From: Thermoanaerobaculia bacterium
GTDB taxonomy: Bacteria; Acidobacteriota; Thermoanaerobaculia; Multivoradales; Multivoraceae
DNA: 64,000 nt
Direction: 5' to 3'
NCBI GenBank assembly: GCA_963666565.1
Contig: OY762911.1
Location: forward strand, 3,200,001-3,264,000
Below, one piece after another: positions 1 through 64,000 of the stretch (positions within the stretch are counted from its first letter, which is position 1; every line of letters starts with the position of its first letter). The position numbers were made by a program, and so were the translations under genes. Under the pieces are notes generated by a model. The model was given only the letters and a program-made list of their open reading frames with translations. It was not told the origin of the DNA and ran no database searches.

Positions 1-415
1 GACGGTCGAGCCGGGGGCGCGGTTCGGGTTCCGGTTCGGGCTCTGGCGGGGGCGGCTCGGGCGCCGGTTCGGGTTCCGGCTCGGGCTCTTCCGCCGCGAG
101 CGCCGGGATGTCCGGCGGCGGTTCCTCGGGCGGCGGCTCGGGTTCGGGCTCGGGGTCCGGCGCGGGTTCCTCCGCGGGCGGGGGAGGCGGGATCGGTTCC
201 GGCCGGAGGGTGGGCAGGCGGACGATCTCAAGCGGCTGTCGTTCCAGACGGGTGCGCTCGGCGAACAGTACGGGGCCGAAGAAGATCCCGCCGATCAGCG
301 CGGCGTGAAGGGCGGCGGACGCCGCCAGGCAGGGCCGGTGCACGCCCAGGCCGCGGCGCTCCCGGCTCGCGAGAGCCCGCTCGAGGGGCGGCGTCGAGTC
401 GTCCTGGTTCCGCAC
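1..415 (-). CDS. TolA/TonB-family energy transducer, N-terminal part (runs off the window edge)
   Basis: Not in the ORF track. Manual translation from GTG at 415 gives VRNQDD...CLAASAALHAALIGGIFFGPVLF...PEPEPEPPPEEPPP: a TM helix with the SxxxH motif, then a Pro/Glu-rich linker. It follows tolQ/tolR-like genes. Confidence 0.8.
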   Translation of the reverse strand, partial: MRNQDDSTPPLERALASRERRGLGVHRPCLAASAALHAALIGGIFFGPVLFAERTRLERQPLEIVRLPTLRPEPIPPPPPAEEPAPDPEPEPEPPPEEPPPDIPALAAEEPEPEPEPAPEPPPPEPEPEPEPRPRLDR

Positions 416-426
416 GGCTTCGGGCC

Positions 427-846
427 TCAATCCTCCGGCTGCACGACGAGGGATACGCGATGGATGTCCGCACGTTCCAGAACGTCGAGCACGTCGATGA
501 TTCTTCCGTACGGGACCTCCTCGTCGCCCTTGATGAACACGGCCTCGTAGTCGCGGAGCTCGAGCATCGGCAGCAGGCGTTCGACCAGCAGGGCGGTGGC
601 GACCGGTTCGTCCCGGATGTAGACGAGATCGTTCCGGGCGATCGTGAGGATCAGCGGATCCTCGTCGCGGATGGCCAGGGACGCCGGCGATTCCATCTCC
701 GGGAGCGTCACCTCCACGCCCTGGTGGAGCATCGGCGTCGCGATCATGAAGATGATCAGCAGGACGAGCATGACGTCCACCAGGGGCGTCACGTTGATGT
801 CGGCGAGGACCGAGTCGTCGCTGTCCGTGTCCTGGAAGAACGCCAA
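427..846 (-). CDS. tolR: ExbD/TolR biopolymer transport protein
   Basis: ADINVTPLVDVMLVLLIIFMI motif. Confidence 0.9.
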   Translation of the reverse strand: MAFFQDTDSDDSVLADINVTPLVDVMLVLLIIFMIATPMLHQGVEVTLPEMESPASLAIRDEDPLILTIARNDLVYIRDEPVATALLVERLLPMLELRDYEAVFIKGDEEVPYGRIIDVLDVLERADIHRVSLVVQPED

Positions 847-874
847 GGTCGTGTCGCTCCCTCCGGCGGCGGGT

Positions 875-1597
875 TCAGCCGAAGTTCCGTTCGGCCAGGT
901 TCAGGAACTCGAGGGTGAAGTCGTCCATTTCGGCGCGCAACTGGCGCAGCCGGGTGGCCAGGTAGTTGTAGCCCACCAGGGCCGGGATGGCGGCGACCAG
1001 GCCGGCGGCCGTGTTCACCAGCGCCTCGGCGATGCCGGGCGCCACCGCCGTGATCGTGGCCGTGCCGGAGGTTCCGATGTCGTTGAAGGCGATCATGATG
1101 CCCCACACTGTGCCGAACAGCCCGATGAAGGGGGCGGCCGCCGCCGTCGTCGCCAGCCAGGAGGTGTTGCGGGCCAGGACGCGGAGCTCGACGTTGGCCG
1201 CCCGGCGGAGCGTCCGCTCGAGTCCCATGAGCGACTGGAGACGCAGGCCTTCGTCGTCGCCGCGAGGCTCGCGCAGGGCCTTGATCTGGGTGTCGATCTC
1301 CAGGTAGCCGGCCTGAAAGAGGCCGACCAGGGAGGATGCCCGGTGGTCCGGCGCCGCCTTGCCGATGTCGCTGAACCGGGCGGCCTTGCGGAAGACGGCG
1401 AGGAAGCCCTCGTTCTGCCGGGCGGTGCGCCGGAACAGCAGCAGGCGCTGCAGCAGCACGTACCAGGACGAGAGCGACATCAGGATGAGAATCCCGAGGA
1501 CGATCTTCGCCACCGGCCCCGAGCGGAGAAAGAAGTGGATGACCGCGGAGTCGCCGCTGGCCATCAGGGTGGCGACGGGCATGGCGAAGACAGGCAC
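875..1597 (-). CDS. tolQ: MotA/TolQ/ExbB proton channel protein
   Basis: APFIGLFGTVWGIM and VAPGIAEALVNTAAGL motifs. Confidence 0.92.
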   Translation of the reverse strand: MPVFAMPVATLMASGDSAVIHFFLRSGPVAKIVLGILILMSLSSWYVLLQRLLLFRRTARQNEGFLAVFRKAARFSDIGKAAPDHRASSLVGLFQAGYLEIDTQIKALREPRGDDEGLRLQSLMGLERTLRRAANVELRVLARNTSWLATTAAAAPFIGLFGTVWGIMIAFNDIGTSGTATITAVAPGIAEALVNTAAGLVAAIPALVGYNYLATRLRQLRAEMDDFTLEFLNLAERNFG

Positions 1598-1804
1598 CGC
1601 CGGGGAAGTTACCAGAGAGATAGCCAGGCGTCTATAGCTTGGCGTTCCCGGCGGGGCCGGTCGGAGGCGTCCGCCGCGGCGCTATGCTCCCGCGCCTGAA
1701 GACGTCCGTGCTCGGCCTCGCGGATGCGGCGCAGGCGGACGATCGTGGTTCGGGCGGCACGCGCCGGAACCGGAACTCCTGGGGAAGTCGGTAGGGGAAG
1801 AGGG

Positions 1805-2620
1805 TTGAGGATCGGCGTCTGCATCAAACAGGTACCGGACTCGGACTCGCACCTGCGCATCGCGGACTCGGGAGAAGGGCTCGACGACAGCGGCCTGAAC
1901 TGGGTGATCTCGAGCTGCGACCTGTGCGCGCTGGAGGAGGCGCTGCTGCTGGCCGAAGCGGCGGAGTCGGCCGGCGGCGAACGGCCGGAGCTGGTCGCGT
2001 TCAGCCTGGGACCGGCGCGGGTAGAGGAGGCGCTGCGGAAGGCGCTGGCGCTGGGGGCGGACCGGGCCGTCCACCTGGCGGACGAGGCGTTTCTCGGCGG
2101 CGACGCGCTCACCGACGGACGCGCCCTGGGGGCGGCGCTGGCGCGGGAGCGTTGCGACCTCGTGCTGGCCGGCGCCCAGTCGGACGACCTGGGCCAGGCG
2201 GCGACGCCGGCGGTCGTCGCGGAGGTCCTGGGCTGCCCCTATGCCTGGCTGGTCATGGCGGTCGAACTGGAAGCCGGGGCCCGCTCGGCGCGGGTCGTCC
2301 GGGAACTGGAAGGCGGCATGAACGAGGCGCTCCGGCTGGAACTGCCGGCCGTGCTGGCGATTCAGGCGGGCATCAACAGGCCGCGTTTCGCTTCGCTGCG
2401 GGGCACGCTGCAGGCCCGCCGGAAGCCGCTCGACCGGGTGGAATGCGCGACGCTCGGCGTCGACGCGGACACGGTGGGCGCTTCGGGCGCGGGGACCCGA
2501 ACGGCGTCCGTCGCCTTTCCGCCAGCCGGCGCCGGCGGCGTCACGATCGAGGGCGCCGCGCCCGAGGCGGCGGCGCGGGAACTCGTCGCGCATCTCGAGC
2601 GCGAGGCGGTGTTGCCATGA
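1805..2620 (+). CDS. etfB: Electron transfer flavoprotein beta subunit
   Basis: IGVCIKQVPD, ALALGADRA, GAQSDD and INRPRFASL motifs. TTG start at 1805 inferred. Confidence 0.9.
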   Translation: MRIGVCIKQVPDSDSHLRIADSGEGLDDSGLNWVISSCDLCALEEALLLAEAAESAGGERPELVAFSLGPARVEEALRKALALGADRAVHLADEAFLGGDALTDGRALGAALARERCDLVLAGAQSDDLGQAATPAVVAEVLGCPYAWLVMAVELEAGARSARVVRELEGGMNEALRLELPAVLAIQAGINRPRFASLRGTLQARRKPLDRVECATLGVDADTVGASGAGTRTASVAFPPAGAGGVTIEGAAPEAAARELVAHLEREAVLP

Positions 2621-3591
2621 CCGGGCCTGGAGCCGGCGGCGAACCGTGCGGGGCCGGGCGTTCCGGCGTGCCGCCCGTCCTATGGCTCGTCGAGAGCGCG
2701 AGCGGCGGTCCGGGGACGCAGGAGGTGCGCGCCTGCGGGCGGGCGCTCGGCGGGGACGCCCGGGCGGCGCTGGTGGACGAGGAGCGGCTCGGGCCGTACT
2801 CGCCGGGGCTCTACGCAGAGGCGCTCAGGCGTTTGATCGTGGAGGAGGGCGGCGGTGGGGACGCAGGGACGCCTTGTGTGGTGCTCCTGCCGCATACCTA
2901 CCAGTCGGCCGAGTACGCGCCGCGGCTGGCGGCGCGGCTTGACGCGGCGTACGTCCCTTCGGTCGTCGCGGCGGCGGTCGACGAGGACGGCGGACTGCGC
3001 TTCCGGCGGCCCATCTTCCAGGCGAAGGTCCATGCCGAAGTCGTCCCGCGGCGGCCGTGCGTCGTGGCGACGGTGCAGATCGGCTCGTTCGACGGCGGCG
3101 AGGCGCCGGCGCCGGCCCGGGCGTTCGAGGTCGGTCGGCCGGCCGACAGCGAAGAGGGCCCGGAGCGGGAGATCCTGGGCCGCGAAGCGGCGGGCGCGGG
3201 CGGCGTCGACCTGGCGAGCGCGGAGCGGATCGTGACGGCCGGCCGCGGAGTCGGCGGCCCGGACGAGGTCTCCGTGGCGGCCGAGCTGGCGGCGGCGCTG
3301 GACGCCGAGCTCGGCGCCAGCCGGCCCGTCGTCGACAACGGCTGGCTGCCCCGCGCGCACCAGGTCGGCTCCAGCGGCCATGTCGTCGCCCCGAACCTCT
3401 ACGTGGCCCTGGGCGTGTCCGGCTCGATCCAGCATCTCATGGGCATGAGCGGCGCCCGCGTCGTCGTCGCCGTCAACAAGGACCCCGAGGCGCCCATCTT
3501 CAGCGTCGCGCACTACGGCGTCGTCGCGGACCTTCACGACGTGGCGCCGGCGCTGACGCGGCTGCTGGAGGCGCGACGCGGGTCGGCGTAG
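2617..3591 (+). CDS. etfA: Electron transfer flavoprotein alpha subunit
   Basis: GASRPVVDNGW, QVGSSG, LYVALGVSGSIQHLMGM and AVNKDPEAPIF motifs. ATGA overlap with etfB. Confidence 0.92.
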   Translation: MTGPGAGGEPCGAGRSGVPPVLWLVESASGGPGTQEVRACGRALGGDARAALVDEERLGPYSPGLYAEALRRLIVEEGGGGDAGTPCVVLLPHTYQSAEYAPRLAARLDAAYVPSVVAAAVDEDGGLRFRRPIFQAKVHAEVVPRRPCVVATVQIGSFDGGEAPAPARAFEVGRPADSEEGPEREILGREAAGAGGVDLASAERIVTAGRGVGGPDEVSVAAELAAALDAELGASRPVVDNGWLPRAHQVGSSGHVVAPNLYVALGVSGSIQHLMGMSGARVVVAVNKDPEAPIFSVAHYGVVADLHDVAPALTRLLEARRGSA

Positions 3592-4414
3592 CGGCCGTCA
3601 GCCGCCGCAACTCGAACAGAGCAAGGGACGCTGCGACGGTCGCGTTCAGGGACTCCACGGCGGCAGTCATGGGGATGGAGAGCAGGAGGTCGGCGCGGGC
3701 CAGGAGGGAGGCGGAAAGTCCCCGGCTCTCGCCGCCGACGGCGAGGACGATGGTGTCGGTGGGGGAGAAATCGGACGGAAGGGTCTCGTTGGCGAAGAGC
3801 CGGAACGTGGGTGGCGAGTCCCGGTCGGGAAGCTCGGGCGTCAGGGCAAGGCAGCGGACGCCGGACGGCAGCAGGTCTGCGTTCACGTCGGTCCACAGGG
3901 GAAGGCGAAGAAGACTGCCGGCGGAGGCCCGGAGCGTGCGGGGGTGGCCGGGCCGGACGGTTCCAGGGGAGAGGAGCATTGAGGCAGCGCCGGCGGCTTC
4001 CGCCGACCGCGCCATGGCGCCGAGGTTGCCGGGGTCCTGGATGCCGTCGGCGTAGAGGTGAAGGCCGGGGCCGAGCACCGGGGGCGCGTTCGCGGCTGAC
4101 TTCCAGGCGTCGGGCGGGTCGGCGATGGCGGCGATGCCCTGGGGGGCGTCGGCGTCGGCCTGTTCGCGGAGCCGTTCGGGTTCGATCGAGGCGGCGCGCA
4201 GGCCGGACTGGCGTTCGATGCGGCGGACGAGTTCGGCGTGCTGGGCCTGGAAGTCTGGCGTCGCCAGGAGGTGACGGAGGGACAGGCCGGCCTCGGCCGC
4301 GGCCGCGGTCAGGTGCGGACCCTCGAGCAGCAGGAGGTCGGCGTTCCTGCGGCCGTGGGCGCCGCGCAGCCGGCGGATCGTTCTGACCTGGGGATTGGTT
4401 CGGCTGCGGATCAT
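3500..4414 (-). CDS. TrmH/SpoU family RNA methyltransferase
   Basis: IQDPGNLGAMARSA, GGESRGLS and IPM...ESLNATVAA motifs. Confidence 0.9.
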   Translation of the reverse strand: MIRSRTNPQVRTIRRLRGAHGRRNADLLLLEGPHLTAAAAEAGLSLRHLLATPDFQAQHAELVRRIERQSGLRAASIEPERLREQADADAPQGIAAIADPPDAWKSAANAPPVLGPGLHLYADGIQDPGNLGAMARSAEAAGAASMLLSPGTVRPGHPRTLRASAGSLLRLPLWTDVNADLLPSGVRCLALTPELPDRDSPPTFRLFANETLPSDFSPTDTIVLAVGGESRGLSASLLARADLLLSIPMTAAVESLNATVAASLALFELRRLTAATPTRVAPPAAASAPAPRREGPRRRRSARR

Positions 4415-4576
4415 GCCCGGACGATGTTACGGGCGGGCGGCGCCTTGCGGCGGGCGCGTCGGCTATCTGGATGGCGGGCCGGCCCGGCGCGTGTCGACGC
4501 CCGGTGCCGGAGGCGGCGTGGAGTCGACGCGGCTCGTGAGAACTCGAAGGGCGAATCTTGCTAAGGTTCGCGCCCG

Positions 4577-5758
4577 ATGCCGAGAGCCGAAGGCGGAACG
4601 CGCCGGTTGTTCACATCCGAGTCCGTGACCGAGGGACATCCCGACAAGGTCGCGGACCAGATCTCGGACGCCGTCCTGGACGCGGCGCTGAGCCTCGATC
4701 CGGCGGCCCGGGTAGCGTGCGAGACGCTGGTGAGTACGGATTTGGTGCTGCTCGCGGGCGAGATCACGGTTCGTTCCGGCGGCGCCGGGATCGACTTCGA
4801 GGCGGTGGCACGGAAGACCGTCCGGGACATCGGCTACACGGACGCCGGGGTTGGATTCTCCGCCGACGACTGCGAGGTGCAGGTCCGGCTCGATCCCCAG
4901 TCTCCGGACATCGCCCTCGGGGTCGACACCGGCGGCGCGGGCGACCAGGGGCTGATGTTCGGCTACGCGTGCCGCGAAACCGCGGAGCTCATGCCGCTGC
5001 CCATCGTGCTGGCGCATCGCCTGACGCGACGCCTCGCCGATGCGCGGCGCGAAGGCGAGGCCGAGTGGCTGCGGCCGGACGGCAAGTCTCAGGTCACGGT
5101 GGAGTACGACCGGAACGGGGCGCCGTCGCGCGTTCACACCATCGTCGTTTCGACGCAGCATGCGCCGGGCGTCGACCTTGATGAGATTCGCGCCTTCGTC
5201 CGGGAACGCGTGGTCCGGCCGACGATGCCTGGCGACCTGTACAGCGAGGAGGGTGCGCGGGAGACGAAACTCCTCGTCAATCCGACCGGCCGGTTCGAGG
5301 TCGGCGGACCTCAGGGAGACTGCGGGCTCACCGGCCGCAAGATCATCGTCGACACCTACGGCGGCGTCGGCCACCACGGCGGCGGCGCGTTCTCGGGCAA
5401 GGACCCGACGAAGGTGGACCGGTCCGCGAGCTACATGGCGCGCTACGTGGCGAAGAACCTGGTCGCCGCCGGCATGGCCGATCGCCTGGAACTCCAACTG
5501 GCGTACGCCATCGGCGTAGCCAGGCCGGTCTCGGTCCACGTCGACTCCTTCGGCACCGCGGGCGAGGGACTGACGGACCGGCTGCTCGAGGAGATCGTGG
5601 CGAGCGAGTTCGCGCTCGAGCCGCTGGCGATCATCGAGGAGCTGGAGCTGCGCGAGCCCCGCTACCTCCGGACGGCGGCCTACGGGCACTTCGGCCGGTC
5701 GGAGTTTCCCTGGGAGCGCGTCGACCGGACGGCCGCGCTGCAGCGCGCCGTCGCCTGA
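4577..5758 (+). CDS. metK: S-adenosylmethionine synthetase
   Basis: [23 protein letters not shown] and [16 protein letters not shown] motifs. Confidence 0.98.
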
Positions 5759-5775
5759 CGCCCGCGCACCCAGCG

Positions 5776-8211
5776 TCAGGTGCGGACGCCGAGGAAGAGG
5801 TAGAGCGCCAGCGTCGCGAACAGCGCGTTCGGGCTCCACGCGGCGACCAGGGGCGGCAGGGCCTCGGACTGGCCCAGGGTGGTGAAGACGCCGATCACGG
5901 CGTAGTAGACGATTCCCAGGACGATCGAGATGCCGATGCCGTAAAGCGCGCCCTGGCGGCCGAGGCGGAAGGCGAAGGGCAGGGCGACGAGCGCCATGAC
6001 CAGGCTGACGACGGGCATCGCGGTCTTGTTGTGGAGCTGCATCTCCAGGTCCGGCACGTCGCTTCCCGCCGCCACGAGGTCGTCTATGTGCCGGCGGAGT
6101 TCCACGCGGTTCATCTGCTCGGCGTACTTGACTTCCGTGCTGAAGAACTCCGGCAGTTCCGGCAGGTCCACCGGCTGCGGACCCGCGAACCGCCGGCTGC
6201 TGGCGATGGACAGGCCGTCGAACTCCCGAACCCAGGCGTCTAGCAGTTGCCACCGGCCCTCGGCCCCCGCGTCGCCGGGGACGTAGCGGGCCGCGGCCGC
6301 GTACAGGCGCCGGGTGAGCCGGTGTTCGGCGTCGAACCGGAACACCTGGAGGCGCTGCAGCGTGGCGCGGTCCGCGTCGTAGTGCCGGTAGTTGTAGATG
6401 TAGCCGCCGCCTTCCTCGTCCTGGGCGAAGCGCCACTGCCGGTCGGCCCGGTGGTAGCTCCTGACCGGGCCGCCGCCGCCCTTGATCCGGTCCCTCAGTT
6501 CGACGACCTTCGCGTTGGAAGCCGGCAGCACCGCGTTCTCCAGGGCCGCGCTCAGCACGGCCACGCCGACGGCCGCGAACAGGGCCGGCGCCGCCAGCCG
6601 GAACAGGCTGAAGCCGAGGGCCTTGGCCGCGACGATCTCGTTGCGCTGCGACAGGAGGCCGAAGGTCACCAGGGTCGTGACGAGAACGAGGACGGGCGCG
6701 TTGTCGTAGAAGACCTGGAGCGACAGGTAGGGGTAGTACTCGAGGAAGACGCTGGTGGGAACCGCGTTCCGGAACATCTCGTCGACAAGCTGGGTGAAGT
6801 CGGAGACGATGAAGACCGCCAGGGCGGCGACGACCGTGACCGCGAGCACGCGGACGAACACGCCGAAGATGTACCGGTCCAGCGCGCCGGGGAAACGGAA
6901 GCTCGGGGGCTCCACCCGGACCTTCACCCGCGTCCGGGCGGGGGAGGTGGAGGAGGACAGCGACTGGGGCTGTGCCCGCGCCAGCCGGTGCTCGAGTGCC
7001 CGCCGCCTGCGCCCGCGCACCTCCCACCGGCGCCCGAGCCGGAGGAGGCGCCGCCAGAAGTGATCCCGCATGAAGCGGTCGACGACGCCGATCATCAGGC
7101 TCTTGTCCCGGTTGCGGCGCCACAGCAGGAAGGTGCCGAGCAGGCTCAGGACGATGTTCGGCGCCCACATGGCCAGCCACGGCGGCATCCGGCCGCCTGC
7201 CGCCGCTTCCTCGCCGTTGCCGAGCATCACGTAGTAGAAGAGGAAGATGCCGACGGATACGAGGAAGCCGGACGAGCGGCCGCCGCGGCGGTTTCTGAAG
7301 CCGAGGGGAATGCCGTAGAGGCCGAAGACCAGGCAGGCGACGGGGATCGCGAACTTCTTGTGGATCTCGACGAGCGCCTTGTTGCGCTCGGACTCGGTCC
7401 TCTCCGGCTCGGCGGCCCGCTCGATCAGCTCCGGGAGCGTCATCGAGCGGGAGTCCTTCGCCAGCACCAGGCGTTCCTCGTGGCGGAAGAGGCTGTCCTC
7501 GAGCGCGATGTTCGCGTCCCGGAGCCGCTGCACCTGGTAGTTGCCGGGATCGTCGGTGTCCACCTCGTGAACGTCGGCGAGGCCGAACCGCAGGACCGCC
7601 TGTCCCGTGGCCCGGTTCAGGTCGATCCGGCCGGTCTCGCCCACGATGATTTGCTGCTCCGGGCCCGGCACGGCGTCGGCGAGGAAGACGCCGCGCCACT
7701 CGTCCCCGTTCTCCGGCGTCTCGAAGACGTACAGGACGCGATCCTGAAGCTGCTCGTAGAACACCTTCGGCTTGACCTGCTGGCTGACGCTCCGCGTGAG
7801 GATGGAGAGCCGCAGTTCGCTGATCGCCTTGTTTCCCGCCGGGAGCGTCACGGTCGTCAGGTAGCCGGTCAGGCCGGCCAGGACCAGGCTCTGAAACAGG
7901 ATCGGCCGGTAGACGGCCCAAAGGCTGATGCCCGAGGCCCTCATCGCCACCAGCTCGCTGTCCGCCGCCAGCCGGCCGGTCGCGATCAGGATGGCGAACA
8001 GGAAGGCCATCGGGATCGTCAGGACGACGATGTGGGGAACGCTGTACGCCAGGAGCCGGAGCACCAGGGCCGCCTCCACGTTGCGGCCGATGATCATCTC
8101 CGCGTACTGGAAGAGCTCCTGCATGAGCGCCAGGAACGTGAACACGAGGAGCCCGAGAACGAGCGGACCCGTCGTCTCGCGGAGGATGTAGCGGTCGAGG
8201 AGGCGGTACAT
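5776..8211 (-). CDS. LptF/LptG fused LPS export permease
   Basis: Two YjgP/YjgQ-type halves, each starting LDRYI and containing the SELVAMRASGISL or NEIVAAKALGFSL motif. Confidence 0.9.
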   Translation of the reverse strand: MYRLLDRYILRETTGPLVLGLLVFTFLALMQELFQYAEMIIGRNVEAALVLRLLAYSVPHIVVLTIPMAFLFAILIATGRLAADSELVAMRASGISLWAVYRPILFQSLVLAGLTGYLTTVTLPAGNKAISELRLSILTRSVSQQVKPKVFYEQLQDRVLYVFETPENGDEWRGVFLADAVPGPEQQIIVGETGRIDLNRATGQAVLRFGLADVHEVDTDDPGNYQVQRLRDANIALEDSLFRHEERLVLAKDSRSMTLPELIERAAEPERTESERNKALVEIHKKFAIPVACLVFGLYGIPLGFRNRRGGRSSGFLVSVGIFLFYYVMLGNGEEAAAGGRMPPWLAMWAPNIVLSLLGTFLLWRRNRDKSLMIGVVDRFMRDHFWRRLLRLGRRWEVRGRRRRALEHRLARAQPQSLSSSTSPARTRVKVRVEPPSFRFPGALDRYIFGVFVRVLAVTVVAALAVFIVSDFTQLVDEMFRNAVPTSVFLEYYPYLSLQVFYDNAPVLVLVTTLVTFGLLSQRNEIVAAKALGFSLFRLAAPALFAAVGVAVLSAALENAVLPASNAKVVELRDRIKGGGGPVRSYHRADRQWRFAQDEEGGGYIYNYRHYDADRATLQRLQVFRFDAEHRLTRRLYAAAARYVPGDAGAEGRWQLLDAWVREFDGLSIASSRRFAGPQPVDLPELPEFFSTEVKYAEQMNRVELRRHIDDLVAAGSDVPDLEMQLHNKTAMPVVSLVMALVALPFAFRLGRQGALYGIGISIVLGIVYYAVIGVFTTLGQSEALPPLVAAWSPNALFATLALYLFLGVRT

Positions 8212-8289
8212 CGGCTTGACCGGCCGCCATTCTGACCCATCGCCGTAGCCGGTGCCCGATCGTGGGCTGAGTTTACATAATGGACATTA

Positions 8290-9189
8290 TCAGACCCCGC
8301 GCGCGCGACCGCGGCGGAGTTCGGCCAGGAGCTCCTCGACGGCCCGGATCAGGTCGTCCTCCTCGACGATCTCCTGCCGGAAGCTGAGCGACACGCTGAA
8401 CCGCTCGTCCGTGGACCGGAAGCGGAACACGTGCGGCTTCGGTTCGCCGCCGCCGGTTCCGGCCGCCGCCTTCGCCTCCTCGTCGCCGTCCGCCGGCGAC
8501 CGAAGCTGCCGGATCTCGGTGCGAACCTCCGCGCGCGTGAGGCCCCGCTCGGCGATCCGTTCCAGCATCCGGATCATGGCCGGCTCGTCGCCGAGCTTCA
8601 TCGTCTCCAGCAGGAGCGACTTGTTCGACGCGACGCCGAGCGCGACCGCCGCCGCGCGCGCGGCGGCGGGCATGCGGCACAGGCCGAGGGACTCCGTCAC
8701 GCTGACCCGGGACCGGCCGACCGCGACGGCGGCCTGCTCGTGCGTGTAGCCGTGCCGTTCCACCAGGGTCGACAGGCCGTCGGCTTCCTCGAACGGCGTC
8801 AGGTCGGCTCGCTGGAGGTTCTCGACCAGCGCGATCTCCAGCGCGTCCCGCGGCGAGACGTCCATCTCGATCAGCGGGATCTCCGCCATTCCGGCGCGCC
8901 GCGCGGCCTGGAAGCGGCGCTCCCCGGAGATGATCCGGTACCCGCGCCGAGGCGTCCCGTCCGCTTCCGGGCGGTCGATCGGTCGCGCCAGGATCGGTTC
9001 CAGGACGCCTCTCGCGCGAATCGAGGCGGTCAGTTCGTCGAGGCCGCCGAGTTCCCGCCGCGGCTGGTCCGGGTCCGGCTCTATCCGGTTCAGGGGGACC
9101 ATCCGGCCGACCGCGGCGCCGCCGGCGCGGCGGTTCTCTCCGGAGGCCTGCGAACCGCCCTGCCTGGTCTCGCCTTCCCGGATCGGCAT
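8290..9189 (-). CDS. ParB/Spo0J family protein
   Basis: PDQPRR, GVLEPIL, IISGERRFQAA and ALVENLQRADL motifs followed by an HTH. Confidence 0.9.
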   Translation of the reverse strand: MPIREGETRQGGSQASGENRRAGGAAVGRMVPLNRIEPDPDQPRRELGGLDELTASIRARGVLEPILARPIDRPEADGTPRRGYRIISGERRFQAARRAGMAEIPLIEMDVSPRDALEIALVENLQRADLTPFEEADGLSTLVERHGYTHEQAAVAVGRSRVSVTESLGLCRMPAAARAAAVALGVASNKSLLLETMKLGDEPAMIRMLERIAERGLTRAEVRTEIRQLRSPADGDEEAKAAAGTGGGEPKPHVFRFRSTDERFSVSLSFRQEIVEEDDLIRAVEELLAELRRGRARGV

Positions 9190-9198
9190 GGCCTCAGG

Positions 9199-9780
9199 CT
9201 ACATCTCGTACTTGCCCAGGGCCTTCGGGTCGAGGTCCTCCAGCCACTTCTTCATCTCCTTCTCGTCCGCTCCGGCCCTGGGCGTTCCGCCGGCGCCCTT
9301 GTCGGATTGCCGGACCCGGGCGAGGTTCGCGACGGACTGGCGGACGAAGAGGGGCGCTCCGGCGCGCAGCGCGAGGGCGATGGCGTCGCTCGGGCGGGCG
9401 TCCAGCAGGCGGTGTTCCCCGGTTCGCTCGACGAGTTCGACGACCGCGAGGAACGTGTTGCCCTCGATCGCCCGGACCACGACCTCGATGACCTCGGCGC
9501 CGACCAGGTCGAGCGCGTTCTTCAGCAGGTCGTGGGTCATCGGCCGGCCCGGATCCCGGCCCTCGATCGCGAGCTGGATGGCGCCGGCCTCGAAGATGCC
9601 GATCCAGATCGGGACGACGGAACTCTCCTCGGGCTCCTTCTCGTGCAGCCGCAGGATGACGATCGGCTGGTTCGAGTTCGGCTCCATCATCAGGCCGTGG
9701 ACCTCGGCCGGGATCTTCCGATCCTCGCTCTTGTCCCCGCTCGACCGCGCGCTGCCCTCTTCCGCCGCCATTCGCGTCAT
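9199..9780 (-). CDS. Bifunctional nuclease family protein (DUF151)
   Basis: VPIWIGIFEA, RPMTHDLL and DARPSDAIALALR motifs. ATGA overlap with miaB stop. Confidence 0.9.
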   Translation of the reverse strand: MTRMAAEEGSARSSGDKSEDRKIPAEVHGLMMEPNSNQPIVILRLHEKEPEESSVVPIWIGIFEAGAIQLAIEGRDPGRPMTHDLLKNALDLVGAEVIEVVVRAIEGNTFLAVVELVERTGEHRLLDARPSDAIALALRAGAPLFVRQSVANLARVRQSDKGAGGTPRAGADEKEMKKWLEDLDPKALGKYEM

Positions 9781-11123
9781 CCTACGCCAGCGGGTAGAAG
9801 TTCGCCCATCAGCGAGTGGTCGAAGGCCCGGAGCGCCTTCACCCGGACCAGCGAACCGGTTTCCGCGGGTTGCCCGGCAACCGGGAAGTGGACGATCCGG
9901 TGACAGTCCGTGCGCCCCGACTGGTGCCCCGGACGCCGGCTCCAGCCGGTGACGAGGAGGTCGAACTCGCCGCCCACGAGTCGCTCGTTCAGCTCGCGCT
10001 GGATCGCGGACTGCGCCGCGAACACCCGCTGCAGCCGTTCGTCGGCGACCTCTCGGGGGACCTCGTCCGCCGCCGGCAGCCGGATCGCCGCCGTGTTCGG
10101 CCGGGGGCTGTACTTGAACGCGAACACGGAGGCGAAGCGCACTTCCTCGACCAGTTCCAGGGTGCGCCGGAAGTCGTCCTCCGTTTCGCCGGGGAAGCCG
10201 ACGATCAGGTCGGTGGACAGCGCCAGCCCGGAGCGCGCCGCGCGCAGGCGGTCGACCAGCCCGAGGTACTCCTCCACCGTGTAGCCCCTCCCCATCCGGC
10301 GCAGGACCCGGTTCGATCCCGACTGCACGGGAAGGTGAAGGTAGGGCGAGACGTTCCGGTGGCCGGCCACGGCGTCGATCATCCGGTCGGTGAAGTCGCG
10401 CGGATAGGAGGTCACGAACCGCAGGCGCTTCAGGCCGGGCAGCACGGCGGCGGCGTTCAGCAGATCCGCGAAGTCCAGGTCGCGGCCCGTCCCGCGCGGC
10501 GGCGCGGGCTCGCGCCAGTGGTTCACCGTCTGGCCCAGGAGCTCGATCTCGAGGAAGCCGTAGTCCAGCAGGTGCTCGACTTCGCGGAGGATCTCCTCCA
10601 TCGGGCGGCAGCGTTCCGGTCCCCTCGTGTTCGGAACGACGCAGAAGGTGCAGCGCTTGTTGCATCCCTCGATGATCGTGACCATCCCCTTGTGGGCGGT
10701 GTCGCGGTCGATCTCCTCGAAGTCGTAGGGGCGCTCGTCGGGAAAGCCGACCGCCAGCACCCGCTCGCCGCCGCGGCTGCGGGCGAGCACGGAACCGAGT
10801 TCGCTCACGCGGCCCGTGCCGACGACGAAGTCGAGGTCGGGAATCCTCCGCAGCGCTTCCTCGCCCTCCTGCTGGGCGACGCAGCCGCAGAATCCGATCC
10901 GCAGGTTCTCGCGGCCGCGCTTGAGCAGCCGGTACTCCCCCAGCCGCGAGTACGCCTTCTGGGCCGCCTTCTCCCGCACCGAACAGGAGTTCAGGAGGAT
11001 CAGGTCGGCCTCCTCCAGCGCGCGGGTCGGCAGCAGGCCCTGCTGCATCAACTGGCCGGCCATGCGCTGGCTGTCCAGTTCGTTCATCTGGCAGCCCCAG
11101 GTTTCGATGTAGAAGCGCTCCAC
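9777..11123 (-). CDS. miaB: tRNA-2-methylthio-N6-dimethylallyladenosine synthase
   Basis: ETWGCQMN, NSCSVREKA, radical-SAM CNKRCTFC, TDLIVGFPGET and YSPRPNT motifs. Confidence 0.95.
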   Translation of the reverse strand: MERFYIETWGCQMNELDSQRMAGQLMQQGLLPTRALEEADLILLNSCSVREKAAQKAYSRLGEYRLLKRGRENLRIGFCGCVAQQEGEEALRRIPDLDFVVGTGRVSELGSVLARSRGGERVLAVGFPDERPYDFEEIDRDTAHKGMVTIIEGCNKRCTFCVVPNTRGPERCRPMEEILREVEHLLDYGFLEIELLGQTVNHWREPAPPRGTGRDLDFADLLNAAAVLPGLKRLRFVTSYPRDFTDRMIDAVAGHRNVSPYLHLPVQSGSNRVLRRMGRGYTVEEYLGLVDRLRAARSGLALSTDLIVGFPGETEDDFRRTLELVEEVRFASVFAFKYSPRPNTAAIRLPAADEVPREVADERLQRVFAAQSAIQRELNERLVGGEFDLLVTGWSRRPGHQSGRTDCHRIVHFPVAGQPAETGSLVRVKALRAFDHSLMGELLPAGVG

Positions 11124-11198
11124 GGCGCGGAGACTACTACCCTGGCGGCCGGGAACCGCCGCGTTCGCGGCCGGGTACGGGCGCGCTGCCGGCGCCGG

Positions 11199-12968
11199 CT
11201 ACGCGGGAAACGCCCCGGCCTCGGCGAGCAGTTCCCGGACTTCCCCGGCGGTCGACGCGGCGACGCAGCGCCGGGCGAGCTCCTCCGCGTCGCCGACGTC
11301 CACGGTGCGCACGACCTCCTTGGTCAGCGGGACGTTCCGGGGACTCACCGAGAGCTGGCGCAGGCCCAGGCCGAGCAGCAGCGGCACGCACTCCGGGCTG
11401 GCCGCCATTTCGCCGCAGAGCGCCACCGGCGTCCGGCGCCTCCGGCCGGCCTCCACGACGAGCCGGATCATGCCGAGGACGGCCGGGTGCAGCGGCTGGT
11501 AGAGGCCGGCCACCTGTTCGTTCGTCCGGTCGACGGCCAGCGCGTACTGGATCAGGTCGTTCGTGCCGATCGACAGGAAGTCGACCTCGGCGGCAAGCTG
11601 GCGGGCGATGAGAACGGTCGCCGGCACCTCGACCATGGCGCCGATCTCCACGTCCCGCCGGTGCTCGACCCCCTCGGCCTCGAGTTCCGCGCACACCTCC
11701 GCGCAGAGGGCGCGCAGGGCCCTGATCTCCTCCAGCGCCGTCACCATCGGGACCATGATCCGCAGGTTTCCGAAGACCGCCGCGCGGAACAGGGCCCGCA
11801 ACTGGCTGCGGAAGATGTCCGTGCGGGCCAGCGTCAGCCGGATGCCGCGCAGCCCGAGCACCGGGTTCTCCTCTTCCTGCTGGCCCAATCCGCGCGCCAC
11901 CTTGCCGCCGCCCAGGTCGAGCGTGCGGACGACGACGGGCAGCGGCGCCAGGCCCTCCAGGAGTCCGCGGATGAGCGCCAGGTGCTCCTCCTCGCCGGGC
12001 AGTTCCGGGCTCCTCTCCAGGTACAGGAACTCGCTCCGGTAGAGACCGATGCCGGCGGCCCCGAAGCGCCGCACGTCCTCGCACTCCTCCGGCAGCTCGA
12101 CGTTCGCGAGCAGTTCGACCTCGACTCCGTCGCGGCTCCGGGCGGGCAGCTTCCGCGCCGCCGTCGTGAGCGATTCCTCCTTCCGCCGGCGCCGGCGCCG
12201 GAGCGACCGGTAGCGTTCCAGCGTTCCGGACGTCGGGTGCAGCGTCAGGCGCCCCTCTTCCCCGTCGACGATCACCGGGTCGTCGTCGGCGACGCGGTGC
12301 GTGATGTTGACGATTCCCGTGACCAGCGGCACGTCGAGGGCGCGGGCGACGATCGCCGTATGGGAGTTGGCGCCTCCCACCTCGATCGCGAAGCCGACCG
12401 CGCCGCGGCGGCCCAGGCGCAGCACCTCGTCCGGCGTCAGCTCGTGGCTGACGACGACGACGCTGCGGTCGAAGTCCTTGCCGAAGCCGGGCGTGCTCGT
12501 CCTGCCCGCCAGGGCGCGGAGCAGGTAGCGGGTGACGTCGCGCAGGTCCTCGCCGCGTTCCCGGAGGTGCTGGCTCTTGACCTGCGCGAACTTCTCGCCG
12601 AGATCGTCCGCGACCGCCTGTACCGCCCATTCGGCGTTCACCCGGTCTTCCCGGATCGTCCGGTCGATCCGGCGCGCGAACGAGGAGTCGCGGAGGATCA
12701 CCGAGTGGGCGTGGAAGATGGACGCCAGATCGCTGCCGTAGGTCTCGGCGATCCGGCTCTCGGTCGCTTCCAGTTCGGATTCGACCGTGCGCACGGCGGC
12801 GCCGAAGCGCTCGACCTCGCGGTCCAGGCCGCGCTCGCGGATCGGCACGCGAAGCACCTGAACGCCGTGGCCGCGCAGCGACACCGCCGGCCCGATCGCG
12901 ACGCCCGGCGCGGCGGCCGCGCCCTGGAGCGTCTCCTCCACGGTCGGAGGCCGTGCCGGCCGGCTCAC
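11199..12968 (-). CDS. ptsI: Phosphoenolpyruvate-protein phosphotransferase (PTS Enzyme I, no GAF domain)
   Basis: NSHTAI active-site His, GIGLYRSEFLY, ENPVLGLRGIR, FLSIGTNDLIQY and CGEMA motifs. Confidence 0.95.
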   Translation of the reverse strand: MSRPARPPTVEETLQGAAAAPGVAIGPAVSLRGHGVQVLRVPIRERGLDREVERFGAAVRTVESELEATESRIAETYGSDLASIFHAHSVILRDSSFARRIDRTIREDRVNAEWAVQAVADDLGEKFAQVKSQHLRERGEDLRDVTRYLLRALAGRTSTPGFGKDFDRSVVVVSHELTPDEVLRLGRRGAVGFAIEVGGANSHTAIVARALDVPLVTGIVNITHRVADDDPVIVDGEEGRLTLHPTSGTLERYRSLRRRRRRKEESLTTAARKLPARSRDGVEVELLANVELPEECEDVRRFGAAGIGLYRSEFLYLERSPELPGEEEHLALIRGLLEGLAPLPVVVRTLDLGGGKVARGLGQQEEENPVLGLRGIRLTLARTDIFRSQLRALFRAAVFGNLRIMVPMVTALEEIRALRALCAEVCAELEAEGVEHRRDVEIGAMVEVPATVLIARQLAAEVDFLSIGTNDLIQYALAVDRTNEQVAGLYQPLHPAVLGMIRLVVEAGRRRRTPVALCGEMAASPECVPLLLGLGLRQLSVSPRNVPLTKEVVRTVDVGDAEELARRCVAASTAGEVRELLAEAGAFPA

Positions 12969-13234
12969 GCGTCCTCCCCGAAGCGGTCCTCGACCAGATC
13001 GCAGATGGCGGTCACCGCCGCCTGCTCGTCCTCGCCCCGGCCGCGCACGGTCAGCATGGCGCCGCGCCCCGCGCCCAGCAGGAGGACGCCGAGGATGCTC
13101 CGCGCCTCCGCCTCGCGGCCGTTGGCCCGCAGCAGGACGCTCGACTCGAACCGGTTCGCGGTATGCACCAGCCTCGCCGCGGCGCGCCCGTGGAGCCCCA
13201 GTTCGTTGACGACCTCGACCACCCGCTCCGTCAT
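12965..13234 (-). CDS. HPr/NPr phosphocarrier protein
   Basis: NELGLHGRAAA (His15) and ARSILGVLLL (Ser46) motifs, 89 aa. Confidence 0.9.
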   Translation of the reverse strand: MTERVVEVVNELGLHGRAAARLVHTANRFESSVLLRANGREAEARSILGVLLLGAGRGAMLTVRGRGEDEQAAVTAICDLVEDRFGEDA

Positions 13235-13292
13235 CCGGCGGTCCGCCTGCGGCCGGCCCGCCGGTCGACGCGGAAGACGTGAACCGGCGCCG

Positions 13293-14189
13293 TCACGAGC
13301 CCGTTCCGGCGCCCGCGCGGCGGCGCTCGACATCGCGGTGCAGGAGGCGGATCTGCCACGCCCCCTCAGCCAGGCGGTCCGCCACCGCCTCGGAAACGGC
13401 GACCGAGCGGTGCCGCCCGCCGGTGCAGCCGATCCCGACCGTCAGGTAGCTCCGTTTCTCGTCGCGGAACCGGGGCAGGAGGTAGGACAGGAGTCCTTCC
13501 AGACGATCGACGAGCTCGCCGAACGCCTCGTGTCCGTGCAGGAAGCGCTGGACCTCCGTATCGGTTCCCGGTTTGTCGCGCAGTTCGGGGACGAAGTAGG
13601 GATTCGGCAGGAAGCGGACGTCGAACATCAGGTCGACGCCCGAGGGCACGCCGAACTTGAAGCCGAAGCTGACGACGTTGACCGTCAGTCCGCCGGCGTC
13701 GCTGGACGCGAACTCGTTGTAGATGGCCGCGCGGAGTTCGTGAATCGTCGAGTCCGTCGTGTCGAGGATGCGGGCGGCGCGGCCCCTCAGCTCCGCGAGC
13801 TGCCGCCGCTCCCGGCGAATGCCGTCGATCACCCGCTCCCCCGCCCCGGTCAGCGGATGGCGCCGGCGCGTCTCCGAGTAGCGGCGGACGAGGACGTCGT
13901 CGGAACTGTCGAGGAACAGCAGCACGGGTTCCACCACCGCCGGATCCGCCTCGTCCAGAAGCCGGGGCAGCTCCTTCGCCAGGCCGGGAGTGCGGGCGTC
14001 GGTGACGAGGACGATCGCCTCGAGGGAGGGGGCCGCCGCCGCCGGTTCCTGGACGAGGTGGCGCAGCAGAGGCAGCGGCAGGTTGTCGATGCAGTGGTAG
14101 CCCAGATCCTCGAAGCAGCGGGCCACCGTGCTCTTGCCCGAGCCGGAGAGACCGGTGACGACGAACAGGCGAACGGGCAAGTCAGACAC
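13293..14189 (-). CDS. rapZ: RNase adapter RapZ (YhbJ)
   Basis: TGLSGSGKS, RRYSETRRRHPL, FDVRFLPNPY and IGCTGGRHRSV motifs. Confidence 0.95.
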   Translation of the reverse strand: MSDLPVRLFVVTGLSGSGKSTVARCFEDLGYHCIDNLPLPLLRHLVQEPAAAAPSLEAIVLVTDARTPGLAKELPRLLDEADPAVVEPVLLFLDSSDDVLVRRYSETRRRHPLTGAGERVIDGIRRERRQLAELRGRAARILDTTDSTIHELRAAIYNEFASSDAGGLTVNVVSFGFKFGVPSGVDLMFDVRFLPNPYFVPELRDKPGTDTEVQRFLHGHEAFGELVDRLEGLLSYLLPRFRDEKRSYLTVGIGCTGGRHRSVAVSEAVADRLAEGAWQIRLLHRDVERRRAGAGTGS

Positions 14190-14640
14190 GCTCGTCGGCG
14201 CAGAGGAGCTCGTAGATCTCCTGCGGTTTCCTGGCCTTCAGCAGGCGCTTCCGGCCGCCGTGGTCGATCCACCACTCCGACACCGCGGCGAGCGCCTTGA
14301 GATGGCGGCCGGCGCTTTCCTGGGGCGAGAGCAGGACGAAGAAGACGCGGACCGGCCGTCCGTCCTCGGCGCCGTAGTCGACGCCCCGCCGGGAAACAGC
14401 CACCGCCAGAACGATGTCCCGCAGGCCGCGGATCCGCCCGTGGGGCACGGCCAGGCCGTCGCCGAGCGCGGTGGACCCCAGTTCCTCCCGTTCGCGCAGG
14501 GCGGACAGCACGACGTCCGGGTCGGTCAGTCCCAGCACGCGGCAGATGCGCTCGGTCAGGCCGCGCAGGGCGCCGTCCCGGCTCCTGGCCTCGAAGTCGG
14601 AGAAGATGAGTTGCGGCTTCGCCAGACTTGCCAGTTCCAT
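14182..14640 (-). CDS. ptsN: PTS EIIA (Ntr-type)
   Basis: REELGSTALGDGLAVPHG motif; located after rpoN. Confidence 0.85.
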   Translation of the reverse strand: MELASLAKPQLIFSDFEARSRDGALRGLTERICRVLGLTDPDVVLSALREREELGSTALGDGLAVPHGRIRGLRDIVLAVAVSRRGVDYGAEDGRPVRVFFVLLSPQESAGRHLKALAAVSEWWIDHGGRKRLLKARKPQEIYELLCADERV

Positions 14641-14671
14641 TGTCGCTCCGCGGTCCCTTCCCTGCCCGGTC

Positions 14672-16138
14672 TCAGAAGATCTGCTTTCGGTCGTTCGATG
14701 ACGGGATGCCCAGTTCGTCGCGGTACTTGGCGACCGTCCGCCGGGCGATGTTGATCCCCTCGTGCTGGAGGCGGCGCGTCAGCGCCGAATCGGAGAGCGG
14801 CTTGCGGCCGTTCTCGTCGCCGATCAGGTGCTTGAGCTTACGCTTCACCGTCAGCGAGGAGATCTCGCCTCCCCGGTCCCGTTCGATGCCACTGTGGAAG
14901 AAGAACTTCATCGGGTACAGGCCGCGCGGCGTGTGAATGTACTTGTTCGACACGACGCGGCTGACGGTCGACTCGTGCATGCCGATGTCGTCCGCCACGT
15001 CGCGCAGGACCATCGGGCGCATCTCGTCGAGCCCTCGGTCGAAGAAGCCGCGCTGCTGACGGAGAATGGACTCCGCCACCTTGTAGATGGTCCTCTGGCG
15101 CTGGTCCAGGCTCTTGATCAGCCACATGGCGGAGCGCATCTTGTCCTTCAGGAACTCGCGGGCCTCGGCCTCGCCTTCCTCACGCTGAATGCGCCGGAGC
15201 ATCGTCCGGTAGGCCCGGCTGATGCGCAGCCTCGGCAGGCCGTCGTCGTTCAACTGGATCGCCCACTCTCCTCCCGTCTTCACCGCCACGACGTCGGGCT
15301 CGACGTACTCCGTGCGTTCCCGCGAGAACAGGCGGCCGGGGCGGGTCTCCAGGGCCTTGATCTCCTCGACCGGCGCTTGGAGCGCCGGCAGGGGCGTGCG
15401 GAGGCGCCGGGCGATCAGCCGGAACTGCCGCCGGGCGAGCAGGTCCCAGCACTCGTCGACGATCCGGTAGGCCACGGTCCCGGCCCGGCCCTTGGCCTCG
15501 AGCTGCGCCAGCAGGCACTCGGGCAGCGTATGCCAGGCGATCCCCGGCGGGTCGAAGCTCCGCACCAGGTCCAGCGCCCGGTTCACCGCTTCGGCGGGCC
15601 GGGCGCCGAGGAGCTGGAGTTCCTCGACCGACGCGCGGAGGAAGCCGTCCGGGTCCAGGTTGCCGACGACCAGCTCCGCGACGTCCCGCAACGGCGGCTT
15701 CGCGTCGGACATGCGCAACTGCCACAGCAGGTGGTCGTGCAGATCCGGTTCCTGGCTGGCGTTGTTCTCGAGGGGCGCCGCCTCCCGGGCCTCGAACGTG
15801 TTCGCGGCCGTCGACTCCGATCCCAGGTAGTCGTTGAAGTAGGCGTCGAGGTCGATGTCGAGCATCGACGGCTCGGGCTCCGGTTCCTCGACCTCGGCCG
15901 CGGCGTCGCCGTCGGCCTCTTCCGCCGGGGCGGCCGCCTCGGCCTCCGGCGGCGTCTCTTCGTCGGATTCCGCCTCGTCCCCGGCATCCTCGAGCATCGG
16001 GTTCTCCACCATCTCCTGGTTGAGGACGCTCCGAAGCTCCAGGCGCGTCATCTGCAGCAACTTGATCGCCTGCTGGAGGGACGGCGTCATCACCAGCCGC
16101 TGGGCCAGCTTGAGCGAGAGTCTCTGTTGGAGCACCAT
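14672..16138 (-). CDS. rpoN: RNA polymerase sigma-54 factor
   Basis: LQQAIKLLQ, MHESTVSRV and the RpoN box ARRTVAKYR. Confidence 0.98.
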   Translation of the reverse strand: MVLQQRLSLKLAQRLVMTPSLQQAIKLLQMTRLELRSVLNQEMVENPMLEDAGDEAESDEETPPEAEAAAPAEEADGDAAAEVEEPEPEPSMLDIDLDAYFNDYLGSESTAANTFEAREAAPLENNASQEPDLHDHLLWQLRMSDAKPPLRDVAELVVGNLDPDGFLRASVEELQLLGARPAEAVNRALDLVRSFDPPGIAWHTLPECLLAQLEAKGRAGTVAYRIVDECWDLLARRQFRLIARRLRTPLPALQAPVEEIKALETRPGRLFSRERTEYVEPDVVAVKTGGEWAIQLNDDGLPRLRISRAYRTMLRRIQREEGEAEAREFLKDKMRSAMWLIKSLDQRQRTIYKVAESILRQQRGFFDRGLDEMRPMVLRDVADDIGMHESTVSRVVSNKYIHTPRGLYPMKFFFHSGIERDRGGEISSLTVKRKLKHLIGDENGRKPLSDSALTRRLQHEGINIARRTVAKYRDELGIPSSNDRKQIF

Positions 16139-16146
16139 GATCGCCT

Positions 16147-16197
16147 AGCAAGAGTAATGCCAGAGCAAGACGAATGCCAGCGCGACGGCATCGCCAG
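16147..16197 (-). promoter_or_regulatory. Tandem sigma-54 -24/-12 boxes with 17-bp period, upstream of rpoN
   Basis: Minus strand reads CTGGCGATGCCGTCGCG | CTGGCATTCGTCTTGCT | CTGGCATTACTCTTGCT. Each has GG-N10-GC, and two match the TGGCA..TTGCT consensus. Confidence 0.75.
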
Positions 16198-16277
16198 CGG
16201 GCCGGTCGGAAGACCCGCGCAACCGGCGGGCGGCCGGTTCCCCGCGGGTCGGCGCCGCAATCCCGCGGGGCGGCCGC

Positions 16278-17021
16278 CTAGAGAGTGAACTCGGCGCCGA
16301 GGTAGATCTTGCGGACCGTCTCGTCGGCCGACAGTTCGGCGGGAGTGCCGGTACGCAGGATGCGTCCGTCGTTGATGATGTAGGCGCGGTCGGTGATCCT
16401 GAGCGTCTCGCGGACGTTGTGGTCGGTGATCAGGACGCCGATGCCCATGTCGCGAAGCTGGCGGACGATGGCCTGGATGTCGAGCACGGCGATCGGATCG
16501 ATGCCGGCGAACGGCTCGTCGAGGAGGATGAAGCTGGGGCCGATCGCCAGCGCCCGGGCGATCTCCAGCCGCCGCCGCTCGCCTCCCGAGAGCTGGTTCC
16601 CCTTCGAACGCCGCACGCCGACCAGGTCGAAGTCGGCGATCAACTGGTTCATCCGCCGGCGCTGCTCGGCGCGGCGGAGGCCCAGGGTCTCGAACACGGC
16701 GCGGAGGTTGCCCTCGACGGAGAGCCGCCGGAACACGGAGGGCTCCTGCGGCAGGTAACTGATCCCCTGCTGCGCGCGCAGGTACATCGGCAGGTCGGTG
16801 ATCTCGACGTCGTCGAAGAAGACCCGTCCCCGGTCCGGCCGGGTGAGCCCGACGACGATGTAGAACGTCGTCGTCTTGCCCGCGCCGTTCGGTCCGAGCA
16901 GGCCCACGACCTCCCCCTGGGCGACCTCGATCGAGACGTCCTGGACCACGGGCCGGCCCCGGTACACCTTCCGCACCTCCTCGGTGCGGATGCGGTGGCG
17001 GGATGCGGGACGTTCCGTCAC
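16278..17021 (-). CDS. lptB: LPS export ABC transporter ATPase
   Basis: [44 protein letters not shown] and [10 protein letters not shown] motifs. GTG start overlaps the upstream stop. Confidence 0.95.
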
Positions 17022-19267
17022 GGGTCGCCGGTTGCCGCTGCCGTGCCGCCGGACGATCCCATCTCGTAGCGGCCCCGGTCGATCCAGTAGACGAGGCTGG
17101 TTCCGCGCAGTTCGTCCGTTCCCTCCCGCAGCACGACGTCGCCGAGGAGGCGGATCCTGCGCTCGGCGACGTCGTAGATCGCCCGGTCCGCTTCCGTCGA
17201 GCGGCCGGCGCCGATGCCGCCCAGGCGGGCGTTGCCAAGGCAGAACAGGGTCTCCGCCCGGAACTCCTCCGCCGCCGGGTCGCCGGGCGCGCCCTCGACG
17301 GTCAGTTCGTCGCACTCCAGGTTCTGCTCGCCGAGGACGGCCTCGGCGCCGCCGCTGTAGCGGAGCTCGCCGGAGTCCGCGTCGTAGTTCAGGCGGTCCG
17401 CCGCGATGGTCCACGATTCCGGCGCGGTCTCCGTGCCGGCTTCCCCAGCCGCCGGGCCTTCGGCGGTTGACGCCTCGACAGCCGGCGGCCGCGCGTGCCA
17501 GACGGTGCGGACGCCGCCGTCGGCGACCAGCCACCCGCGGTCGGCCGGGATCCGCAACTGGGCGGCTGCCAGCAGGTCGGGGCCGCGGCGCACCTCCACC
17601 CCGTCGCGAAACCGGCTCTCGCTCCCCTCGCAAAGCCGCGCGTCTCCGGCCGTGACGACCGACGGGCCGGCGTCCGCCCCGCCCGGACCGAGCGGCAGGG
17701 CGGCGCTCCCGGACTCGCCGTCGGCGGCAAGCGCGATCCGAACCGCTCCGGTCGCTTCGGAGCAGCCGTTCGCCGGGTCGTGGACGATCCGGGCGCCCTC
17801 GAGTTGGCCCTCGGGATGGCTCAGCGTGGCGGGTTCGCCCCGCAGGTCGACGCGCTGCGCCGAGGGGTCGATCGTCGCCGCGCCGGCGCGCGCAACGACC
17901 GTCGAGCCGCTCCGGTCGGTCAGTTCGACGTTGCCGCCGAGGGTCAGTTCGACGAGGGCGCCCGCCGCGTCGAAACGCCCGCCGGCGACGACGCTCGAGG
18001 CCTCCCGCAGGGGCTGCTTCCTGCCGGGAACGCGTTCGTCGAGCTCGACCCGGCCGCGCGACGCGAACTCGGCGATTACGCCTTCCTCGAAGGCGAATTC
18101 AAGGAGCCGCGCCCGGATGCGGCGCTGCGCTCCGTCCGCATGGTCGAGGCGCAGGACGGCCGGCCCGCCCCAGGCCGGGCCGCCGAGGGTGACCCGGTGC
18201 GGGAGCTGGGCCTCGTCGAACTCGACGTTCAGGGCGTCCCCGCGCAGGATCAGGACGGACTCTTCGGCCGGCGCGCCGCCGTTCCCCGCCGCCGCTTCTC
18301 CGTCGCCGAAGGGGGCGCTCAGTTCGATCTGGCCGCGGGCCTCGAGGCTTGCGAGCGTGCCCGTTTCGCTCCGGGTCAGGACCACCGACCGGGCGGCCAG
18401 CGAGAAGTCCCCGAGCCGCATCTCGGCGCCGCCCAGAGCCCGCACGATCCCGGCGCCCCACCGGTACTCCAGGGTCTCGGCGGCCAGGGAGAGCGCCTGC
18501 GAGGGGTCGGCTGCCGGCGCTTCGCCGCCACCCTCCGGCGTCTCCGCGCCGGTCAGCCGGACGCCGCCGCCCATGCGGGCGATCTCTTCGCGGAAGTTCA
18601 TCCGCAGGCCGTCGCCCCGCGCCGCGACTCCCGCGAAGCCGAAGCGGCTGTCGTCGGCCGCGGTCAGGAGCATGCCGCCCCGCGCCAGGTCCATCCAGTC
18701 GGCGTCGACCGTCAGGCCGTTCGTCCCCTGGAGGGACACGTCGCCCTGAAGATGGGTCGCCTGCGTCTCCTCGTTGTACTCGGCGCCGCCGGCGCTCAGG
18801 GAGTAGCGGTCTTCGCCACGCGGGTAGTCGACCTCGACCTGGTTCAGGATCACGTTGCCCCGTTCGTCCTCGCTGGTCCGGGCGCCGCGGATGCGGAACA
18901 CCTCCACCCCGTCGCGCTCGAGGGCGGACTCGAACTGCCCGGCGCGCAGCCGGGCGGTCTCGGCGACCGCTTCCCCTTCTCCGGGGGCCGCTTCCGGTTC
19001 CGCGCCCGCCGCGACGGCCCCGGTGGGCGCCGAGGCGTTTGCGGCCGCGTTCCGTTCCTGCCGTCCGTCCAGGAAGATCGCGGTCAGGCCGCCGACGCCG
19101 GCCGCCAGGAGCAGCAGCAGCGCCGCCCTCAGCAGGCGGTTCCGCAACTGGCGCCGCCTGCCGAAGTTCGGGTCGCGGCGGCGGGACGGGGCATAGGCCG
19201 GGCCGGGGCCCGGCCCCTCCTGCGAAGGGGCCCGCTCCGGCGGCTCGAGCGGTGCGTCCGCGGTCAT
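17018..19267 (-). CDS. Large LptC/LptA (OstA-like) beta-jellyroll protein
   Basis: N-terminal TM anchor, repeated beta-strand-rich segments and a C-terminal LptA-like ADRAIYD...LRGTSLVY. Directly upstream of lptB. Confidence 0.75.
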
Positions 19268-19276
19268 GCCGGCATT

Positions 19277-21016
19277 CTACGTTTCGGCCCGTCCGCCCTC
19301 CCCGATCGGCCGGGCGTCCTCGATCCTCAGCACCGGACAGCCCTGGTAGGAGTCCCATTCCAGGCCGCCGAGGACCTCGAAGCGTCCCTCGAACCGGGCC
19401 GACCGCTCCTTCCAGCCCCATCCGATCAGCCAGACCGGGCGGCCCCGTCCGCCGCCGTCGTCGCGCGGAGTCCGGACCCGCAGCTTGACGTGGTCTTCGC
19501 CGAACGGGCGCAACGGACCGGCCCGCTCCAGCGGGCCGAGCCGGATCAGCGGCCGCCGGTTGCCTTCGCCGTGCGGTTCCAGCCTGGCCAACCGGGCATG
19601 GAGCTCCGGCCCGGCCTGCTCGGCGGAGAGCTCCAGTTCGTACTCGCGCCGCCGCACCAGGACATCGGGCGGCCAGTCAGCGGCCTCCTCCATCGCGTCC
19701 CGAAGGGCCGGCAGTTCGGCAACGGACGCGGAGAGCCCGATCGCCTGGGGATGGCCGCCGAAGCGGGTCAGACGGTCCTCGAAGCCGGCGGCGAAGGCAT
19801 GGAGATCGAGTCGCGGGACGCTCCGGCCCGAGCCGGTCGCGGAGTCGCCGTCGACGCCCAGCAGGATCGCCGGGCGGTGGAACTCGCGCGCGAGACGGCC
19901 GGCGGCGATGCCGACGACGCCGCGGTGCCACTCCGGGCGCCACGCGACGAGGATTCCCGGCAGCGGATCGCGCGCCGCGAAGATCTTCCGGGCCTGCCCG
20001 ACGACCCGGCGCTCCTCGGCCTGGCGGTTCCGGTTCAGCGCGTCGAGTTCGCCGGCGAGGCGGTCCGCCTCCGCCTTGTCCCGGGTCAGCAGCAGCCGAA
20101 GGGCGAGGTCGGCGTCGGCGAGACGGCCGGCGGCGTTGATTCGCGGCCCGAGGCGGAAGGCGACCTCGTTGGACGAGACGGCGCCCTCGACGCGCGCCAC
20201 CCGCATCAGGGCGCGCAGGCCCGGAGAACGGGCTTCCGAGAGCGCCCGCAGGCCGAGCGCGGCGATCACGCGGTTCTCGCCCACCAGAGGCACGACGTCG
20301 GCGATCGTGCCCAGGCAGGCGACCCGCAGCAGGGCCGCCAGCGGCTCGTCGCGGCCGCTCCGCCGCAGCGCCCCCTGCGCCAGCTTGAAGGCGAGCCCGG
20401 CGCCGCAGAGGTGGCGGAACGGATAGTCGCAACCGTTCTGGAGCGGGTTGATCTGGACGGCGCCCGAAGGGAAGTCGTCGCCGGCGACGTGGTGGTCGGT
20501 GACGATCACGTCCATGCCGCGCTCCATCGCCGCCATTACCGCCTCGGTGGAGGTCGTCCCGCAGTCCACGGTGACGATCAGGGAAGCGCCGGCGCGGTGG
20601 GCCTTCTCCACCTGCACGGTCTGGAAGCCGTAGCCCTCGGTGAGCCGCTTCGGGAGGATCGGGACGACCTCCGCGCCCAGGGCGCGCAGCACGGCAGTCA
20701 GGAGAGCGCAGGCGGTCACGCCGTCCACGTCGTAGTCGCCGACGACGGCCACGGTCCGGCGGTTTCCGCACGCGGCCAGCAGGCTCCCCACCGCCTCCTC
20801 CATGCCGCGCAGCAGGAACGGATCGTGCAGGCCGCGCCGATGAGGCGCCAGGAAGGCCTCCGCCTCGGCCGGCGACGTCGCGCCGCGGCGGGCGAGCGGC
20901 GCCGCCAGCAGGCCGTAGCCGGCCTCCTCCAGGGCCGCGGCGGCTTCCGGCGCCGGCGCCTGGACCCACTCCGTCCTCTCCGTTCCGGCCTCAGCCGGCG
21001 CCGGTCCGCCGCTCAC
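19277..21016 (-). CDS. recJ: Single-stranded DNA exonuclease RecJ
   Basis: GDYDVDG, TVDCG, TDHH, GTIADVVPL, GPRINAAGR and FGGH motifs. Confidence 0.95.
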   Translation of the reverse strand: MSGGPAPAEAGTERTEWVQAPAPEAAAALEEAGYGLLAAPLARRGATSPAEAEAFLAPHRRGLHDPFLLRGMEEAVGSLLAACGNRRTVAVVGDYDVDGVTACALLTAVLRALGAEVVPILPKRLTEGYGFQTVQVEKAHRAGASLIVTVDCGTTSTEAVMAAMERGMDVIVTDHHVAGDDFPSGAVQINPLQNGCDYPFRHLCGAGLAFKLAQGALRRSGRDEPLAALLRVACLGTIADVVPLVGENRVIAALGLRALSEARSPGLRALMRVARVEGAVSSNEVAFRLGPRINAAGRLADADLALRLLLTRDKAEADRLAGELDALNRNRQAEERRVVGQARKIFAARDPLPGILVAWRPEWHRGVVGIAAGRLAREFHRPAILLGVDGDSATGSGRSVPRLDLHAFAAGFEDRLTRFGGHPQAIGLSASVAELPALRDAMEEAADWPPDVLVRRREYELELSAEQAGPELHARLARLEPHGEGNRRPLIRLGPLERAGPLRPFGEDHVKLRVRTPRDDGGGRGRPVWLIGWGWKERSARFEGRFEVLGGLEWDSYQGCPVLRIEDARPIGEGGRAET

Positions 21017-23466
21017 ATCAGGTCCTGCGGGTCGACATCGACTGCGACGTCCGCCGAAGGCGCGGGCGCCACGGCCTTCGCCAGGCGCCTCACGTCCGCC
21101 CCGTTCGCCGCGCGCATCAGGAACTGAAAGCGCCAGTGCCCCTTGAGCCGTTCGAGCGGCGCCGGCGCCGGGCCCGAAAAGCGGACCCGGGCCGCGAGCT
21201 CGTGGCGCCGGGCCGCGGCCGCCAGTTCGTCGATCCGCGACCGGCCGCGGTCGCGGTTGCGGTCGCGGACGACGATCTGGACCATGCGGGTGAACGGCGG
21301 ATAGTGGAAGGTCCGGCGAAAGCGCATCTCGTGGTTCGCGAAGGCCTCGTCGTCCTGGTTCAGGACCGCCTGGATCGCGTAGTGGTCCGGATGGTACGTC
21401 TGAACGACGAATCGCCCGGCGCGCTCGCCCCGGCCGGCGCGGCCGGCAAGCTGGGTCAGGAGGGCGTAGCCCCGTTCGGCGGCGCGAAAGTCCGGAAACC
21501 CGAGATAGGAGTCGGCGGCCAGCACGGCCGCGAGCGCGACGTTCGGAAAGTGATGTCCCTTGGTCACCATCTGGGTGCCGATCAGGATGTTCGTGCGTCC
21601 CGAGCGGAACCGCTCCAGCACCGCCGCGGCGCCACCCGCGCGCCGCGTCGCGTCGCGGTCCAGGACGTCCACGCCGGCCTCCGGGAAGCGCTTTCGCACC
21701 TCCTCCTCCACCCGTTCCGTGCCCGCCCCGATCGGCTGCAGGGCGTCCTCGCCGCACTCCGGACAGACTCGCGGAACCGGGGCCTGGGCGCCGCAGTAGT
21801 GGCAGATCAGCCGCTCCTGCCGGCGGTGGTAGCTCTTCGGCAGTCCGCAGTCGTCGCACGGCATGTTCTCGCCGCAGGCCCGGCACAGAAGCTGCGGCGA
21901 GTAGCCGCGGCGGTTCCGCAGCAGGATGACCTGCTCCCCGCGGTCCAGGCAGTTCTCGATCTCCTCGATCAGCAGCCCCGAGAAGGCGACGTCGCCCGGC
22001 CGGCGAGGGCGCCCCGCGGGTTCCTGGCGCAGATCGACGAGGATCGGCTCGGGAAGCGTTCCGATCCCGACGCGGGCGGTCAGGCGAAGTTCGCGGTAGC
22101 GGCCGCGCTCGACGTTCAGCCGGGTCTCGAGGCTCGGCGTCGCCGACACCAGGAGCGCCGCCGCCGTGCATGCGCGGGCCCGCACCAGCGCCAGATCCCG
22201 GCCGCTGTAGCGCGGCCGGGTGTCCTGCTTGTAGGCGCCGTCCTGCTCTTCGTCGACGACGATCAGGCCGAGGTTCGGGGCCGGAGCGAAGACGGCCGAC
22301 CGCGGGCCGACGACGACCCGCGCCTCGCCGCGTCGAATCCGGTCCCACTCCTGGCGCCGCTCCGCGCTGCCGAGGTTCGAGTGGAGCATGGCGACCCGAT
22401 CGGGAAACCGCTCCTCGAGCGCGCGCGCCAGCGCCGGCACGAGGGCGATCTCGGGAACGAGGACGACGACGGAACGGTCCCGCCGCAGCGCCGCCTCGGC
22501 GCCCCGCAGATAGACCTCGGTCTTGCCCGACCCCGTCATGCCGCCCAGGAAACAGGGGCTGAACCGGCCGCTCTCGACCCGCGCGACGAGTTGCCGGGCA
22601 GCTTCCGCCTGGTCGGGCCGCAGCTCGAAGGGCGCGGCGCCGGCGCGGCCCTGGAGGCGGTGGCGCGCCAGGTCGATCGTCTCGATCTGGGTGAAGGAAC
22701 GGAGCACGCCGAGCTTGACCAGCCGCCGCACGACCGCCGCCGAACAGCCGACGCCGCCGCGCACTTCCGCGATGGTGGCCGGCCGTTCGAGCGCGGCGAG
22801 GTACTCGACCACCGCTCTGCCGGCCGGAGAGCGGCCGCAGGCCGCAAGCTGGGCCTCCCGGTCGCCCGGCGGCAATTCGACCGCCTGACGGTAGCGGGAG
22901 CTCCGGCCTCCCGCCTCGTGGACGCGGAGGCGGCCGTCCTCCCGCCACCGATCGAGCCGGCCCGCGAGAGCGGCATCGCCGAGCTCGCTCCAGAGCGCGG
23001 CGAGGGAGACGCGGCCCCGGTCCAGAAGCAGCCGCTGGAGCGCCCGGTCCGACGGGTCGCCGCATTCGGCCAGGGCGCCGCGGTTCGTGAGCTGCACCCG
23101 GCCGTCGCCCCAGGCCGGCAGCGCCCCCGGCAGCAGGCTCCTGAACACCTCGCCGATCGGCGCCGCGTAGTAGGACGAGGCAAAGCCGGCCAGCTTCATC
23201 AGGTCGTCCGGCAGCAGCGGCTCGAAGTCGATGACCGCCTCGATGGGGCGCAGTTCGCTCTGGAGCCCGGCGGGCGCCTCCGGCGGCAGGTCGACGATCC
23301 AGCCCACCAGCCGGCGCCGGCCGACGGGCACCCGGACGCGCGATCCGACGCGGGCGAGGCCGCGCCACGGCGGCGGCACTCGGTAGGTCAGGGGGTCGGG
23401 CAGCGGCGCCGGGACCGCGACGGCGGCGTACTCGCCCGCCTCAACCCTGGGCCGCCCGGTCCTCAT
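21013..23466 (-). CDS. priA: Primosomal protein N' (helicase)
   Basis: GMTGSGKTEVY, DEEQD, NRRGY, two CxxC pairs, GTQMVTKG and QLAGRAGR motifs. Confidence 0.96.
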   Translation of the reverse strand: MRTGRPRVEAGEYAAVAVPAPLPDPLTYRVPPPWRGLARVGSRVRVPVGRRRLVGWIVDLPPEAPAGLQSELRPIEAVIDFEPLLPDDLMKLAGFASSYYAAPIGEVFRSLLPGALPAWGDGRVQLTNRGALAECGDPSDRALQRLLLDRGRVSLAALWSELGDAALAGRLDRWREDGRLRVHEAGGRSSRYRQAVELPPGDREAQLAACGRSPAGRAVVEYLAALERPATIAEVRGGVGCSAAVVRRLVKLGVLRSFTQIETIDLARHRLQGRAGAAPFELRPDQAEAARQLVARVESGRFSPCFLGGMTGSGKTEVYLRGAEAALRRDRSVVVLVPEIALVPALARALEERFPDRVAMLHSNLGSAERRQEWDRIRRGEARVVVGPRSAVFAPAPNLGLIVVDEEQDGAYKQDTRPRYSGRDLALVRARACTAAALLVSATPSLETRLNVERGRYRELRLTARVGIGTLPEPILVDLRQEPAGRPRRPGDVAFSGLLIEEIENCLDRGEQVILLRNRRGYSPQLLCRACGENMPCDDCGLPKSYHRRQERLICHYCGAQAPVPRVCPECGEDALQPIGAGTERVEEEVRKRFPEAGVDVLDRDATRRAGGAAAVLERFRSGRTNILIGTQMVTKGHHFPNVALAAVLAADSYLGFPDFRAAERGYALLTQLAGRAGRGERAGRFVVQTYHPDHYAIQAVLNQDDEAFANHEMRFRRTFHYPPFTRMVQIVVRDRNRDRGRSRIDELAAAARRHELAARVRFSGPAPAPLERLKGHWRFQFLMRAANGADVRRLAKAVAPAPSADVAVDVDPQDLM

Positions 23467-23764
23467 TCAGGCAACTGCCGCAGACGCCGGCCGTCAACTG
23501 GCCTTCGGGCACGTGGACGCCGCAGCGCCGGCAGCGAAGCAGGGCGCTGGCTGGACGGCCGCCCGCCCCGGCCGCGGGCCCGCCCCGCGCCGCGCCTCCG
23601 CGAACGCCTGGACCGCCGGCCGCGTTGCGGCGCAGGACCTGCAGCAGGCGCAGGAAGGAACGCGCCTCGGCGGCCCGGGAAGAGCCCAGCAGTCCCCGGA
23701 CCATCCGGGAGATCCAGAGCCACGCCAGCAGAATGGCGATCAGGATGACGAGGAGCCTTGTCAC
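23441..23764 (-). CDS. Small membrane-anchored protein with C-terminal zinc ribbon (PP0621-like)
   Basis: Hydrophobic N-terminus and CRRCGVHVP...CGSC. Confidence 0.6.
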   Translation of the reverse strand: MTRLLVILIAILLAWLWISRMVRGLLGSSRAAEARSFLRLLQVLRRNAAGGPGVRGGAARGGPAAGAGGRPASALLRCRRCGVHVPEGQLTAGVCGSCLNEDRAAQG

Positions 23765-23866
23765 CTTGTCGCGGTCCCTCTCTCGCCTCCGGGTCGGGCG
23801 CCTGGCCGCCGATCGAACCGGACCCGTTCCGCCGTCAGGAGCGGGGCGTCCCGCAGCCCGGCGGCC

Positions 23867-24382
23867 TCAACTCGCCTTCGCCTTGGAGATCTTCTCCAGG
23901 CTGCCGAGGAGCGCTTTCTCGACCAGCTCCTCCGCGTTCTCCTCGCCGATCCCGCGGACGTGAAGCACCTCGCTGACGATGAAGTAGCGGGCCTTCTCGT
24001 ACATCTTCTTCTCGCGGAACGAGAGGCTCTTCTTCTGGCTGACCAGGCGGAGGTTCTTCAGGACCTCGGCGGCATCGGTCAGGTCGCCGGTGCGCATCTT
24101 GTCCAGGTTCTGCTTGTAGCGGCCCTTCCAGTCCTTGTAGACGTCGATGTTGCCGTCCTCGATCAGGGCGAGGAGGGCCTTGATCTCCCGTTCCTTGGCG
24201 AGACGCCGCAGGCCGACCCGGTCGAGGTTCTCCTCGGGCACCATCACCTTCGAGTCGTTCGCGAGCAGCCGGAGATGGAAGTAGGTCTGCTTCTGGCCTC
24301 CATCCGGCGCGCTCAGCGCGATCCGCTCGACTACGCTCACCCCGTGGTTGGGATACACGACCTTCTCGCCCACTCGAAACAC
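23867..24382 (-). CDS. carD: CarD family transcription regulator
   Basis: FRVGEKVVYPNHG, KVMVP, GLRRL, WKGRY and SLSFREKKM motifs. Confidence 0.92.
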   Translation of the reverse strand: MFRVGEKVVYPNHGVSVVERIALSAPDGGQKQTYFHLRLLANDSKVMVPEENLDRVGLRRLAKEREIKALLALIEDGNIDVYKDWKGRYKQNLDKMRTGDLTDAAEVLKNLRLVSQKKSLSFREKKMYEKARYFIVSEVLHVRGIGEENAEELVEKALLGSLEKISKAKAS

Positions 24383-24525
24383 TCTGATCTCCCCTCAAGT
24401 CCTGGCGGAATCCTGCCTCGGCAAGGATCGCCGGAACGGCGGTTGCGGTTCCGGGACCGGCCGCGAGTCCTGTGTCTGTCGCCCTGTGCCTAAGTTGCAG
24501 AAAATCACGCAGTTAACGGACGCGG

Positions 24526-24554
24526 ATTGTAGCTTCCGGGCGGCGAATCGTCAA
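24526..24554 (-). promoter_or_regulatory. Sigma-70-type promoter for carD
   Basis: Minus strand TTGACG-N17-TACAAT. Confidence 0.65.
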
Positions 24555-24707
24555 GTTGTTCCCGCCCCGTTTCCGCCGCGGGCGGGCGATTCGCCCTAAG
24601 TCGTTGACGCCGCTGACTTTCGCGCTGCGGGCCTGGAACCGGGGCGGCGGGGCTGCTACTCTGCCTCACCTTGCTCCGCGCGGGCGTTCTCGCCGGCGGA
24701 GATCCGT

Positions 24708-24794
24708 GCCGGAGTGGCGGAATGGCAGACGCAGGGGACTCAAAATCCCCCGCCCTGTGTGGGCGTGTGGGTTCGACTCCCACCTCCGGCACCA
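24708..24794 (+). tRNA. tRNA-Leu(CAA)
   Basis: GCCGGAG acceptor, anticodon arm GGGGA-CT-CAA-AA-TCCCC, long variable arm, GGTTCGACTC T-loop, encoded CCA. Confidence 0.95.
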
Positions 24795-25158
24795 ATGGCA
24801 CGCTGCGGAGAGGTCCCCTGCGGGGACTCGCAGCGTCCCCGGCGCCCTCAAGGGCGTGTGGGTTCGACTCCCACTTCCGGCACCAATGGCACGCTGCGGA
24901 GAGGTCCCCTGCGGGGACTCGCAGCGTCCCCGGCGCCCTCAAGGGCGTGTGGGTTCGACTCCCACCTCCGGCACCAATGGCACGCTGCGGAGAGGTCCCC
25001 TGCGGGGACTCGCAGCGTCCCCGGCGCCCTCAAGGGCGTGTGGGTTCGACTCCCACCTCCGGCACCAATGGCACGCCGCGGAGAGGTCCCCTGCGGGGAC
25101 TCGCAGCGTCCCCGGCGCCCTCAAGGGCGTGTGGGTTCGACTCCCACCTCCGGCACCA
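24795..25158 (+). repeat. 4 x 91-bp tandem repeat containing the 3' part of tRNA-Leu(CAA)
   Basis: Units at 24795, 24886, 24977 and 25068. Each ends GGGCGTGTGGGTTCGACTCCCACYTCCGGCACCA. Only single-base differences between units. Confidence 0.95.
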
Positions 25159-25182
25159 GCATCTGGACCCGGCTCAGCCGCC

Positions 25183-25225
25183 GACCCCTCCTGACCCAGG
25201 ACGGGCGGGTCCGTCCGACGCCGCT
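25183..25225 (+). repeat. Intergenic repeat family B copy
   Basis: 41/43 identical to 50544-50586; related to the inverted pair 36302-36328 / 36435-36461. Confidence 0.75.
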
Positions 25226-25242
25226 TCACGGCTTCCCCGGAT

Positions 25243-25266
25243 GCGGGTCAGAAGACCCGCGCACCC
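25243..25266 (+). repeat. REP-like palindrome family A copy (GCGGGTC-RGAR-GACCCGC-GCACCC)
   Basis: Also at 37386, 43125, 44354 (inverted), 44465 and 52646. Confidence 0.8.
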
Positions 25267-25277
25267 AGTGGGTGCGA

Positions 25278-26975
25278 TCAACTGTCGGCGTCGGCGTCGT
25301 CGACGAGGTCGATGCCCTCCTGGTCCAGCAGGACGCCGATGGCGCGGAAGTAGGCCAGCAGGGCGCGGCGGTAGTTCGTGATCGCTTCGACTTCGCGGCT
25401 GCGGGCGGCGGTCAGGTCCTCCTGGATCTCCAGGACCTGGAAGCTGGTCCACAGCCCGTTCTCGTAGCGCTTCTGGGCGGCGTCCAGGTTCTTCTCCGCC
25501 AGTTCGCGGGACACGCGGGCCGAGTCGATCTGCTTGCCTGCGGTCTCCACCCCGCGGGCGGCGGTCCGCACCTCCGTGCGGATCGTCAGCATCAGGTCCT
25601 GGAGTTCCAGGCGCCCCTGGTCGAGCGCCAGGTCGGCGATCCGGCTCTGGGCCCTCGCCGAGCGGTTCTGGAGCGGCTTCGACAGGTTCAGGCCGACCGT
25701 CCAGCCCTCGAACACCTGGCCGAGAATCCCGTCGTAGAACTGGCCCAGCGTGCTCAGGAAGTCGAGCGAGTCGGTCCGGACGTACTCCTCCGGGCAGGGC
25801 TCGAACAGGTCCGCGATGCTGGGCGGCCCGGGGCGCTCGCAGACCGTCCGGTCCCCGCCCAGGGCGTTCCGGCCGTAGCTCAGGCTCAGGTTCAGGTCGG
25901 GCATGCGCTGGTTGCGGAGGAAGGTCGAATCGACTTCCAGCGTTTCGATCCGCAGTTCCTGGCGGTCGATCTCGACCCGGCTCTGAAGCGCCGAACTCAG
26001 CGACGCCTCCAGGTCGATCGCCACCCGCTTGATCTCGGGCGACGTCGTCGGCACGATCTCCAGGTCCCAGAAGGAGCGTTCGTCCAGGTTCAGGAGCCGC
26101 CGCAGTTCGTCCGCCGCGTCCTGGATCTGCGCCTGGACCCGGATGATCTCCTCCTCCCGGGTCGCGATGCCGGCCTCGCTCTGGACGAGCTCCAGCGGCG
26201 CGAGCGTGCCGACCTCGATCTGGATGCGGTTCATCTCGTGCAGCTCGCGGGCGAGGGTGAGGCTCTCCTCGGCCACCTTCAGTTGTTCCAGGGCCTCGAC
26301 CAGTGCCCAGTAGCCGTTGGCCACCGTCTGCACCGTGTCGATCACCTGGACTTCCAGGTCGCCCATGCTGATGTCGCTGTTCAGCCGGGCGACGGCCAGA
26401 TTCCGCTCGGTGATCCGCCTGCCCCGGTTCCGCAGCAGCGGCTGGTTGAACGCGAACTCGAGACTCGAGCGCAGGCTGGGGTTGATGTCCGAGAACCGGG
26501 AGTTCGACGTGGAGCGGCTGTTCTGCCAGTTCATGGAGAAGCTGCCGCCCGAAGAGATCGGCTGCTGGAGTTCGACGTTCGCGACGATCGTCTCGTTCTC
26601 GGTGACCAGGGCGCCGTCGAGCTGCGACGCCGAGGGCCTGCTGTCGCTGTTGACGTTCGTGGTGACCCCGAGCGTCGTGTCGTAGATGCCGTACGCCTGG
26701 TTCACCTGGAACAGCGACTGGGAGCGCTGGTAGCGCTGGACGAGCAGGCCCAGGTTGTTCTGCAGGGCGATGGCGATCGCCTGGTCCAGTTCGAGCCGGA
26801 GGCGGCCGTCGGCGATGTCCAGATCGGGCGCGACCGGCTGGGTGATCCAGGTCGAACCGACCTGTACCTGACCCGCCGCCGGCGGTCCCGAGGACCCGGC
26901 CAGGACGAGGACGGTGCAGAGGGCGGCGATCGCCGCCGCGGACTTTCGGACGTTGCTTGCCGGGAACAGGTTCAT
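25278..26975 (-). CDS. TolC-family outer membrane efflux protein
   Basis: Signal peptide, LELDQAIAIALQNN, and repeated OEP motifs (EVGTLAPLELVQSE; RYENGLWTSFQVLEIQEDL). Confidence 0.9.
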   Translation of the reverse strand: MNLFPASNVRKSAAAIAALCTVLVLAGSSGPPAAGQVQVGSTWITQPVAPDLDIADGRLRLELDQAIAIALQNNLGLLVQRYQRSQSLFQVNQAYGIYDTTLGVTTNVNSDSRPSASQLDGALVTENETIVANVELQQPISSGGSFSMNWQNSRSTSNSRFSDINPSLRSSLEFAFNQPLLRNRGRRITERNLAVARLNSDISMGDLEVQVIDTVQTVANGYWALVEALEQLKVAEESLTLARELHEMNRIQIEVGTLAPLELVQSEAGIATREEEIIRVQAQIQDAADELRRLLNLDERSFWDLEIVPTTSPEIKRVAIDLEASLSSALQSRVEIDRQELRIETLEVDSTFLRNQRMPDLNLSLSYGRNALGGDRTVCERPGPPSIADLFEPCPEEYVRTDSLDFLSTLGQFYDGILGQVFEGWTVGLNLSKPLQNRSARAQSRIADLALDQGRLELQDLMLTIRTEVRTAARGVETAGKQIDSARVSRELAEKNLDAAQKRYENGLWTSFQVLEIQEDLTAARSREVEAITNYRRALLAYFRAIGVLLDQEGIDLVDDADADS

Positions 26976-27088
26976 CGGAGTGCGTTCCTTCCTTCGAGAG
27001 AGCCCCCGCCGCCGCGGGCGAGGCGCACCGTGTCTTCCTCTTTGACGCGAGAGGCGCGACGTTGTTTCAGCAACCCTACGCCGGATCT

Positions 27089-28705
27089 TCAGTCGTCGAT
27101 CAGTTCGAGCGCGATTCCCCGCGCTTCCTCGAGCGTGCCGGCGCGGCGATCCGGAGGAACGTCGCGGAGAATGTCGAGCGTCCCGAGAGTCCGTGCGACG
27201 GATCCGTCCAGACCGCAGACGACGACGCCGGTCCCCTCCGCCCCGGCGACGTCCAGCAGGCGCCGGATGACCATCGCCGCGCTGTCGTCCAGGTAGACGG
27301 CTTCCGAGAAGTCGAAGATGACGACCTCGTGGTCCTTGATGTCGCCGCCGATCACGGTCGACAGCTTGTTCGAGGAGGCGACCGTCAGGGTTCCCTTGAG
27401 CGCGACCAGGCCGACCCGCGCCGTGAACGGGTCGACCGCCGCCCGCTCCTCGCCTTCGCTGAAGAAGGTCCGGTCGAGCAGCGGCACGGAGACCACGCTG
27501 TCCAGTTCCAGACCCTCCAGCCGCCGGGCGTGCGCCATGCCGGCCGCGATCAGGCCGACGGCGACCGCCGTGACCAGGTCGACGAAGACCGTCAGGCCCA
27601 GCGTCAGCAGCATGACGAAGAGGTGCTCGCGGCGGATCCGGTGGACGCGGACGATCAGCGGCCAGTCGATGATGTCCCACCCCACCTTCATCATGATCGC
27701 CGCCAGCACGGCGTGGGGAATCGGCTCGACCAGCGGTCCCAGGCCGAGGGCGAGGAGCAGCAGGAAGATCGCCCGCAACGCCCCGGACACGGGCGTCGAG
27801 CCGCCGGCGCGGATGTTGACGACCGTACCCATCGTGGCGCCGGCGCCTGGCAGGCCCCCGACCAGCCCGGAGATCATGTTGCCGATGCCCTGGCCGACGA
27901 GTTCGCGGTTCGGCTTGTGGCGGGTGCCGGTCAGCGAGTCCGCCACCAGCGAGGTCAGCAGGCTGTCCACCGATCCCAGCAGGGCGAGAATCAGCGCGGG
28001 CTGGAACGCCTGGAGCAGGAAGGCCGCACTCGGCAGGCCGATCTTCAGCGTCGGCAGGCCGGTCGGCACCTCGCCCAGAACCGGCGCCCCCGTCAGCCAC
28101 AGGACGCCCATTGCCGAGCCGACCAGGAGGGCGAGCAGGGGTCCCGGCAGGAAACGCGCCAGTCTGCGCGGCCACAGGAAGCCCGCCGCGAGGGTGATCG
28201 CGCCGATCGCGACCGCGTCCAGGTTCGCCGCGCCCAGGGTCTCCGGAACGGCCCGGACGGCGCCCAGGGCCCCTCCCGGCGCGGGCGGCGCGCCGAGGAA
28301 CGGCAGGACCTGGATCAGGATGACGATGACGCCGATCCCGGACATGAACCCGGAGACGACGACGTAGGGCGTGTACACGACGAAGCGGCCGATCCTCGCC
28401 AGGCCCAGGAGCATCTGGAGCAGGCCGCCGAGAACGACGACGGTCAGCGCCTCCGTCAGGTTGGAGGCGTGGGTCGTCAGGATGACCGTCATGGCGACGG
28501 TCATCGGCGCCGTGGGGCCCGAGATCTGGGACCGCGTGCCGCCGAACACGGCGGCGAAGAAGCCCACCGCGATGGCCCCGTGCAGGCCCGCGACGGCGCC
28601 CATCCCGGAGGCCACGCCCAGCGCCAGCGCGACCGGCAGCGCGACGACGGTGGCGGTCAGCGCCCCGAACAGGTCGCCCCTGAGCGTCGCGGCGTCGTAC
28701 TTCAC
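27089..28705 (-). CDS. SulP/SLC26 family anion (bicarbonate/sulfate) transporter with STAS domain
   Basis: GDLFGALTATVVALPVALA, QISGPTAPM, NRELVGQG and C-terminal STAS (FDFSEAVYLDDS). Confidence 0.92.
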   Translation of the reverse strand: MKYDAATLRGDLFGALTATVVALPVALALGVASGMGAVAGLHGAIAVGFFAAVFGGTRSQISGPTAPMTVAMTVILTTHASNLTEALTVVVLGGLLQMLLGLARIGRFVVYTPYVVVSGFMSGIGVIVILIQVLPFLGAPPAPGGALGAVRAVPETLGAANLDAVAIGAITLAAGFLWPRRLARFLPGPLLALLVGSAMGVLWLTGAPVLGEVPTGLPTLKIGLPSAAFLLQAFQPALILALLGSVDSLLTSLVADSLTGTRHKPNRELVGQGIGNMISGLVGGLPGAGATMGTVVNIRAGGSTPVSGALRAIFLLLLALGLGPLVEPIPHAVLAAIMMKVGWDIIDWPLIVRVHRIRREHLFVMLLTLGLTVFVDLVTAVAVGLIAAGMAHARRLEGLELDSVVSVPLLDRTFFSEGEERAAVDPFTARVGLVALKGTLTVASSNKLSTVIGGDIKDHEVVIFDFSEAVYLDDSAAMVIRRLLDVAGAEGTGVVVCGLDGSVARTLGTLDILRDVPPDRRAGTLEEARGIALELIDD

Positions 28706-28812
28706 GCGGGAGACGCTCCGGCCCGCCGTTCGGGGGCTCCGTTTCGTCCTCTGGCGCTCATCCTCCCTCAGGTCCCCTCGGCCGGCGAACGCCATGCTAC
28801 ATTCCCGCCGCC

Positions 28813-29688
28813 ATGAACGTCCTCGAAGGCCTCCCCCGGCCCCGCCGCGGCAAGGTCCGGGACATCTACGACCTCGGCGACCGGCTGCTGCTGGTGGCCA
28901 GCGACCGGGTCTCCGCCTACGACTTCGTCCTCTCGCCGGAGATTCCCGGCAAGGGCAAGGTGCTGAACCAGTTGACCAACTTCTGGTTCGAGCGGCTCGG
29001 CGACGTCATCCCGAATCACCTGCTGGAGACGGACGTGCGCGGCTTCCCCGCCGAGCTCCAGCCGCACGCCGGCTACCTCGACGGGCGCTCCGTCCTGGTG
29101 CGGAAGGCGGAGGTCGTCCCCTTCGAGTGCGTGGCGCGCGGATACCTCGCGGGCAGCGCCTTCCGCGAGTACGAGGAGACCGGGCGCGCCTGCGGCCACG
29201 ACCTGCCGGCCGGGATGCGGCGGGCCGAGAAACTCGAGCGGGCGATCTTCACCCCGGCGACGAAGGCCGAGGAAGGCCACGACGAGAACATCGACTACGA
29301 GACCCTGGTCGAAGGCGTCGGCGAGGAACTGGCGGCGACCCTCCGCCGCGTGACCCTCGAGCTCTACGAGCGGGGGCGGGAACTCGCCGCCGGCCGCGGC
29401 GTGATCCTGGCCGACACGAAGTTCGAGTTCGGGCACGTCGAGGGCCGGCTCGTCCTGATCGACGAGGTGCTGACCCCCGACTCGTCCCGCTACTGGGACG
29501 CGGGCCAGTGGCGCCCCGGCACCGAGCCCGTCTCCTACGACAAGCAGCCCGTCCGCGACTGGGTCGCCGGCACCGGCTGGGACAAGGCCTCGCCGCCCCC
29601 CGAACTGACGCCCGACGTCGTCGCCGAAACGAGCGCACGCTACGTCGACGCCTTCCGGCGCGTCACCGGCCGCGACCCGGTCCTGTAG
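28813..29688 (+). CDS. purC: SAICAR synthetase
   Basis: GKVRDIY, SDRVSAYD, ECVARGYLAGS, ADTKFEFG and DEVLTPDSSRYW motifs. Confidence 0.97.
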   Translation: MNVLEGLPRPRRGKVRDIYDLGDRLLLVASDRVSAYDFVLSPEIPGKGKVLNQLTNFWFERLGDVIPNHLLETDVRGFPAELQPHAGYLDGRSVLVRKAEVVPFECVARGYLAGSAFREYEETGRACGHDLPAGMRRAEKLERAIFTPATKAEEGHDENIDYETLVEGVGEELAATLRRVTLELYERGRELAAGRGVILADTKFEFGHVEGRLVLIDEVLTPDSSRYWDAGQWRPGTEPVSYDKQPVRDWVAGTGWDKASPPPELTPDVVAETSARYVDAFRRVTGRDPVL

Positions 29689-29913
29689 CCGTCAGTACGT
29701 CGCCCGCCGGGTGCGCGCGTCCGCCATCCGTGCGAGCGTCGGTCGGGCGCACGGACCGGTTCACGGGCGGCGCGAAACGCGCCACCCGGGTGCCTGACCC
29801 GCTGCCGCCGAAGCCGGCCAGAGAGAACGCGCCGCGCAGCGGCGGCCTTGCCGGCGCGGCAGGCGGAGTTCCCCCTCAGCTACGTTGAGAAGCGATCTCG
29901 TTAGCATTGAGTC

Positions 29914-31074
29914 ATGACAGAACCGGCGAGCGAATCGCACTCGGCCAGCATCCGCACGCCGGAACGCCTCGACCGGGCGCTCACCGTCACCACGCCCAAG
30001 ACGTGGATCATGCTGGCGGCGCTGATCGCGGGGCTGGCGATCGTCGTCGCCTGGTCGATCCTCGGCGAGGTGGCGACCTAGGTCCGCGCGGACGGCATCT
30101 TCCTCAGCAGCGACGGCCAGGTCCTGGACATCGTCGCGACCTCCGGCGGCACGCTGAACCGGATCGTCCCCGAGGTCGGCGACATGCTTGCCGTCGGCGA
30201 CCTGGTGGCGGAGACCTTCGACGCCGGAGAGATGGAGCAGCGGCGCGGCGCCGCGGCCGCCGTCGAGGAGCGGCTGAAGGTCCTGCGCGAGCGGGAAGCC
30301 GCGGCCTGGGCCGAGAACGAGCTGTTCGAGCAGAACCTGAGGGAGCAGCGGGAGCGGCTCGGCAGGATGGTCGACGCGGGCAACGAGCTTCTGGCGAACG
30401 CCCGGGCGCGCCTGGAGGGCACCGAGCAACTCGCGGCCGAGGGCGAGTTCGCTCCCAACCTGAAGGGCGCCGGGCGCCGGCGCGTGCCGCCGGTGCTGCA
30501 GATGGAGTCGGTCGAGTGCGGCGCGGCCTGCCTCGGGATGATCCTCACCCACGGCGCGCTGATCTGGCTTCAGCGAACCCTGCTGGCCCGCATGGCGACC
30601 AAGCTCGCGATGGTCGCGTCGGTGCGGTTCGTCTGGCACGTCGTCAGCCTGCCGATGCAGTTCTTCAGCCAACGCAGCCTGGGCGACATCGCGTCCCGCA
30701 TCGCGTCGAACGACACGGTCGCGAGGCTGCTCTCGGACGGCCTGGCCGTCAACCTGCTCCGGGCGGCCGTCTACGGCGTCGCGATGTTCGCCTACGACGT
30801 CCCGCTGTCGCTGGCGGTGACCGCCTTCGTCGCCGTCAACCTGGTCGTCATGCGGCTCACCGCCCGGTACCGCGACATCGCGAACCGCAACGTGGTGAAG
30901 GACCACGGGCGCCTGGCCGGCGCGTCGGTCGCCGGCATCGACATGATCGAGACGCTCAAGGGCACCGGCGCCGAAGACGACTTCCTGGCGCGCCGGGCCG
31001 GCATCCAGGCGAACCTGCTGGGCGGCCAGCACCGGGTCGGCACCGTCGAGAGAGCGACGAGGACACGGAGGTGA
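29914..31074 (+). pseudogene. Chimeric remnant: NHLM bacteriocin secretion (HlyD-like) N-terminus fused in-frame to deleted C39-peptidase ABC transporter fragments
   Basis: TPERLDRALTVTTPKTW + TM, with an in-frame TAG at 30079-30081. Then PPVLQMESVECGAACL joined directly to an ABC membrane segment (FFSQRSLGDIASR, IETLKGTGAEDDF). Confidence 0.8.
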
Positions 31075-32473
31075 CGGCCGTCTACACGCCGACCGCGCTG
31101 CTGACGGACCGGCTCTGGCATGCGTTCGACCGCTTCGGCACGCTCGTGCTGAAGCTGGCGGCCGCAGCCGACGTCCGGGACGGCGAGGCGCTCGCCGAGC
31201 GGCGGCGCGCGCAGGCCGCTGGCGGCGGTGTTCTACGCGCCCCTGCCGGAGGTCGTCAAGGGCGTCGCGCAGCTCGCGCGCTTCGCCCTGCACGGCAGGT
31301 GGGCGGACGGCCGTGCCGCCGTCGCGAGCACGGTCCTCGGCGGGCTCGCCGCGATGGTCGCGCCGATCCTCACCGGGCAGTTCCTGACCGAGATCGTCCC
31401 GCGCGGCGAGGCGTCGGCCTGGCTGGCCGCGATCGGCGCGCTGGTCGCCGTCGCGCTCGGCAGCGGCGTCTTCCAGATCGTGCGCGGCCTGGCGATGCTG
31501 CGCATCCAGAGCCGGTTCGACCAGCGCGCGGCCGCTGCGGTCTGGGGCCGGCTGATGACGCTGCCGACCCGGTTCTTCCGGAACTACAGCGCCGGCGACC
31601 TGGCGCTCCGGGCCGGCGGCACGAACACGATCCGCCGGGCGCTCACCAGCGCCGGCGCCTCGGCTGCCACGGGCCTGGCCTCCACCGTGTTCAGCCTCGT
31701 GCTGCTCTTCTACCTCAGTTGGCCGATGGCGCTGCTGGTGACGTTCCTGCTGACCCTCCAGTCGGCGACGATGTGGCTGCTCACGCTCGGCAGGCTGCGC
31801 CACGAGCGCCGGAGCCAGCGCCTGGCGGGCGAACTGAACGGCTTCGTCCTCCAGGTGCTGCGCGGCCTCGCCAAGCTGCGCGTGGCTAACGCCGAGAACC
31901 AACTGCTGGACCGCTGGGCGCGCCAGTACGGCGAGTGGAGGCGGGAGAAGCTGGCCGGCGCGGACTGGACGGCGGCTGGCGAGGCCTTCATGGCGGCGGC
32001 GCAGCCGCTGACGCTGGTCGCGATCTTCGGCAGCGTCGTCTTCCTCGACGGGCACAACGTGGCGAGCCTGGACATGCACTCGGTGCGCGGCCGCGATCGA
32101 GGACGACATCCGGGCGATGCCGAAGGGCATGCACACGCGGCTCCCGGAAGGCGGCGCCGGTCTCTCGGTGGGCCAGAAGCAGCGCCTGCTCATCGCCCGG
32201 GCGCTGGCGCTCAAGCCGCGCGTGCTGCTCTTCGACGAGGCGACCAGCGCCCTGGACAACGGTTCCCAGGACGTCGTCCAGGAGTCGCTGAAGGACCTGG
32301 GCGTTACCCGGCTGGTCATCGCCCACCGCCTGAGTTCGATTCGCAACGTCGACCGCATCCACGTGCTCCAGGACGGCCGCGTCGTCGAGACCGGCGGCCA
32401 CGACGACCTGATGCGCCAGGACGGCGTCTTCGCGACGCTGGCCAGGCGGCAGTTGGTTCAGACGTCCGCCTGA
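31071..32473 (+). pseudogene. Deleted and frameshifted NHLM bacteriocin system ABC transporter (ATP-binding subunit)
   Basis: FYAPLP, FFRNYSAGDLA, GLAKLRVANAE and FLDGHNVASLD, then in another frame MPKGMHT...LSVGQKQR...FDEATSALD. Walker A is missing. Confidence 0.8.
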
Positions 32474-33672
32474 GGGCTCCCGCCGGTGCGCGGCAGGCGG
32501 CGGTTCAGGCCGCACCAGACCTCGTACGGCGCGACGCCGGCCCGCGCGGCCAGTTCGCCGACGTCGATCCGATCGCTCCCCTGTGAGCCGAGCAGAACGC
32601 ACTCGTCTCCCACCGCGACTCCGGGAACGCCGGTGACGTCGACGGTCAGCGAGTCCATGCTGATCCGGCCCGCGATCGGGCAACGCATCCCGCGGACCAG
32701 GACGTCGCCGCCGCCGAAGCCGGTGCTGAATCCGTCGCCGTAGCCGACCGGCACCAGGCCGATCGTCGCCTCAACCGGCGCCCGCCAGGTCCGACCGTAG
32801 CCGACCCCGGCGCCGGCCGGCACGCGGCGCAGGTCGACGATCGGCGCCCGGACGCTCATGACCGGCCGCAGTTCTACCGCCGGCGGCGTGCCGGCAGCGG
32901 CTAGCGTCGCGAGGTCGAGGCCATAGAGAGTGCCGCCGACCCGCACCGCACTCCATCGGTTTGACGTACGCCGCAGTGCGGCCGAAGAGTTCGCGAGGTG
33001 AGTGCTGACGGACCGCCGCTCCCTGGCGTCGAGAAGCTCCGCGGCGGCGGCAAAGCGGCGCTCCTGCTCGCCGGTGAAGGAACTTGCCGCGAAGTCGGAC
33101 TCGGCCAGGTGGGACATCAGCCCCGTCAGCCGGAGTTCCGGCGCGGCCCGCAGTTCCTCAAGCGCCGCCGGCCAGTCGCCCAGGTTCAGGCCCGACCGGC
33201 TCATGCCGGTGTCCAGTTCCACCACGACGTCCAGCGGCGGGCTTCTCCGGTCCGCGGCCGTGCCGCCCGCGACGCCCGGGCGGCGCCGGAGCGGAAGCCC
33301 CGGCCCCGGGAGTTTTCGCAGCCAAGCGACCCAGGCCGCGATCTGGCCCCGCCGGCAGAGTACCGGCGTCGCCTCCAGGCGGACGACCGACCTCAGATCC
33401 TCGAACGAGTCCACACCGCCGAACAGCAGCAGCGGGCCGACGCAGCCCGCCGCCCGAAGCTCCTCGACTTCGCGGATACGCGCCACCGCCAAGCCGTCGA
33501 TGCCGAGCCGCTCGAGTTCCAGGCCCACCGGGACCGCGCCGTGCCCGTAGGCGTCCGCCTTGACAACGCCGCAGACGGCCGCCCCGCCCACCGCCTCCCG
33601 CACCGCGCGCAGGTTGACGGCCAGCGCGCCGAGGTCGATCTCGACCCGCGCGACCGGGCCGATGGAGCTCAG
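32458..33672 (-). CDS. alr: Alanine racemase
   Basis: VVKADAYGHG, DTGMSR, MSHLA, VGYG and GRISMD motifs. Start probably CTG at 33672. Confidence 0.93.
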   Translation of the reverse strand: MSSIGPVARVEIDLGALAVNLRAVREAVGGAAVCGVVKADAYGHGAVPVGLELERLGIDGLAVARIREVEELRAAGCVGPLLLFGGVDSFEDLRSVVRLEATPVLCRRGQIAAWVAWLRKLPGPGLPLRRRPGVAGGTAADRRSPPLDVVVELDTGMSRSGLNLGDWPAALEELRAAPELRLTGLMSHLAESDFAASSFTGEQERRFAAAAELLDARERRSVSTHLANSSAALRRTSNRWSAVRVGGTLYGLDLATLAAAGTPPAVELRPVMSVRAPIVDLRRVPAGAGVGYGRTWRAPVEATIGLVPVGYGDGFSTGFGGGDVLVRGMRCPIAGRISMDSLTVDVTGVPGVAVGDECVLLGSQGSDRIDVGELAARAGVAPYEVWCGLNRRLPRTGGSPQADV

Positions 33673-35030
33673 TTCAGCCCCTCCGGCGCCTCGTGGTAGC
33701 CGTCGTAGTTGCGGAACGTCGTCGTGTCGCCGAGAAAAACGAGCCGCACGGAGCCGGTCTCGCCGTTCCGGTGCTTGGCGACGATCAGGTCGGCCAGGCC
33801 CTCCACGTCTGGATCCTCCGGCTCGTAGACCTCCTCCCGGTAGACGAACATGACGATGTCGGCGTCCTGCTCGATGTTCCCGGACTCCCGGAGGTCGGCA
33901 AGCTGCGGGCGGTGGTCCTTGCCCCGGCGCTCCGGCAGCCGCGACAACTGCGACAGGGCCACCACCGGCACCTCCAGTTCCTTGGCCAACTGCTTCAGGC
34001 CCCGGGTGATGGCGCCGATCTCCAGGTTCCGGTTCTCGTAGCGCCCGCCCGCGTTCATCAACTGGAGATAGTCGACCACCAGCAGCGCGAGACCGCTCTG
34101 CGCCTTCAGGCGCCGGGCCTTCGAGGCCACCTCCAGCAGCGACGGGTTGGCGGAATCGTCGACGAAAAGGGGCGAGTCGCGGCTGCTGTCCACCGCCTCG
34201 TGCAGGCGGCGCCAGTCCCGCGGCGACAACTGGCCGCCGCGCAGCCGGTGGAACGGAATGTCCGTCGTCGAGCACAGCACCCGCATGGCGATCTCGCGCT
34301 CGCTCATTTCCAGGGAGAAGAAGCCCGCGGCCCGGCCCTCCTGCTGGGCGACGTGGGCGGCGATGTTCAGGGCCAGGCTCGTCTTCCCCATCCCCGGCCG
34401 GCCGGCGACGATGACCAGGTTGCCGGGCTGCAGGCCGTGGGTCATCCGGTCCAGGTCGACGAAGCCGGTCCGCAGGCCGGGGAACTCGTTCGCGTTGCGC
34501 CGTTCGAGTTGCTCGATCGTCTCGCGGTAGATCTGGTCGAGCGGCACGAAGGTGCGGGACACCGCCTCCTCGCTCAGCTCCAGGACCTCCTGCTCCGCCC
34601 GCGCCAGGGCGTCCTGGGCCTCCAGGCCGCCGTCGAGCGCCGTCCGGTAGATCGTCGTGCAGGCGTCGATCAGGCGCCGCCGCAGGGCCCGTTCCTTGAT
34701 GATCTCGACGTAGCTGTCGACCCGGCCCAGGTCCGGCAGGTCCACCTCGAGGGTGGCGAGATAGGCCACGCCGCCAGCGGACTCGAACTCGCCCCGTTGC
34801 TCCAGGCGCGCCTGCACCGTGCGCAGGTCGATGGGACTCTCCGACTCCTGGAGCGCCAGCATCGCCTCGTAGAGCAGCCGGTGCCGCTCGAAGTAGTAGT
34901 CGGTCGGGTTCAGCCGGATCGAGGTGGCGGCCAGGTGCCGTTCCGAGTCGAGCAGGATCGCGGCCAGCACGGCGCGCTCGGACTCTTCGCTGTGGGGCAG
35001 GCTGTGAGTCTCTTCGACTGGCGCGCGCAC
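33669..35030 (-). CDS. dnaB: Replicative DNA helicase
   Basis: AGRPGMGKT, FFSLEM, VDYLQLM, LSQLSR and DLRESGNIEQDAD motifs. Confidence 0.97.
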   Translation of the reverse strand: MRAPVEETHSLPHSEESERAVLAAILLDSERHLAATSIRLNPTDYYFERHRLLYEAMLALQESESPIDLRTVQARLEQRGEFESAGGVAYLATLEVDLPDLGRVDSYVEIIKERALRRRLIDACTTIYRTALDGGLEAQDALARAEQEVLELSEEAVSRTFVPLDQIYRETIEQLERRNANEFPGLRTGFVDLDRMTHGLQPGNLVIVAGRPGMGKTSLALNIAAHVAQQEGRAAGFFSLEMSEREIAMRVLCSTTDIPFHRLRGGQLSPRDWRRLHEAVDSSRDSPLFVDDSANPSLLEVASKARRLKAQSGLALLVVDYLQLMNAGGRYENRNLEIGAITRGLKQLAKELEVPVVALSQLSRLPERRGKDHRPQLADLRESGNIEQDADIVMFVYREEVYEPEDPDVEGLADLIVAKHRNGETGSVRLVFLGDTTTFRNYDGYHEAPEGLN

Positions 35031-35168
35031 GTCTTCCTCCGAGGGGCTGGCCTAGCCTAGCCTTCGGCAGGTGCCGCCGGACACGCGGCTGCGGATCTTG
35101 CGGAGGCCCGTGCGAAGATCGAGCGGCGCCGCACCGGACCGAACCTGTGCCAGCCGCGCCTGAAGTCC

Positions 35169-36266
35169 ATGGACCGACGAACTCCGTTCGCGCCGCCCGC
35201 CTGGCTGGCGACGGCCTGCCTGGTCCTGTTGCTCGGCGCTCCGGCCGCAGCTCAGCCGCCCGAGGGCGAGGCGACCTCCGTGCCGGCCACCGAAGCGAAC
35301 GAAGCAGAGGCGGCCGAGGAACCCCACCCCTGCGCCTCCGAGTACCTGGAGGGCCGCTCCTGGATCGACTGGCTCAACCGGGGCCTCCACCGCACCGCCT
35401 GCGAAACCGCCCTCTGGTTCGACCACCTGTTCGGCGACTACCGTCTGGACGACGAACTGGAAGCGACTCACGGGCGCGCCATGTTCGGAGTCGTCTGGGA
35501 CGAGCAGGACGGCTTCGAGGACGATCTCCGGCTCCGCGCCCGCCTGCACTTCCCGATCGCGGAGCGGCGCTTCAACGCGTTCATCGGCCGCGACGACCGC
35601 GAGGACGTGCTGGAGGACGCCCAGCGCCGCGAGGCGGCCCCCCTGCCCCGGATGTTCGACCCGGAAGAAGACGAGTGGCTGGTGGGGCTCGGCTACCGGC
35701 CGATCTCGGGCGGCGCCGGCGACCTCGACTTCGATCTCGGCATCAACTTCAAGTTCCCCATGGAGCCGTGGGTCCGCGCCCGCTACAGGCACCGCACCTT
35801 CCTCTCGGAAACCAACCTGGTCCGGTTCCGGCACACGCTGTTCTGGGAACGGGAGGACGGCTGGGGCCTGGCGACCCGGATCGACTACGAGCACGCCTTC
35901 GCCGGCGGCGCGATGCTGCGTTGGCGCGGCGCCGGCAAGGTCTCGGACCTCACGCGGGGAACCGACTGGTTCACCGAGCTGAGCTACTACCACCGCCTGG
36001 GCCGCCGGCGCGCGCTTGCCCACCAGGTCGGCGCGAACGGCGAGACCGGCGCGCCGGTACTGGTCGAGAACTGGTTCGTGCGGTTCGTCTACCGCCAGCA
36101 AATCCTCCGGGAGTGGCTCTTCCTCGAGATCGGGCCCGGCATGGCCTGGCGCCGCGAGGAACCTGGCGAACCGAGGGACTCCGTGCCCATCCTCCGGTTC
36201 GGCGTCGAGATGCTGTTCGGCGACTACCGGGGCCAGGGCACCGCGGCGCCGGTGCCGGGCCGCTAG
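35169..36266 (+). CDS. Exported hypothetical protein, probable outer-membrane beta-barrel
   Basis: Signal peptide, alternating aromatic/hydrophobic strands, C-terminal FGVEMLF. Confidence 0.65.
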   Translation: MDRRTPFAPPAWLATACLVLLLGAPAAAQPPEGEATSVPATEANEAEAAEEPHPCASEYLEGRSWIDWLNRGLHRTACETALWFDHLFGDYRLDDELEATHGRAMFGVVWDEQDGFEDDLRLRARLHFPIAERRFNAFIGRDDREDVLEDAQRREAAPLPRMFDPEEDEWLVGLGYRPISGGAGDLDFDLGINFKFPMEPWVRARYRHRTFLSETNLVRFRHTLFWEREDGWGLATRIDYEHAFAGGAMLRWRGAGKVSDLTRGTDWFTELSYYHRLGRRRALAHQVGANGETGAPVLVENWFVRFVYRQQILREWLFLEIGPGMAWRREEPGEPRDSVPILRFGVEMLFGDYRGQGTAAPVPGR

Positions 36267-36301
36267 CGGCGCGGGCGGCGTCGGCGGCTGCCGCCCGTCT
36301 T

Positions 36302-36461
36302 GGGGCGGGAGGGGTCGGCGCCCAGGTGACGCGCGCGCTCGAGAGGAGATTGGAGGGGTTGCGCTTGCTCCGCTTCACTCGCTTCGGGCGGGCGTCGGTT
36401 GCCGGGAGGGCGCCGGCCGTCGCTCGTTCAGAGGCACCTGGACTCCGACCCCTCCCGCCCC
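36302..36461. repeat. REPIN/MITE-like element bounded by 27-bp inverted repeats (family B)
   Basis: 36302-36328 is the reverse complement of 36435-36461 at 25/27 positions. Confidence 0.65.
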
Positions 36462-36548
36462 GACTGGGCTGGACGGCGGTGCCGGGAGTCGGAGCGCCGT
36501 CGTCAGGCTAGAGTCCGGCCTCGAAACCGACGAGCGAGGATCACGGGA

Positions 36549-37334
36549 ATGAGCAGCACGACCACCCCCAGCGGCGAAGTGACGGTCACGGTCGGCGACG
36601 ACCTGGTCGCCGAGATCGAGATCCACCGGCCGCCGAACAACTTCTTCGACCTCGATCTGATCGGCGAACTGGCGACGGCGATCGGCGAGCTGGACGAACG
36701 GGACGACTGCCGTGCGGCCGTTCTCTGCTCGGAGGGCAAGCACTTCTGCGCCGGCGCCAACCTGAACGCGCGGCGGGACGCGACCGGCGCCGGCGGCGAG
36801 CGCCATCTGTACGACGAAGCGGTCCGGCTGTTCGACACGAAGACGCCGATCGTTGCGGCGGTCCAGGGCGCGGCGGTCGGCGGCGGCCTGGGACTGGCGC
36901 TGATGCCGGACTTCCGGGTCGCCTGCCCGGAGGCGCGCTTCTCCGCCAACTTCGCGCGCCTGGGCTTCGTCCAGGGATTCGGGCTGACCGTCACCCTGCC
37001 CCGCCTCGTCGGCCGTCAGCGGGCGATGGAGATGTTCTACACCGGCCGCCGCGTCAAGGGCGAGGAGGCGCTGCGGATCGGCCTCTGCGACGATCTCGTG
37101 CCCCAGAGCGAGGTGCGACCGCGGGCGCGGGAACTGGCCGCGGAGATCGCCACGTCCGCGCCGCTCGCCGTGCGTTCGATCCGCGAGATGATGCGCGGCC
37201 GGCTGGCCGCGGAGATCCGGACCGCCACGGACCACGAGAAGGCCGAGCAGAACCGCCTGCGGCAGACCGCGGACTTCGCGGAGGGCGTGCGGGCGATGAC
37301 GGAGCGGCGGCCGCCGCGCTTCGTCGGCGCCTGA
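36549..37334 (+). CDS. Enoyl-CoA hydratase/isomerase family protein
   Basis: HFCAGANL, AAVQGAAVGGGLGLAL and DFAEGVRAMTERRPPRF motifs. Confidence 0.9.
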   Translation: MSSTTTPSGEVTVTVGDDLVAEIEIHRPPNNFFDLDLIGELATAIGELDERDDCRAAVLCSEGKHFCAGANLNARRDATGAGGERHLYDEAVRLFDTKTPIVAAVQGAAVGGGLGLALMPDFRVACPEARFSANFARLGFVQGFGLTVTLPRLVGRQRAMEMFYTGRRVKGEEALRIGLCDDLVPQSEVRPRARELAAEIATSAPLAVRSIREMMRGRLAAEIRTATDHEKAEQNRLRQTADFAEGVRAMTERRPPRFVGA

Positions 37335-37434
37335 TCGGCGCCGGCCTGACGGCCGGCGCGTTCTTGTGGTCGCCTTCGGCGGCAAGCGGGTCAGAGGACC
37401 CGCGCACCCGGTGTGCGTCCGCCTGGAACCTGGG

Positions 37435-39363
37435 TCAGGCGCCGGCCGCCGACGCGATCAGGAAGGTCAGCCAGGCGCCCAGCCAGGCCAGGCCGTTCAT
37501 GTAGGCGAACGTGAAGGCGGGCCATCGCCAGCCTCCCGTCTCGCGCCGGATGACGGCCAGCGTCGACATGCACTGCATCGCGAAGGCGAAGTACACCAGC
37601 AGGGCGAGCGCCGAGGCCCGGGACAGGAGCGGCGGCGCGCCGCCTTCGCCGCGGCCGGCCAGCAGCACACCGAGCCCTTCGCCGCCCTCTCCCTCGTGGG
37701 CGTAGATCTGGGCCAGGGTGGCGACCATCACCTCGCGCGCGGCCTGCGAGGCGACCAGGCCGACGTTGATCCGCCAGTCGAAGTCCATCGGCGCGAAGAC
37801 GGGTTCCAGCAGCCGCCCGGCGGAGGCCGCGTAGCTCCCCTCGAGGACCATCTGCTGGTTCTCCGCGGCCGAGAGTTGCGGATCGGCCGGCCGCCGGGGC
37901 AGGTTGAGCAGAAACCAGAGGACGACGCTGGCGGCGAGGATGATCGTGCCGGCGCGGCGCAGGAACATCTTCGCCCGGTCCCAGACGCCGAGCGCGATGT
38001 CGCCGGGCCGGGGCAGCCGGTACGGCGGCAGTTCCAGGTAGAACGGCAGCGTCGCGCCTCGCAGCAGGCCGCGCTTGAAGACGGCCGCCGAGAGCAGCGC
38101 CGCGCCGGTGCCCAGGAAGTAGAGGCCGGTCAGCGACAGGCCCTGCCAGGTGAAGGGGCCGAAGGCCGGATCGGCCGGGATGAACGCGGCGATCAGCAGG
38201 ATGTAGACGGGCAGCCGGGCCGAGCAGGTTGCGAACGGCGCGACGAGGATCGTGGTCAGCCGGTCGCGCGGCGACGGGATCGTCCGGGTCGCCATGATGC
38301 CCGGAACGGCGCAGGCGTAGGAAGACAGGAGCGCGATGAAGCAGCGGCCCTCCAGCCCCACCCAGCCCATCGCGCGGTCGACCACGAAGGCGGCGCGCGC
38401 CATGTAGCCGCACGCCTCCAGGAACAGGATGACCGTGAACAGCAGCACGATCTGCGGCAGGAAGACGATCACCGCGCCGACGCCCCGGATCACGCCGTCC
38501 GCGACGAGGCGGGTCAGAGCCGTATCGGGCAGCGTCGCCAGGACCCGGTCGGCGAGCCCGTCCATCAGCCCCGAGAGGAGGTCCATGGCGGGCGTGGCCC
38601 AGGTGAAGATGGCCTGGAAGAAGAACGCGACGAACGTCAGGAAAACCGCGGCGCCGACGAACGGATGCAGCAGGAGGCGGTCCAGGCGCCGGGTCCAGCG
38701 ATTCGGTTGCGGCGACCGGCGGCGGCAGGCGCCGAGGACCTCGGCGGCCCAGGCGAAGCGTTCCTCCGGCGTCTTTGCCTCGGCGCCCCGCGCCAGGGCC
38801 GGCTTCGCCGTCCAGTCCCAGGGCTCGCTCAGCAATGCGCCGAGATCGTCGATGCCGATTCCCCGGTTGCCGACGACGCCGAGCACCGGCACGCCGAGCT
38901 GCCGCTGCAGGTCCTCGACGTCGATCTCGCCGCGCCGGGCCTTCAGCTCGTCGATCATCGTCAGGGCGACGGAGACCGGCAGGCCCAGGGCCGCCGCCTC
39001 GGCGAGCAACGGCAGGCCCCGCTCGATCGTCGTCGCGTCGACGACGACGACCACGCCGTCCGGCGGCGGCTCGCCGAAGCCGCCCCGCAGGACGCCCACC
39101 GCGACCGACTCGTCCTCCGACTGGGCTTCCAGGCTGTAGACGCCCGGCAGGTCGATCAGGCGGACCTCGCCGGCGCCGAAACGCTCGCGCAGATCGCCCT
39201 CGCGGCGGTCGACCGTGACGCCGGGGTAGTTCCCGGCCTTGGCCCGGTGGCCCGTGAGGGCATTGAACAGGGTCGTCTTGCCCGAGTTCGGCGCCCCCAG
39301 GATGGCGATGCGCTCCGGCCGGCGTGCCGCCGACGCCGACCCCAGCCGGACCAGCGCCGTCAT
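37435..39363 (-). CDS. feoB: Ferrous iron transporter B
   Basis: GAPNSGKTT, GNYPGVTV, DLPGVYSL, FLPQI, GYMARAAF, CSARLPVY and LELPPYRLP motifs. Confidence 0.96.
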   Translation of the reverse strand: MTALVRLGSASAARRPERIAILGAPNSGKTTLFNALTGHRAKAGNYPGVTVDRREGDLRERFGAGEVRLIDLPGVYSLEAQSEDESVAVGVLRGGFGEPPPDGVVVVVDATTIERGLPLLAEAAALGLPVSVALTMIDELKARRGEIDVEDLQRQLGVPVLGVVGNRGIGIDDLGALLSEPWDWTAKPALARGAEAKTPEERFAWAAEVLGACRRRSPQPNRWTRRLDRLLLHPFVGAAVFLTFVAFFFQAIFTWATPAMDLLSGLMDGLADRVLATLPDTALTRLVADGVIRGVGAVIVFLPQIVLLFTVILFLEACGYMARAAFVVDRAMGWVGLEGRCFIALLSSYACAVPGIMATRTIPSPRDRLTTILVAPFATCSARLPVYILLIAAFIPADPAFGPFTWQGLSLTGLYFLGTGAALLSAAVFKRGLLRGATLPFYLELPPYRLPRPGDIALGVWDRAKMFLRRAGTIILAASVVLWFLLNLPRRPADPQLSAAENQQMVLEGSYAASAGRLLEPVFAPMDFDWRINVGLVASQAAREVMVATLAQIYAHEGEGGEGLGVLLAGRGEGGAPPLLSRASALALLVYFAFAMQCMSTLAVIRRETGGWRWPAFTFAYMNGLAWLGAWLTFLIASAAGA

Positions 39364-39605
39364 GCGTCGGTCCGGCGGACGCGGATCCGCCGCGCCTCGG
39401 TCCGGCGCAGGCTGAGGAGCGCGCCCCGGAGCTCGTACATCGCCGGGTCGCCCAGCGGCGCCCGGCGCACGAACCGGACCGGCGCGCCGGCGCAGAAGCC
39501 GATCTCCCGGAGCCGCCTGCTTTCGGCGCCGTCGCCGCTCACCTCGGCGATCTCCACCGGCCGCTCGTCGCGGGCGTCCGACATGTCGGCCAGGGTCCGG
39601 TCCAT
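39360..39605 (-). CDS. feoA: Ferrous iron transport protein A
   Basis: RRLREIGF, RRAPLGDP and LSLRRTEA motifs. Confidence 0.92.
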   Translation of the reverse strand: MDRTLADMSDARDERPVEIAEVSGDGAESRRLREIGFCAGAPVRFVRRAPLGDPAMYELRGALLSLRRTEARRIRVRRTDA

Positions 39606-39664
39606 TTCGGACCGGGAATGTACCAGTTTCCTGAACCCCGCGACGCCGGCCGCTCAGCCGGCGA

Positions 39665-39859
39665 TCAGAGGTGCGGGTGGTTCTCGCAAGTGCACTGCGC
39701 CGAATTGCTGTACTCGCAATTGCAGCCCAACTGCAGGCACGGATCGGTATCCGGGCCGGGCCCGTCAGCCCCGAAGTCTTCGCCGCCAACGACGGTCTTG
39801 GCCTCGTCCTCCGACATCGGAGTCGGCTCGTTCCCGGTCCGGTCTTTCTCGTTCGCCAT
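39665..39859 (-). CDS. 64-aa double-glycine-leader, Cys/His-rich peptide (precursor B)
   Basis: GGAGGAG RBS. MANEKDRTGNEPTPMSEDEAKTVVGG|EDFGADGPGPDTDPCLQLGCNCEYSNSAQCTCENHPHL. Paralog of the adjacent ORF. Confidence 0.8.
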   Translation of the reverse strand: MANEKDRTGNEPTPMSEDEAKTVVGGEDFGADGPGPDTDPCLQLGCNCEYSNSAQCTCENHPHL

Positions 39860-39944
39860 CGCTACTCCTCCATCGGTTGGGGTTCGACGCTCGAAGGTGC
39901 GGACCGCCGGCCTGCCGACCGGCGCTCCGCCACTCAGTCGGCGG

Positions 39945-40151
39945 CTACATGGTGGTGTGCGAGTGTCCGTCGCAAGTGCATGCCGGCCCCCCATTCACCG
40001 TGCAAAAGCAGTCCGGCTCGTAGCACGGCTCCCCGCCGTCGAAGGGGTCTTCCACGGGGTCGGCATTGTTCTGCCCGCCGACGACGCCTTCGGCCTGATC
40101 GTCCGACATCGGGGTCGGCTGGTACCTGGTCCGGTCTTCGTTCTTCGCCAT
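39945..40151 (-). CDS. 68-aa double-glycine-leader, Cys/His-rich peptide (precursor A)
   Basis: GGAGGAGG RBS. MAKNEDRTRYQPTPMSDDQAEGVVGG|QNNADPVEDPFDGGEPCYEPDCFCTVNGGPACTCDGHSHTTM. Confidence 0.8.
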   Translation of the reverse strand: MAKNEDRTRYQPTPMSDDQAEGVVGGQNNADPVEDPFDGGEPCYEPDCFCTVNGGPACTCDGHSHTTM

Positions 40152-40347
40152 CGCTTCTCCTCCTCCGGTTAGGGGTTCCACACTCGAAGAGTCGACCTCA
40201 GGCTGGCCCGTCCAAGAGACGGTGAAGTACCTGTTAGGTGAGACTATACACGTGGTTTCTGATTCCAGAGACATTTCTGGGGCGGTTCGGGGGATGCGAC
40301 GCCGGGACGTGCCGCTGGCGGCGACTGGCGCGCCGTGTCGGGAACCG

Positions 40348-40623
40348 TGGTGCCGGAGGCGGGAGTCGAACCCGCATGGCCTAAGAGGGGCGCGGGAACG
40401 GGGCAAGTCCCCGCAGGGGACGTGCATGGCCGGGAGCCGTGGTGCCGGAGGCGGGAGTCGAACCCGCATGCCCTCAGAGAGGCGCGGGAACGGGGCAAGT
40501 CCCCGCAGGGGACATGCATGGCCGGGAGCCGTGGTGCCGGAGGCGGGAGTCGAACCCGCATGCCCTAAGAGGGGCGCGGGAACGGGGCAAGTCCCCGCAG
40601 GGGACATGCATGGCCGGGAGCCG
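40348..40623 (-). repeat. 3 x 92-bp tandem repeat containing the 3' part of tRNA-Leu(TAA)
   Basis: Units at 40348, 40440 and 40532. Each ends (sense) CATGCGGGTTCGACTCCCGCCTCCGGCACCA. Confidence 0.95.
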
Positions 40624-40712
40624 TGGTGCCGGAGGCGGGAGTCGAACCCGCATGCCCTCAGAGAGGGCGGAGGATTTTAAGTCCCCTGCGTCTGCCGTTC
40701 CGCCACTCCGGC
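40624..40712 (-). tRNA. tRNA-Leu(TAA)
   Basis: GCCGGAG acceptor, anticodon arm GGGGA-CT-TAA-AA-TCCTC, long variable arm, CCA. Confidence 0.95.
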
Positions 40713-40735
40713 TCTTGCGGCACCAACGGGAAGTC

Positions 40736-40810
40736 TGGAGGCGACGGCCGGATTCGAACCGGCGAATAAGGGTTTTGCAGACCCTCGCCTTACCACTTGG
40801 CCACGTCGCC
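40736..40810 (-). tRNA. tRNA-Cys(GCA)
   Basis: GGCGACG...AGGGT-CT-GCA-AA-ACCCT...GGTTCGAATCC...TCCA. Confidence 0.95.
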
Positions 40811-40852
40811 TCTGAGGGACTTCGCCGCCGGTCGCGCCCGGCATGGATCGCA

Positions 40853-40927
40853 TGGAGCGGGAAACGGGATTCGAACCCGCGACCCCAACCTTGGCAAGGT
40901 TGTGCTCTACCACTGAGCTATTCCCGC
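40853..40927 (-). tRNA. tRNA-Gly(GCC)
   Basis: GCGGGAATAGCTCAGTGGTAGAGC...TT-GCC-AA...TCCA; conserved Gly-Cys-Leu tRNA operon order. Confidence 0.96.
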
Positions 40928-40972
40928 GCCCGAGCGAACCGAACCGTGCAACCGGCGGGCCCTGAAGCCGCG

Positions 40973-41002
40973 AGGATACGGCCCTCCTCTGGACAGTGTC
41001 AA
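40973..41002 (-). promoter_or_regulatory. Sigma-70 promoter of the tRNA Gly-Cys-Leu operon
   Basis: TTGACA-N18-TATCCT followed by a GC-rich discriminator. Confidence 0.65.
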
Positions 41003-41085
41003 CTCGCGGGCGGCTCCGGACCGCCGGGGGCGGCGCCGCCACCGGCGAGCGGCATCGTTCGCGGACGGTCGACCCGCCCGGCGGG

Positions 41086-41505
41086 TCAGAGCCAACTTCG
41101 GCGACCGGCGTCGTCCACCGTGAAGGCGTCCCGAAAGTGGGTGAAGGTCCAGGCGCCCTCGTCCTCCGACCAAGTCGCGGCGACCACGTCGAAACGGCAG
41201 GGGCCGTGCCGGAGCGCCGACCGCTCCGGCTGGCAGAGGAAGGCCTCGGCGGCCCGGACCAGGCGGCCGCGCTTGCGGCGGTCGACCGCCGCGGCGCCGC
41301 CGCCGAAGCGCGGGTCGAACCGCGCCTTGACCTCGACGAAGCAGAGCGTGGCGCCGTCCATCGTGATCAGGTCGATCTCGCCGACCGGCGAGTCGAAGTT
41401 CCGCTCGAGGATCCGGTGGCCGCCGGCGCGCAGCAGTTCCGCGGCCGCGTCTTCGGCCTCCGCGCCGCTCAGGCGCGGCGGCGATTCCCGCCCGGCGCGC
41501 GCCAT
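41086..41505 (-). CDS. YraN family (UPF0102) nuclease
   Basis: ILERNF, GEIDLI, FVEVKAR and CRFDVVA motifs. Confidence 0.9.
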   Translation of the reverse strand: MARAGRESPPRLSGAEAEDAAAELLRAGGHRILERNFDSPVGEIDLITMDGATLCFVEVKARFDPRFGGGAAAVDRRKRGRLVRAAEAFLCQPERSALRHGPCRFDVVAATWSEDEGAWTFTHFRDAFTVDDAGRRSWL

Positions 41506-41515
41506 CGCCGCCGGC

Positions 41516-42934
41516 TCAGGACCGCTTCCAGCGGCTGCCGCCGGGCGCGTCCTCCACGACGACTCCGGCCTCGGCCAGTTCGTCGCGGATGCGGTCGGCG
41601 GCGGCGAAGTCGCGCGCCGCCCTCGCCTCGCTCCTCGCTTCGACCAGGGCGTCGATCTCGGCGTCGCTCAGGCCGCCTTCCCCGTCCACGGCGCCGGCGG
41701 CGTCCACCCAGGTGCCGGCGTCCAGCACCGCCAGCACCTCGTCGGCCCGGTCCAGGACGCCTTCCACCCGCGACCGGGCGCCGGCAGGCAGGCCGCGGTC
41801 GATCGTGCCGTTCACCTCGTGGACGAAGGTGAAGACCGCGCCCAGGGCGGCGGACGTGTTCAGGTCGTCCGCCAAAGCCGCGGCAAAGGCGCTCTCGAAC
41901 TCGCCGGCGGCCCGCTCCAGCGGCGCCGGGTCGGCCCCGTTCTCGGGCGCGTGGGCGAGCCGGAAGCGCATGTCGTCGACGCGCTTGAGCGCGCGTCCGG
42001 CCTCCGCGACCTTGTCGAACGTGAAGTCCAGTTGCTGGCGGTAGTGCACCGAGATCAGCAGGTAGCGGATCGAGCGGGCGGAGAGGCCGCGGCCGGCGAG
42101 ATCGCCCATCGTGTAGCAGTTGCCGAGCGACTTGGACATCTTCTCGCCGTCGACCGTCAGGTGCTCCGAGTGGAGCCAGTAGCGGGCAAGCGCGCAGCCG
42201 TTCGCCGACTCGCTCTGGGCGATCTCGTTCTCGTGGTGCGGGAAGAGGTTGTCGACGCCGCCGCAGTGGATGTCGAAGGTCGTCCCCAAGTACTTCTGGC
42301 TCATCGCCGAGCACTCGATGTGCCAGCCCGGCCGTCCCGGCCCCCAGGGCGACGGCCACTCCGGCTCGCCCTCCTTGGCGCCCTTCCAGAGGACGAAATC
42401 GCGCGCGTCCTCCTTGCCGTACTCGTCGCTCCGGACCCGTTCTCCCTGACGCACCTGTTCGACGTCGATGCCGGAGAGCTTCCCGTAGTCCTCGTCCGCG
42501 GCGATGCGGAAGAACACCGAGTCGTCGGCCCGGTACGCGTAACCCTCGTCCAGCAACCGCTCGATCATGGCGATCATCTCGGCGACGTGCCCGGTGGCCC
42601 GCGGATAGTGTTCCACGGGTTCGACGCGGAGTGCGGCCAGATCCTCGAAGAAGGAGTCGACGTGGGGCGCCGTGAAGTCGCCGATGTCGACCCCGGCCTC
42701 AAGCGCCGCGGCGATGATCTTGTCCTCCACGTCGGTCAGGTTCATCGCCTGGGTCACCCGGTAGCCGAAGTACCGGAGTGTCCGCCGCAGCACGTCCTCG
42801 AACAGGAACGTGCGCAGGTTGCCGATGTGGACCCGGTCGTAGACCGTCGGTCCGCAGGTGTAGAGGCGGACCTGGCCCGGCTCGAGGGGCTCGAACTCCT
42901 GCAGGCGCCGACCGAGGGAGTTGAACAGTTTCAC
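41516..42934 (-). CDS. cysS: Cysteine--tRNA ligase
   Basis: YTCGPTVY, HIGN, GRPGWHIECSAM and KMSKS motifs. Confidence 0.98.
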   Translation of the reverse strand: MKLFNSLGRRLQEFEPLEPGQVRLYTCGPTVYDRVHIGNLRTFLFEDVLRRTLRYFGYRVTQAMNLTDVEDKIIAAALEAGVDIGDFTAPHVDSFFEDLAALRVEPVEHYPRATGHVAEMIAMIERLLDEGYAYRADDSVFFRIAADEDYGKLSGIDVEQVRQGERVRSDEYGKEDARDFVLWKGAKEGEPEWPSPWGPGRPGWHIECSAMSQKYLGTTFDIHCGGVDNLFPHHENEIAQSESANGCALARYWLHSEHLTVDGEKMSKSLGNCYTMGDLAGRGLSARSIRYLLISVHYRQQLDFTFDKVAEAGRALKRVDDMRFRLAHAPENGADPAPLERAAGEFESAFAAALADDLNTSAALGAVFTFVHEVNGTIDRGLPAGARSRVEGVLDRADEVLAVLDAGTWVDAAGAVDGEGGLSDAEIDALVEARSEARAARDFAAADRIRDELAEAGVVVEDAPGGSRWKRS

Positions 42935-43164
42935 GGGGCTTCGGCGGCGGGAATGAGCGGTCGGGCGTGGGCCGCCGACAGTAGCAATGCGCGCCGGCTG
43001 CGGTCCAGAACGGAGATGCGCGGCGGTGGCTGAGGCGGGTCGGCCGCCCGCGCACGCCCGGATGCGGGCGGTGAAGTCGCGGCCGACGATCGGCAGGCTC
43101 TCGGGCGCCCGCGCACGCCCGGATGCGGGTCAGAGGACCCGCGCACCCAGCGGCGGGCGCGGCG

Positions 43165-43686
43165 TCAGAGGTTGATCGTGACGGTCCCGCCGAGCCACTT
43201 CAGAGCCAGCCGGTCGCCGAAGCTGTCGAACGCCGCCTCGTCGCCGAACTCGAAGCGGCCGCTGCCGTTCGCGGTCGCGCTGAAGCGGGCGACGAGGATC
43301 GTGGCCCCGCCCGACAGGCCGGCGACCGGTCCCAGGTGCGTGGCGCCCACGAGAAGCCGGCCGGTTCCCGCCTCCCGGACCTCCAGGCTGGGGAACGCGC
43401 CGCCGTCGTGGCTCTCGTAGCGGAGCAGGTTGGCGGGAAACAGGAGCTCGAAGCTCAGGCCGTAGAGGTCCTCGACGGCGGCGGCGTACACCTCGATCTC
43501 CAGCGTCGAGCCGGTGGCGGCGCCCCGCAGCGCGATCGCCGCATCGGCCGGCGCCGCGGCCGAAAAGTCGACTCCCCTGGCCGGCGGCGGGGGCGACGGC
43601 GACGGAGCGGTGGGGCTCCCTCCCCCGCCGTTACAGGCGAAGGCGGCAAGCGAGGCGGCGACCGTCGCTGCAACCGGAAGGCGCAC
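43165..43686 (-). CDS. Lipoprotein with a cohesin-like beta-sandwich domain
   Basis: Lipobox LAAFAC, Pro linker, DLYGLSFELLFPANLLRY and SGGATILVARF patterns. Confidence 0.55.
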   Translation of the reverse strand: MRLPVAATVAASLAAFACNGGGGSPTAPSPSPPPPARGVDFSAAAPADAAIALRGAATGSTLEIEVYAAAVEDLYGLSFELLFPANLLRYESHDGGAFPSLEVREAGTGRLLVGATHLGPVAGLSGGATILVARFSATANGSGRFEFGDEAAFDSFGDRLALKWLGGTVTINL

Positions 43687-43710
43687 GGATCGCGGCCGCC
43701 GGACCCGGTC

Positions 43711-44238
43711 TCAGGCGCCGCCGGCGACCGCCGGCTCGGGCGCGCGCAGGCGGCGGAGGAAGCTCCTGGCGCGCTGCCGGCGCAGACCCCGCAGGCGGTC
43801 CACGAACAGGATGCCGTCGAGGTGGTCCAGCTCGTGCTGGATCGCTCGCGCTTCGAGCCCCTCGGCCTCGAACTCGCGGCGATTCCCGTCCAGGTCCAGG
43901 GCGGCCACGCGAACGGCGGCCGGGCGCGTGACCCGATCGGTGAAGTCGGGAATCGAAAGGCACCCCTCGGTATCCGTGTCGACGCCCGCGGAATCGAGGA
44001 TCTCCGGGTTGACCAGCACCCGGACCGCCTCCGGGTCCACCCCCGCCGTGGCGTCCACCACCGCGACCCGCAGCTCGACGCCGACCTGCGGCGCCGCGAG
44101 CCCGACGCCCGGTGCGTCGTGCATCGTGTCGATCATGTCCCGGACCAGCCGGTTCAGGTCGGGACCGAACTCCCGGACGGGGGCGCACTCGACCCGCAGC
44201 ACGGGATCCGGGTAGAGGCGAATGGCGAGCAGGGACAT
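43711..44238 (-). CDS. def: Peptide deformylase
   Basis: GVGLAAPQVG, EGCLSIP and QHELDHLDG motifs. Confidence 0.97.
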   Translation of the reverse strand: MSLLAIRLYPDPVLRVECAPVREFGPDLNRLVRDMIDTMHDAPGVGLAAPQVGVELRVAVVDATAGVDPEAVRVLVNPEILDSAGVDTDTEGCLSIPDFTDRVTRPAAVRVAALDLDGNRREFEAEGLEARAIQHELDHLDGILFVDRLRGLRRQRARSFLRRLRAPEPAVAGGA

Positions 44239-44464
44239 GACGTGCGCGGCGGGCCGGTGCGGGGCGGCGCAATCATACGGAACGGAAAGGCGGCGGGCCG
44301 GGCGTCCACTGCAGATGACAAGGCGTCCTCACGGCGGCGCCGGCCTCTCCGCTGGGTGCGCGGGTCTTCCGACCCGCCCCACGGGTGGCGCCGCGGAGCG
44401 GCGCAGCCCGAACAACAGGGCCGCTCGGCCGGTGACGATGTCCGCAGGCCGCCTTCGGCGGCAA

Positions 44465-44565
44465 GCGGGTCAGAAGACCCGCGCACCCGGTGGGCCGGAA
44501 GACCCGCGCACCCGGTGGGCCGGAAGACCCGCGCACCCGGTGGGCCGGAAGACCCGCGCACCCGG
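44465..44565 (+). repeat. Family A REP-like copy followed by 25-bp tandem units (4 copies, the last partial)
   Basis: GAAGACCCGCGCACCCGGTGGGCCG at 44473, 44498, 44523 and 44548 (partial); inverted copy at 44354-44377. Confidence 0.9.
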
Positions 44566-44568
44566 CAC

Positions 44569-44584
44569 TGGCACGCGGATTGCT
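44569..44584 (+). promoter_or_regulatory. Sigma-54 promoter
   Basis: TGGCACGCGGATTGCT matches the consensus TGGCACG-N4-TTGCW and lies 54 nt upstream of the ATG at 44639. Confidence 0.75.
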
Positions 44585-44638
44585 CCAAGCCTGCGAGTGG
44601 TAGTTTCCATCCGTTCCGAACCCGTGGGGGACCGAGAG

Positions 44639-46933
44639 ATGAGACATCCGTTCCTGACCGTCGTCCTTGCCGTTCCGATCGCTGTCCTCGCGGCGGGCGC
44701 CGCCGGCGCCGTCAACACGCCGGGCCAGGGCCAGACCGAGGGCCTCGGCGGCGTCTACAGCTTCGTCGGCGCGCTGGAAGGGGACGCCACCCTGTTCGCG
44801 GCCCGTTCCGGCGCCCGGAGCGAACTCGAGCTTCACCTGCCGATCCTGCGCGGCGACCGGGTCTGGACGACTCCGGGCGCGCGGCTCGCAGTGCTCATGT
44901 CGGACCGTTCGATCCTGGCCCTGGACTACGACACGGAGGTGACCCTGGAACGGATCGCCGGATCGCCGGACGGCGAGGACCGCGACTCGCTCTACGTCCT
45001 CCACCGGGGCCGTTTGAGCCTGGAGGTCGAGGACCGCCTGCTCGATGCGGAACTGCCGGCGGTGGATACGGCCAACGCCAGGATCTACATGAAGCAGGGC
45101 GGCCGCTACCAGGTCCACAGCGACGGAGACCGCTGGACGGAGGTGACGGTCCTGACCGGCTTCACGGAGGTCGTGACGCAGCGGGGTTCCGTGATCGTCC
45201 GCGGCGGCGAAACGCTGGTGGCGAACGGTCTCGACAATCCCTGGATCGAGCTCCAGAGCGGCGCGGCGGCGGCCGCCGCCATGCTCGACGATTGGACCGC
45301 GGGCCACCGCGCCCGTCTCGTCGCCTACGCCGGCGTCGATGCCGGCGCGTACGGCAACGCCCTGGACGCTCATGGCGACTGGGTGGAAGTGGACGATCGA
45401 AGGGCCTGGAAGCCGCGCGTCGCAGGCGACTGGCAGCCCTACAGCCGCGGCCGGTGGACGGACACTCCCGCCGGGCTCTACTGGGTGGCCCGGGATCCCT
45501 GGGGTCCGCTCCCCTACCACTACGGCAGTTGGTCCATGCATCCGGCCTGGGGATGGCTCTGGTACCCGGGCCTGGTCTATGCGCCCAGCCACGTCTACTG
45601 GTACTGGGGGCCGTCCTACGTCGGCTGGATCCCGAGCGGCTACTACCGGCACTACTACCGGGGCCTGGGTTTCGGCCTCCGCTTCGGCCTCTACGGCTGG
45701 GCCGGCGGCCTGTGGGATCCGTTCAACTCCTGGATCTTCTGCCCGAGCGGCTACCTGGGCTACGGCCGCGGTTACACGTACGGCCGTTCCCTGCGCCGCC
45801 ACCATCCGAAGCTGGAACGCGGCCTGATCACGACGGACACGCGCGGCATCGACCGCCGCAACTGGCACGATCCGACGAGGGCACAGCGGGCCCTGCTCGG
45901 ACGGCGCAGCGGACTGGCCGGGAGCGAACTTCCGGACGTCGACAGCTTCGTGGCGCGGGGCGGCGACCTGGACCCCGCCGTCCGGACGAGGATCGTGCGG
46001 AGCAAGCAGGATCCGCCGGCCGTCTCCGTGCGCCGCGTGCCCGTTCCGGGAAGCGGCGCGGGGGCGACGAGCGTCACGGCCGGCGGCGTCCGCGCGAAGC
46101 CGTCGAGCCCGGCGAGCGCCTCGGCCGGCGGCATCCGCGCCGCGCCTTCGGGACCCACGCGCGCGACGGCCGGCGGCATCCGCGCGGCGCCTTCGAGCCC
46201 GGCGGGACGGGCGGACGTCGTGCGTGACGGCGGCGCCGGGATCCGGCGGGCCGGACGCGCTCCCGCTACACGGGACGAGGACGGCGACACGGCCACGGGC
46301 ACGACGGTCACGAGAACCGTGCCGTCGAGTCCCGGCGCGGCGCCCGCGCCGAGCCGGCGGCCGACGCCCGGCCGCCGGGTTCTGGACGCGATTCGGAGCC
46401 GGGATGGCGCCGCGACTCCCACGCGGGTGAGGTCCGCGCCGAGGACCTCGACGCCCAAGGCCGCGCCGCCGACGCGGGTGCGCTCGACGACGCCCAGGAC
46501 CGTGACGCCCGGATCGGCCCCGCCCACGCGAGTCCGGTCGACGCCGAGGACCTCGACGCCGAGGTCGGCGCCGCCTACGCGAGTGCGGTCGACGCCGCGA
46601 GCCACCACGCCCAGGTCGGCGCCGCCCACGCGCGTGAGGTCGACGCCGAGAACCTCGACGCCCAAGGCCGCGCCGCCGACGCGGATCCGGTCCGTGCCGC
46701 GGAGTTCCACGCCCAGGGCGACTCCGACGCGGGTGCGGTCCACCCCGAGGAGTTCGTCCCCGAGGAGTTCCTCGCCCCGATCGTCTTCGGCGCCGCGGAG
46801 CTACTCTCCGCCGCCGTCGTCGAGCCCGTCGAGCTACTCTCCGCCTCCCAGTTCCTCGCCATCCTCTTCGTCGCCGCCGCCGTCGTCGCCCCCTTCGGGC
46901 GGCGGCGGGCAGACGCCTCCGTTCGGGTTCTGA
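44639..46933 (+). CDS. Exported FecR-like / DUF6600-like protein with a Pro/Thr/Ser/Arg repeat tail
   Basis: Signal peptide, GDRVWT FecR-like region, WQPYSRGRW..WGPLPYHYGSW motif, about 7 copies of PTRVRSTPRxxTPxxAP. Confidence 0.75.
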   Translation: MRHPFLTVVLAVPIAVLAAGAAGAVNTPGQGQTEGLGGVYSFVGALEGDATLFAARSGARSELELHLPILRGDRVWTTPGARLAVLMSDRSILALDYDTEVTLERIAGSPDGEDRDSLYVLHRGRLSLEVEDRLLDAELPAVDTANARIYMKQGGRYQVHSDGDRWTEVTVLTGFTEVVTQRGSVIVRGGETLVANGLDNPWIELQSGAAAAAAMLDDWTAGHRARLVAYAGVDAGAYGNALDAHGDWVEVDDRRAWKPRVAGDWQPYSRGRWTDTPAGLYWVARDPWGPLPYHYGSWSMHPAWGWLWYPGLVYAPSHVYWYWGPSYVGWIPSGYYRHYYRGLGFGLRFGLYGWAGGLWDPFNSWIFCPSGYLGYGRGYTYGRSLRRHHPKLERGLITTDTRGIDRRNWHDPTRAQRALLGRRSGLAGSELPDVDSFVARGGDLDPAVRTRIVRSKQDPPAVSVRRVPVPGSGAGATSVTAGGVRAKPSSPASASAGGIRAAPSGPTRATAGGIRAAPSSPAGRADVVRDGGAGIRRAGRAPATRDEDGDTATGTTVTRTVPSSPGAAPAPSRRPTPGRRVLDAIRSRDGAATPTRVRSAPRTSTPKAAPPTRVRSTTPRTVTPGSAPPTRVRSTPRTSTPRSAPPTRVRSTPRATTPRSAPPTRVRSTPRTSTPKAAPPTRIRSVPRSSTPRATPTRVRSTPRSSSPRSSSPRSSSAPRSYSPPPSSSPSSYSPPPSSSPSSSSPPPSSPPSGGGGQTPPFGF

Positions 46934-47024
46934 GCCGCGGCGCCCGCGGCCTGGAATCGCTCTCGCCGGGATGGCCGGCAGCCGCCCCTCCGGGAACGCC
47001 GGCGACCGGCGCGGGCGGCGCACC

Positions 47025-47654
47025 GTGAAGGAACGCCCCGCGGTTCCTGCTCTCCTCGCGATCGGCGACCGGCGGCTTTTCCGCGACGACGGCGGACTCG
47101 CGGACTGGGCGCGGTCCCTCCCGTCCGGGATCGCGGTTCAGCTTCGGGAGAAGGACCTGGAGCGGGCCGACCTGGTCGATCTCGGCCGCGCTCTCCGCGC
47201 CGCGTTCGACGGCGTCCTGATCGTCAACGGCGATCTCGAGGTCGCCCTGGCCTGCGACGCCGACGGCGTCCACCTGCCCTCCGGCCAGCGGTGGCGGGAG
47301 GCCGGGCCGCGCGCCCGCGAGCGCGGCCTGCTGCTGGGAGTCTCCACGCACAGCCTGGAGGAACTCGAGGCCGCCGGGGAGATCGGCGCCGACTACGCCC
47401 TCTTCGGCCCCGTCTTCGACACGCCGGAGAAGCGGCGCTTCGGGCCGGCCCAGGGCCTGGAGCGGCTTCGTCGGGCCGCGGCCGCCGGCCTGCCGGTGCT
47501 TGCCGTGGGCGGCGTCGATGCGGGCGCCGCGGCTTCGCTCGCGCGCGCCGGGGCGCACGGCGTGGCGGCGATCAGGGCCTTCGCCGAACCCCGCGCGACG
47601 GCGGAGCTCCGGGACGCCTGGCTCGAAGCGGCTGGTACGATCCCGGCGCCGTGA
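47025..47654 (+). CDS. thiE: Thiamine phosphate synthase (ThiE/TenI family)
   Basis: VQLREKD, ADGVHL, GVSTHS, FGPVFDTPEK and AVGGV motifs. Confidence 0.8.
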   Translation: MKERPAVPALLAIGDRRLFRDDGGLADWARSLPSGIAVQLREKDLERADLVDLGRALRAAFDGVLIVNGDLEVALACDADGVHLPSGQRWREAGPRARERGLLLGVSTHSLEELEAAGEIGADYALFGPVFDTPEKRRFGPAQGLERLRRAAAAGLPVLAVGGVDAGAAASLARAGAHGVAAIRAFAEPRATAELRDAWLEAAGTIPAP

Positions 47655-47793
47655 GACAGAGCGACGGACACGCCCATCGCGACGGCGGCGCCCGGCGCCG
47701 TCTCCCCGACTCCTCGCCACGGAGTACGCCGAACCGGCGCGAGAGAGAACGTGGCGCCGCGGCGAGCGCATCCGCGCCCGCAGCAGGAGATCG

Positions 47794-48330
47794 GTGAACG
47801 TGCGGGCCAGGTTCCTGGTCGTCTCGGCCCTGGTTCTCGCGCTCGACCAGTGGACCAAGCTCTGGATCGAGGCCACCCTCGATCTGCACGAGCGCTTGCC
47901 GGTCGTGCCGGGGTTCTTCGATCTGGTTCACGTTCAGAACACCGGCATCGCCTTCGGCCTGTTTCCGGCCGGGCGCGAACTTGCCGGCACCCTGGTCCTG
48001 ATCGGCCTCGGCCTGGCCGCGCTCGCCATCGTCGCCTTCTACTTCCGGATGACCTCCGACGACGAACCGCTGCTGCTCCTCTCGCTGTCCCTGGTCCTGG
48101 GCGGCGCGGTCGGCAACCTGGTGGACCGCATCCTGCTGCGGGCGGTGACGGACTTCCTGGACGTCTACGTCGGCACGCACCACTGGCCGGCCTTCAACGT
48201 GGCCGACAGCGGGGTCACGGTCGGCATCGTCCTGATGCTCGCCCACAGCTTCCTGCCGTCGCTGCGAAACCGCGCCAGCGAAGCCGGAGCGCGCCGGAGC
48301 GGGCTGGTCCGCGCCGGTACGCCGGAGTGA
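47794..48330 (+). CDS. lspA: Lipoprotein signal peptidase II
   Basis: DQWTK, NTGIAFG, GGAVGNLVDR, VTDF and FNVADS motifs; AGGAG RBS before GTG. Confidence 0.95.
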   Translation: MNVRARFLVVSALVLALDQWTKLWIEATLDLHERLPVVPGFFDLVHVQNTGIAFGLFPAGRELAGTLVLIGLGLAALAIVAFYFRMTSDDEPLLLLSLSLVLGGAVGNLVDRILLRAVTDFLDVYVGTHHWPAFNVADSGVTVGIVLMLAHSFLPSLRNRASEAGARRSGLVRAGTPE

Positions 48331-48355
48331 CGCCGGCGCCCCGGCCGGGCGCTCG

Positions 48356-49399
48356 ATGACTCGCGGGCCGAGCGGTTCGCGGGCGGGCGAGCGCGGCGCC
48401 CCGCCGAAGGCGCCGGTCCCGGCGGCGGACCAGCGCGTCACGCGGCTGCGGGCGCCGGCCTCGGCGGCCGGCGAGCGAGTCGACGTCCATCTGGCGCGGG
48501 TGCTGGACCAGCCCCGCAACCGGGTTCGGGGACTCCTACGCCGCGGCCTGGTGACGGCCGGCGGCGCCGCGCTGAAGCCCTCGTACCTGCTGCGGGGCGG
48601 CGAGGAGATCGTCTGCCGGCAGCCGCCGCCTCCGCCCGACGGGCCCCTTGCCGAGGCCGGTCCGCTTCCGGTGATCCACGAGGACGAGGAACTGCTGGTC
48701 GTGGACAAGCCGGCGGGCCTGATCGTCCATCCCGGCAGCGGCGTCTCCGGCGGCACTCTGGTCAACCGGCTGCTCCACCACCGGCCCGGCGTCGCCGGAG
48801 TGGGGTCGGCGGAGCGGCCCGGCATCGTCCATCGTCTGGACGCCGGCACCAGCGGCGTCCTGGCCGTGGCGTGCAGCGACGCGGCGTACCGGCGCCTGAG
48901 CCGCGCCTTCGCCGAGCGGCGCGTCGGCAAGACCTACCTGGCCGTGGTCCACGGCCGGCCCGAACCGGCCGAGGGGGAGGTCGACCTGCCGATCGGCCGC
49001 GACCGTGCGGTGCGCACCCGGATGGCCGTGGTGGACCTCTCCAGAGGCGGCCGCCCGGCGGTCAGCCGCTACCGCGTGGTGGCGGCGACGCCCGGCGTTT
49101 CCCTGCTGGAACTGAGGATCCTGACCGGCAGAACGCACCAGATCCGGGTCCACTGCAAGGCGATCGGGCATCCCCTGGTCGGCGACCCGGTCTACGGCGA
49201 GTCCCGCTGGCGGAACCTCGAACCGTCCCTGCGCCGCCCGGTCCGCGAGTTCCCGCGGCCGGCCCTCCACGCGCTCCGGCTCACTCTGCCCGGCGACGAC
49301 GGGGACTCTCCCCGTACCTTCACCGCCCCCGTGCCCGAGGACCTGAGGGCCCTGTGCGCGGCGTGCCGGCTGGACCGAGGCCTCCCAGACGCCGGTTAG
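48356..49399 (+). CDS. rluD: RluA/RluD family pseudouridine synthase
   Basis: S4 domain, VDKPAGLIVHP, GIVHRLDAGTSG and TGRTHQIRVH motifs. Confidence 0.88.
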   Translation: MTRGPSGSRAGERGAPPKAPVPAADQRVTRLRAPASAAGERVDVHLARVLDQPRNRVRGLLRRGLVTAGGAALKPSYLLRGGEEIVCRQPPPPPDGPLAEAGPLPVIHEDEELLVVDKPAGLIVHPGSGVSGGTLVNRLLHHRPGVAGVGSAERPGIVHRLDAGTSGVLAVACSDAAYRRLSRAFAERRVGKTYLAVVHGRPEPAEGEVDLPIGRDRAVRTRMAVVDLSRGGRPAVSRYRVVAATPGVSLLELRILTGRTHQIRVHCKAIGHPLVGDPVYGESRWRNLEPSLRRPVREFPRPALHALRLTLPGDDGDSPRTFTAPVPEDLRALCAACRLDRGLPDAG

Positions 49400-49842
49400 T
49401 CGCTCGCGGCCGCCCGGGACGGCGTCGCACCGATCGCCAGGGTGCCGCTCATCTCGATCCTGCCGTTGCAGATGCCGCCCTCGGCTATGGATACGAGAGG
49501 CGCGGTCAGGTCGCCTTCGACCGAGCCGGAGGACAGCACCTCGATCTTCTCCGAGGCGCGGACGTCGCCCTTGACGTGACCCGAAATCTGGACGGAATGA
49601 GCCATCACGTCCGCCTCGATCCGGCCGCGCCGTCCGAGCACGAAACGTCCCTCGAGCTCCACGGTTCCGGCCAGCGAGCCGTCGACCAGCACCTCGGCGT
49701 CGCCCGTGATGCTCCCTTCGATGCGCGAACCCGGCGCCACGTAGGTGCGCGCCGGCGCGGCCGAAGCCGACCTGACGTCTCCGGGAGGCGTCAGCGCGGC
49801 TTCCGCCGCCGACTCTTCGAGGTCCTTCCTGAAGAACGCCAT
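49396..49842 (-). CDS. Bactofilin (polymer-forming cytoskeletal protein)
   Basis: TYVAPGSRIEGSI, ISGHVKGDV, VEGDLTAP and IAEGGICNG motifs. Confidence 0.9.
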   Translation of the reverse strand: MAFFRKDLEESAAEAALTPPGDVRSASAAPARTYVAPGSRIEGSITGDAEVLVDGSLAGTVELEGRFVLGRRGRIEADVMAHSVQISGHVKGDVRASEKIEVLSSGSVEGDLTAPLVSIAEGGICNGRIEMSGTLAIGATPSRAAASD

Positions 49843-49905
49843 TTGCTCTCCGTAGCCTTGCTGTAGCTGGTTTCGTTTCGACGGCGCCACGCTGGTCGAG
49901 GCGGC

Positions 49906-49981
49906 TGGAGCGGGCAACGGGACTCGAACCCGCGACATCCAGCTTGGGAAGCTGGCACTCTGCCAACTGAGTTATGCCCGC
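49906..49981 (-). tRNA. tRNA-Gly(CCC)
   Basis: GCGGGCATAACTCAGTTGGCAGAGT...CCAGC-TT-CCC-AA-GCTGG...GGTTCGAGTCC...TCCA. Confidence 0.95.
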
Positions 49982-49999
49982 AAACGCTCGGACCGCGTC

Positions 50000-50028
50000 A
50001 AGGTAACCCAGCCCCCGCGGACGGTCAA
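50000..50028 (-). promoter_or_regulatory. Sigma-70 promoter for tRNA-Gly(CCC), possibly also bactofilin
   Basis: TTGACC-N17-TACCTT. Confidence 0.55.
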
Positions 50029-50189
50029 GCGTTCCGGCCCGGAGGCCCGCCGGGACGCGGAGTGAACCTGGTCTGGAGCGGCCTGCGAGCGGGAACGCCG
50101 GCCCGGCCGGCGCCGAACGCCGTGCAGCCGGCGGCGCCGGCAAAGGCGCTATGATGCACTCGCTTCCGCTCCCCCTCCTCCCCGTCTTG

Positions 50190-50450
50190 ATGGAACGCCG
50201 CGCTCAGCCCCTCTACTTCTTCCCGGAGCGGGACGTGACGGCCGAGGAACTGGAGCGGATGCTTCACGGCGGCGACCGCCAGGCCCGCTGCGCCGCGATC
50301 TCCTGCATGCTCCGCTACGCGCAGTGGGAGGACATCTGGGACTACGTCACCCGTGACGACGTGCGGGAACTCTTCGACGACCTGGACCTGCCCGAGAGCC
50401 TGCGCGCCGCCTGGGCCCGGATGCTGAAGATAGAGCCGGTCGCCACCTGA
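50190..50450 (+). CDS. Small helical hypothetical protein
   Basis: Good codon bias; PLYFFPERDVTAEEL...MLRYAQWEDIWDYVT. Start could be 50151. Confidence 0.65.
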   Translation: MERRAQPLYFFPERDVTAEELERMLHGGDRQARCAAISCMLRYAQWEDIWDYVTRDDVRELFDDLDLPESLRAAWARMLKIEPVAT

Positions 50451-50584
50451 CCGCCGCAGACTCCTGGCGCCGCGAAACCTGTCGCAGGCCCCGTGTTTCG
50501 CTCCAGGCAGCGACGTCCAGCCCAGTCGGGTCGCCTGGGCGGCGACCCCTCCCGACCCAGGACGGGCGGGTGCGTCCGACGCCG

Positions 50585-51589
50585 CTAGCGCCGGTCGCCC
50601 ATCACCAGGCCGCCGAGGCCGCCGAGCACGGAACCTTCGCCCTTGCGGGCGCCGCCGGTCTGGGGAGCGGCGGCGTAGACCCGGCTCGCCAGCCGGCTGA
50701 ACGGCAGCGACTGAATCCACACCTTGCCGGGTCCGGTCAGGGCGGCGAAGAACAGCCCCTCGCCGCCGAACAGCGCCGTCTTGATCCCGGGCACCGTCTG
50801 GATGTCGTACTGGACCTGGCGTTCGAAGGCGACCAGGCAGCCGGTGTCGAGCCGGAGCGTCTCGCCGGGACCGAGGTCGCGTTCGACGACCGTGCCGCCG
50901 GCGTGGACGAAGGCCAGTCCGTCGCCTTCGAGTTTCTGCAGAATGAACCCCTCGCCGCCGAACAGTCCGGCGCCCAGCCGGCGCTGAAACGCGATGCCCA
51001 CCGAGACGCCCTTGGCGGCGCACAGGAAGGCGTCCTTCTGGCACAGGATCGTGTTGCCGTGGGACGGAAGGTCGAGCGGGATGATCCGTCCCGGATAGGG
51101 AGAGGCGAACGCCACGTTCCGGCGCATCCCGGCGCCGTTGCCGAAGACCGTCATGAACAGCGACTCGCCCGTCAGCACCCGTTTGCCGGCGGAGAGGAGC
51201 TTGTCCATGAAGCCCCCGCCGCCGCGGTCCGAGCCGTCGCCGAAGATCGTGCTCATCTCGATACCGGGGTCCATGTACATGAAGGCGCCCGCTTCCGCGA
51301 TGCAGGCCTCGCCCGGGTCGAGCGTGATCTCGACGAACTGCATCTCCTCGCCGACGATCACGTAGTCGATCTCGTCGGCGATGCCGCCCGGCGGCTTGGG
51401 CACCGTCGCGCCGAACGCCGCCGCGAACCGCGGCTCGCTGACCACCGGCGCCCAGTTGCCCATGCCGTCCCGGTACACGTGGGCGCCCCGGGGAACCGCG
51501 CCGGACCGGATCCTCTCCTCGATCTCCTCGGCCGGGAAGGGTCCTTCCTGCCTGCCGTCGGTTGCCAGGTACCAGATCGCGTCGCTCAT
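50585..51589 (-). CDS. TIGR00266/AIM24 family protein with N-terminal GYF_2 domain
   Basis: [14 protein letters not shown]-terminus; [15 protein letters not shown] and [11 protein letters not shown] motifs. Confidence 0.88.
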
Positions 51590-51676
51590 CTTCTCAACTA
51601 CTCCTGTTGGGCGCGCCGGGTTTCAGTGGGGCCGCGACGAAACCGCTTCGTCGCCGCGCGGTGACGGCAGCCGGGG

Positions 51677-52507
51677 TCAGGGATCGTAGCCCAGGATCCG
51701 GACCTCGAAGACCCAGGGCCAGTACTTCCCGGTCAGCAGGAAGGTCCCCGTGTCGGGACGCCAGGCGATCCCGTTCAGGACGTCCGCCTCGGCCGCCTCC
51801 TCCGCCGTCAGCAGGCCCGAAGCGTCGACGATCGCCGCCACGGCGCCGGAGTCCAGGTCGATGGCGGCGATCTCGTCGCTGCCGAACAGGTTGGCGAACA
51901 GCAGGCCGTCGACGAGCTCCAGTTCGTTCAGGTCGTCCAACGGCATGCCGCCTCTCGTGACCCGCAGGCGCCGCCGCACCTCCAGAGTCTCGGGATCGCG
52001 GAAGGCGAGGACCGGCGTACCGTCGCTCATGACGAGTTCGTCGCCGTTCCAGGCGAGGCCCCAGCCTTCGCCGCCGTAGCGCAGGCTGCCGCGCTCGGCG
52101 AACGGCGCCAGCGACCAGACCAGGGCGACGCCGCGCCGCCAGGTCAACTGGATCAGCCGTTCCTCCGCGTCCTCCGGGCCGGTGACGACGGCGATGCCCT
52201 CGCCGAACAGCTCCGGGTCGAGCTCCGCGCGGTCCAGTTCGGCGCCGTCGCTCCACCGCCATGCGCGCAGGCTGGAGGCGCCGTAGGAACCGGTGCTCTC
52301 GTAGACGACGCCGTCTCGCCAGAGGAGCCCCTGGGTGTAGGCCTCCGTGTCGTGCGGGCGGCGATCGACGACTTCCAGTTGCCAGCGCTCGGGTTGCGGC
52401 GGCGGCGCCTGCGCTCTGCCGCCCGGCGCCGACTCGATCCAGCCGACCGGCCCGCAGGCCGGGACGGCGAGCAGCGGGAGAAGGAGCCCCAGCCAGAATC
52501 CGCGCAT
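51677..52507 (-). CDS. Glutaminyl-peptide cyclotransferase (plant/bacterial type), lipoprotein
   Basis: PHDTEAYTQGL, ESTG, FGEG, QLTW, GEGWGL, LNELE, VLNGIA and TGKYW motifs. Confidence 0.92.
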   Translation of the reverse strand: MRGFWLGLLLPLLAVPACGPVGWIESAPGGRAQAPPPQPERWQLEVVDRRPHDTEAYTQGLLWRDGVVYESTGSYGASSLRAWRWSDGAELDRAELDPELFGEGIAVVTGPEDAEERLIQLTWRRGVALVWSLAPFAERGSLRYGGEGWGLAWNGDELVMSDGTPVLAFRDPETLEVRRRLRVTRGGMPLDDLNELELVDGLLFANLFGSDEIAAIDLDSGAVAAIVDASGLLTAEEAAEADVLNGIAWRPDTGTFLLTGKYWPWVFEVRILGYDP

Positions 52508-52717
52508 CGTGAAGACGCTACCAGCCGACAAGGTCGCCGCTCCGCGGCGCGTCTTGTTCAGAAGCCGACGAGGACGTGGGCGCACCCAGTGTGCGACACC
52601 GTCGCCGACCGTCAGGCCGGCATCGATCCGCGGCGGTGCCCAAGGGCGGGTCGGAGGACCCGCGCACCCAGCGGAAGGCTTGACCGTTCCGGCGGCGGTT
52701 GGAAGAGTGTCGCGGCC

Positions 52718-54319
52718 ATGAGGTCCTCCATCCTCGGAAGAGCCGGCCTGCTTGCCGCGGGCGCCCTGCTGGCCGCGGCCTGGTTCGCGTTCGCCCAACC
52801 GGCGGCGGACGAGCCGCTCTTGAGCCCGCGGGAGACGATGCGCGCCTTCCTCGAGGCCTTCGCGACGGAGGACGGCCGTCCGGATCTCGACGCCGCGGCC
52901 CGTTGCCTGGACCTGGGCGACCTTCCCTTCCCGGTGCGGGCGCGGCAGGGCCGGCGCCTCGCCGGCGAACTGAAGAACGTCATCGACCGGCTGGAGTTCG
53001 TGGAGTTCGACGCCATCCCGGCCGAGGGCGATCTGGACCGCTGGACCTTCAGCGACGAACTGTCCGCGCCGATCGCGCTGGCGCCGGACGGGAACGGGAA
53101 CTGGCTGTTCACGCGGGCGACGGTGGCGGCGATACCGGCGCTGTACGACGAGCTGCGGGACCGGTCGATCGTCGAGGGGGTCGAGGAAGCGCCGGTGGCG
53201 GCGGCGACCTGGCTACGGGACCGCGTTCCCGCCCCGCTGCGGACCGGGGGCTTCATTCTCCACCCGTGGCAGTGGCTGGCGTTGCCGGCCCTCGTTCTGC
53301 TAGGCCTTGCGATCGACCGGATCGTCGCCTGGATCGCCAGCGGCCTGTTCGCCGGGCCGCTGAACCGGCGCTACCGCTCTCTCGATCTCCCGGGCGCCCG
53401 CCGCATCCTGCGCCCGACCGGGCTCGTGGCGATGGCGGGGATCTGGTGGCTGGGGCTCCAGTGGCTGGGCCTGCCGCCCCGGATTCACGCCTGGCTGGAC
53501 GCGGTCGTGCTGGTGCTCTTCCTGTTGGCGCTCGGCCGCGTCGCGTTCGCCCAGATCGACCTGCTGGGAACCGCACTTCGGGCGCGGGCCGCGCGGGCCG
53601 AGAACCGGTTCCAGGACCAGTTGGTCCCGTTCGTCACGAAGACGCTCAAGGCGGCGGTCGCCGTCTTCGGCATCGTTTTCCTGCTGGCCCAGCAGGGCCG
53701 CGACGTGACGGCGCTGCTCGCCGGTCTCGGCCTGAGCGGCCTGGCGGTCGCGCTGGCGGCCCAGGACCTGCTGAAGAACCTGTTCGGCTCGGTCACCGTG
53801 CTGCTCGACCGCCCGTTCCGCGCCGGCGACTGGATCAAGGTCGGCGACGTCGAGGGCGTGGTCGAGGAGATCGGCTTCCGCAGCACCCGCGTGCGGACGT
53901 TCTACGCCTCGCTGATCACCCTCCCCAACGCGAGGCTGATCGACGCCTCGGTCGACAACTACGGCGCCCGGGCCTTCCGCCGCTGGAGCACCCGCATCGG
54001 CATCACCTACGACACCGCGCCGGAGACCATCGACGCCTTCTGCGAGGGCATCCGGCAGATCGTGCGGGACAACGAGTCGATGCGGCAGGACGCCTTCGAG
54101 ATCCACCTGAACGAGTTCGGCGCGGACGGCCTGGAGATCATGCTCTACGTCTTCTTCCTGGCGCCTGACTGGAGCACGGAACTGCGGCTGCGCCACGAGA
54201 TGGCGCTGGACATCCTGCGGCTCGCCAACCGCCTCGGCGTCCGCATCGCCTTCCCCACGCGGACGATTCACCTGGAGGCGCCGGAGGCCGGCGATCCGGC
54301 CGCCGGCGCGGCAGGCTGA
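52718..54319 (+). CDS. MscS family mechanosensitive channel with N-terminal periplasmic extension
   Basis: ALAAQDLLKNLFGS, DRPFRAGDWI, GFRSTRVRT and IAFPTRTI motifs. Confidence 0.92.
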   Translation: MRSSILGRAGLLAAGALLAAAWFAFAQPAADEPLLSPRETMRAFLEAFATEDGRPDLDAAARCLDLGDLPFPVRARQGRRLAGELKNVIDRLEFVEFDAIPAEGDLDRWTFSDELSAPIALAPDGNGNWLFTRATVAAIPALYDELRDRSIVEGVEEAPVAAATWLRDRVPAPLRTGGFILHPWQWLALPALVLLGLAIDRIVAWIASGLFAGPLNRRYRSLDLPGARRILRPTGLVAMAGIWWLGLQWLGLPPRIHAWLDAVVLVLFLLALGRVAFAQIDLLGTALRARAARAENRFQDQLVPFVTKTLKAAVAVFGIVFLLAQQGRDVTALLAGLGLSGLAVALAAQDLLKNLFGSVTVLLDRPFRAGDWIKVGDVEGVVEEIGFRSTRVRTFYASLITLPNARLIDASVDNYGARAFRRWSTRIGITYDTAPETIDAFCEGIRQIVRDNESMRQDAFEIHLNEFGADGLEIMLYVFFLAPDWSTELRLRHEMALDILRLANRLGVRIAFPTRTIHLEAPEAGDPAAGAAG

Positions 54320-57300
54320 CCGGCCGGCAGGACGATGCGAACCGCGAGCCCTCCGGCCGGCCGTAGCGAGGCGGCGATCGAGCCGCCGTGCTGCCGGACG
54401 ATCCGCCGGGCGATCGGCAGGCCCAGGCCGGTGCCCCCGCTCGAGGTCGAGAAGTAGGGCTCGAAGATCCGCTCCAGGTCGCTCTCCGGGACGCCCGGCC
54501 CCCGGTCGGCGACCGTCACGGCCAGCCCGCCGTCCTTGCCGCCGGGCTCGATGCGGACCCGCACCTCGCCGTCCTCGGCGCTCGCCCGCACGGCGTTCTC
54601 GATCAGGTTGCGGAGCGCCCTCTGCACCATCCGCCGGTCGAACGCGAGCACGGCCTTCTCCCCGTCGAGCCCGCACTCGAAGCGGACCGCCACCGTCCCG
54701 TGGGCGGCGCTGGCGTAGCCCTCGACGACTTCCCGAACCGCTTCGCCGAGGTTGCCGGCCGCCGGCCGGGCGAGCGGGATCCGGCTGTAGGTCGAGAACT
54801 CGCCGGCGGTGCGGGCCAGTTCCTCCACCTGCGCCAGGATGTTGTCCGTGCAGCGCTCGAACACCTCCTCCAGGCGGTCCGGCGCATCCCGCCAGACCTG
54901 CCGCAGGTGCTCGGTCGAGAGCCGGATGGGGGTCAGCGGGTTCTTCACTTCGTGGGCGATCAGGCGCGCCATCTCGGCCCAGGCCTCGAGCCGCTGGGCC
55001 CGCACCAGGTCGGCTCGCGCCGACGCGATGCGCGACGCCATGCCGTCGATCGCCTGGCCGAGGGTCTTCAGTTCCGTCTCCTCCGGTTCGAAGCCGAGCG
55101 AATCGGCACCGCCCGCGATGCGGTCCGTGCCGTCGATCATCCGCACCAGGGGACGGGTGAACCCCCGCGCGAGCCGGGCGCCGACCGTGACCAGCAGCAG
55201 CACGAGCGCGGTCGTGACGACCAGAGCCTGCCGCCTCAGGGCGGCCAGTTCCCGCGTGGCCGCCTCCTGCTGCGCCAGCAGCGGCACGGACACGAACAGG
55301 CCCGATTCTCCCGGCCGCACCTCCCCGAGAGACACCGGCGTGTAGAGCTCCAGGTAGGACGTGCCCTGCTGCGTGGTCTGGACCCGGGCGGCCGTCCGGT
55401 GGCCGAGCAGCGCCAGCCTGCTGTACACGTTGCCCGGAATCCGCTTCGGCATCAGGCCGGCCGTGAAGAGGTCCGGCTTGCTCGAGGCGTAGACGCCGCC
55501 GCGCCAGTACAGGTTCACTTCGTGGCCCACGACCTCCGCCAGCCAGGCCAGCAGTTCGTCGTCCAGTTGGGCGTCCATCGAGAAACCGGCCTCGAGGCCG
55601 AGGAGAAAGTCCGTCAGGACGTACTCGAGCGACACGAGAGCGGTCCGGCCGGCGGCCTCCTGCTCCGCCTGAACCCGGTTGGAGAGGTTCCGGAAGAGAA
55701 GTCCGTTGAGCAGCGTCAGGGGCACGATGGCGATCAGGGCCAGCACCGCGGTGAGCCGGACCGAGTAGCGGCGGACGTCGGGCAGGAGGCGGCGGCGCAG
55801 CTTCGCCGTGGGCAGGCTGATCAGCAGGACGGCGAAGGCCGCGGCAAGCCCGGCCAGCATCAGCCGCGCGGCGACCGCCGCCACTCGCCAGAGGCGATCC
55901 GCGATCGGCTCTTCCGGCAGGAGCGCGGCAATCCAGAGGCCCGGCTGGCCGGTGGGCGCGAACCAGGCCAGGGCCGGCCCCGCCGGCGTCGCGACCCGCA
56001 TGACCCGGCTCGGATCCACCGCCTCCGACGGCGCCGGCAACGTCCAGTCCTCCTGCCACGGCGAGACGAGGGGGCGGCCCGCGCCGTCGACGTAGGCGAG
56101 CTTCGCACCGGCCGGCGGCTCGGCGCCGCTGCGGCTCCGATCCGGGCCGCCGCGAAGGAGACGTACCTCGAGTTCCGCCGCGGAGCGCGACGTGGCGTCG
56201 CTCCAGACGCCGGTTCTCGGCGCCGCGGCCGTCCAGAAGCGCACCGTGCCCCAGTCGCGGCCGGCGGCGCTCATCGGGAGCTCGCCCGACGCGCTTCGCT
56301 GGCGCCTCCAGCCCGGAAGATCGCCCGACGGCGAGCGCGCGCTGCCCGCGTCGAGGCCGCCGGTGACCGGGTCGACCGGCAGGCCGTAGGAGAAGGTCGA
56401 GATGGCGCCGTCGCCGATCACGGCGAGGGCGGAGAGCGTCTCGGATGCGGCCAGGGGCGACCGGCGCCAGAGCTCCAGGGCCAGGTCCTGGCGATCGTCG
56501 AGTTCCCGCGGATCGCCGAGCGCCAGTTCCCTCAGGTCGGTCGCCGCCAGGAAGGAACTCGTGCTCCGGGCCAGCGCCGCGACGTCCTCCGGCGCCGGGG
56601 CGTCGAGACCGTCCCGGGCGTACTCGGAGAGCGCCGCGCGCAGGGCCGGCCGGTTCGTCGCCTCGACCAGCAGGCCGACACCGGCGGCCGCCGCGGCGGC
56701 GGTCAGGAGCACGTGCATCCAGTCCCGGCCCTGCCGCCAGCCGGAGGCCCAGAACGCGGCGCCCGCCAGCAGGGTCCAGCACCCCAGCAGCGCTGCCCAG
56801 TCGCCGAGCGGCCCGCCGAAGGAGGCGCCCGGGTCCGGCGGCGCGCCGGTCGCTTCGATCGTCCAGATCCTCCACCGGAAGAGCCCGTAGCCGGCCGCCG
56901 CCGCCACCGCGGCGAGACCGGGAACGGCCACCGCCGGGCGAGGCCGAGCGGGCGAACGGGCGCTCCACCGGCGGAAGAGCCAGACCAGCGACAGGCCGGC
57001 GCCGAGAACGGCCGCGGCCAGGGCGAGCGCGGCGCCGATTCCGGGCAGCCGTCCGGCCGCCGGCTCGAGTCGCAGCCGCAGCCACGGGCCGGGAACGCCG
57101 TCCGGCGGCGCCAGTTCGCGGATGCCGAGGGCCTCGAGAGCCGGCGTCAGCGGCTCCGCGGCGTGGTCGCGAACCGACCACCTGACGCCGTGGCGCCGAA
57201 GTCCCGCGGGCGCCGGGAACGGCAGCGAATCGGTCGGATGGCTGTCACCGACGATCAGCCGCCAGCCGCCCTCCCCCGCGGTCATGTCGACCGCCGCGTA

Positions 57301-57753
57301 GAGCGAGACCGCCGTGAAGCCGGCGGTCTGGTTGATCCCTCCGGGCAGGAGGCGGTCCAGCGGCAGGTCGTGCCGGAGTCCCGGACCGGCCCAGGCCTGC
57401 GCCAGATCGTCGGGATCGACGAGAACCAGCGTGCGCCCGCCTTCCCGGCTGGCGCGATCCAGTTCCTCGAACAGGCTCTGCCGGGCCTGCGCCGAGCCGA
57501 TAGGGACCGCCATGGCGCCCCGGACGCTCCCGGCCGCCCGTTCGGCGTCCGCCAGGAGATCGAGCAGCAGGTCTTGGTAGGCCGACTCCATCGCGGCCGT
57601 CTGTCCGCGCGTGGGGAGCGGCGGGTCGCCGCCGCCGTTTCGCGGCCAGCGATCGAACGCGAACAGGACGGCCGCGAGCGCGAACAGGCCGAAAACGACG
57701 CGGAGCTCGGCGGCGGCCCCGCCGCGCCGGTCCGCGGCCGCGGGGTCGGTCAT
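54268..57753 (-). CDS. Large multi-TM sensor histidine kinase (NtrY-like core)
   Basis: HAMP domain, AWAEMARLIAHEVKNPLTPI H-box, NLIENA, DRGPG, FEPYFST and GTGLGL motifs. Confidence 0.9.
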   Translation of the reverse strand: MTDPAAADRRGGAAAELRVVFGLFALAAVLFAFDRWPRNGGGDPPLPTRGQTAAMESAYQDLLLDLLADAERAAGSVRGAMAVPIGSAQARQSLFEELDRASREGGRTLVLVDPDDLAQAWAGPGLRHDLPLDRLLPGGINQTAGFTAVSLYAAVDMTAGEGGWRLIVGDSHPTDSLPFPAPAGLRRHGVRWSVRDHAAEPLTPALEALGIRELAPPDGVPGPWLRLRLEPAAGRLPGIGAALALAAAVLGAGLSLVWLFRRWSARSPARPRPAVAVPGLAAVAAAAGYGLFRWRIWTIEATGAPPDPGASFGGPLGDWAALLGCWTLLAGAAFWASGWRQGRDWMHVLLTAAAAAAGVGLLVEATNRPALRAALSEYARDGLDAPAPEDVAALARSTSSFLAATDLRELALGDPRELDDRQDLALELWRRSPLAASETLSALAVIGDGAISTFSYGLPVDPVTGGLDAGSARSPSGDLPGWRRQRSASGELPMSAAGRDWGTVRFWTAAAPRTGVWSDATSRSAAELEVRLLRGGPDRSRSGAEPPAGAKLAYVDGAGRPLVSPWQEDWTLPAPSEAVDPSRVMRVATPAGPALAWFAPTGQPGLWIAALLPEEPIADRLWRVAAVAARLMLAGLAAAFAVLLISLPTAKLRRRLLPDVRRYSVRLTAVLALIAIVPLTLLNGLLFRNLSNRVQAEQEAAGRTALVSLEYVLTDFLLGLEAGFSMDAQLDDELLAWLAEVVGHEVNLYWRGGVYASSKPDLFTAGLMPKRIPGNVYSRLALLGHRTAARVQTTQQGTSYLELYTPVSLGEVRPGESGLFVSVPLLAQQEAATRELAALRRQALVVTTALVLLLVTVGARLARGFTRPLVRMIDGTDRIAGGADSLGFEPEETELKTLGQAIDGMASRIASARADLVRAQRLEAWAEMARLIAHEVKNPLTPIRLSTEHLRQVWRDAPDRLEEVFERCTDNILAQVEELARTAGEFSTYSRIPLARPAAGNLGEAVREVVEGYASAAHGTVAVRFECGLDGEKAVLAFDRRMVQRALRNLIENAVRASAEDGEVRVRIEPGGKDGGLAVTVADRGPGVPESDLERIFEPYFSTSSGGTGLGLPIARRIVRQHGGSIAASLRPAGGLAVRIVLPAGQPAAPAAGSPASGASR

Positions 57754-58415
57754 GGGCCGGTCGCCGCCCGCACGGACCGGAGAATCCGCGCCGCCACCCG
57801 CTCGGCGTCCCCGGTCGAGGTGTCGATCGCCTGGTAGGTGTCGTCGCGCCGCAGGGGCGACGCGGTGCGGCGGATGTCCCGCTCGTCGCGGGCCCGCATC
57901 TCCCGCAGCAGCCGGTCGCGGTCGCCTCCGGCAACGTCGGCGAGCTGGCGCAACCGGCGTTCGACCCGCACCTCCAGCGGCGCCTCCAGGTAGAACTTGT
58001 ACGGGGTCTCGGGGAAGACGACGGTGCCGATGTCCCGCCCCTCGACCACCGCGCCCTCCCTGCGGGCGAACTCGCGCTGCTTCCCGACCAGCCAGGAGCG
58101 CACCGCCGGATGGACGGCCACCCGCGAGGTCGCGGCGTCGACGCTCGCGCTGCGAAGCCGGGCGCCGGGAACCATGCCGTCGACCGCCACGTCCGCCTCG
58201 TCCCGCCGCGGCCGCAGCTCGAAGCGAAGCCTCGCGATCAGTGCTCTCATCGCCGGCTCGTCGGCCGGGTCGAGCCCCTCCTCCAGCGCCTTCCAGGCCA
58301 CGGCGCGGTACATCGCGCCGGTGTCGAGGTAGGGCACGCCGAGCCCGGCCGCCACCCGCCGCGCCACCGTGCTCTTGCCGACGCCGGCCGGGCCGTCGAT
58401 CGCCACGACGATCAT
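57750..58415 (-). CDS. cmk: Cytidylate kinase
   Basis: AIDGPAGVGKST, LDTGAMYR and EGRDIGTVVFP motifs. Confidence 0.96.
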   Translation of the reverse strand: MIVVAIDGPAGVGKSTVARRVAAGLGVPYLDTGAMYRAVAWKALEEGLDPADEPAMRALIARLRFELRPRRDEADVAVDGMVPGARLRSASVDAATSRVAVHPAVRSWLVGKQREFARREGAVVEGRDIGTVVFPETPYKFYLEAPLEVRVERRLRQLADVAGGDRDRLLREMRARDERDIRRTASPLRRDDTYQAIDTSTGDAERVAARILRSVRAATGP

Positions 58416-59302
58416 CGGCGCCGCGGTTTCCGGCGCCCCGCGCCAGGCGTGCCAGCGCCCGGAGGACCCGCGGTCGACTTTCGCCGGGTCCGTGCGGATG
58501 CGTTCCGGCGCCGGGCGCCCTGGCCGGCCCTGCCCGCCGGCCGCGCCACGCCGGCGCGGAGCGCGGCCACTTCGGCGGCCGAGAGTTCCCGCCAGGCGCC
58601 GAGCGGAAGTCGGGCGTCCTGCAGGCCGCCGATCGCCACCCGGCGCAGCCTCTGCACGGGGTGCCCGACGCGGAAGAACATCTCGCGGATCTGACGGGTC
58701 CGGCCCTCGAACAGCTCCACCCGCCACCAGCTCGAAGCGCGCGCGGCGCGGGCGCCCCGGCGCGCCGGCGCCCGGCTCAGCTTCATCGGCGCTGTGCGCC
58801 GGCCCGCGATCGTCATGCGCCCCCGCAACCGCGCGATCGCCGTGTCGCCGGGGATGCCGCGCACCTTGACCAGGTACCGCTTGGGACAGCCGAACCGGGG
58901 GTGGGTCAGGCGGTAGGCCAGGTCGCCGTCGTCCGTCACCAGCAGCAGGCCCTCCGTGCCGTAGTCGAGCCGGCCGACCGGCTTGAGCCGGCTGCGCCAC
59001 TTCTCGGGCACGAGGTCCATCACGGTCGGGCGTCCCTCCGGGTCCGAGCGGGTGGTCACATAGCCGGGCGGCTTGTTCAGCAGGACGTACCGGGCCGCTG
59101 CGCTCCGGCGGATCGGTTCGCCGTCGACCAGGACCGTGGCGGGAGGATCGCCCGCCGGAGCGACCCGGTCGCCGAGCACGGCCACCCGCCCGTCGATCGT
59201 GACCCGCCCCTCCCGGATCAGCTCCTCGGCGCCGCGGCGCGAGGCGATCCCCGCGCGGGAGAGCACCTTCTGGAGCCGGTCGCCCCGCGGCCGCTCAGTC
59301 AT
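58412..59302 (-). CDS. rluB: RsuA/RluB family pseudouridine synthase
   Basis: RLQKVLSRAGIASRR, PVGRLD and EGRTRQIR motifs; follows scpAB. Confidence 0.85.
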   Translation of the reverse strand: MTERPRGDRLQKVLSRAGIASRRGAEELIREGRVTIDGRVAVLGDRVAPAGDPPATVLVDGEPIRRSAAARYVLLNKPPGYVTTRSDPEGRPTVMDLVPEKWRSRLKPVGRLDYGTEGLLLVTDDGDLAYRLTHPRFGCPKRYLVKVRGIPGDTAIARLRGRMTIAGRRTAPMKLSRAPARRGARAARASSWWRVELFEGRTRQIREMFFRVGHPVQRLRRVAIGGLQDARLPLGAWRELSAAEVAALRAGVARPAGRAGQGARRRNASARTRRKSTAGPPGAGTPGAGRRKPRRR

Positions 59303-59945
59303 CCCCCGGGTCCACGTTCCCCGCGTCCGCGTCCGTCGAGTCCGCGGGGCCCAGCGCGAGTGCCGGCTGCGGGGCCGCCTCGCCTTCGGCGGCGGCCAGG
59401 AAGGTCTCCTCGAACTCCTCCAGCGGCGGCAGTTCCGACAGCGACCGGAGTCCGAAGTGAAGCAGAAAGTCGCGGGTCGTGGCGTACAGGAACGGGCTGC
59501 CGACGACTTCCTTCCGGCCGGCGATCCGGATCAGCCGCCGTTCGAGCAGGGTCTTCAACACGCCGCCGGAGTGCCGGCCCCGGAGATCGTGGATCTCGGG
59601 GCTCGTCACCGGCTGCCGGTACGCGACGATGGCGAGGGTCTCCAGCGCCGCCATCGACAGCTTGCTGCGGCCGGCCACCTCGAAGTACTTCCGCAGGTAG
59701 GCGTGGAGGTCGGGGCGGGTGACCAGGCGGTAGGCGTCGCCGACCCGGTCGAGAACGACGCCGCGGTCCGGCTCGGTCCCGGACCCGTCGGCGCCGTAGC
59801 GGGCGAGGACGGTGCGAAGGGCTTCGCGGGCCTCGTCCCGGTACTCTTCGCCGAAGACGCCGAGCAGCTTCGCCTCGGGTTGCGGATCCGGGCTGGCGAA
59901 GAGCAGCGCCTCGAACACGGCGGCCATCTCGGACCGGTCGGTCAT
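59295..59945 (-). CDS. scpB: SMC-Scp complex subunit ScpB
   Basis: LSMAALETLAIVAYRQPVT, YATTRDFLLHFGL and ELPPL motifs. Confidence 0.95.
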   Translation of the reverse strand: MTDRSEMAAVFEALLFASPDPQPEAKLLGVFGEEYRDEAREALRTVLARYGADGSGTEPDRGVVLDRVGDAYRLVTRPDLHAYLRKYFEVAGRSKLSMAALETLAIVAYRQPVTSPEIHDLRGRHSGGVLKTLLERRLIRIAGRKEVVGSPFLYATTRDFLLHFGLRSLSELPPLEEFEETFLAAAEGEAAPQPALALGPADSTDADAGNVDPGDD

Positions 59946-60733
59946 TCCGCGAACTCCTCGAGCAGGATCGGATCCAGGGGGCGGGTGGTGCGGAAGAGCA
60001 GCACCGAGCCGGCTCCGGCGGCATGAAGCCGGACCAGGTTCAGGCGCGCCATCTCCAGCACCGCCAGGAAGCAGGCGATCGCCTCGGCCCGGCTCGACAG
60101 GGCGAACAGGTCGTCCTGGAGATCGAGCGACCGGCCGCCCTCGAAGCGGCGCAGCAGCCGCTCGATCTGGCCGCGGACGCTGAAGTTCTCGCCGCGGTAG
60201 ATCAGCGGGCTCGGGTTCTCTTCGTCGTAGCGCTTCATCACGTTGCGCAGGACCTGCAGGAGGTCGAAGAGGGACAGGTCCCCCATGTCGAACTCCTCGC
60301 CGTCTCCGGGCGCGGCCGCCGGCGTGGCGCTCCGGGACCAGAGGCCGTGGCGGAGGTCGTGGACCTCGGCCAGGGTCTGCGCCGCCTCCTTCAGCCGCTG
60401 GTACTCGAGCAGCCGCTCGATCAGCTCGCGCCGGGGATCCTCGGGCTCTTCGCCCGGCGCCGGTTCGGGCCGCGGCAGCAGCACCCTGGCCTTGAGCTGG
60501 ATCAACAGCGCCGCCTCGTAGATGTACTCCGCGGCGATGTCCAGGTCGAGTTCGTCCATCAGCGCCAGGTACTCGTGGAACTGGTCGCAGACCAGCGCGA
60601 CCGGGATGTCCACGATCTCGATCTCGTTGACGCGGACGAGCTGGAGGAGCAGGTCGAGCGGACCCTCGAAGGCCGGGAGCCGGACCTGCCACGACTCCGG
60701 CAACAGGCTGCCGCGACCGTCCACGAGCCTCAT
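59942..60733 (-). CDS. scpA: Segregation/condensation protein A
   Basis: FEGPLDLLL, KARVLLP, DPRRELIERLLEY and FLAVLEM motifs. Confidence 0.95.
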   Translation of the reverse strand: MRLVDGRGSLLPESWQVRLPAFEGPLDLLLQLVRVNEIEIVDIPVALVCDQFHEYLALMDELDLDIAAEYIYEAALLIQLKARVLLPRPEPAPGEEPEDPRRELIERLLEYQRLKEAAQTLAEVHDLRHGLWSRSATPAAAPGDGEEFDMGDLSLFDLLQVLRNVMKRYDEENPSPLIYRGENFSVRGQIERLLRRFEGGRSLDLQDDLFALSSRAEAIACFLAVLEMARLNLVRLHAAGAGSVLLFRTTRPLDPILLEEFAE

Positions 60734-61935
60734 CCGGGCCGATTCTCCCACATTGCCGGCAAGGGAACGCCGGCGTCGCCGACGGCCTCGAGCCAGGACC
60801 GGGCGGCGTGACGCGGGCGGTACCGCCGGTCGAGGCGGCGCCGCCCCGCCTCGCCGCGGGACCGCGCGTCGCCGGGATCGGCGGCCGCCTCGATCAGAGC
60901 CCCGGCGAGGGCGGCCGAGCGCTCCGGCGGCACGAGCCAGCCGGTTTCGCCGTCGACCACGACTTCCGGGATGCCGCTGACCGCGGAGGCGATCACTGGG
61001 ACGCCGGCGTCCATGGCCTCCAGCACGACGAGGGGCATGCCCTCGTAGGTCGAGGGGACCACCAGCGCGGCCGCCCGCCGCAGCAGGCTCGCCACCTCCG
61101 ACCGGGAGCACCGCCCCTTCCACCGGACGCTGGACGCCAGCCCGAGCCGCTCGCACAGTGCGCCGAGCGCCTCGCGCCGCTCGCCGTCGCCCGCCACGAC
61201 CAGCCGCGGGAGGCGGCCGCGGTCGCGGGCCTCGGCCATCGCGTGCAGGAGGATCTCCATCCCCTTGCGGATGCGCAGCCGGCCCACCCCCAGCAGGAAC
61301 GGTTCGTCGGCGGCGGGGGCTTCCGGGCCTTCGGCGCTCGCCGTCCGCGCCTCCCCGGCGCCGCCTTCGAGCGGAGCGCCGGTGACGTTCGGCACCACCC
61401 GCACGCCCTCCACGCCGTAGTCGCGCTCGATCTCCCGCGCCGTGGCCAGGCTCGGGGCCAGCCGCAGGTCGCACCGCCGTGCGGTCAGCCGCCCGAGCGC
61501 GATGTGGACCGGCGTGCGGAACGCGCGGAACACGCGTTCGCTGCCGACCGGCCGGGCCACCGCCCCGCCGTTCCGGTCGCCGTCGACCAGCGGACGGACG
61601 GCCCGGCGCTCCCGGACGTAGCTCACCTGCTGCAGGGCGGCCAGGAGGGGCCTGGACGAACGATCGGTCCGTGCCAGATCGCGCACCACGAGGCCGCCGT
61701 CGCTCTCGTGTACCTGCACCACGTCGGGCCGCCACTCGCGAACCGCGCGCCGGACGGCCGCACGGGCCCGCCACGGGAAGGCGGCCTTGGAGACCCCCGG
61801 CCCGCAGCGGTCGCGGCCCAGGACCTCGACCTCGCAGCCGGCCTGCCGGAGGCCCCAGGCGAGCTGCAGCACCTGCTCGCCGGCGCCGGAGAGGTCCCGC
61901 GGCGGCAGAACGTTGGCCACCAGGAGCACCCTCAC
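60730..61935 (-). CDS. Glycosyltransferase family 4 (GT-B)
   Basis: VGRLRIRKG, PSTYEGMPLVVLEAM and GIPEVVVDGETGWL motifs. Confidence 0.9.
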   Translation of the reverse strand: MRVLLVANVLPPRDLSGAGEQVLQLAWGLRQAGCEVEVLGRDRCGPGVSKAAFPWRARAAVRRAVREWRPDVVQVHESDGGLVVRDLARTDRSSRPLLAALQQVSYVRERRAVRPLVDGDRNGGAVARPVGSERVFRAFRTPVHIALGRLTARRCDLRLAPSLATAREIERDYGVEGVRVVPNVTGAPLEGGAGEARTASAEGPEAPAADEPFLLGVGRLRIRKGMEILLHAMAEARDRGRLPRLVVAGDGERREALGALCERLGLASSVRWKGRCSRSEVASLLRRAAALVVPSTYEGMPLVVLEAMDAGVPVIASAVSGIPEVVVDGETGWLVPPERSAALAGALIEAAADPGDARSRGEAGRRRLDRRYRPRHAARSWLEAVGDAGVPLPAMWENRPG

Positions 61936-64000
61936 GAGGTATCGCTTCCTTCCTCCGGGGCCGCGAGGCCGGGGATGCGCCGGCCCAACTGCCGCCGCAG
62001 GGCCCGGTTCTCCGGCGCCGCCAGCCGGTCGAGCAGGTCCGCCGCGTCCTGGCGGGCCGCGACCAGCCACTTCCAGTCGCGAGCCACGTCGCCGAACCGG
62101 AACCGGGGCACGCCGGCTTGGCGGGTGCCGAGGATCTCGCCCGGTCCCCGCTGCTTCAGGTCTTCCTCCGCGATCCGGAAGCCGTCCGTCGTGGCCGCGA
62201 ACGCCTCCAGGCGCCTCCGCGCTTCCGGCGACGGCTTGCCCGCGAGCGCGATGCAGAGCGGGTCCCCCAGCGCCGGATCCGTGCCGCGGCCGATCCGCCC
62301 CCGAAGCTGGTGCAACTGCGCCAGGCCGAAGCGCTCCGCGCCCAGGATCACCATCGCGGTCGCCTCGGGGACGTCGACGCCGACTTCGATCACGGTGGTC
62401 GCGAGCAGCGCCTGGATCGAGCCGGAGGCGAAGCGGCTCATGGTCTCGTCCCGTTCCCGGCGGTTCAGGCGGCCGTGCACGACGCCGCAGGGCGTGCCGA
62501 GCGCCCGCTCCCACTCCCGGCCGGCCTCCTCCAGCGACGGCAGGCCGGCGGCCGTGCCCTCGCCGCCGTCGATCAGGGGGAAGACGACGTAGGCGCGGCC
62601 GCCGCTCGCCAGCCGGCGCCGCACCTCCTCCACCGCCTCCTCCATCCGGCCGTCCGCCAGCACGCGGGTCTCGACCGGGCTGCGGCCGGGCGGCATCTCG
62701 TCCACGATCGACACGTCGAGATCACCGTACACCGTGAGCGCCAGCGACCTGGGAATCGGGGTCGCCGTCATGACCAGAAGGTCCGGCCGCAGGCCCTTCT
62801 CCGCCAGCGACTGGCGCTGGACGACGCCGAAGCGATGCTGCTCGTCGATCACGGCGAGGCCGAGCCGCGCGAACCGGGTGCGTTCCTCGATCAGCGCGTG
62901 GGTGCCTATCGTCAGGTCGATCCCGCCGTCCGCGATCCGCTCCGCGACCGCGCCGCCGTCGCTGGCCGCGCGCTGGCTCGAGGTGACGAGCGCGAGGGCG
63001 AGCCGGGAACCGAGCAGGCGCTCCAGCGAGGCGAAGTGCTGCTCGGCGAGGAGTTCCGTCGGCGCCATCAGCGCCGACTGGAGTCCGCTCCGGGCGGCGA
63101 TCAGGCAGGAGAGGGCCGCCAGGACCGTCTTGCCGCAGCCGACGTCGCCCTGGACGAGGCGCAGCATGGGCTCCGGCGCGGCCAGGTCGCCGGCTATCTC
63201 GCCGAGGACCCGTTCCTGCGCTCCGGTCAGGCGAAAGGGCAGGAGCTCCGCGGCCTCGCTCCACTCGTCGCCGCCGGCGCGGTAGCGGTGGGGCTTGCCC
63301 GACCGGCGGCGTCGGCGGCGGGCCGCGGCGAGCCGCAACTGCTGGAGCAGGAACTCCCCGTAGGCAAGGCGGGCATGGGCCGGGCTCCGCCTCGCGTTCA
63401 GGTTCTCGATCGACGCCTCGGCCGACGGCAGATGAACCTCGGTCAGGGCCTCCGCGAGGCGCGGAAGTCCGTGCCGCGCCCGTTCCTCGCGCGGGAGCCA
63501 CTCCTCGATCCAGTCCGGCCCCGAGGCGTCCCGCAGACTCCGGACGGCGTCGGCGGCGAGATGGGAGACACGGGACGGCGGCACCTCGCCGATGCGGCCG
63601 TAGACCGGCCGCACGCCGCCGCCGGCGACGGGGCCGTCGCCGTCGAACCGCTCGACGGACGGATTGGAGAGTTGCCAGGGGCCGTCTCCGCCGCGCCGCC
63701 GGAGCGAGCCGTGCAGCAGGTAGGGCACGCCCTCTTCGAGCTGGTTCGCCAGGTAGGGCCGGTTGAACCAGACGACCTCGACGCGGGCCTCGCCGTCGCG
63801 GGCGACCGCCTCCACGCGGGAGAAGCGCCGCCGCCCGAACAGCCGCTTCAGGTTCTCGAGCCGCGCGACCACGGTGAGGGCCCCGGGCGTCGCGGAGTCC
63901 GCCGTCCGCGCGGTCCTCGGCGCCGGGCAGCCGCCCCAGGGTGCGGCGGTCCTCGTAGCGCAGCGGCAGGTGCGCCAGCAGGTCCAGGATCCGCCGGCAG
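61932..64000 (-). CDS. recG: ATP-dependent DNA helicase RecG (5'-partial, apparent frameshift near 63900)
   Basis: QGDVGCGKT, APTELLAEQH, DEQHRFG, TATPIPR and QLHQLRGRIGRG motifs. The N-terminal DLLAHLPLRYEDR motif is in a different frame. Confidence 0.93.
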   Translation of the reverse strand, partial: AGGSWTCWRTCRCATRTAAPWGGCPAPRTARTADSATPGALTVVARLENLKRLFGRRRFSRVEAVARDGEARVEVVWFNRPYLANQLEEGVPYLLHGSLRRRGGDGPWQLSNPSVERFDGDGPVAGGGVRPVYGRIGEVPPSRVSHLAADAVRSLRDASGPDWIEEWLPREERARHGLPRLAEALTEVHLPSAEASIENLNARRSPAHARLAYGEFLLQQLRLAAARRRRRRSGKPHRYRAGGDEWSEAAELLPFRLTGAQERVLGEIAGDLAAPEPMLRLVQGDVGCGKTVLAALSCLIAARSGLQSALMAPTELLAEQHFASLERLLGSRLALALVTSSQRAASDGGAVAERIADGGIDLTIGTHALIEERTRFARLGLAVIDEQHRFGVVQRQSLAEKGLRPDLLVMTATPIPRSLALTVYGDLDVSIVDEMPPGRSPVETRVLADGRMEEAVEEVRRRLASGGRAYVVFPLIDGGEGTAAGLPSLEEAGREWERALGTPCGVVHGRLNRRERDETMSRFASGSIQALLATTVIEVGVDVPEATAMVILGAERFGLAQLHQLRGRIGRGTDPALGDPLCIALAGKPSPEARRRLEAFAATTDGFRIAEEDLKQRGPGEILGTRQAGVPRFRFGDVARDWKWLVAARQDAADLLDRLAAPENRALRRQLGRRIPGLAAPEEGSDTS

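Follow-up and report, generated by a model that had tools for sequence, protein, structure and literature searches.

A 16-nucleotide stem-loop heads each truncated tRNA pseudo-copy in tandem arrays behind two tRNA-Leu genes of Ca. Multivorans

Why should a short sequence that is partly antisense to a tRNA be repeated, unit after unit, behind the gene for that very tRNA? The question is raised by a window of 64,000 nucleotides (the whole stretch of contig OY762911.1 that was analysed) from a member of the genus Ca. Multivorans (Acidobacteriota), in which tandem direct repeats sit immediately 3' of two tRNA-Leu genes, each repeat ending in the tRNA 3' terminus. TRF resolved these repeats into a period of 91 bp on the CAA side (4.4 copies, 99% matches, 24761-25158) and of 92 bp on the TAA side (3.6 copies, 95% matches, 40339-40670). 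The genes, the units and the copies of the shared 16-mer, GTCCCCTGCGGGGACT, are arranged as follows.

24708-24794, + strand: tRNA-Leu(CAA), parent gene, 87 nt, CCA encoded (ARAGORN; Rfam tRNA, 56.7 bits)
24730-24739, + strand: CGCAGGGGAC in tRNA-Leu(CAA), putative template of the inverted arm (read directly)
24795-24885, 24886-24976, 24977-25067 and 25068-25158, + strand: CAA array, four 91-bp units (TRF and unit split)
24813-24828, 24904-24919, 24995-25010 and 25086-25101, + strand: 16-mer copies in the CAA array
40853-40927, 40736-40810, - strand: tRNA-Gly(GCC) and tRNA-Cys(GCA), forming a cluster in which tRNA-Leu(TAA) comes last (ARAGORN)
40624-40712, - strand: tRNA-Leu(TAA), parent gene (ARAGORN; Rfam tRNA match)
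40690-40681, - strand: CGCAGGGGAC in tRNA-Leu(TAA) (read directly)
40623-40532, 40531-40440 and 40439-40348, - strand: TAA array, three 92-bp units (TRF and unit split)
40590-40605, 40498-40513 and 40406-40421, - strand: 16-mer copies in the TAA array (sequence search)

The initial annotation had proposed that the 16-mer is common to all seven units of the two opposite-strand arrays, and this is borne out: there are seven exact matches in the window, one per unit, and the total is still seven when up to two mismatches are allowed. Shuffled sequence gives an expected 0.20 matches, and seven or more were reached in 0 of 100 shuffles. Across the whole genome (4,786,144 bp, up to one mismatch) the matches are the same seven, all within the two arrays. 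The 16-mer is thus no dispersed palindrome of the REP/BIME kind; for comparison, the 16-mer core of a genuine REP in this genome is present 628 times.

The 16-mer is a stem-loop (a 6-bp stem and 3-nt loop, GTCCCC-TGC-GGGGAC, then T) that heads each unit in an array of truncated tRNA-gene pseudo-copies, and its 3' arm is the anticodon-stem strand of the tRNA. As first described, its initial 10 nt, GTCCCCTGCG, are the exact reverse complement of CGCAGGGGAC at tRNA positions 23-32, a stretch spanning the D-stem 3' strand, nucleotide 26, the anticodon-stem 5' strand and C32. The last 7 nt are sense, again as described, although the sense stretch actually runs to 8 nt when the base after the final T is counted; that base tracks the wobble position of the parent (GGGGACTC in CAA units, GGGGACTT in TAA units). 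Because the 16-mer is the hairpin GTCCCC/GGGGAC, 6 of the 10 antisense bases are automatic, and since G10 also belongs to the sense arm, the loop TGC is the only complementarity beyond that of the hairpin. In the window, the 3' stem strand of the TAA tRNA is TCCTC, yet the unit arm is GTCCCC; the arm is therefore antisense to the 5' strand and no sense copy of the 3' strand.

Each unit (~91 bp) is built as a non-conserved leader, the hairpin, a wrecked anticodon loop and the variable and T arms with the acceptor 3' strand, all intact. In tRNA numbering, a leader with no detectable tRNA homology is followed by a 9-nt reverse complement of positions 24-32 and then by a sense copy from 27 to the 3' end, whose anticodon loop is destroyed past position 34 or 35, while the same two arms and the acceptor strand are left whole. 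Only ~40 nt of filler separate the tRNA-derived copies. The CAA unit comprises an 18-nt leader, the hairpin, TC, the altered loop GCAGCG, TCCCC, GG, variable arm, T arm, acceptor 3' strand and ACCA; the TAA unit follows the same design with leader CGGCTCCCGGCCATGCA(T/C) and altered loop GCCCCGT. None of 36 leaders matched tRNA positions 1-26 at p<=0.05 (median p 0.46), and a genome search found the leader and post-hairpin strings nowhere outside the arrays. Nor did leaders give any predicted stability beyond that of shuffled leaders (mean z +0.23, 44 units), and there is therefore no larger conserved fold to back an RNA function.

Several known classes were tried for the units. They are not functional tRNA gene copies, as ARAGORN calls none of them in the window and the cloverleaf is incomplete, and the 5' 15-mers of the Leu, Ser-TGA and Arg-ACG genes are confined to full genes of the source genome (G000), which rejects split tRNA genes. 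Whole units are 95-99% identical, hence the unique spacers of a CRISPR-like array are absent. An intrinsic terminator was likewise rejected, the hairpin being followed by TC or TT and GC-rich sequence in place of a U-tract; terminator-like sites between 24400 and 25400 numbered zero. Across the whole window the units match no Rfam family at gathering score, and cmscan at E<=1 over 24650-25250 returned only tRNA-clan matches and one weak plastid UTR match.

The design recurs within the genus, in 36 of 42 genomes, and is confined there to Leu, Ser or Arg tRNAs. After Ser-TGA, Ser-CGA and Arg genes the arrays are rebuilt from each tRNA's own sequence, and the source genome itself has two further arrays, at Ser-TGA (three units of 99 bp) and Arg-ACG (one unit of 85 bp). 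In five genomes the Ser-TGA units carry GACCGGTGC, the reverse complement of tRNA GCACCGGTC, and then CCGGTCTTG, giving the geometry GACCGGTGC + CCGGTC. Ser-CGA units contain palindromes on GGCGGTCTC, up to 9+1+9 (GAGACCGCC-G-GGCGGTCTC), and their arm read one base on (CGAGACCGCC) copies the parent's G35, which is absent from the unit's own sense copy. In Arg-CCT units the parent's TGGATTCCT has become GGGATTCCC, by which the palindrome gains one complementary pair. The fold-back point lies at 24 or 25 in Leu and Ser and at 34 in Arg-ACG, and the main array families (Leu-CAA, Leu-TAA, Ser-TGA and Ser-CGA) all have A36-A37-A38, with lesions at 35-38. Copy number ranges from 0 to at least 10, some genomes having no units at these genes.

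Individual units depart from this pattern. In the only Leu-TAG unit (G016) the loop still has 7 nt, and a hairpin of this kind is missing. One Ser-TGA unit (G021) has its hairpin displaced upstream of the anticodon-stem strand, which takes no part in it, and in another (G023) the hairpin is lengthened to 9 bp by bases that do not match the tRNA.

Sequence turnover differs sharply along the Leu units. The 51 distinct units have 41 distinct leaders, with a mean pairwise identity of 0.39 over the last 14 nt, against 0.985 for the hairpin. The GTCCCC/GGGGAC stem is present in 49 of the 51, the other two being a compensated form and a decayed terminal partial unit, and the loop takes four forms (TGC in 43; TGTC, TGAA and GGC in the remaining 8). 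The variable stem, CGCCC/GGGCG, is retained in 39 of 48 distinct Leu units with 27 different loops. Leaders are saturated and loops vary, and the stem does not break in complete units. The compensated form comes from a relative with a different tRNA-Leu, the place where compensatory change had been suggested as a check: in G032, tRNA-Leu(TAA) has GCAGAGGAC and its unit GTCCTCTGCGAGGAC, a matching double change. Arms that drift together are expected under neutral template switching, and the near-invariant Leu stem would therefore need selection or anchoring by the tRNA.

In their 3' part the units agree with the parent gene of their own genome, lineage-specific T-arm changes included, and T-arm variants follow the parent gene genome by genome. 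Where the TAA gene has no CCA its units have none either, and the start of the trailer is common to both. Judged by comparison between genomes, the units are insertions: in two relatives (G003 and G008) the tRNA ends 24 nt and 5 nt from the stop of a convergent gene and the hairpin is absent. The flanking genes are syntenic, and no element lies between them: they are an outer-membrane efflux gene, one starting ATGGATCG.. and one encoding MKRTYQPN.., in our reading rpmH.

The reading that we favour, with moderate confidence, is that a templated inverted duplication arose within tandem pseudo-copies of the tRNA, which are homogenised with their parent gene, and that it is retained as a hairpin in cis. 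A template switch, of the fold-back or quasi-palindrome type, would have copied the adjacent tRNA-derived strand into the inverted arm; in published abstracts, template switching is credited with making the arms of inverted repeats uniform and longer (PMC7202029, PMC8604942, PMC13100816). Unequal crossing-over or slippage may then let the arrays grow and shrink, exchange with a parent gene under purifying selection would keep the 3' parts tRNA-like, and a constraint in cis would retain the stem. The most likely reason for that constraint may be sequestration: transcribed with the tRNA as part of its 3' trailer, the hairpin would keep the anticodon-stem strand of the copy out of reach, and the copy would fold compactly, as hairpin, variable arm and T arm, instead of forming an anticodon arm like that of a tRNA. 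The antisense match to the real tRNA would then be incidental to the way in which the hairpin was made and not what it is for. Two explanations had initially been offered for the 16-mer, a common fold-back or template-switch mechanism and pairing of the trailer with the pre-tRNA. The first is the better supported because the same geometry has been rebuilt from different sequence at Ser-TGA, Ser-CGA and Arg-ACG and the hairpin tracks the change in G032; the second fares worse, as the loop varies while the stem holds.

A doubtful but credible alternative is that the units encode small tRNA-like RNAs, cut from the tRNA precursor as rtT is and acting in trans as uncharged-tRNA mimics or sponges. 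The hairpin stem, variable-arm stems and T arm are conserved in structure despite sequence turnover, the units persist through a genus in which neutral leader positions have reached saturation, and an annotated RNA is known from the E. coli precedent. Under lax cmscan settings the CAA units thread on a cloverleaf, albeit weakly (tRNA-Sec model, 26.8-28.7 bits against a gathering score of 47). However, conservation of the 3' part is accounted for by exchange with the parent gene, and the acceptor 5' strand is not conserved, so that the usual RNase P substrate is missing; the lack of an Rfam family match at gathering score, the copy numbers of 0 to at least 10 and the genomes that have no units at these genes also count against such RNAs.

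With rather less conviction, the units could be seen as bistable tRNA-templated RNA modules, which would alternate between the cis hairpin and a 9-10-bp duplex at the parent's D/anticodon junction. Each would also carry a tRNA-like 3' domain, and as a group the modules would govern how certain Leu, Ser and Arg tRNAs fold, mature or become available, or else imitate those tRNAs in the uncharged state, with copy number (0 to at least 10) as an evolvable dial.

It is improbable that the arrays serve as a folding switch, in which the 5' arm of the unit would pair with tRNA 23-32 in the precursor, unfold the D and anticodon stems and so tune maturation or yield. Predicted energies lean towards it (-20.4 kcal/mol for the 10-bp duplex with the tRNA, -9.1 kcal/mol for the cis hairpin), and the TGC loop that extends complementarity past the stem is found in 43 of 51 distinct Leu units and in the Ser-TGA units of five genomes. 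Co-folding of the tRNA with unit 1, under a model that leaves aside co-transcriptional folding and tRNA tertiary structure, favoured the suggested pairing for TAA (long-range 10-bp duplex, P ~0.95) but not for CAA, where the cis hairpin forms with P ~1 and the long-range duplex with ~0.002. Moreover, loops TGTC, TGAA and GGC reduce complementarity in 8 of 51 units while the stem is retained, the G023 hairpin reaches 9 bp with non-tRNA bases, that of G021 dispenses with the anticodon-stem strand, and several genomes lack units at these genes.

Origin as a retro-copy seems more improbable still. Here a reverse transcriptase would start at the tRNA 3' end, stall near position 24 and snap back to prime the second strand, the resulting hairpin DNA being inserted behind the gene. 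Snap-back priming yields exactly a minimal loop followed by a sense copy, and the shared A36-A37-A38 with lesions at 35-38 would fit, bulky modifications of A37 being known to interfere with reverse transcriptases there. G000 has one RVT_1 match that passes the family cut-off, but it lies 2.8 Mb away; the fold-back point varies by family, and units lack CCA wherever the gene does and share the gene's trailer, although later homogenisation could mask this last point. Least probable of all, to the point of being barely credible, are integrase attachment-site scars or decoys, each unit a left-over attR-type junction: Leu, Ser and Arg tRNA genes are favoured integration sites and are the only ones affected, the tRNA 3' part is duplicated as in att sites, and other families of the order have partial 3' matches kilobases apart, as islands would give, but here only ~40 nt of filler part the copies, the flanks are syntenic with no element between, and the anticodon loop of the copies differs from that of the tRNA, which is incompatible with a crossover site; on filler, flanks and loop an att duplication by an integrative element was rejected, and a search of viral contigs gave no match.

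What the arrays mean depends on which reading holds. If the hairpin is only a mutational by-product, they are a clean natural record of templated inverted duplication and of the concerted evolution of an essential gene with its pseudo-copies, in which selection on the parent keeps adjoining junk functional-looking, a caution against equating conservation with function. Should the units exist as RNA, tRNA-linked repeat RNAs would gain a second family, spread far more widely in its genus than the long-unexplained rtT of E. coli; the 42 genomes differ naturally in copy number and sequence, which renders the question testable. That only Leu, Ser and Arg are affected is a concrete puzzle, pointing to a property of these genes or a factor acting on these tRNAs.

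Among known systems, att-site duplications flanking islands resemble the arrays in the direct repeat of a tRNA 3' part downstream of an intact gene; unlike them, the repeats here are ~90 bp apart, tandem and without cargo, with a rebuilt 5' hairpin and an altered anticodon loop. Quasi-palindrome template-switch mutations, as excerpts describe them, make inverted-repeat arms identical and lengthen them by copying the other arm, leaving multi-base 'compensatory' changes. This fits the 9+1+9 palindrome, the pair-creating double change of Arg-CCT and the double change of G032, but it is a mutational process and no element, and it leaves the tandem arrays, the persistence of the stem and the Leu/Ser/Arg restriction unexplained. 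The TAA array, as the trailer of a Gly-Cys-Leu(TAA) cluster, recalls the 3' external transcribed spacer of E. coli glyW-cysT-leuZ, an sRNA sponge behind the same gene order, which is a precedent for tRNA trailers as functional RNAs; we know of no repeats or tRNA-derived hairpin in that spacer.

The closest precedent is formed by the tyrT/rtT repeats of E. coli, and the claim that no described element has this layout was too strong. The tyrT repeats are described as 178 bp x 3.14 and have been linked to the stringent response. In E. coli K-12, three 178-bp units follow tyrV and one lies between tyrT and tyrV, all ending in AATCCTTCCCCCACCACCA; each also holds GGGGAAGGAT, antisense to that end, and rttR is annotated on the first unit. 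As in Ca. Multivorans, these are tandem direct repeats directly behind a tRNA gene, in the same orientation, that end in the tRNA 3' end with CCA. The units show no sequence relation to rtT (an Rfam match is absent), and the E. coli repeats copy only 19 nt of the tRNA, as against ~50 nt (27-76) here. Their antisense stretch targets the acceptor/T-stem end and stands apart from its partner, whereas that of Ca. Multivorans targets the D/anticodon junction and is adjacent to it, and the tyrT repeats occupy one locus, whereas the present design is found at no fewer than seven tRNA species.

The two tRNA-Leu genes of the window are each followed on their 3' side by a tandem array of truncated tRNA copies (units), and every unit is headed by the 16-mer GTCCCCTGCGGGGACT, whose first 10 nt are the reverse complement of CGCAGGGGAC in the tRNA. 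The features concerned are as follows.

24708-24794, + strand: tRNA-Leu(CAA) (ARAGORN)
24761-25158, + strand: CAA array, 91-bp period, 4.4 copies, 99% matches (Tandem Repeats Finder)
40624-40712, - strand: tRNA-Leu(TAA), last of a Gly-Cys-Leu cluster (ARAGORN)
40339-40670, - strand: TAA array, 92-bp period, 3.6 copies, 95% matches (Tandem Repeats Finder)
24730-24739 and 40690-40681, within both tRNA-Leu genes: CGCAGGGGAC, putative template of the antisense arm

The window contains seven matches to the 16-mer at up to two mismatches, one per unit, against 0.20 expected from shuffles; the observation made in the initial annotation is real and far from chance. A search of the whole genome that contains the window (G000; 4,786,144 bp, up to one mismatch) returned seven matches only, and the idea that the 16-mer is an abundant dispersed REP therefore fails. 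One-mismatch variants lying away from tRNAs in relatives sit in unrelated, mostly coding-looking sequence. The two arrays lie as inverted repeats around a stretch of about 15.2 kb (24708-25158 vs 40348-40712), with the tRNA-Leu genes facing each other, and this convergent pair is kept in relatives at a spacing of about 10-12 kb. The hairpin that the arrays share could be explained by ectopic exchange between them. At 46068-46751 the window also has tandem repeats of 45-, 51- and 102-bp period, which are imperfect (65-79% matches).

We lean towards an account in which the inverted arm at the head of the unit would have arisen by templated inverted duplication, the units would be tandem tRNA pseudo-copies evolving in concert, the hairpin stem would be held by a constraint acting in cis, and the antisense match to the tRNA would be a by-product. 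As a whole, this combination seems to us somewhat probable.

The arrays were divided into units after each acceptor end. Read in this way, a CAA unit begins with an 18-nt leader, continues through GTCCCC-TGC-GGGGAC and TC, has GCAGCG in place of the AAAA of the tRNA, then TCCCC and GG, and ends in a variable arm with a loop different from that of the tRNA and in a T arm and acceptor 3' strand plus ACCA that are the same as in the tRNA. TAA units follow this plan with their own leader, TT 3' of the hairpin and the T arm of their own parent. In the Leu units, sense homology starts at position 27 and extends as far as the wobble base, which is included (GGGGACTC or GGGGACTT). The 16-mer is predicted to form a 6-bp hairpin (-9.1 kcal/mol) whose 3' arm is tRNA sequence, and six of its ten antisense bases are therefore automatic; additional complementarity to the tRNA is confined to the loop TGC. 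Reading the Leu leader as a shrunken D arm (GCG-GAA-CGC) of a near-full-length pseudogene was rejected, as none of 36 leaders reached p<=0.05 in a shuffle test (median p 0.46); Arg units do retain D-arm strings, TAGAGCGT and GATAGAGCGG. An extended helix between the leader and the sequence after the hairpin was likewise discarded, the RNAalifold consensus comprising the hairpin, variable arm and T arm only, and leaders contributed no stability above shuffled ones, which fold equally well. Split tRNA halves were also rejected.

Units of this kind are not confined to tRNA-Leu. G000 itself has three 99-bp units 3' of tRNA-Ser(TGA) and one 85-bp unit 3' of tRNA-Arg(ACG). A search of all 42 genomes of Ca. 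Multivorans (Thermoanaerobaculia, Acidobacteriota), the genus of G000, used a generic pattern of two T-arm/CCA ends with a spacing of 55-85 nt, and each match was read; by hand counts from the listed matches, 36 of the 42 carry arrays, and the pattern found none in G003, G008, G012, G024, G025 and G062. Arrays follow Leu-CAA in 28 genomes, Ser-CGA in 16, Ser-TGA in eight, Leu-TAA in four, Arg-CCT in two, and Leu-TAG and Arg-ACG in one each, the Leu-TAA figure being an undercount because further arrays, beside genes without an encoded CCA, are invisible to the pattern. The remaining matches were ordinary adjacent tRNA genes, except for one short T-arm palindrome 3' of tRNA-Val in G033 and G063. 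Array length ranges from one unit to at least ten (Ser-TGA in G002). All seven array-bearing tRNA species in the 42 genomes are Leu, Ser or Arg, which by our own count make up 13 of about 46 tRNA species in G000; a rough hypergeometric estimate that assumes independent gains puts the chance of this at about 3e-5.

Outside the genus, an order-wide query with tRNA-Leu(CAA) only, across 121 genomes, gave mostly two matches per genome and no tandem units, and the extra partial matches in the five genomes checked were dispersed, without tandem arrangement. Five further genomes, which include both other genera of the family, yielded no unit with the generic tandem pattern. A scan of metagenome contigs gave seven stretches with one genuine unit, of a type already found. 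In another family of the order, G096:C35:468189-469585 has dense, closely spaced tRNA-like ends and looks like a tRNA gene cluster. Literature searches turned up no account of arrays of this kind in bacteria; as far as they reach, a spread across the genus and across several loci, limited to Leu, Ser and Arg, counts as new.

The hairpin is built anew from the particular tRNA at each locus. In five genomes the Ser-TGA units carry GACCGGTGC directly before CCGGTCTTG; GACCGGTGC is exactly the reverse complement of GCACCGGTC at tRNA positions 24-32. The Ser units of G000 join GACCGTTGA to GCACCGGTC in a palindrome almost without a loop. Ser-CGA units have a palindrome on GGCGGTCTC in several registers: one unit of G064 has 9+1+9, G029 has 7+1+7 with a matching T-to-C change in its sense arm, G035 has 6-bp stems around different loops, and G015 has CCCC|GGGG. 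The longest Ser-CGA arm, CGAGACCGCC, copies the parent anticodon base G35, which is lost from the unit's own sense copy; the arm was therefore templated from a tRNA-like sequence. The Arg-ACG unit has GTCCG-CA-CGGAC on the anticodon, and in Arg-CCT units the parental TGGATTCCT has become GGGATTCCC, a complementary double change that extends the palindrome. Exceptions are the sole Leu-TAG unit, which has no such hairpin, and a Ser-TGA unit of G021, where the hairpin lies immediately upstream of the anticodon-stem strand.

A general rule of trailers antisense to positions 24-32 was rejected: G000 has 45 CCA-ended tRNAs, and matches at these positions are confined to the two Leu arrays. Some other G000 trailers are antisense to the tRNA 3' end instead (14 nt for tRNA-Gly(TCC), 10 nt for Glu, 9 nt for Met), which suggests that inverted copying of tRNA sequence into trailers is common in G000. 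In two other genomes tRNA-Val(GAC) is directly followed by GGGTTCGAGTCCGCTCGAACC, a partial T-arm copy completed to the perfect 8-bp palindrome GGTTCGAG/CTCGAACC.

G000:C1:279172 region: trailer with inverted copy of a tRNA 3' end
G000, 1137480: the same, tRNA-Glu(CTC)
G000, 1250038: the same, tRNA-Met
G033:C1:806400-807300: tRNA-Val(GAC) palindrome
G063:C1:3679857-3679991: the same palindrome

Covariation between the 16-mer and its tRNA, proposed as a check in the initial annotation, was borne out in G032, where tRNA-Leu(TAA) has GCAGAGGAC rather than GCAGGGGAC and the unit has GTCCTCTGCGAGGAC, with both arms altered. In the window, the 3' stem strand of the TAA tRNA reads TCCTC vs GTCCCC in the hairpin arm; the arm therefore complements the 5' strand instead of repeating the 3' strand in sense. 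In a sample of 51 distinct Leu units, taken from the window and from relatives' loci, the stem GTCCCC/GGGGAC is present in 49, compensated in one and degenerate only in one terminal partial unit; it is retained even in two decayed G002 units with a broken T arm. Loops in the same sample are TGC (43), TGTC (4), TGAA (2) and GGC (2). The last 14 nt of 41 distinct leaders have a mean pairwise identity of 0.39, near the 0.29 that we calculate for 70% G+C, compared with 0.985 for the hairpin. The preserved feature is the stem, and neither the loop nor the leader, which favours a cis-acting hairpin, in RNA or single-stranded DNA, over a requirement for a contiguous antisense 10-mer.

For the alternative of a folding switch, in which the trailer would pair with the pre-tRNA, folding predictions are opposite in the two arrays: tRNA-Leu(TAA) with its first unit is predicted to form a 10-bp duplex with the tRNA, whereas tRNA-Leu(CAA) with its first unit is predicted to fold into the cis hairpin. 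Regulatory pairing of the unit with the tRNA is possible, as is an RNA function like that of rtT. The trailer of glyW-cysT-leuZ has a sponge function. Terminator-like sites were absent from the CAA array region (24400-25400), and in a lax Rfam scan the CAA units threaded weakly on the tRNA-Sec cloverleaf (26.8-28.7 bits vs a gathering score of 47).

The 3' part of the units exchanges sequence with the parent gene. T-arm differences among genomes are mirrored by the units, and the variable stem CGCCC/GGGCG occurs in 39 of 48 distinct Leu units, with 27 different loops. Such tracking is what concerted evolution would produce when the parent gene is under purifying selection. Within the genus, tRNA-Leu(TAA) has an encoded CCA in some species and lacks it in others (loci L023, L029, L038 and L044). 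Retro-copying of mature tRNAs is argued against by the units' lack of CCA wherever the parent Leu-TAA gene lacks it, with about the first 9 nt of the trailer repeated in them, although subsequent homogenisation could mask contrary signs. An open frame of 367 aa that resembles a reverse transcriptase (RVT_1, 35.9 bits) lies at G000:C1:378700-379110. A phage or other mobile origin was dismissed, with no matches in viral contigs.

The units sit as insertions in a conserved gene neighbourhood. A convergent gene for an outer-membrane efflux protein (Pfam OEP) lies 3' of the CAA array in all relatives; from the end of tRNA-Leu(CAA) to its stop there are 24 nt in G003 and 5 nt in G008, without a hairpin. 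Genes downstream of the Leu-TAA and Ser-CGA arrays are also conserved. Short-read contigs from four runs break at the array. The core of an abundant REP-like element, GAAGACCCGCGCACCC, has 628 copies in G000 (297 on +, 331 on -). One copy of the element, at 25159-25277, accounts for the additional ~120 nt that separate the last CAA unit from the efflux gene, and a 25-nt version at 44473-44565 forms 3.7 perfect tandem repeats. Summed contig depth at 25214-25287 is >100x that of the flanks.

The process that we infer for the origin of the hairpin arm is quasi-palindrome template switching, which is reported to homogenise and expand inverted-repeat arms (PMC7202029, PMC8604942, PMC13100816). In E. 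coli K-12 tyrT-tyrV, three 178-bp units lie 3' of tyrV and a further one lies between tyrT and tyrV; every unit closes with the final 19 nt of tRNA-Tyr, including CCA, and holds GGGGAAGGAT, antisense to the tRNA-Tyr end. The first of these units bears the rttR annotation, and a preprint gives rtT RNA a role in the processing of the tyrT transcript and probably in the stringent response. These tyrT-tyrV repeats are the closest precedent in layout for the arrays described here, without sequence relation to them.
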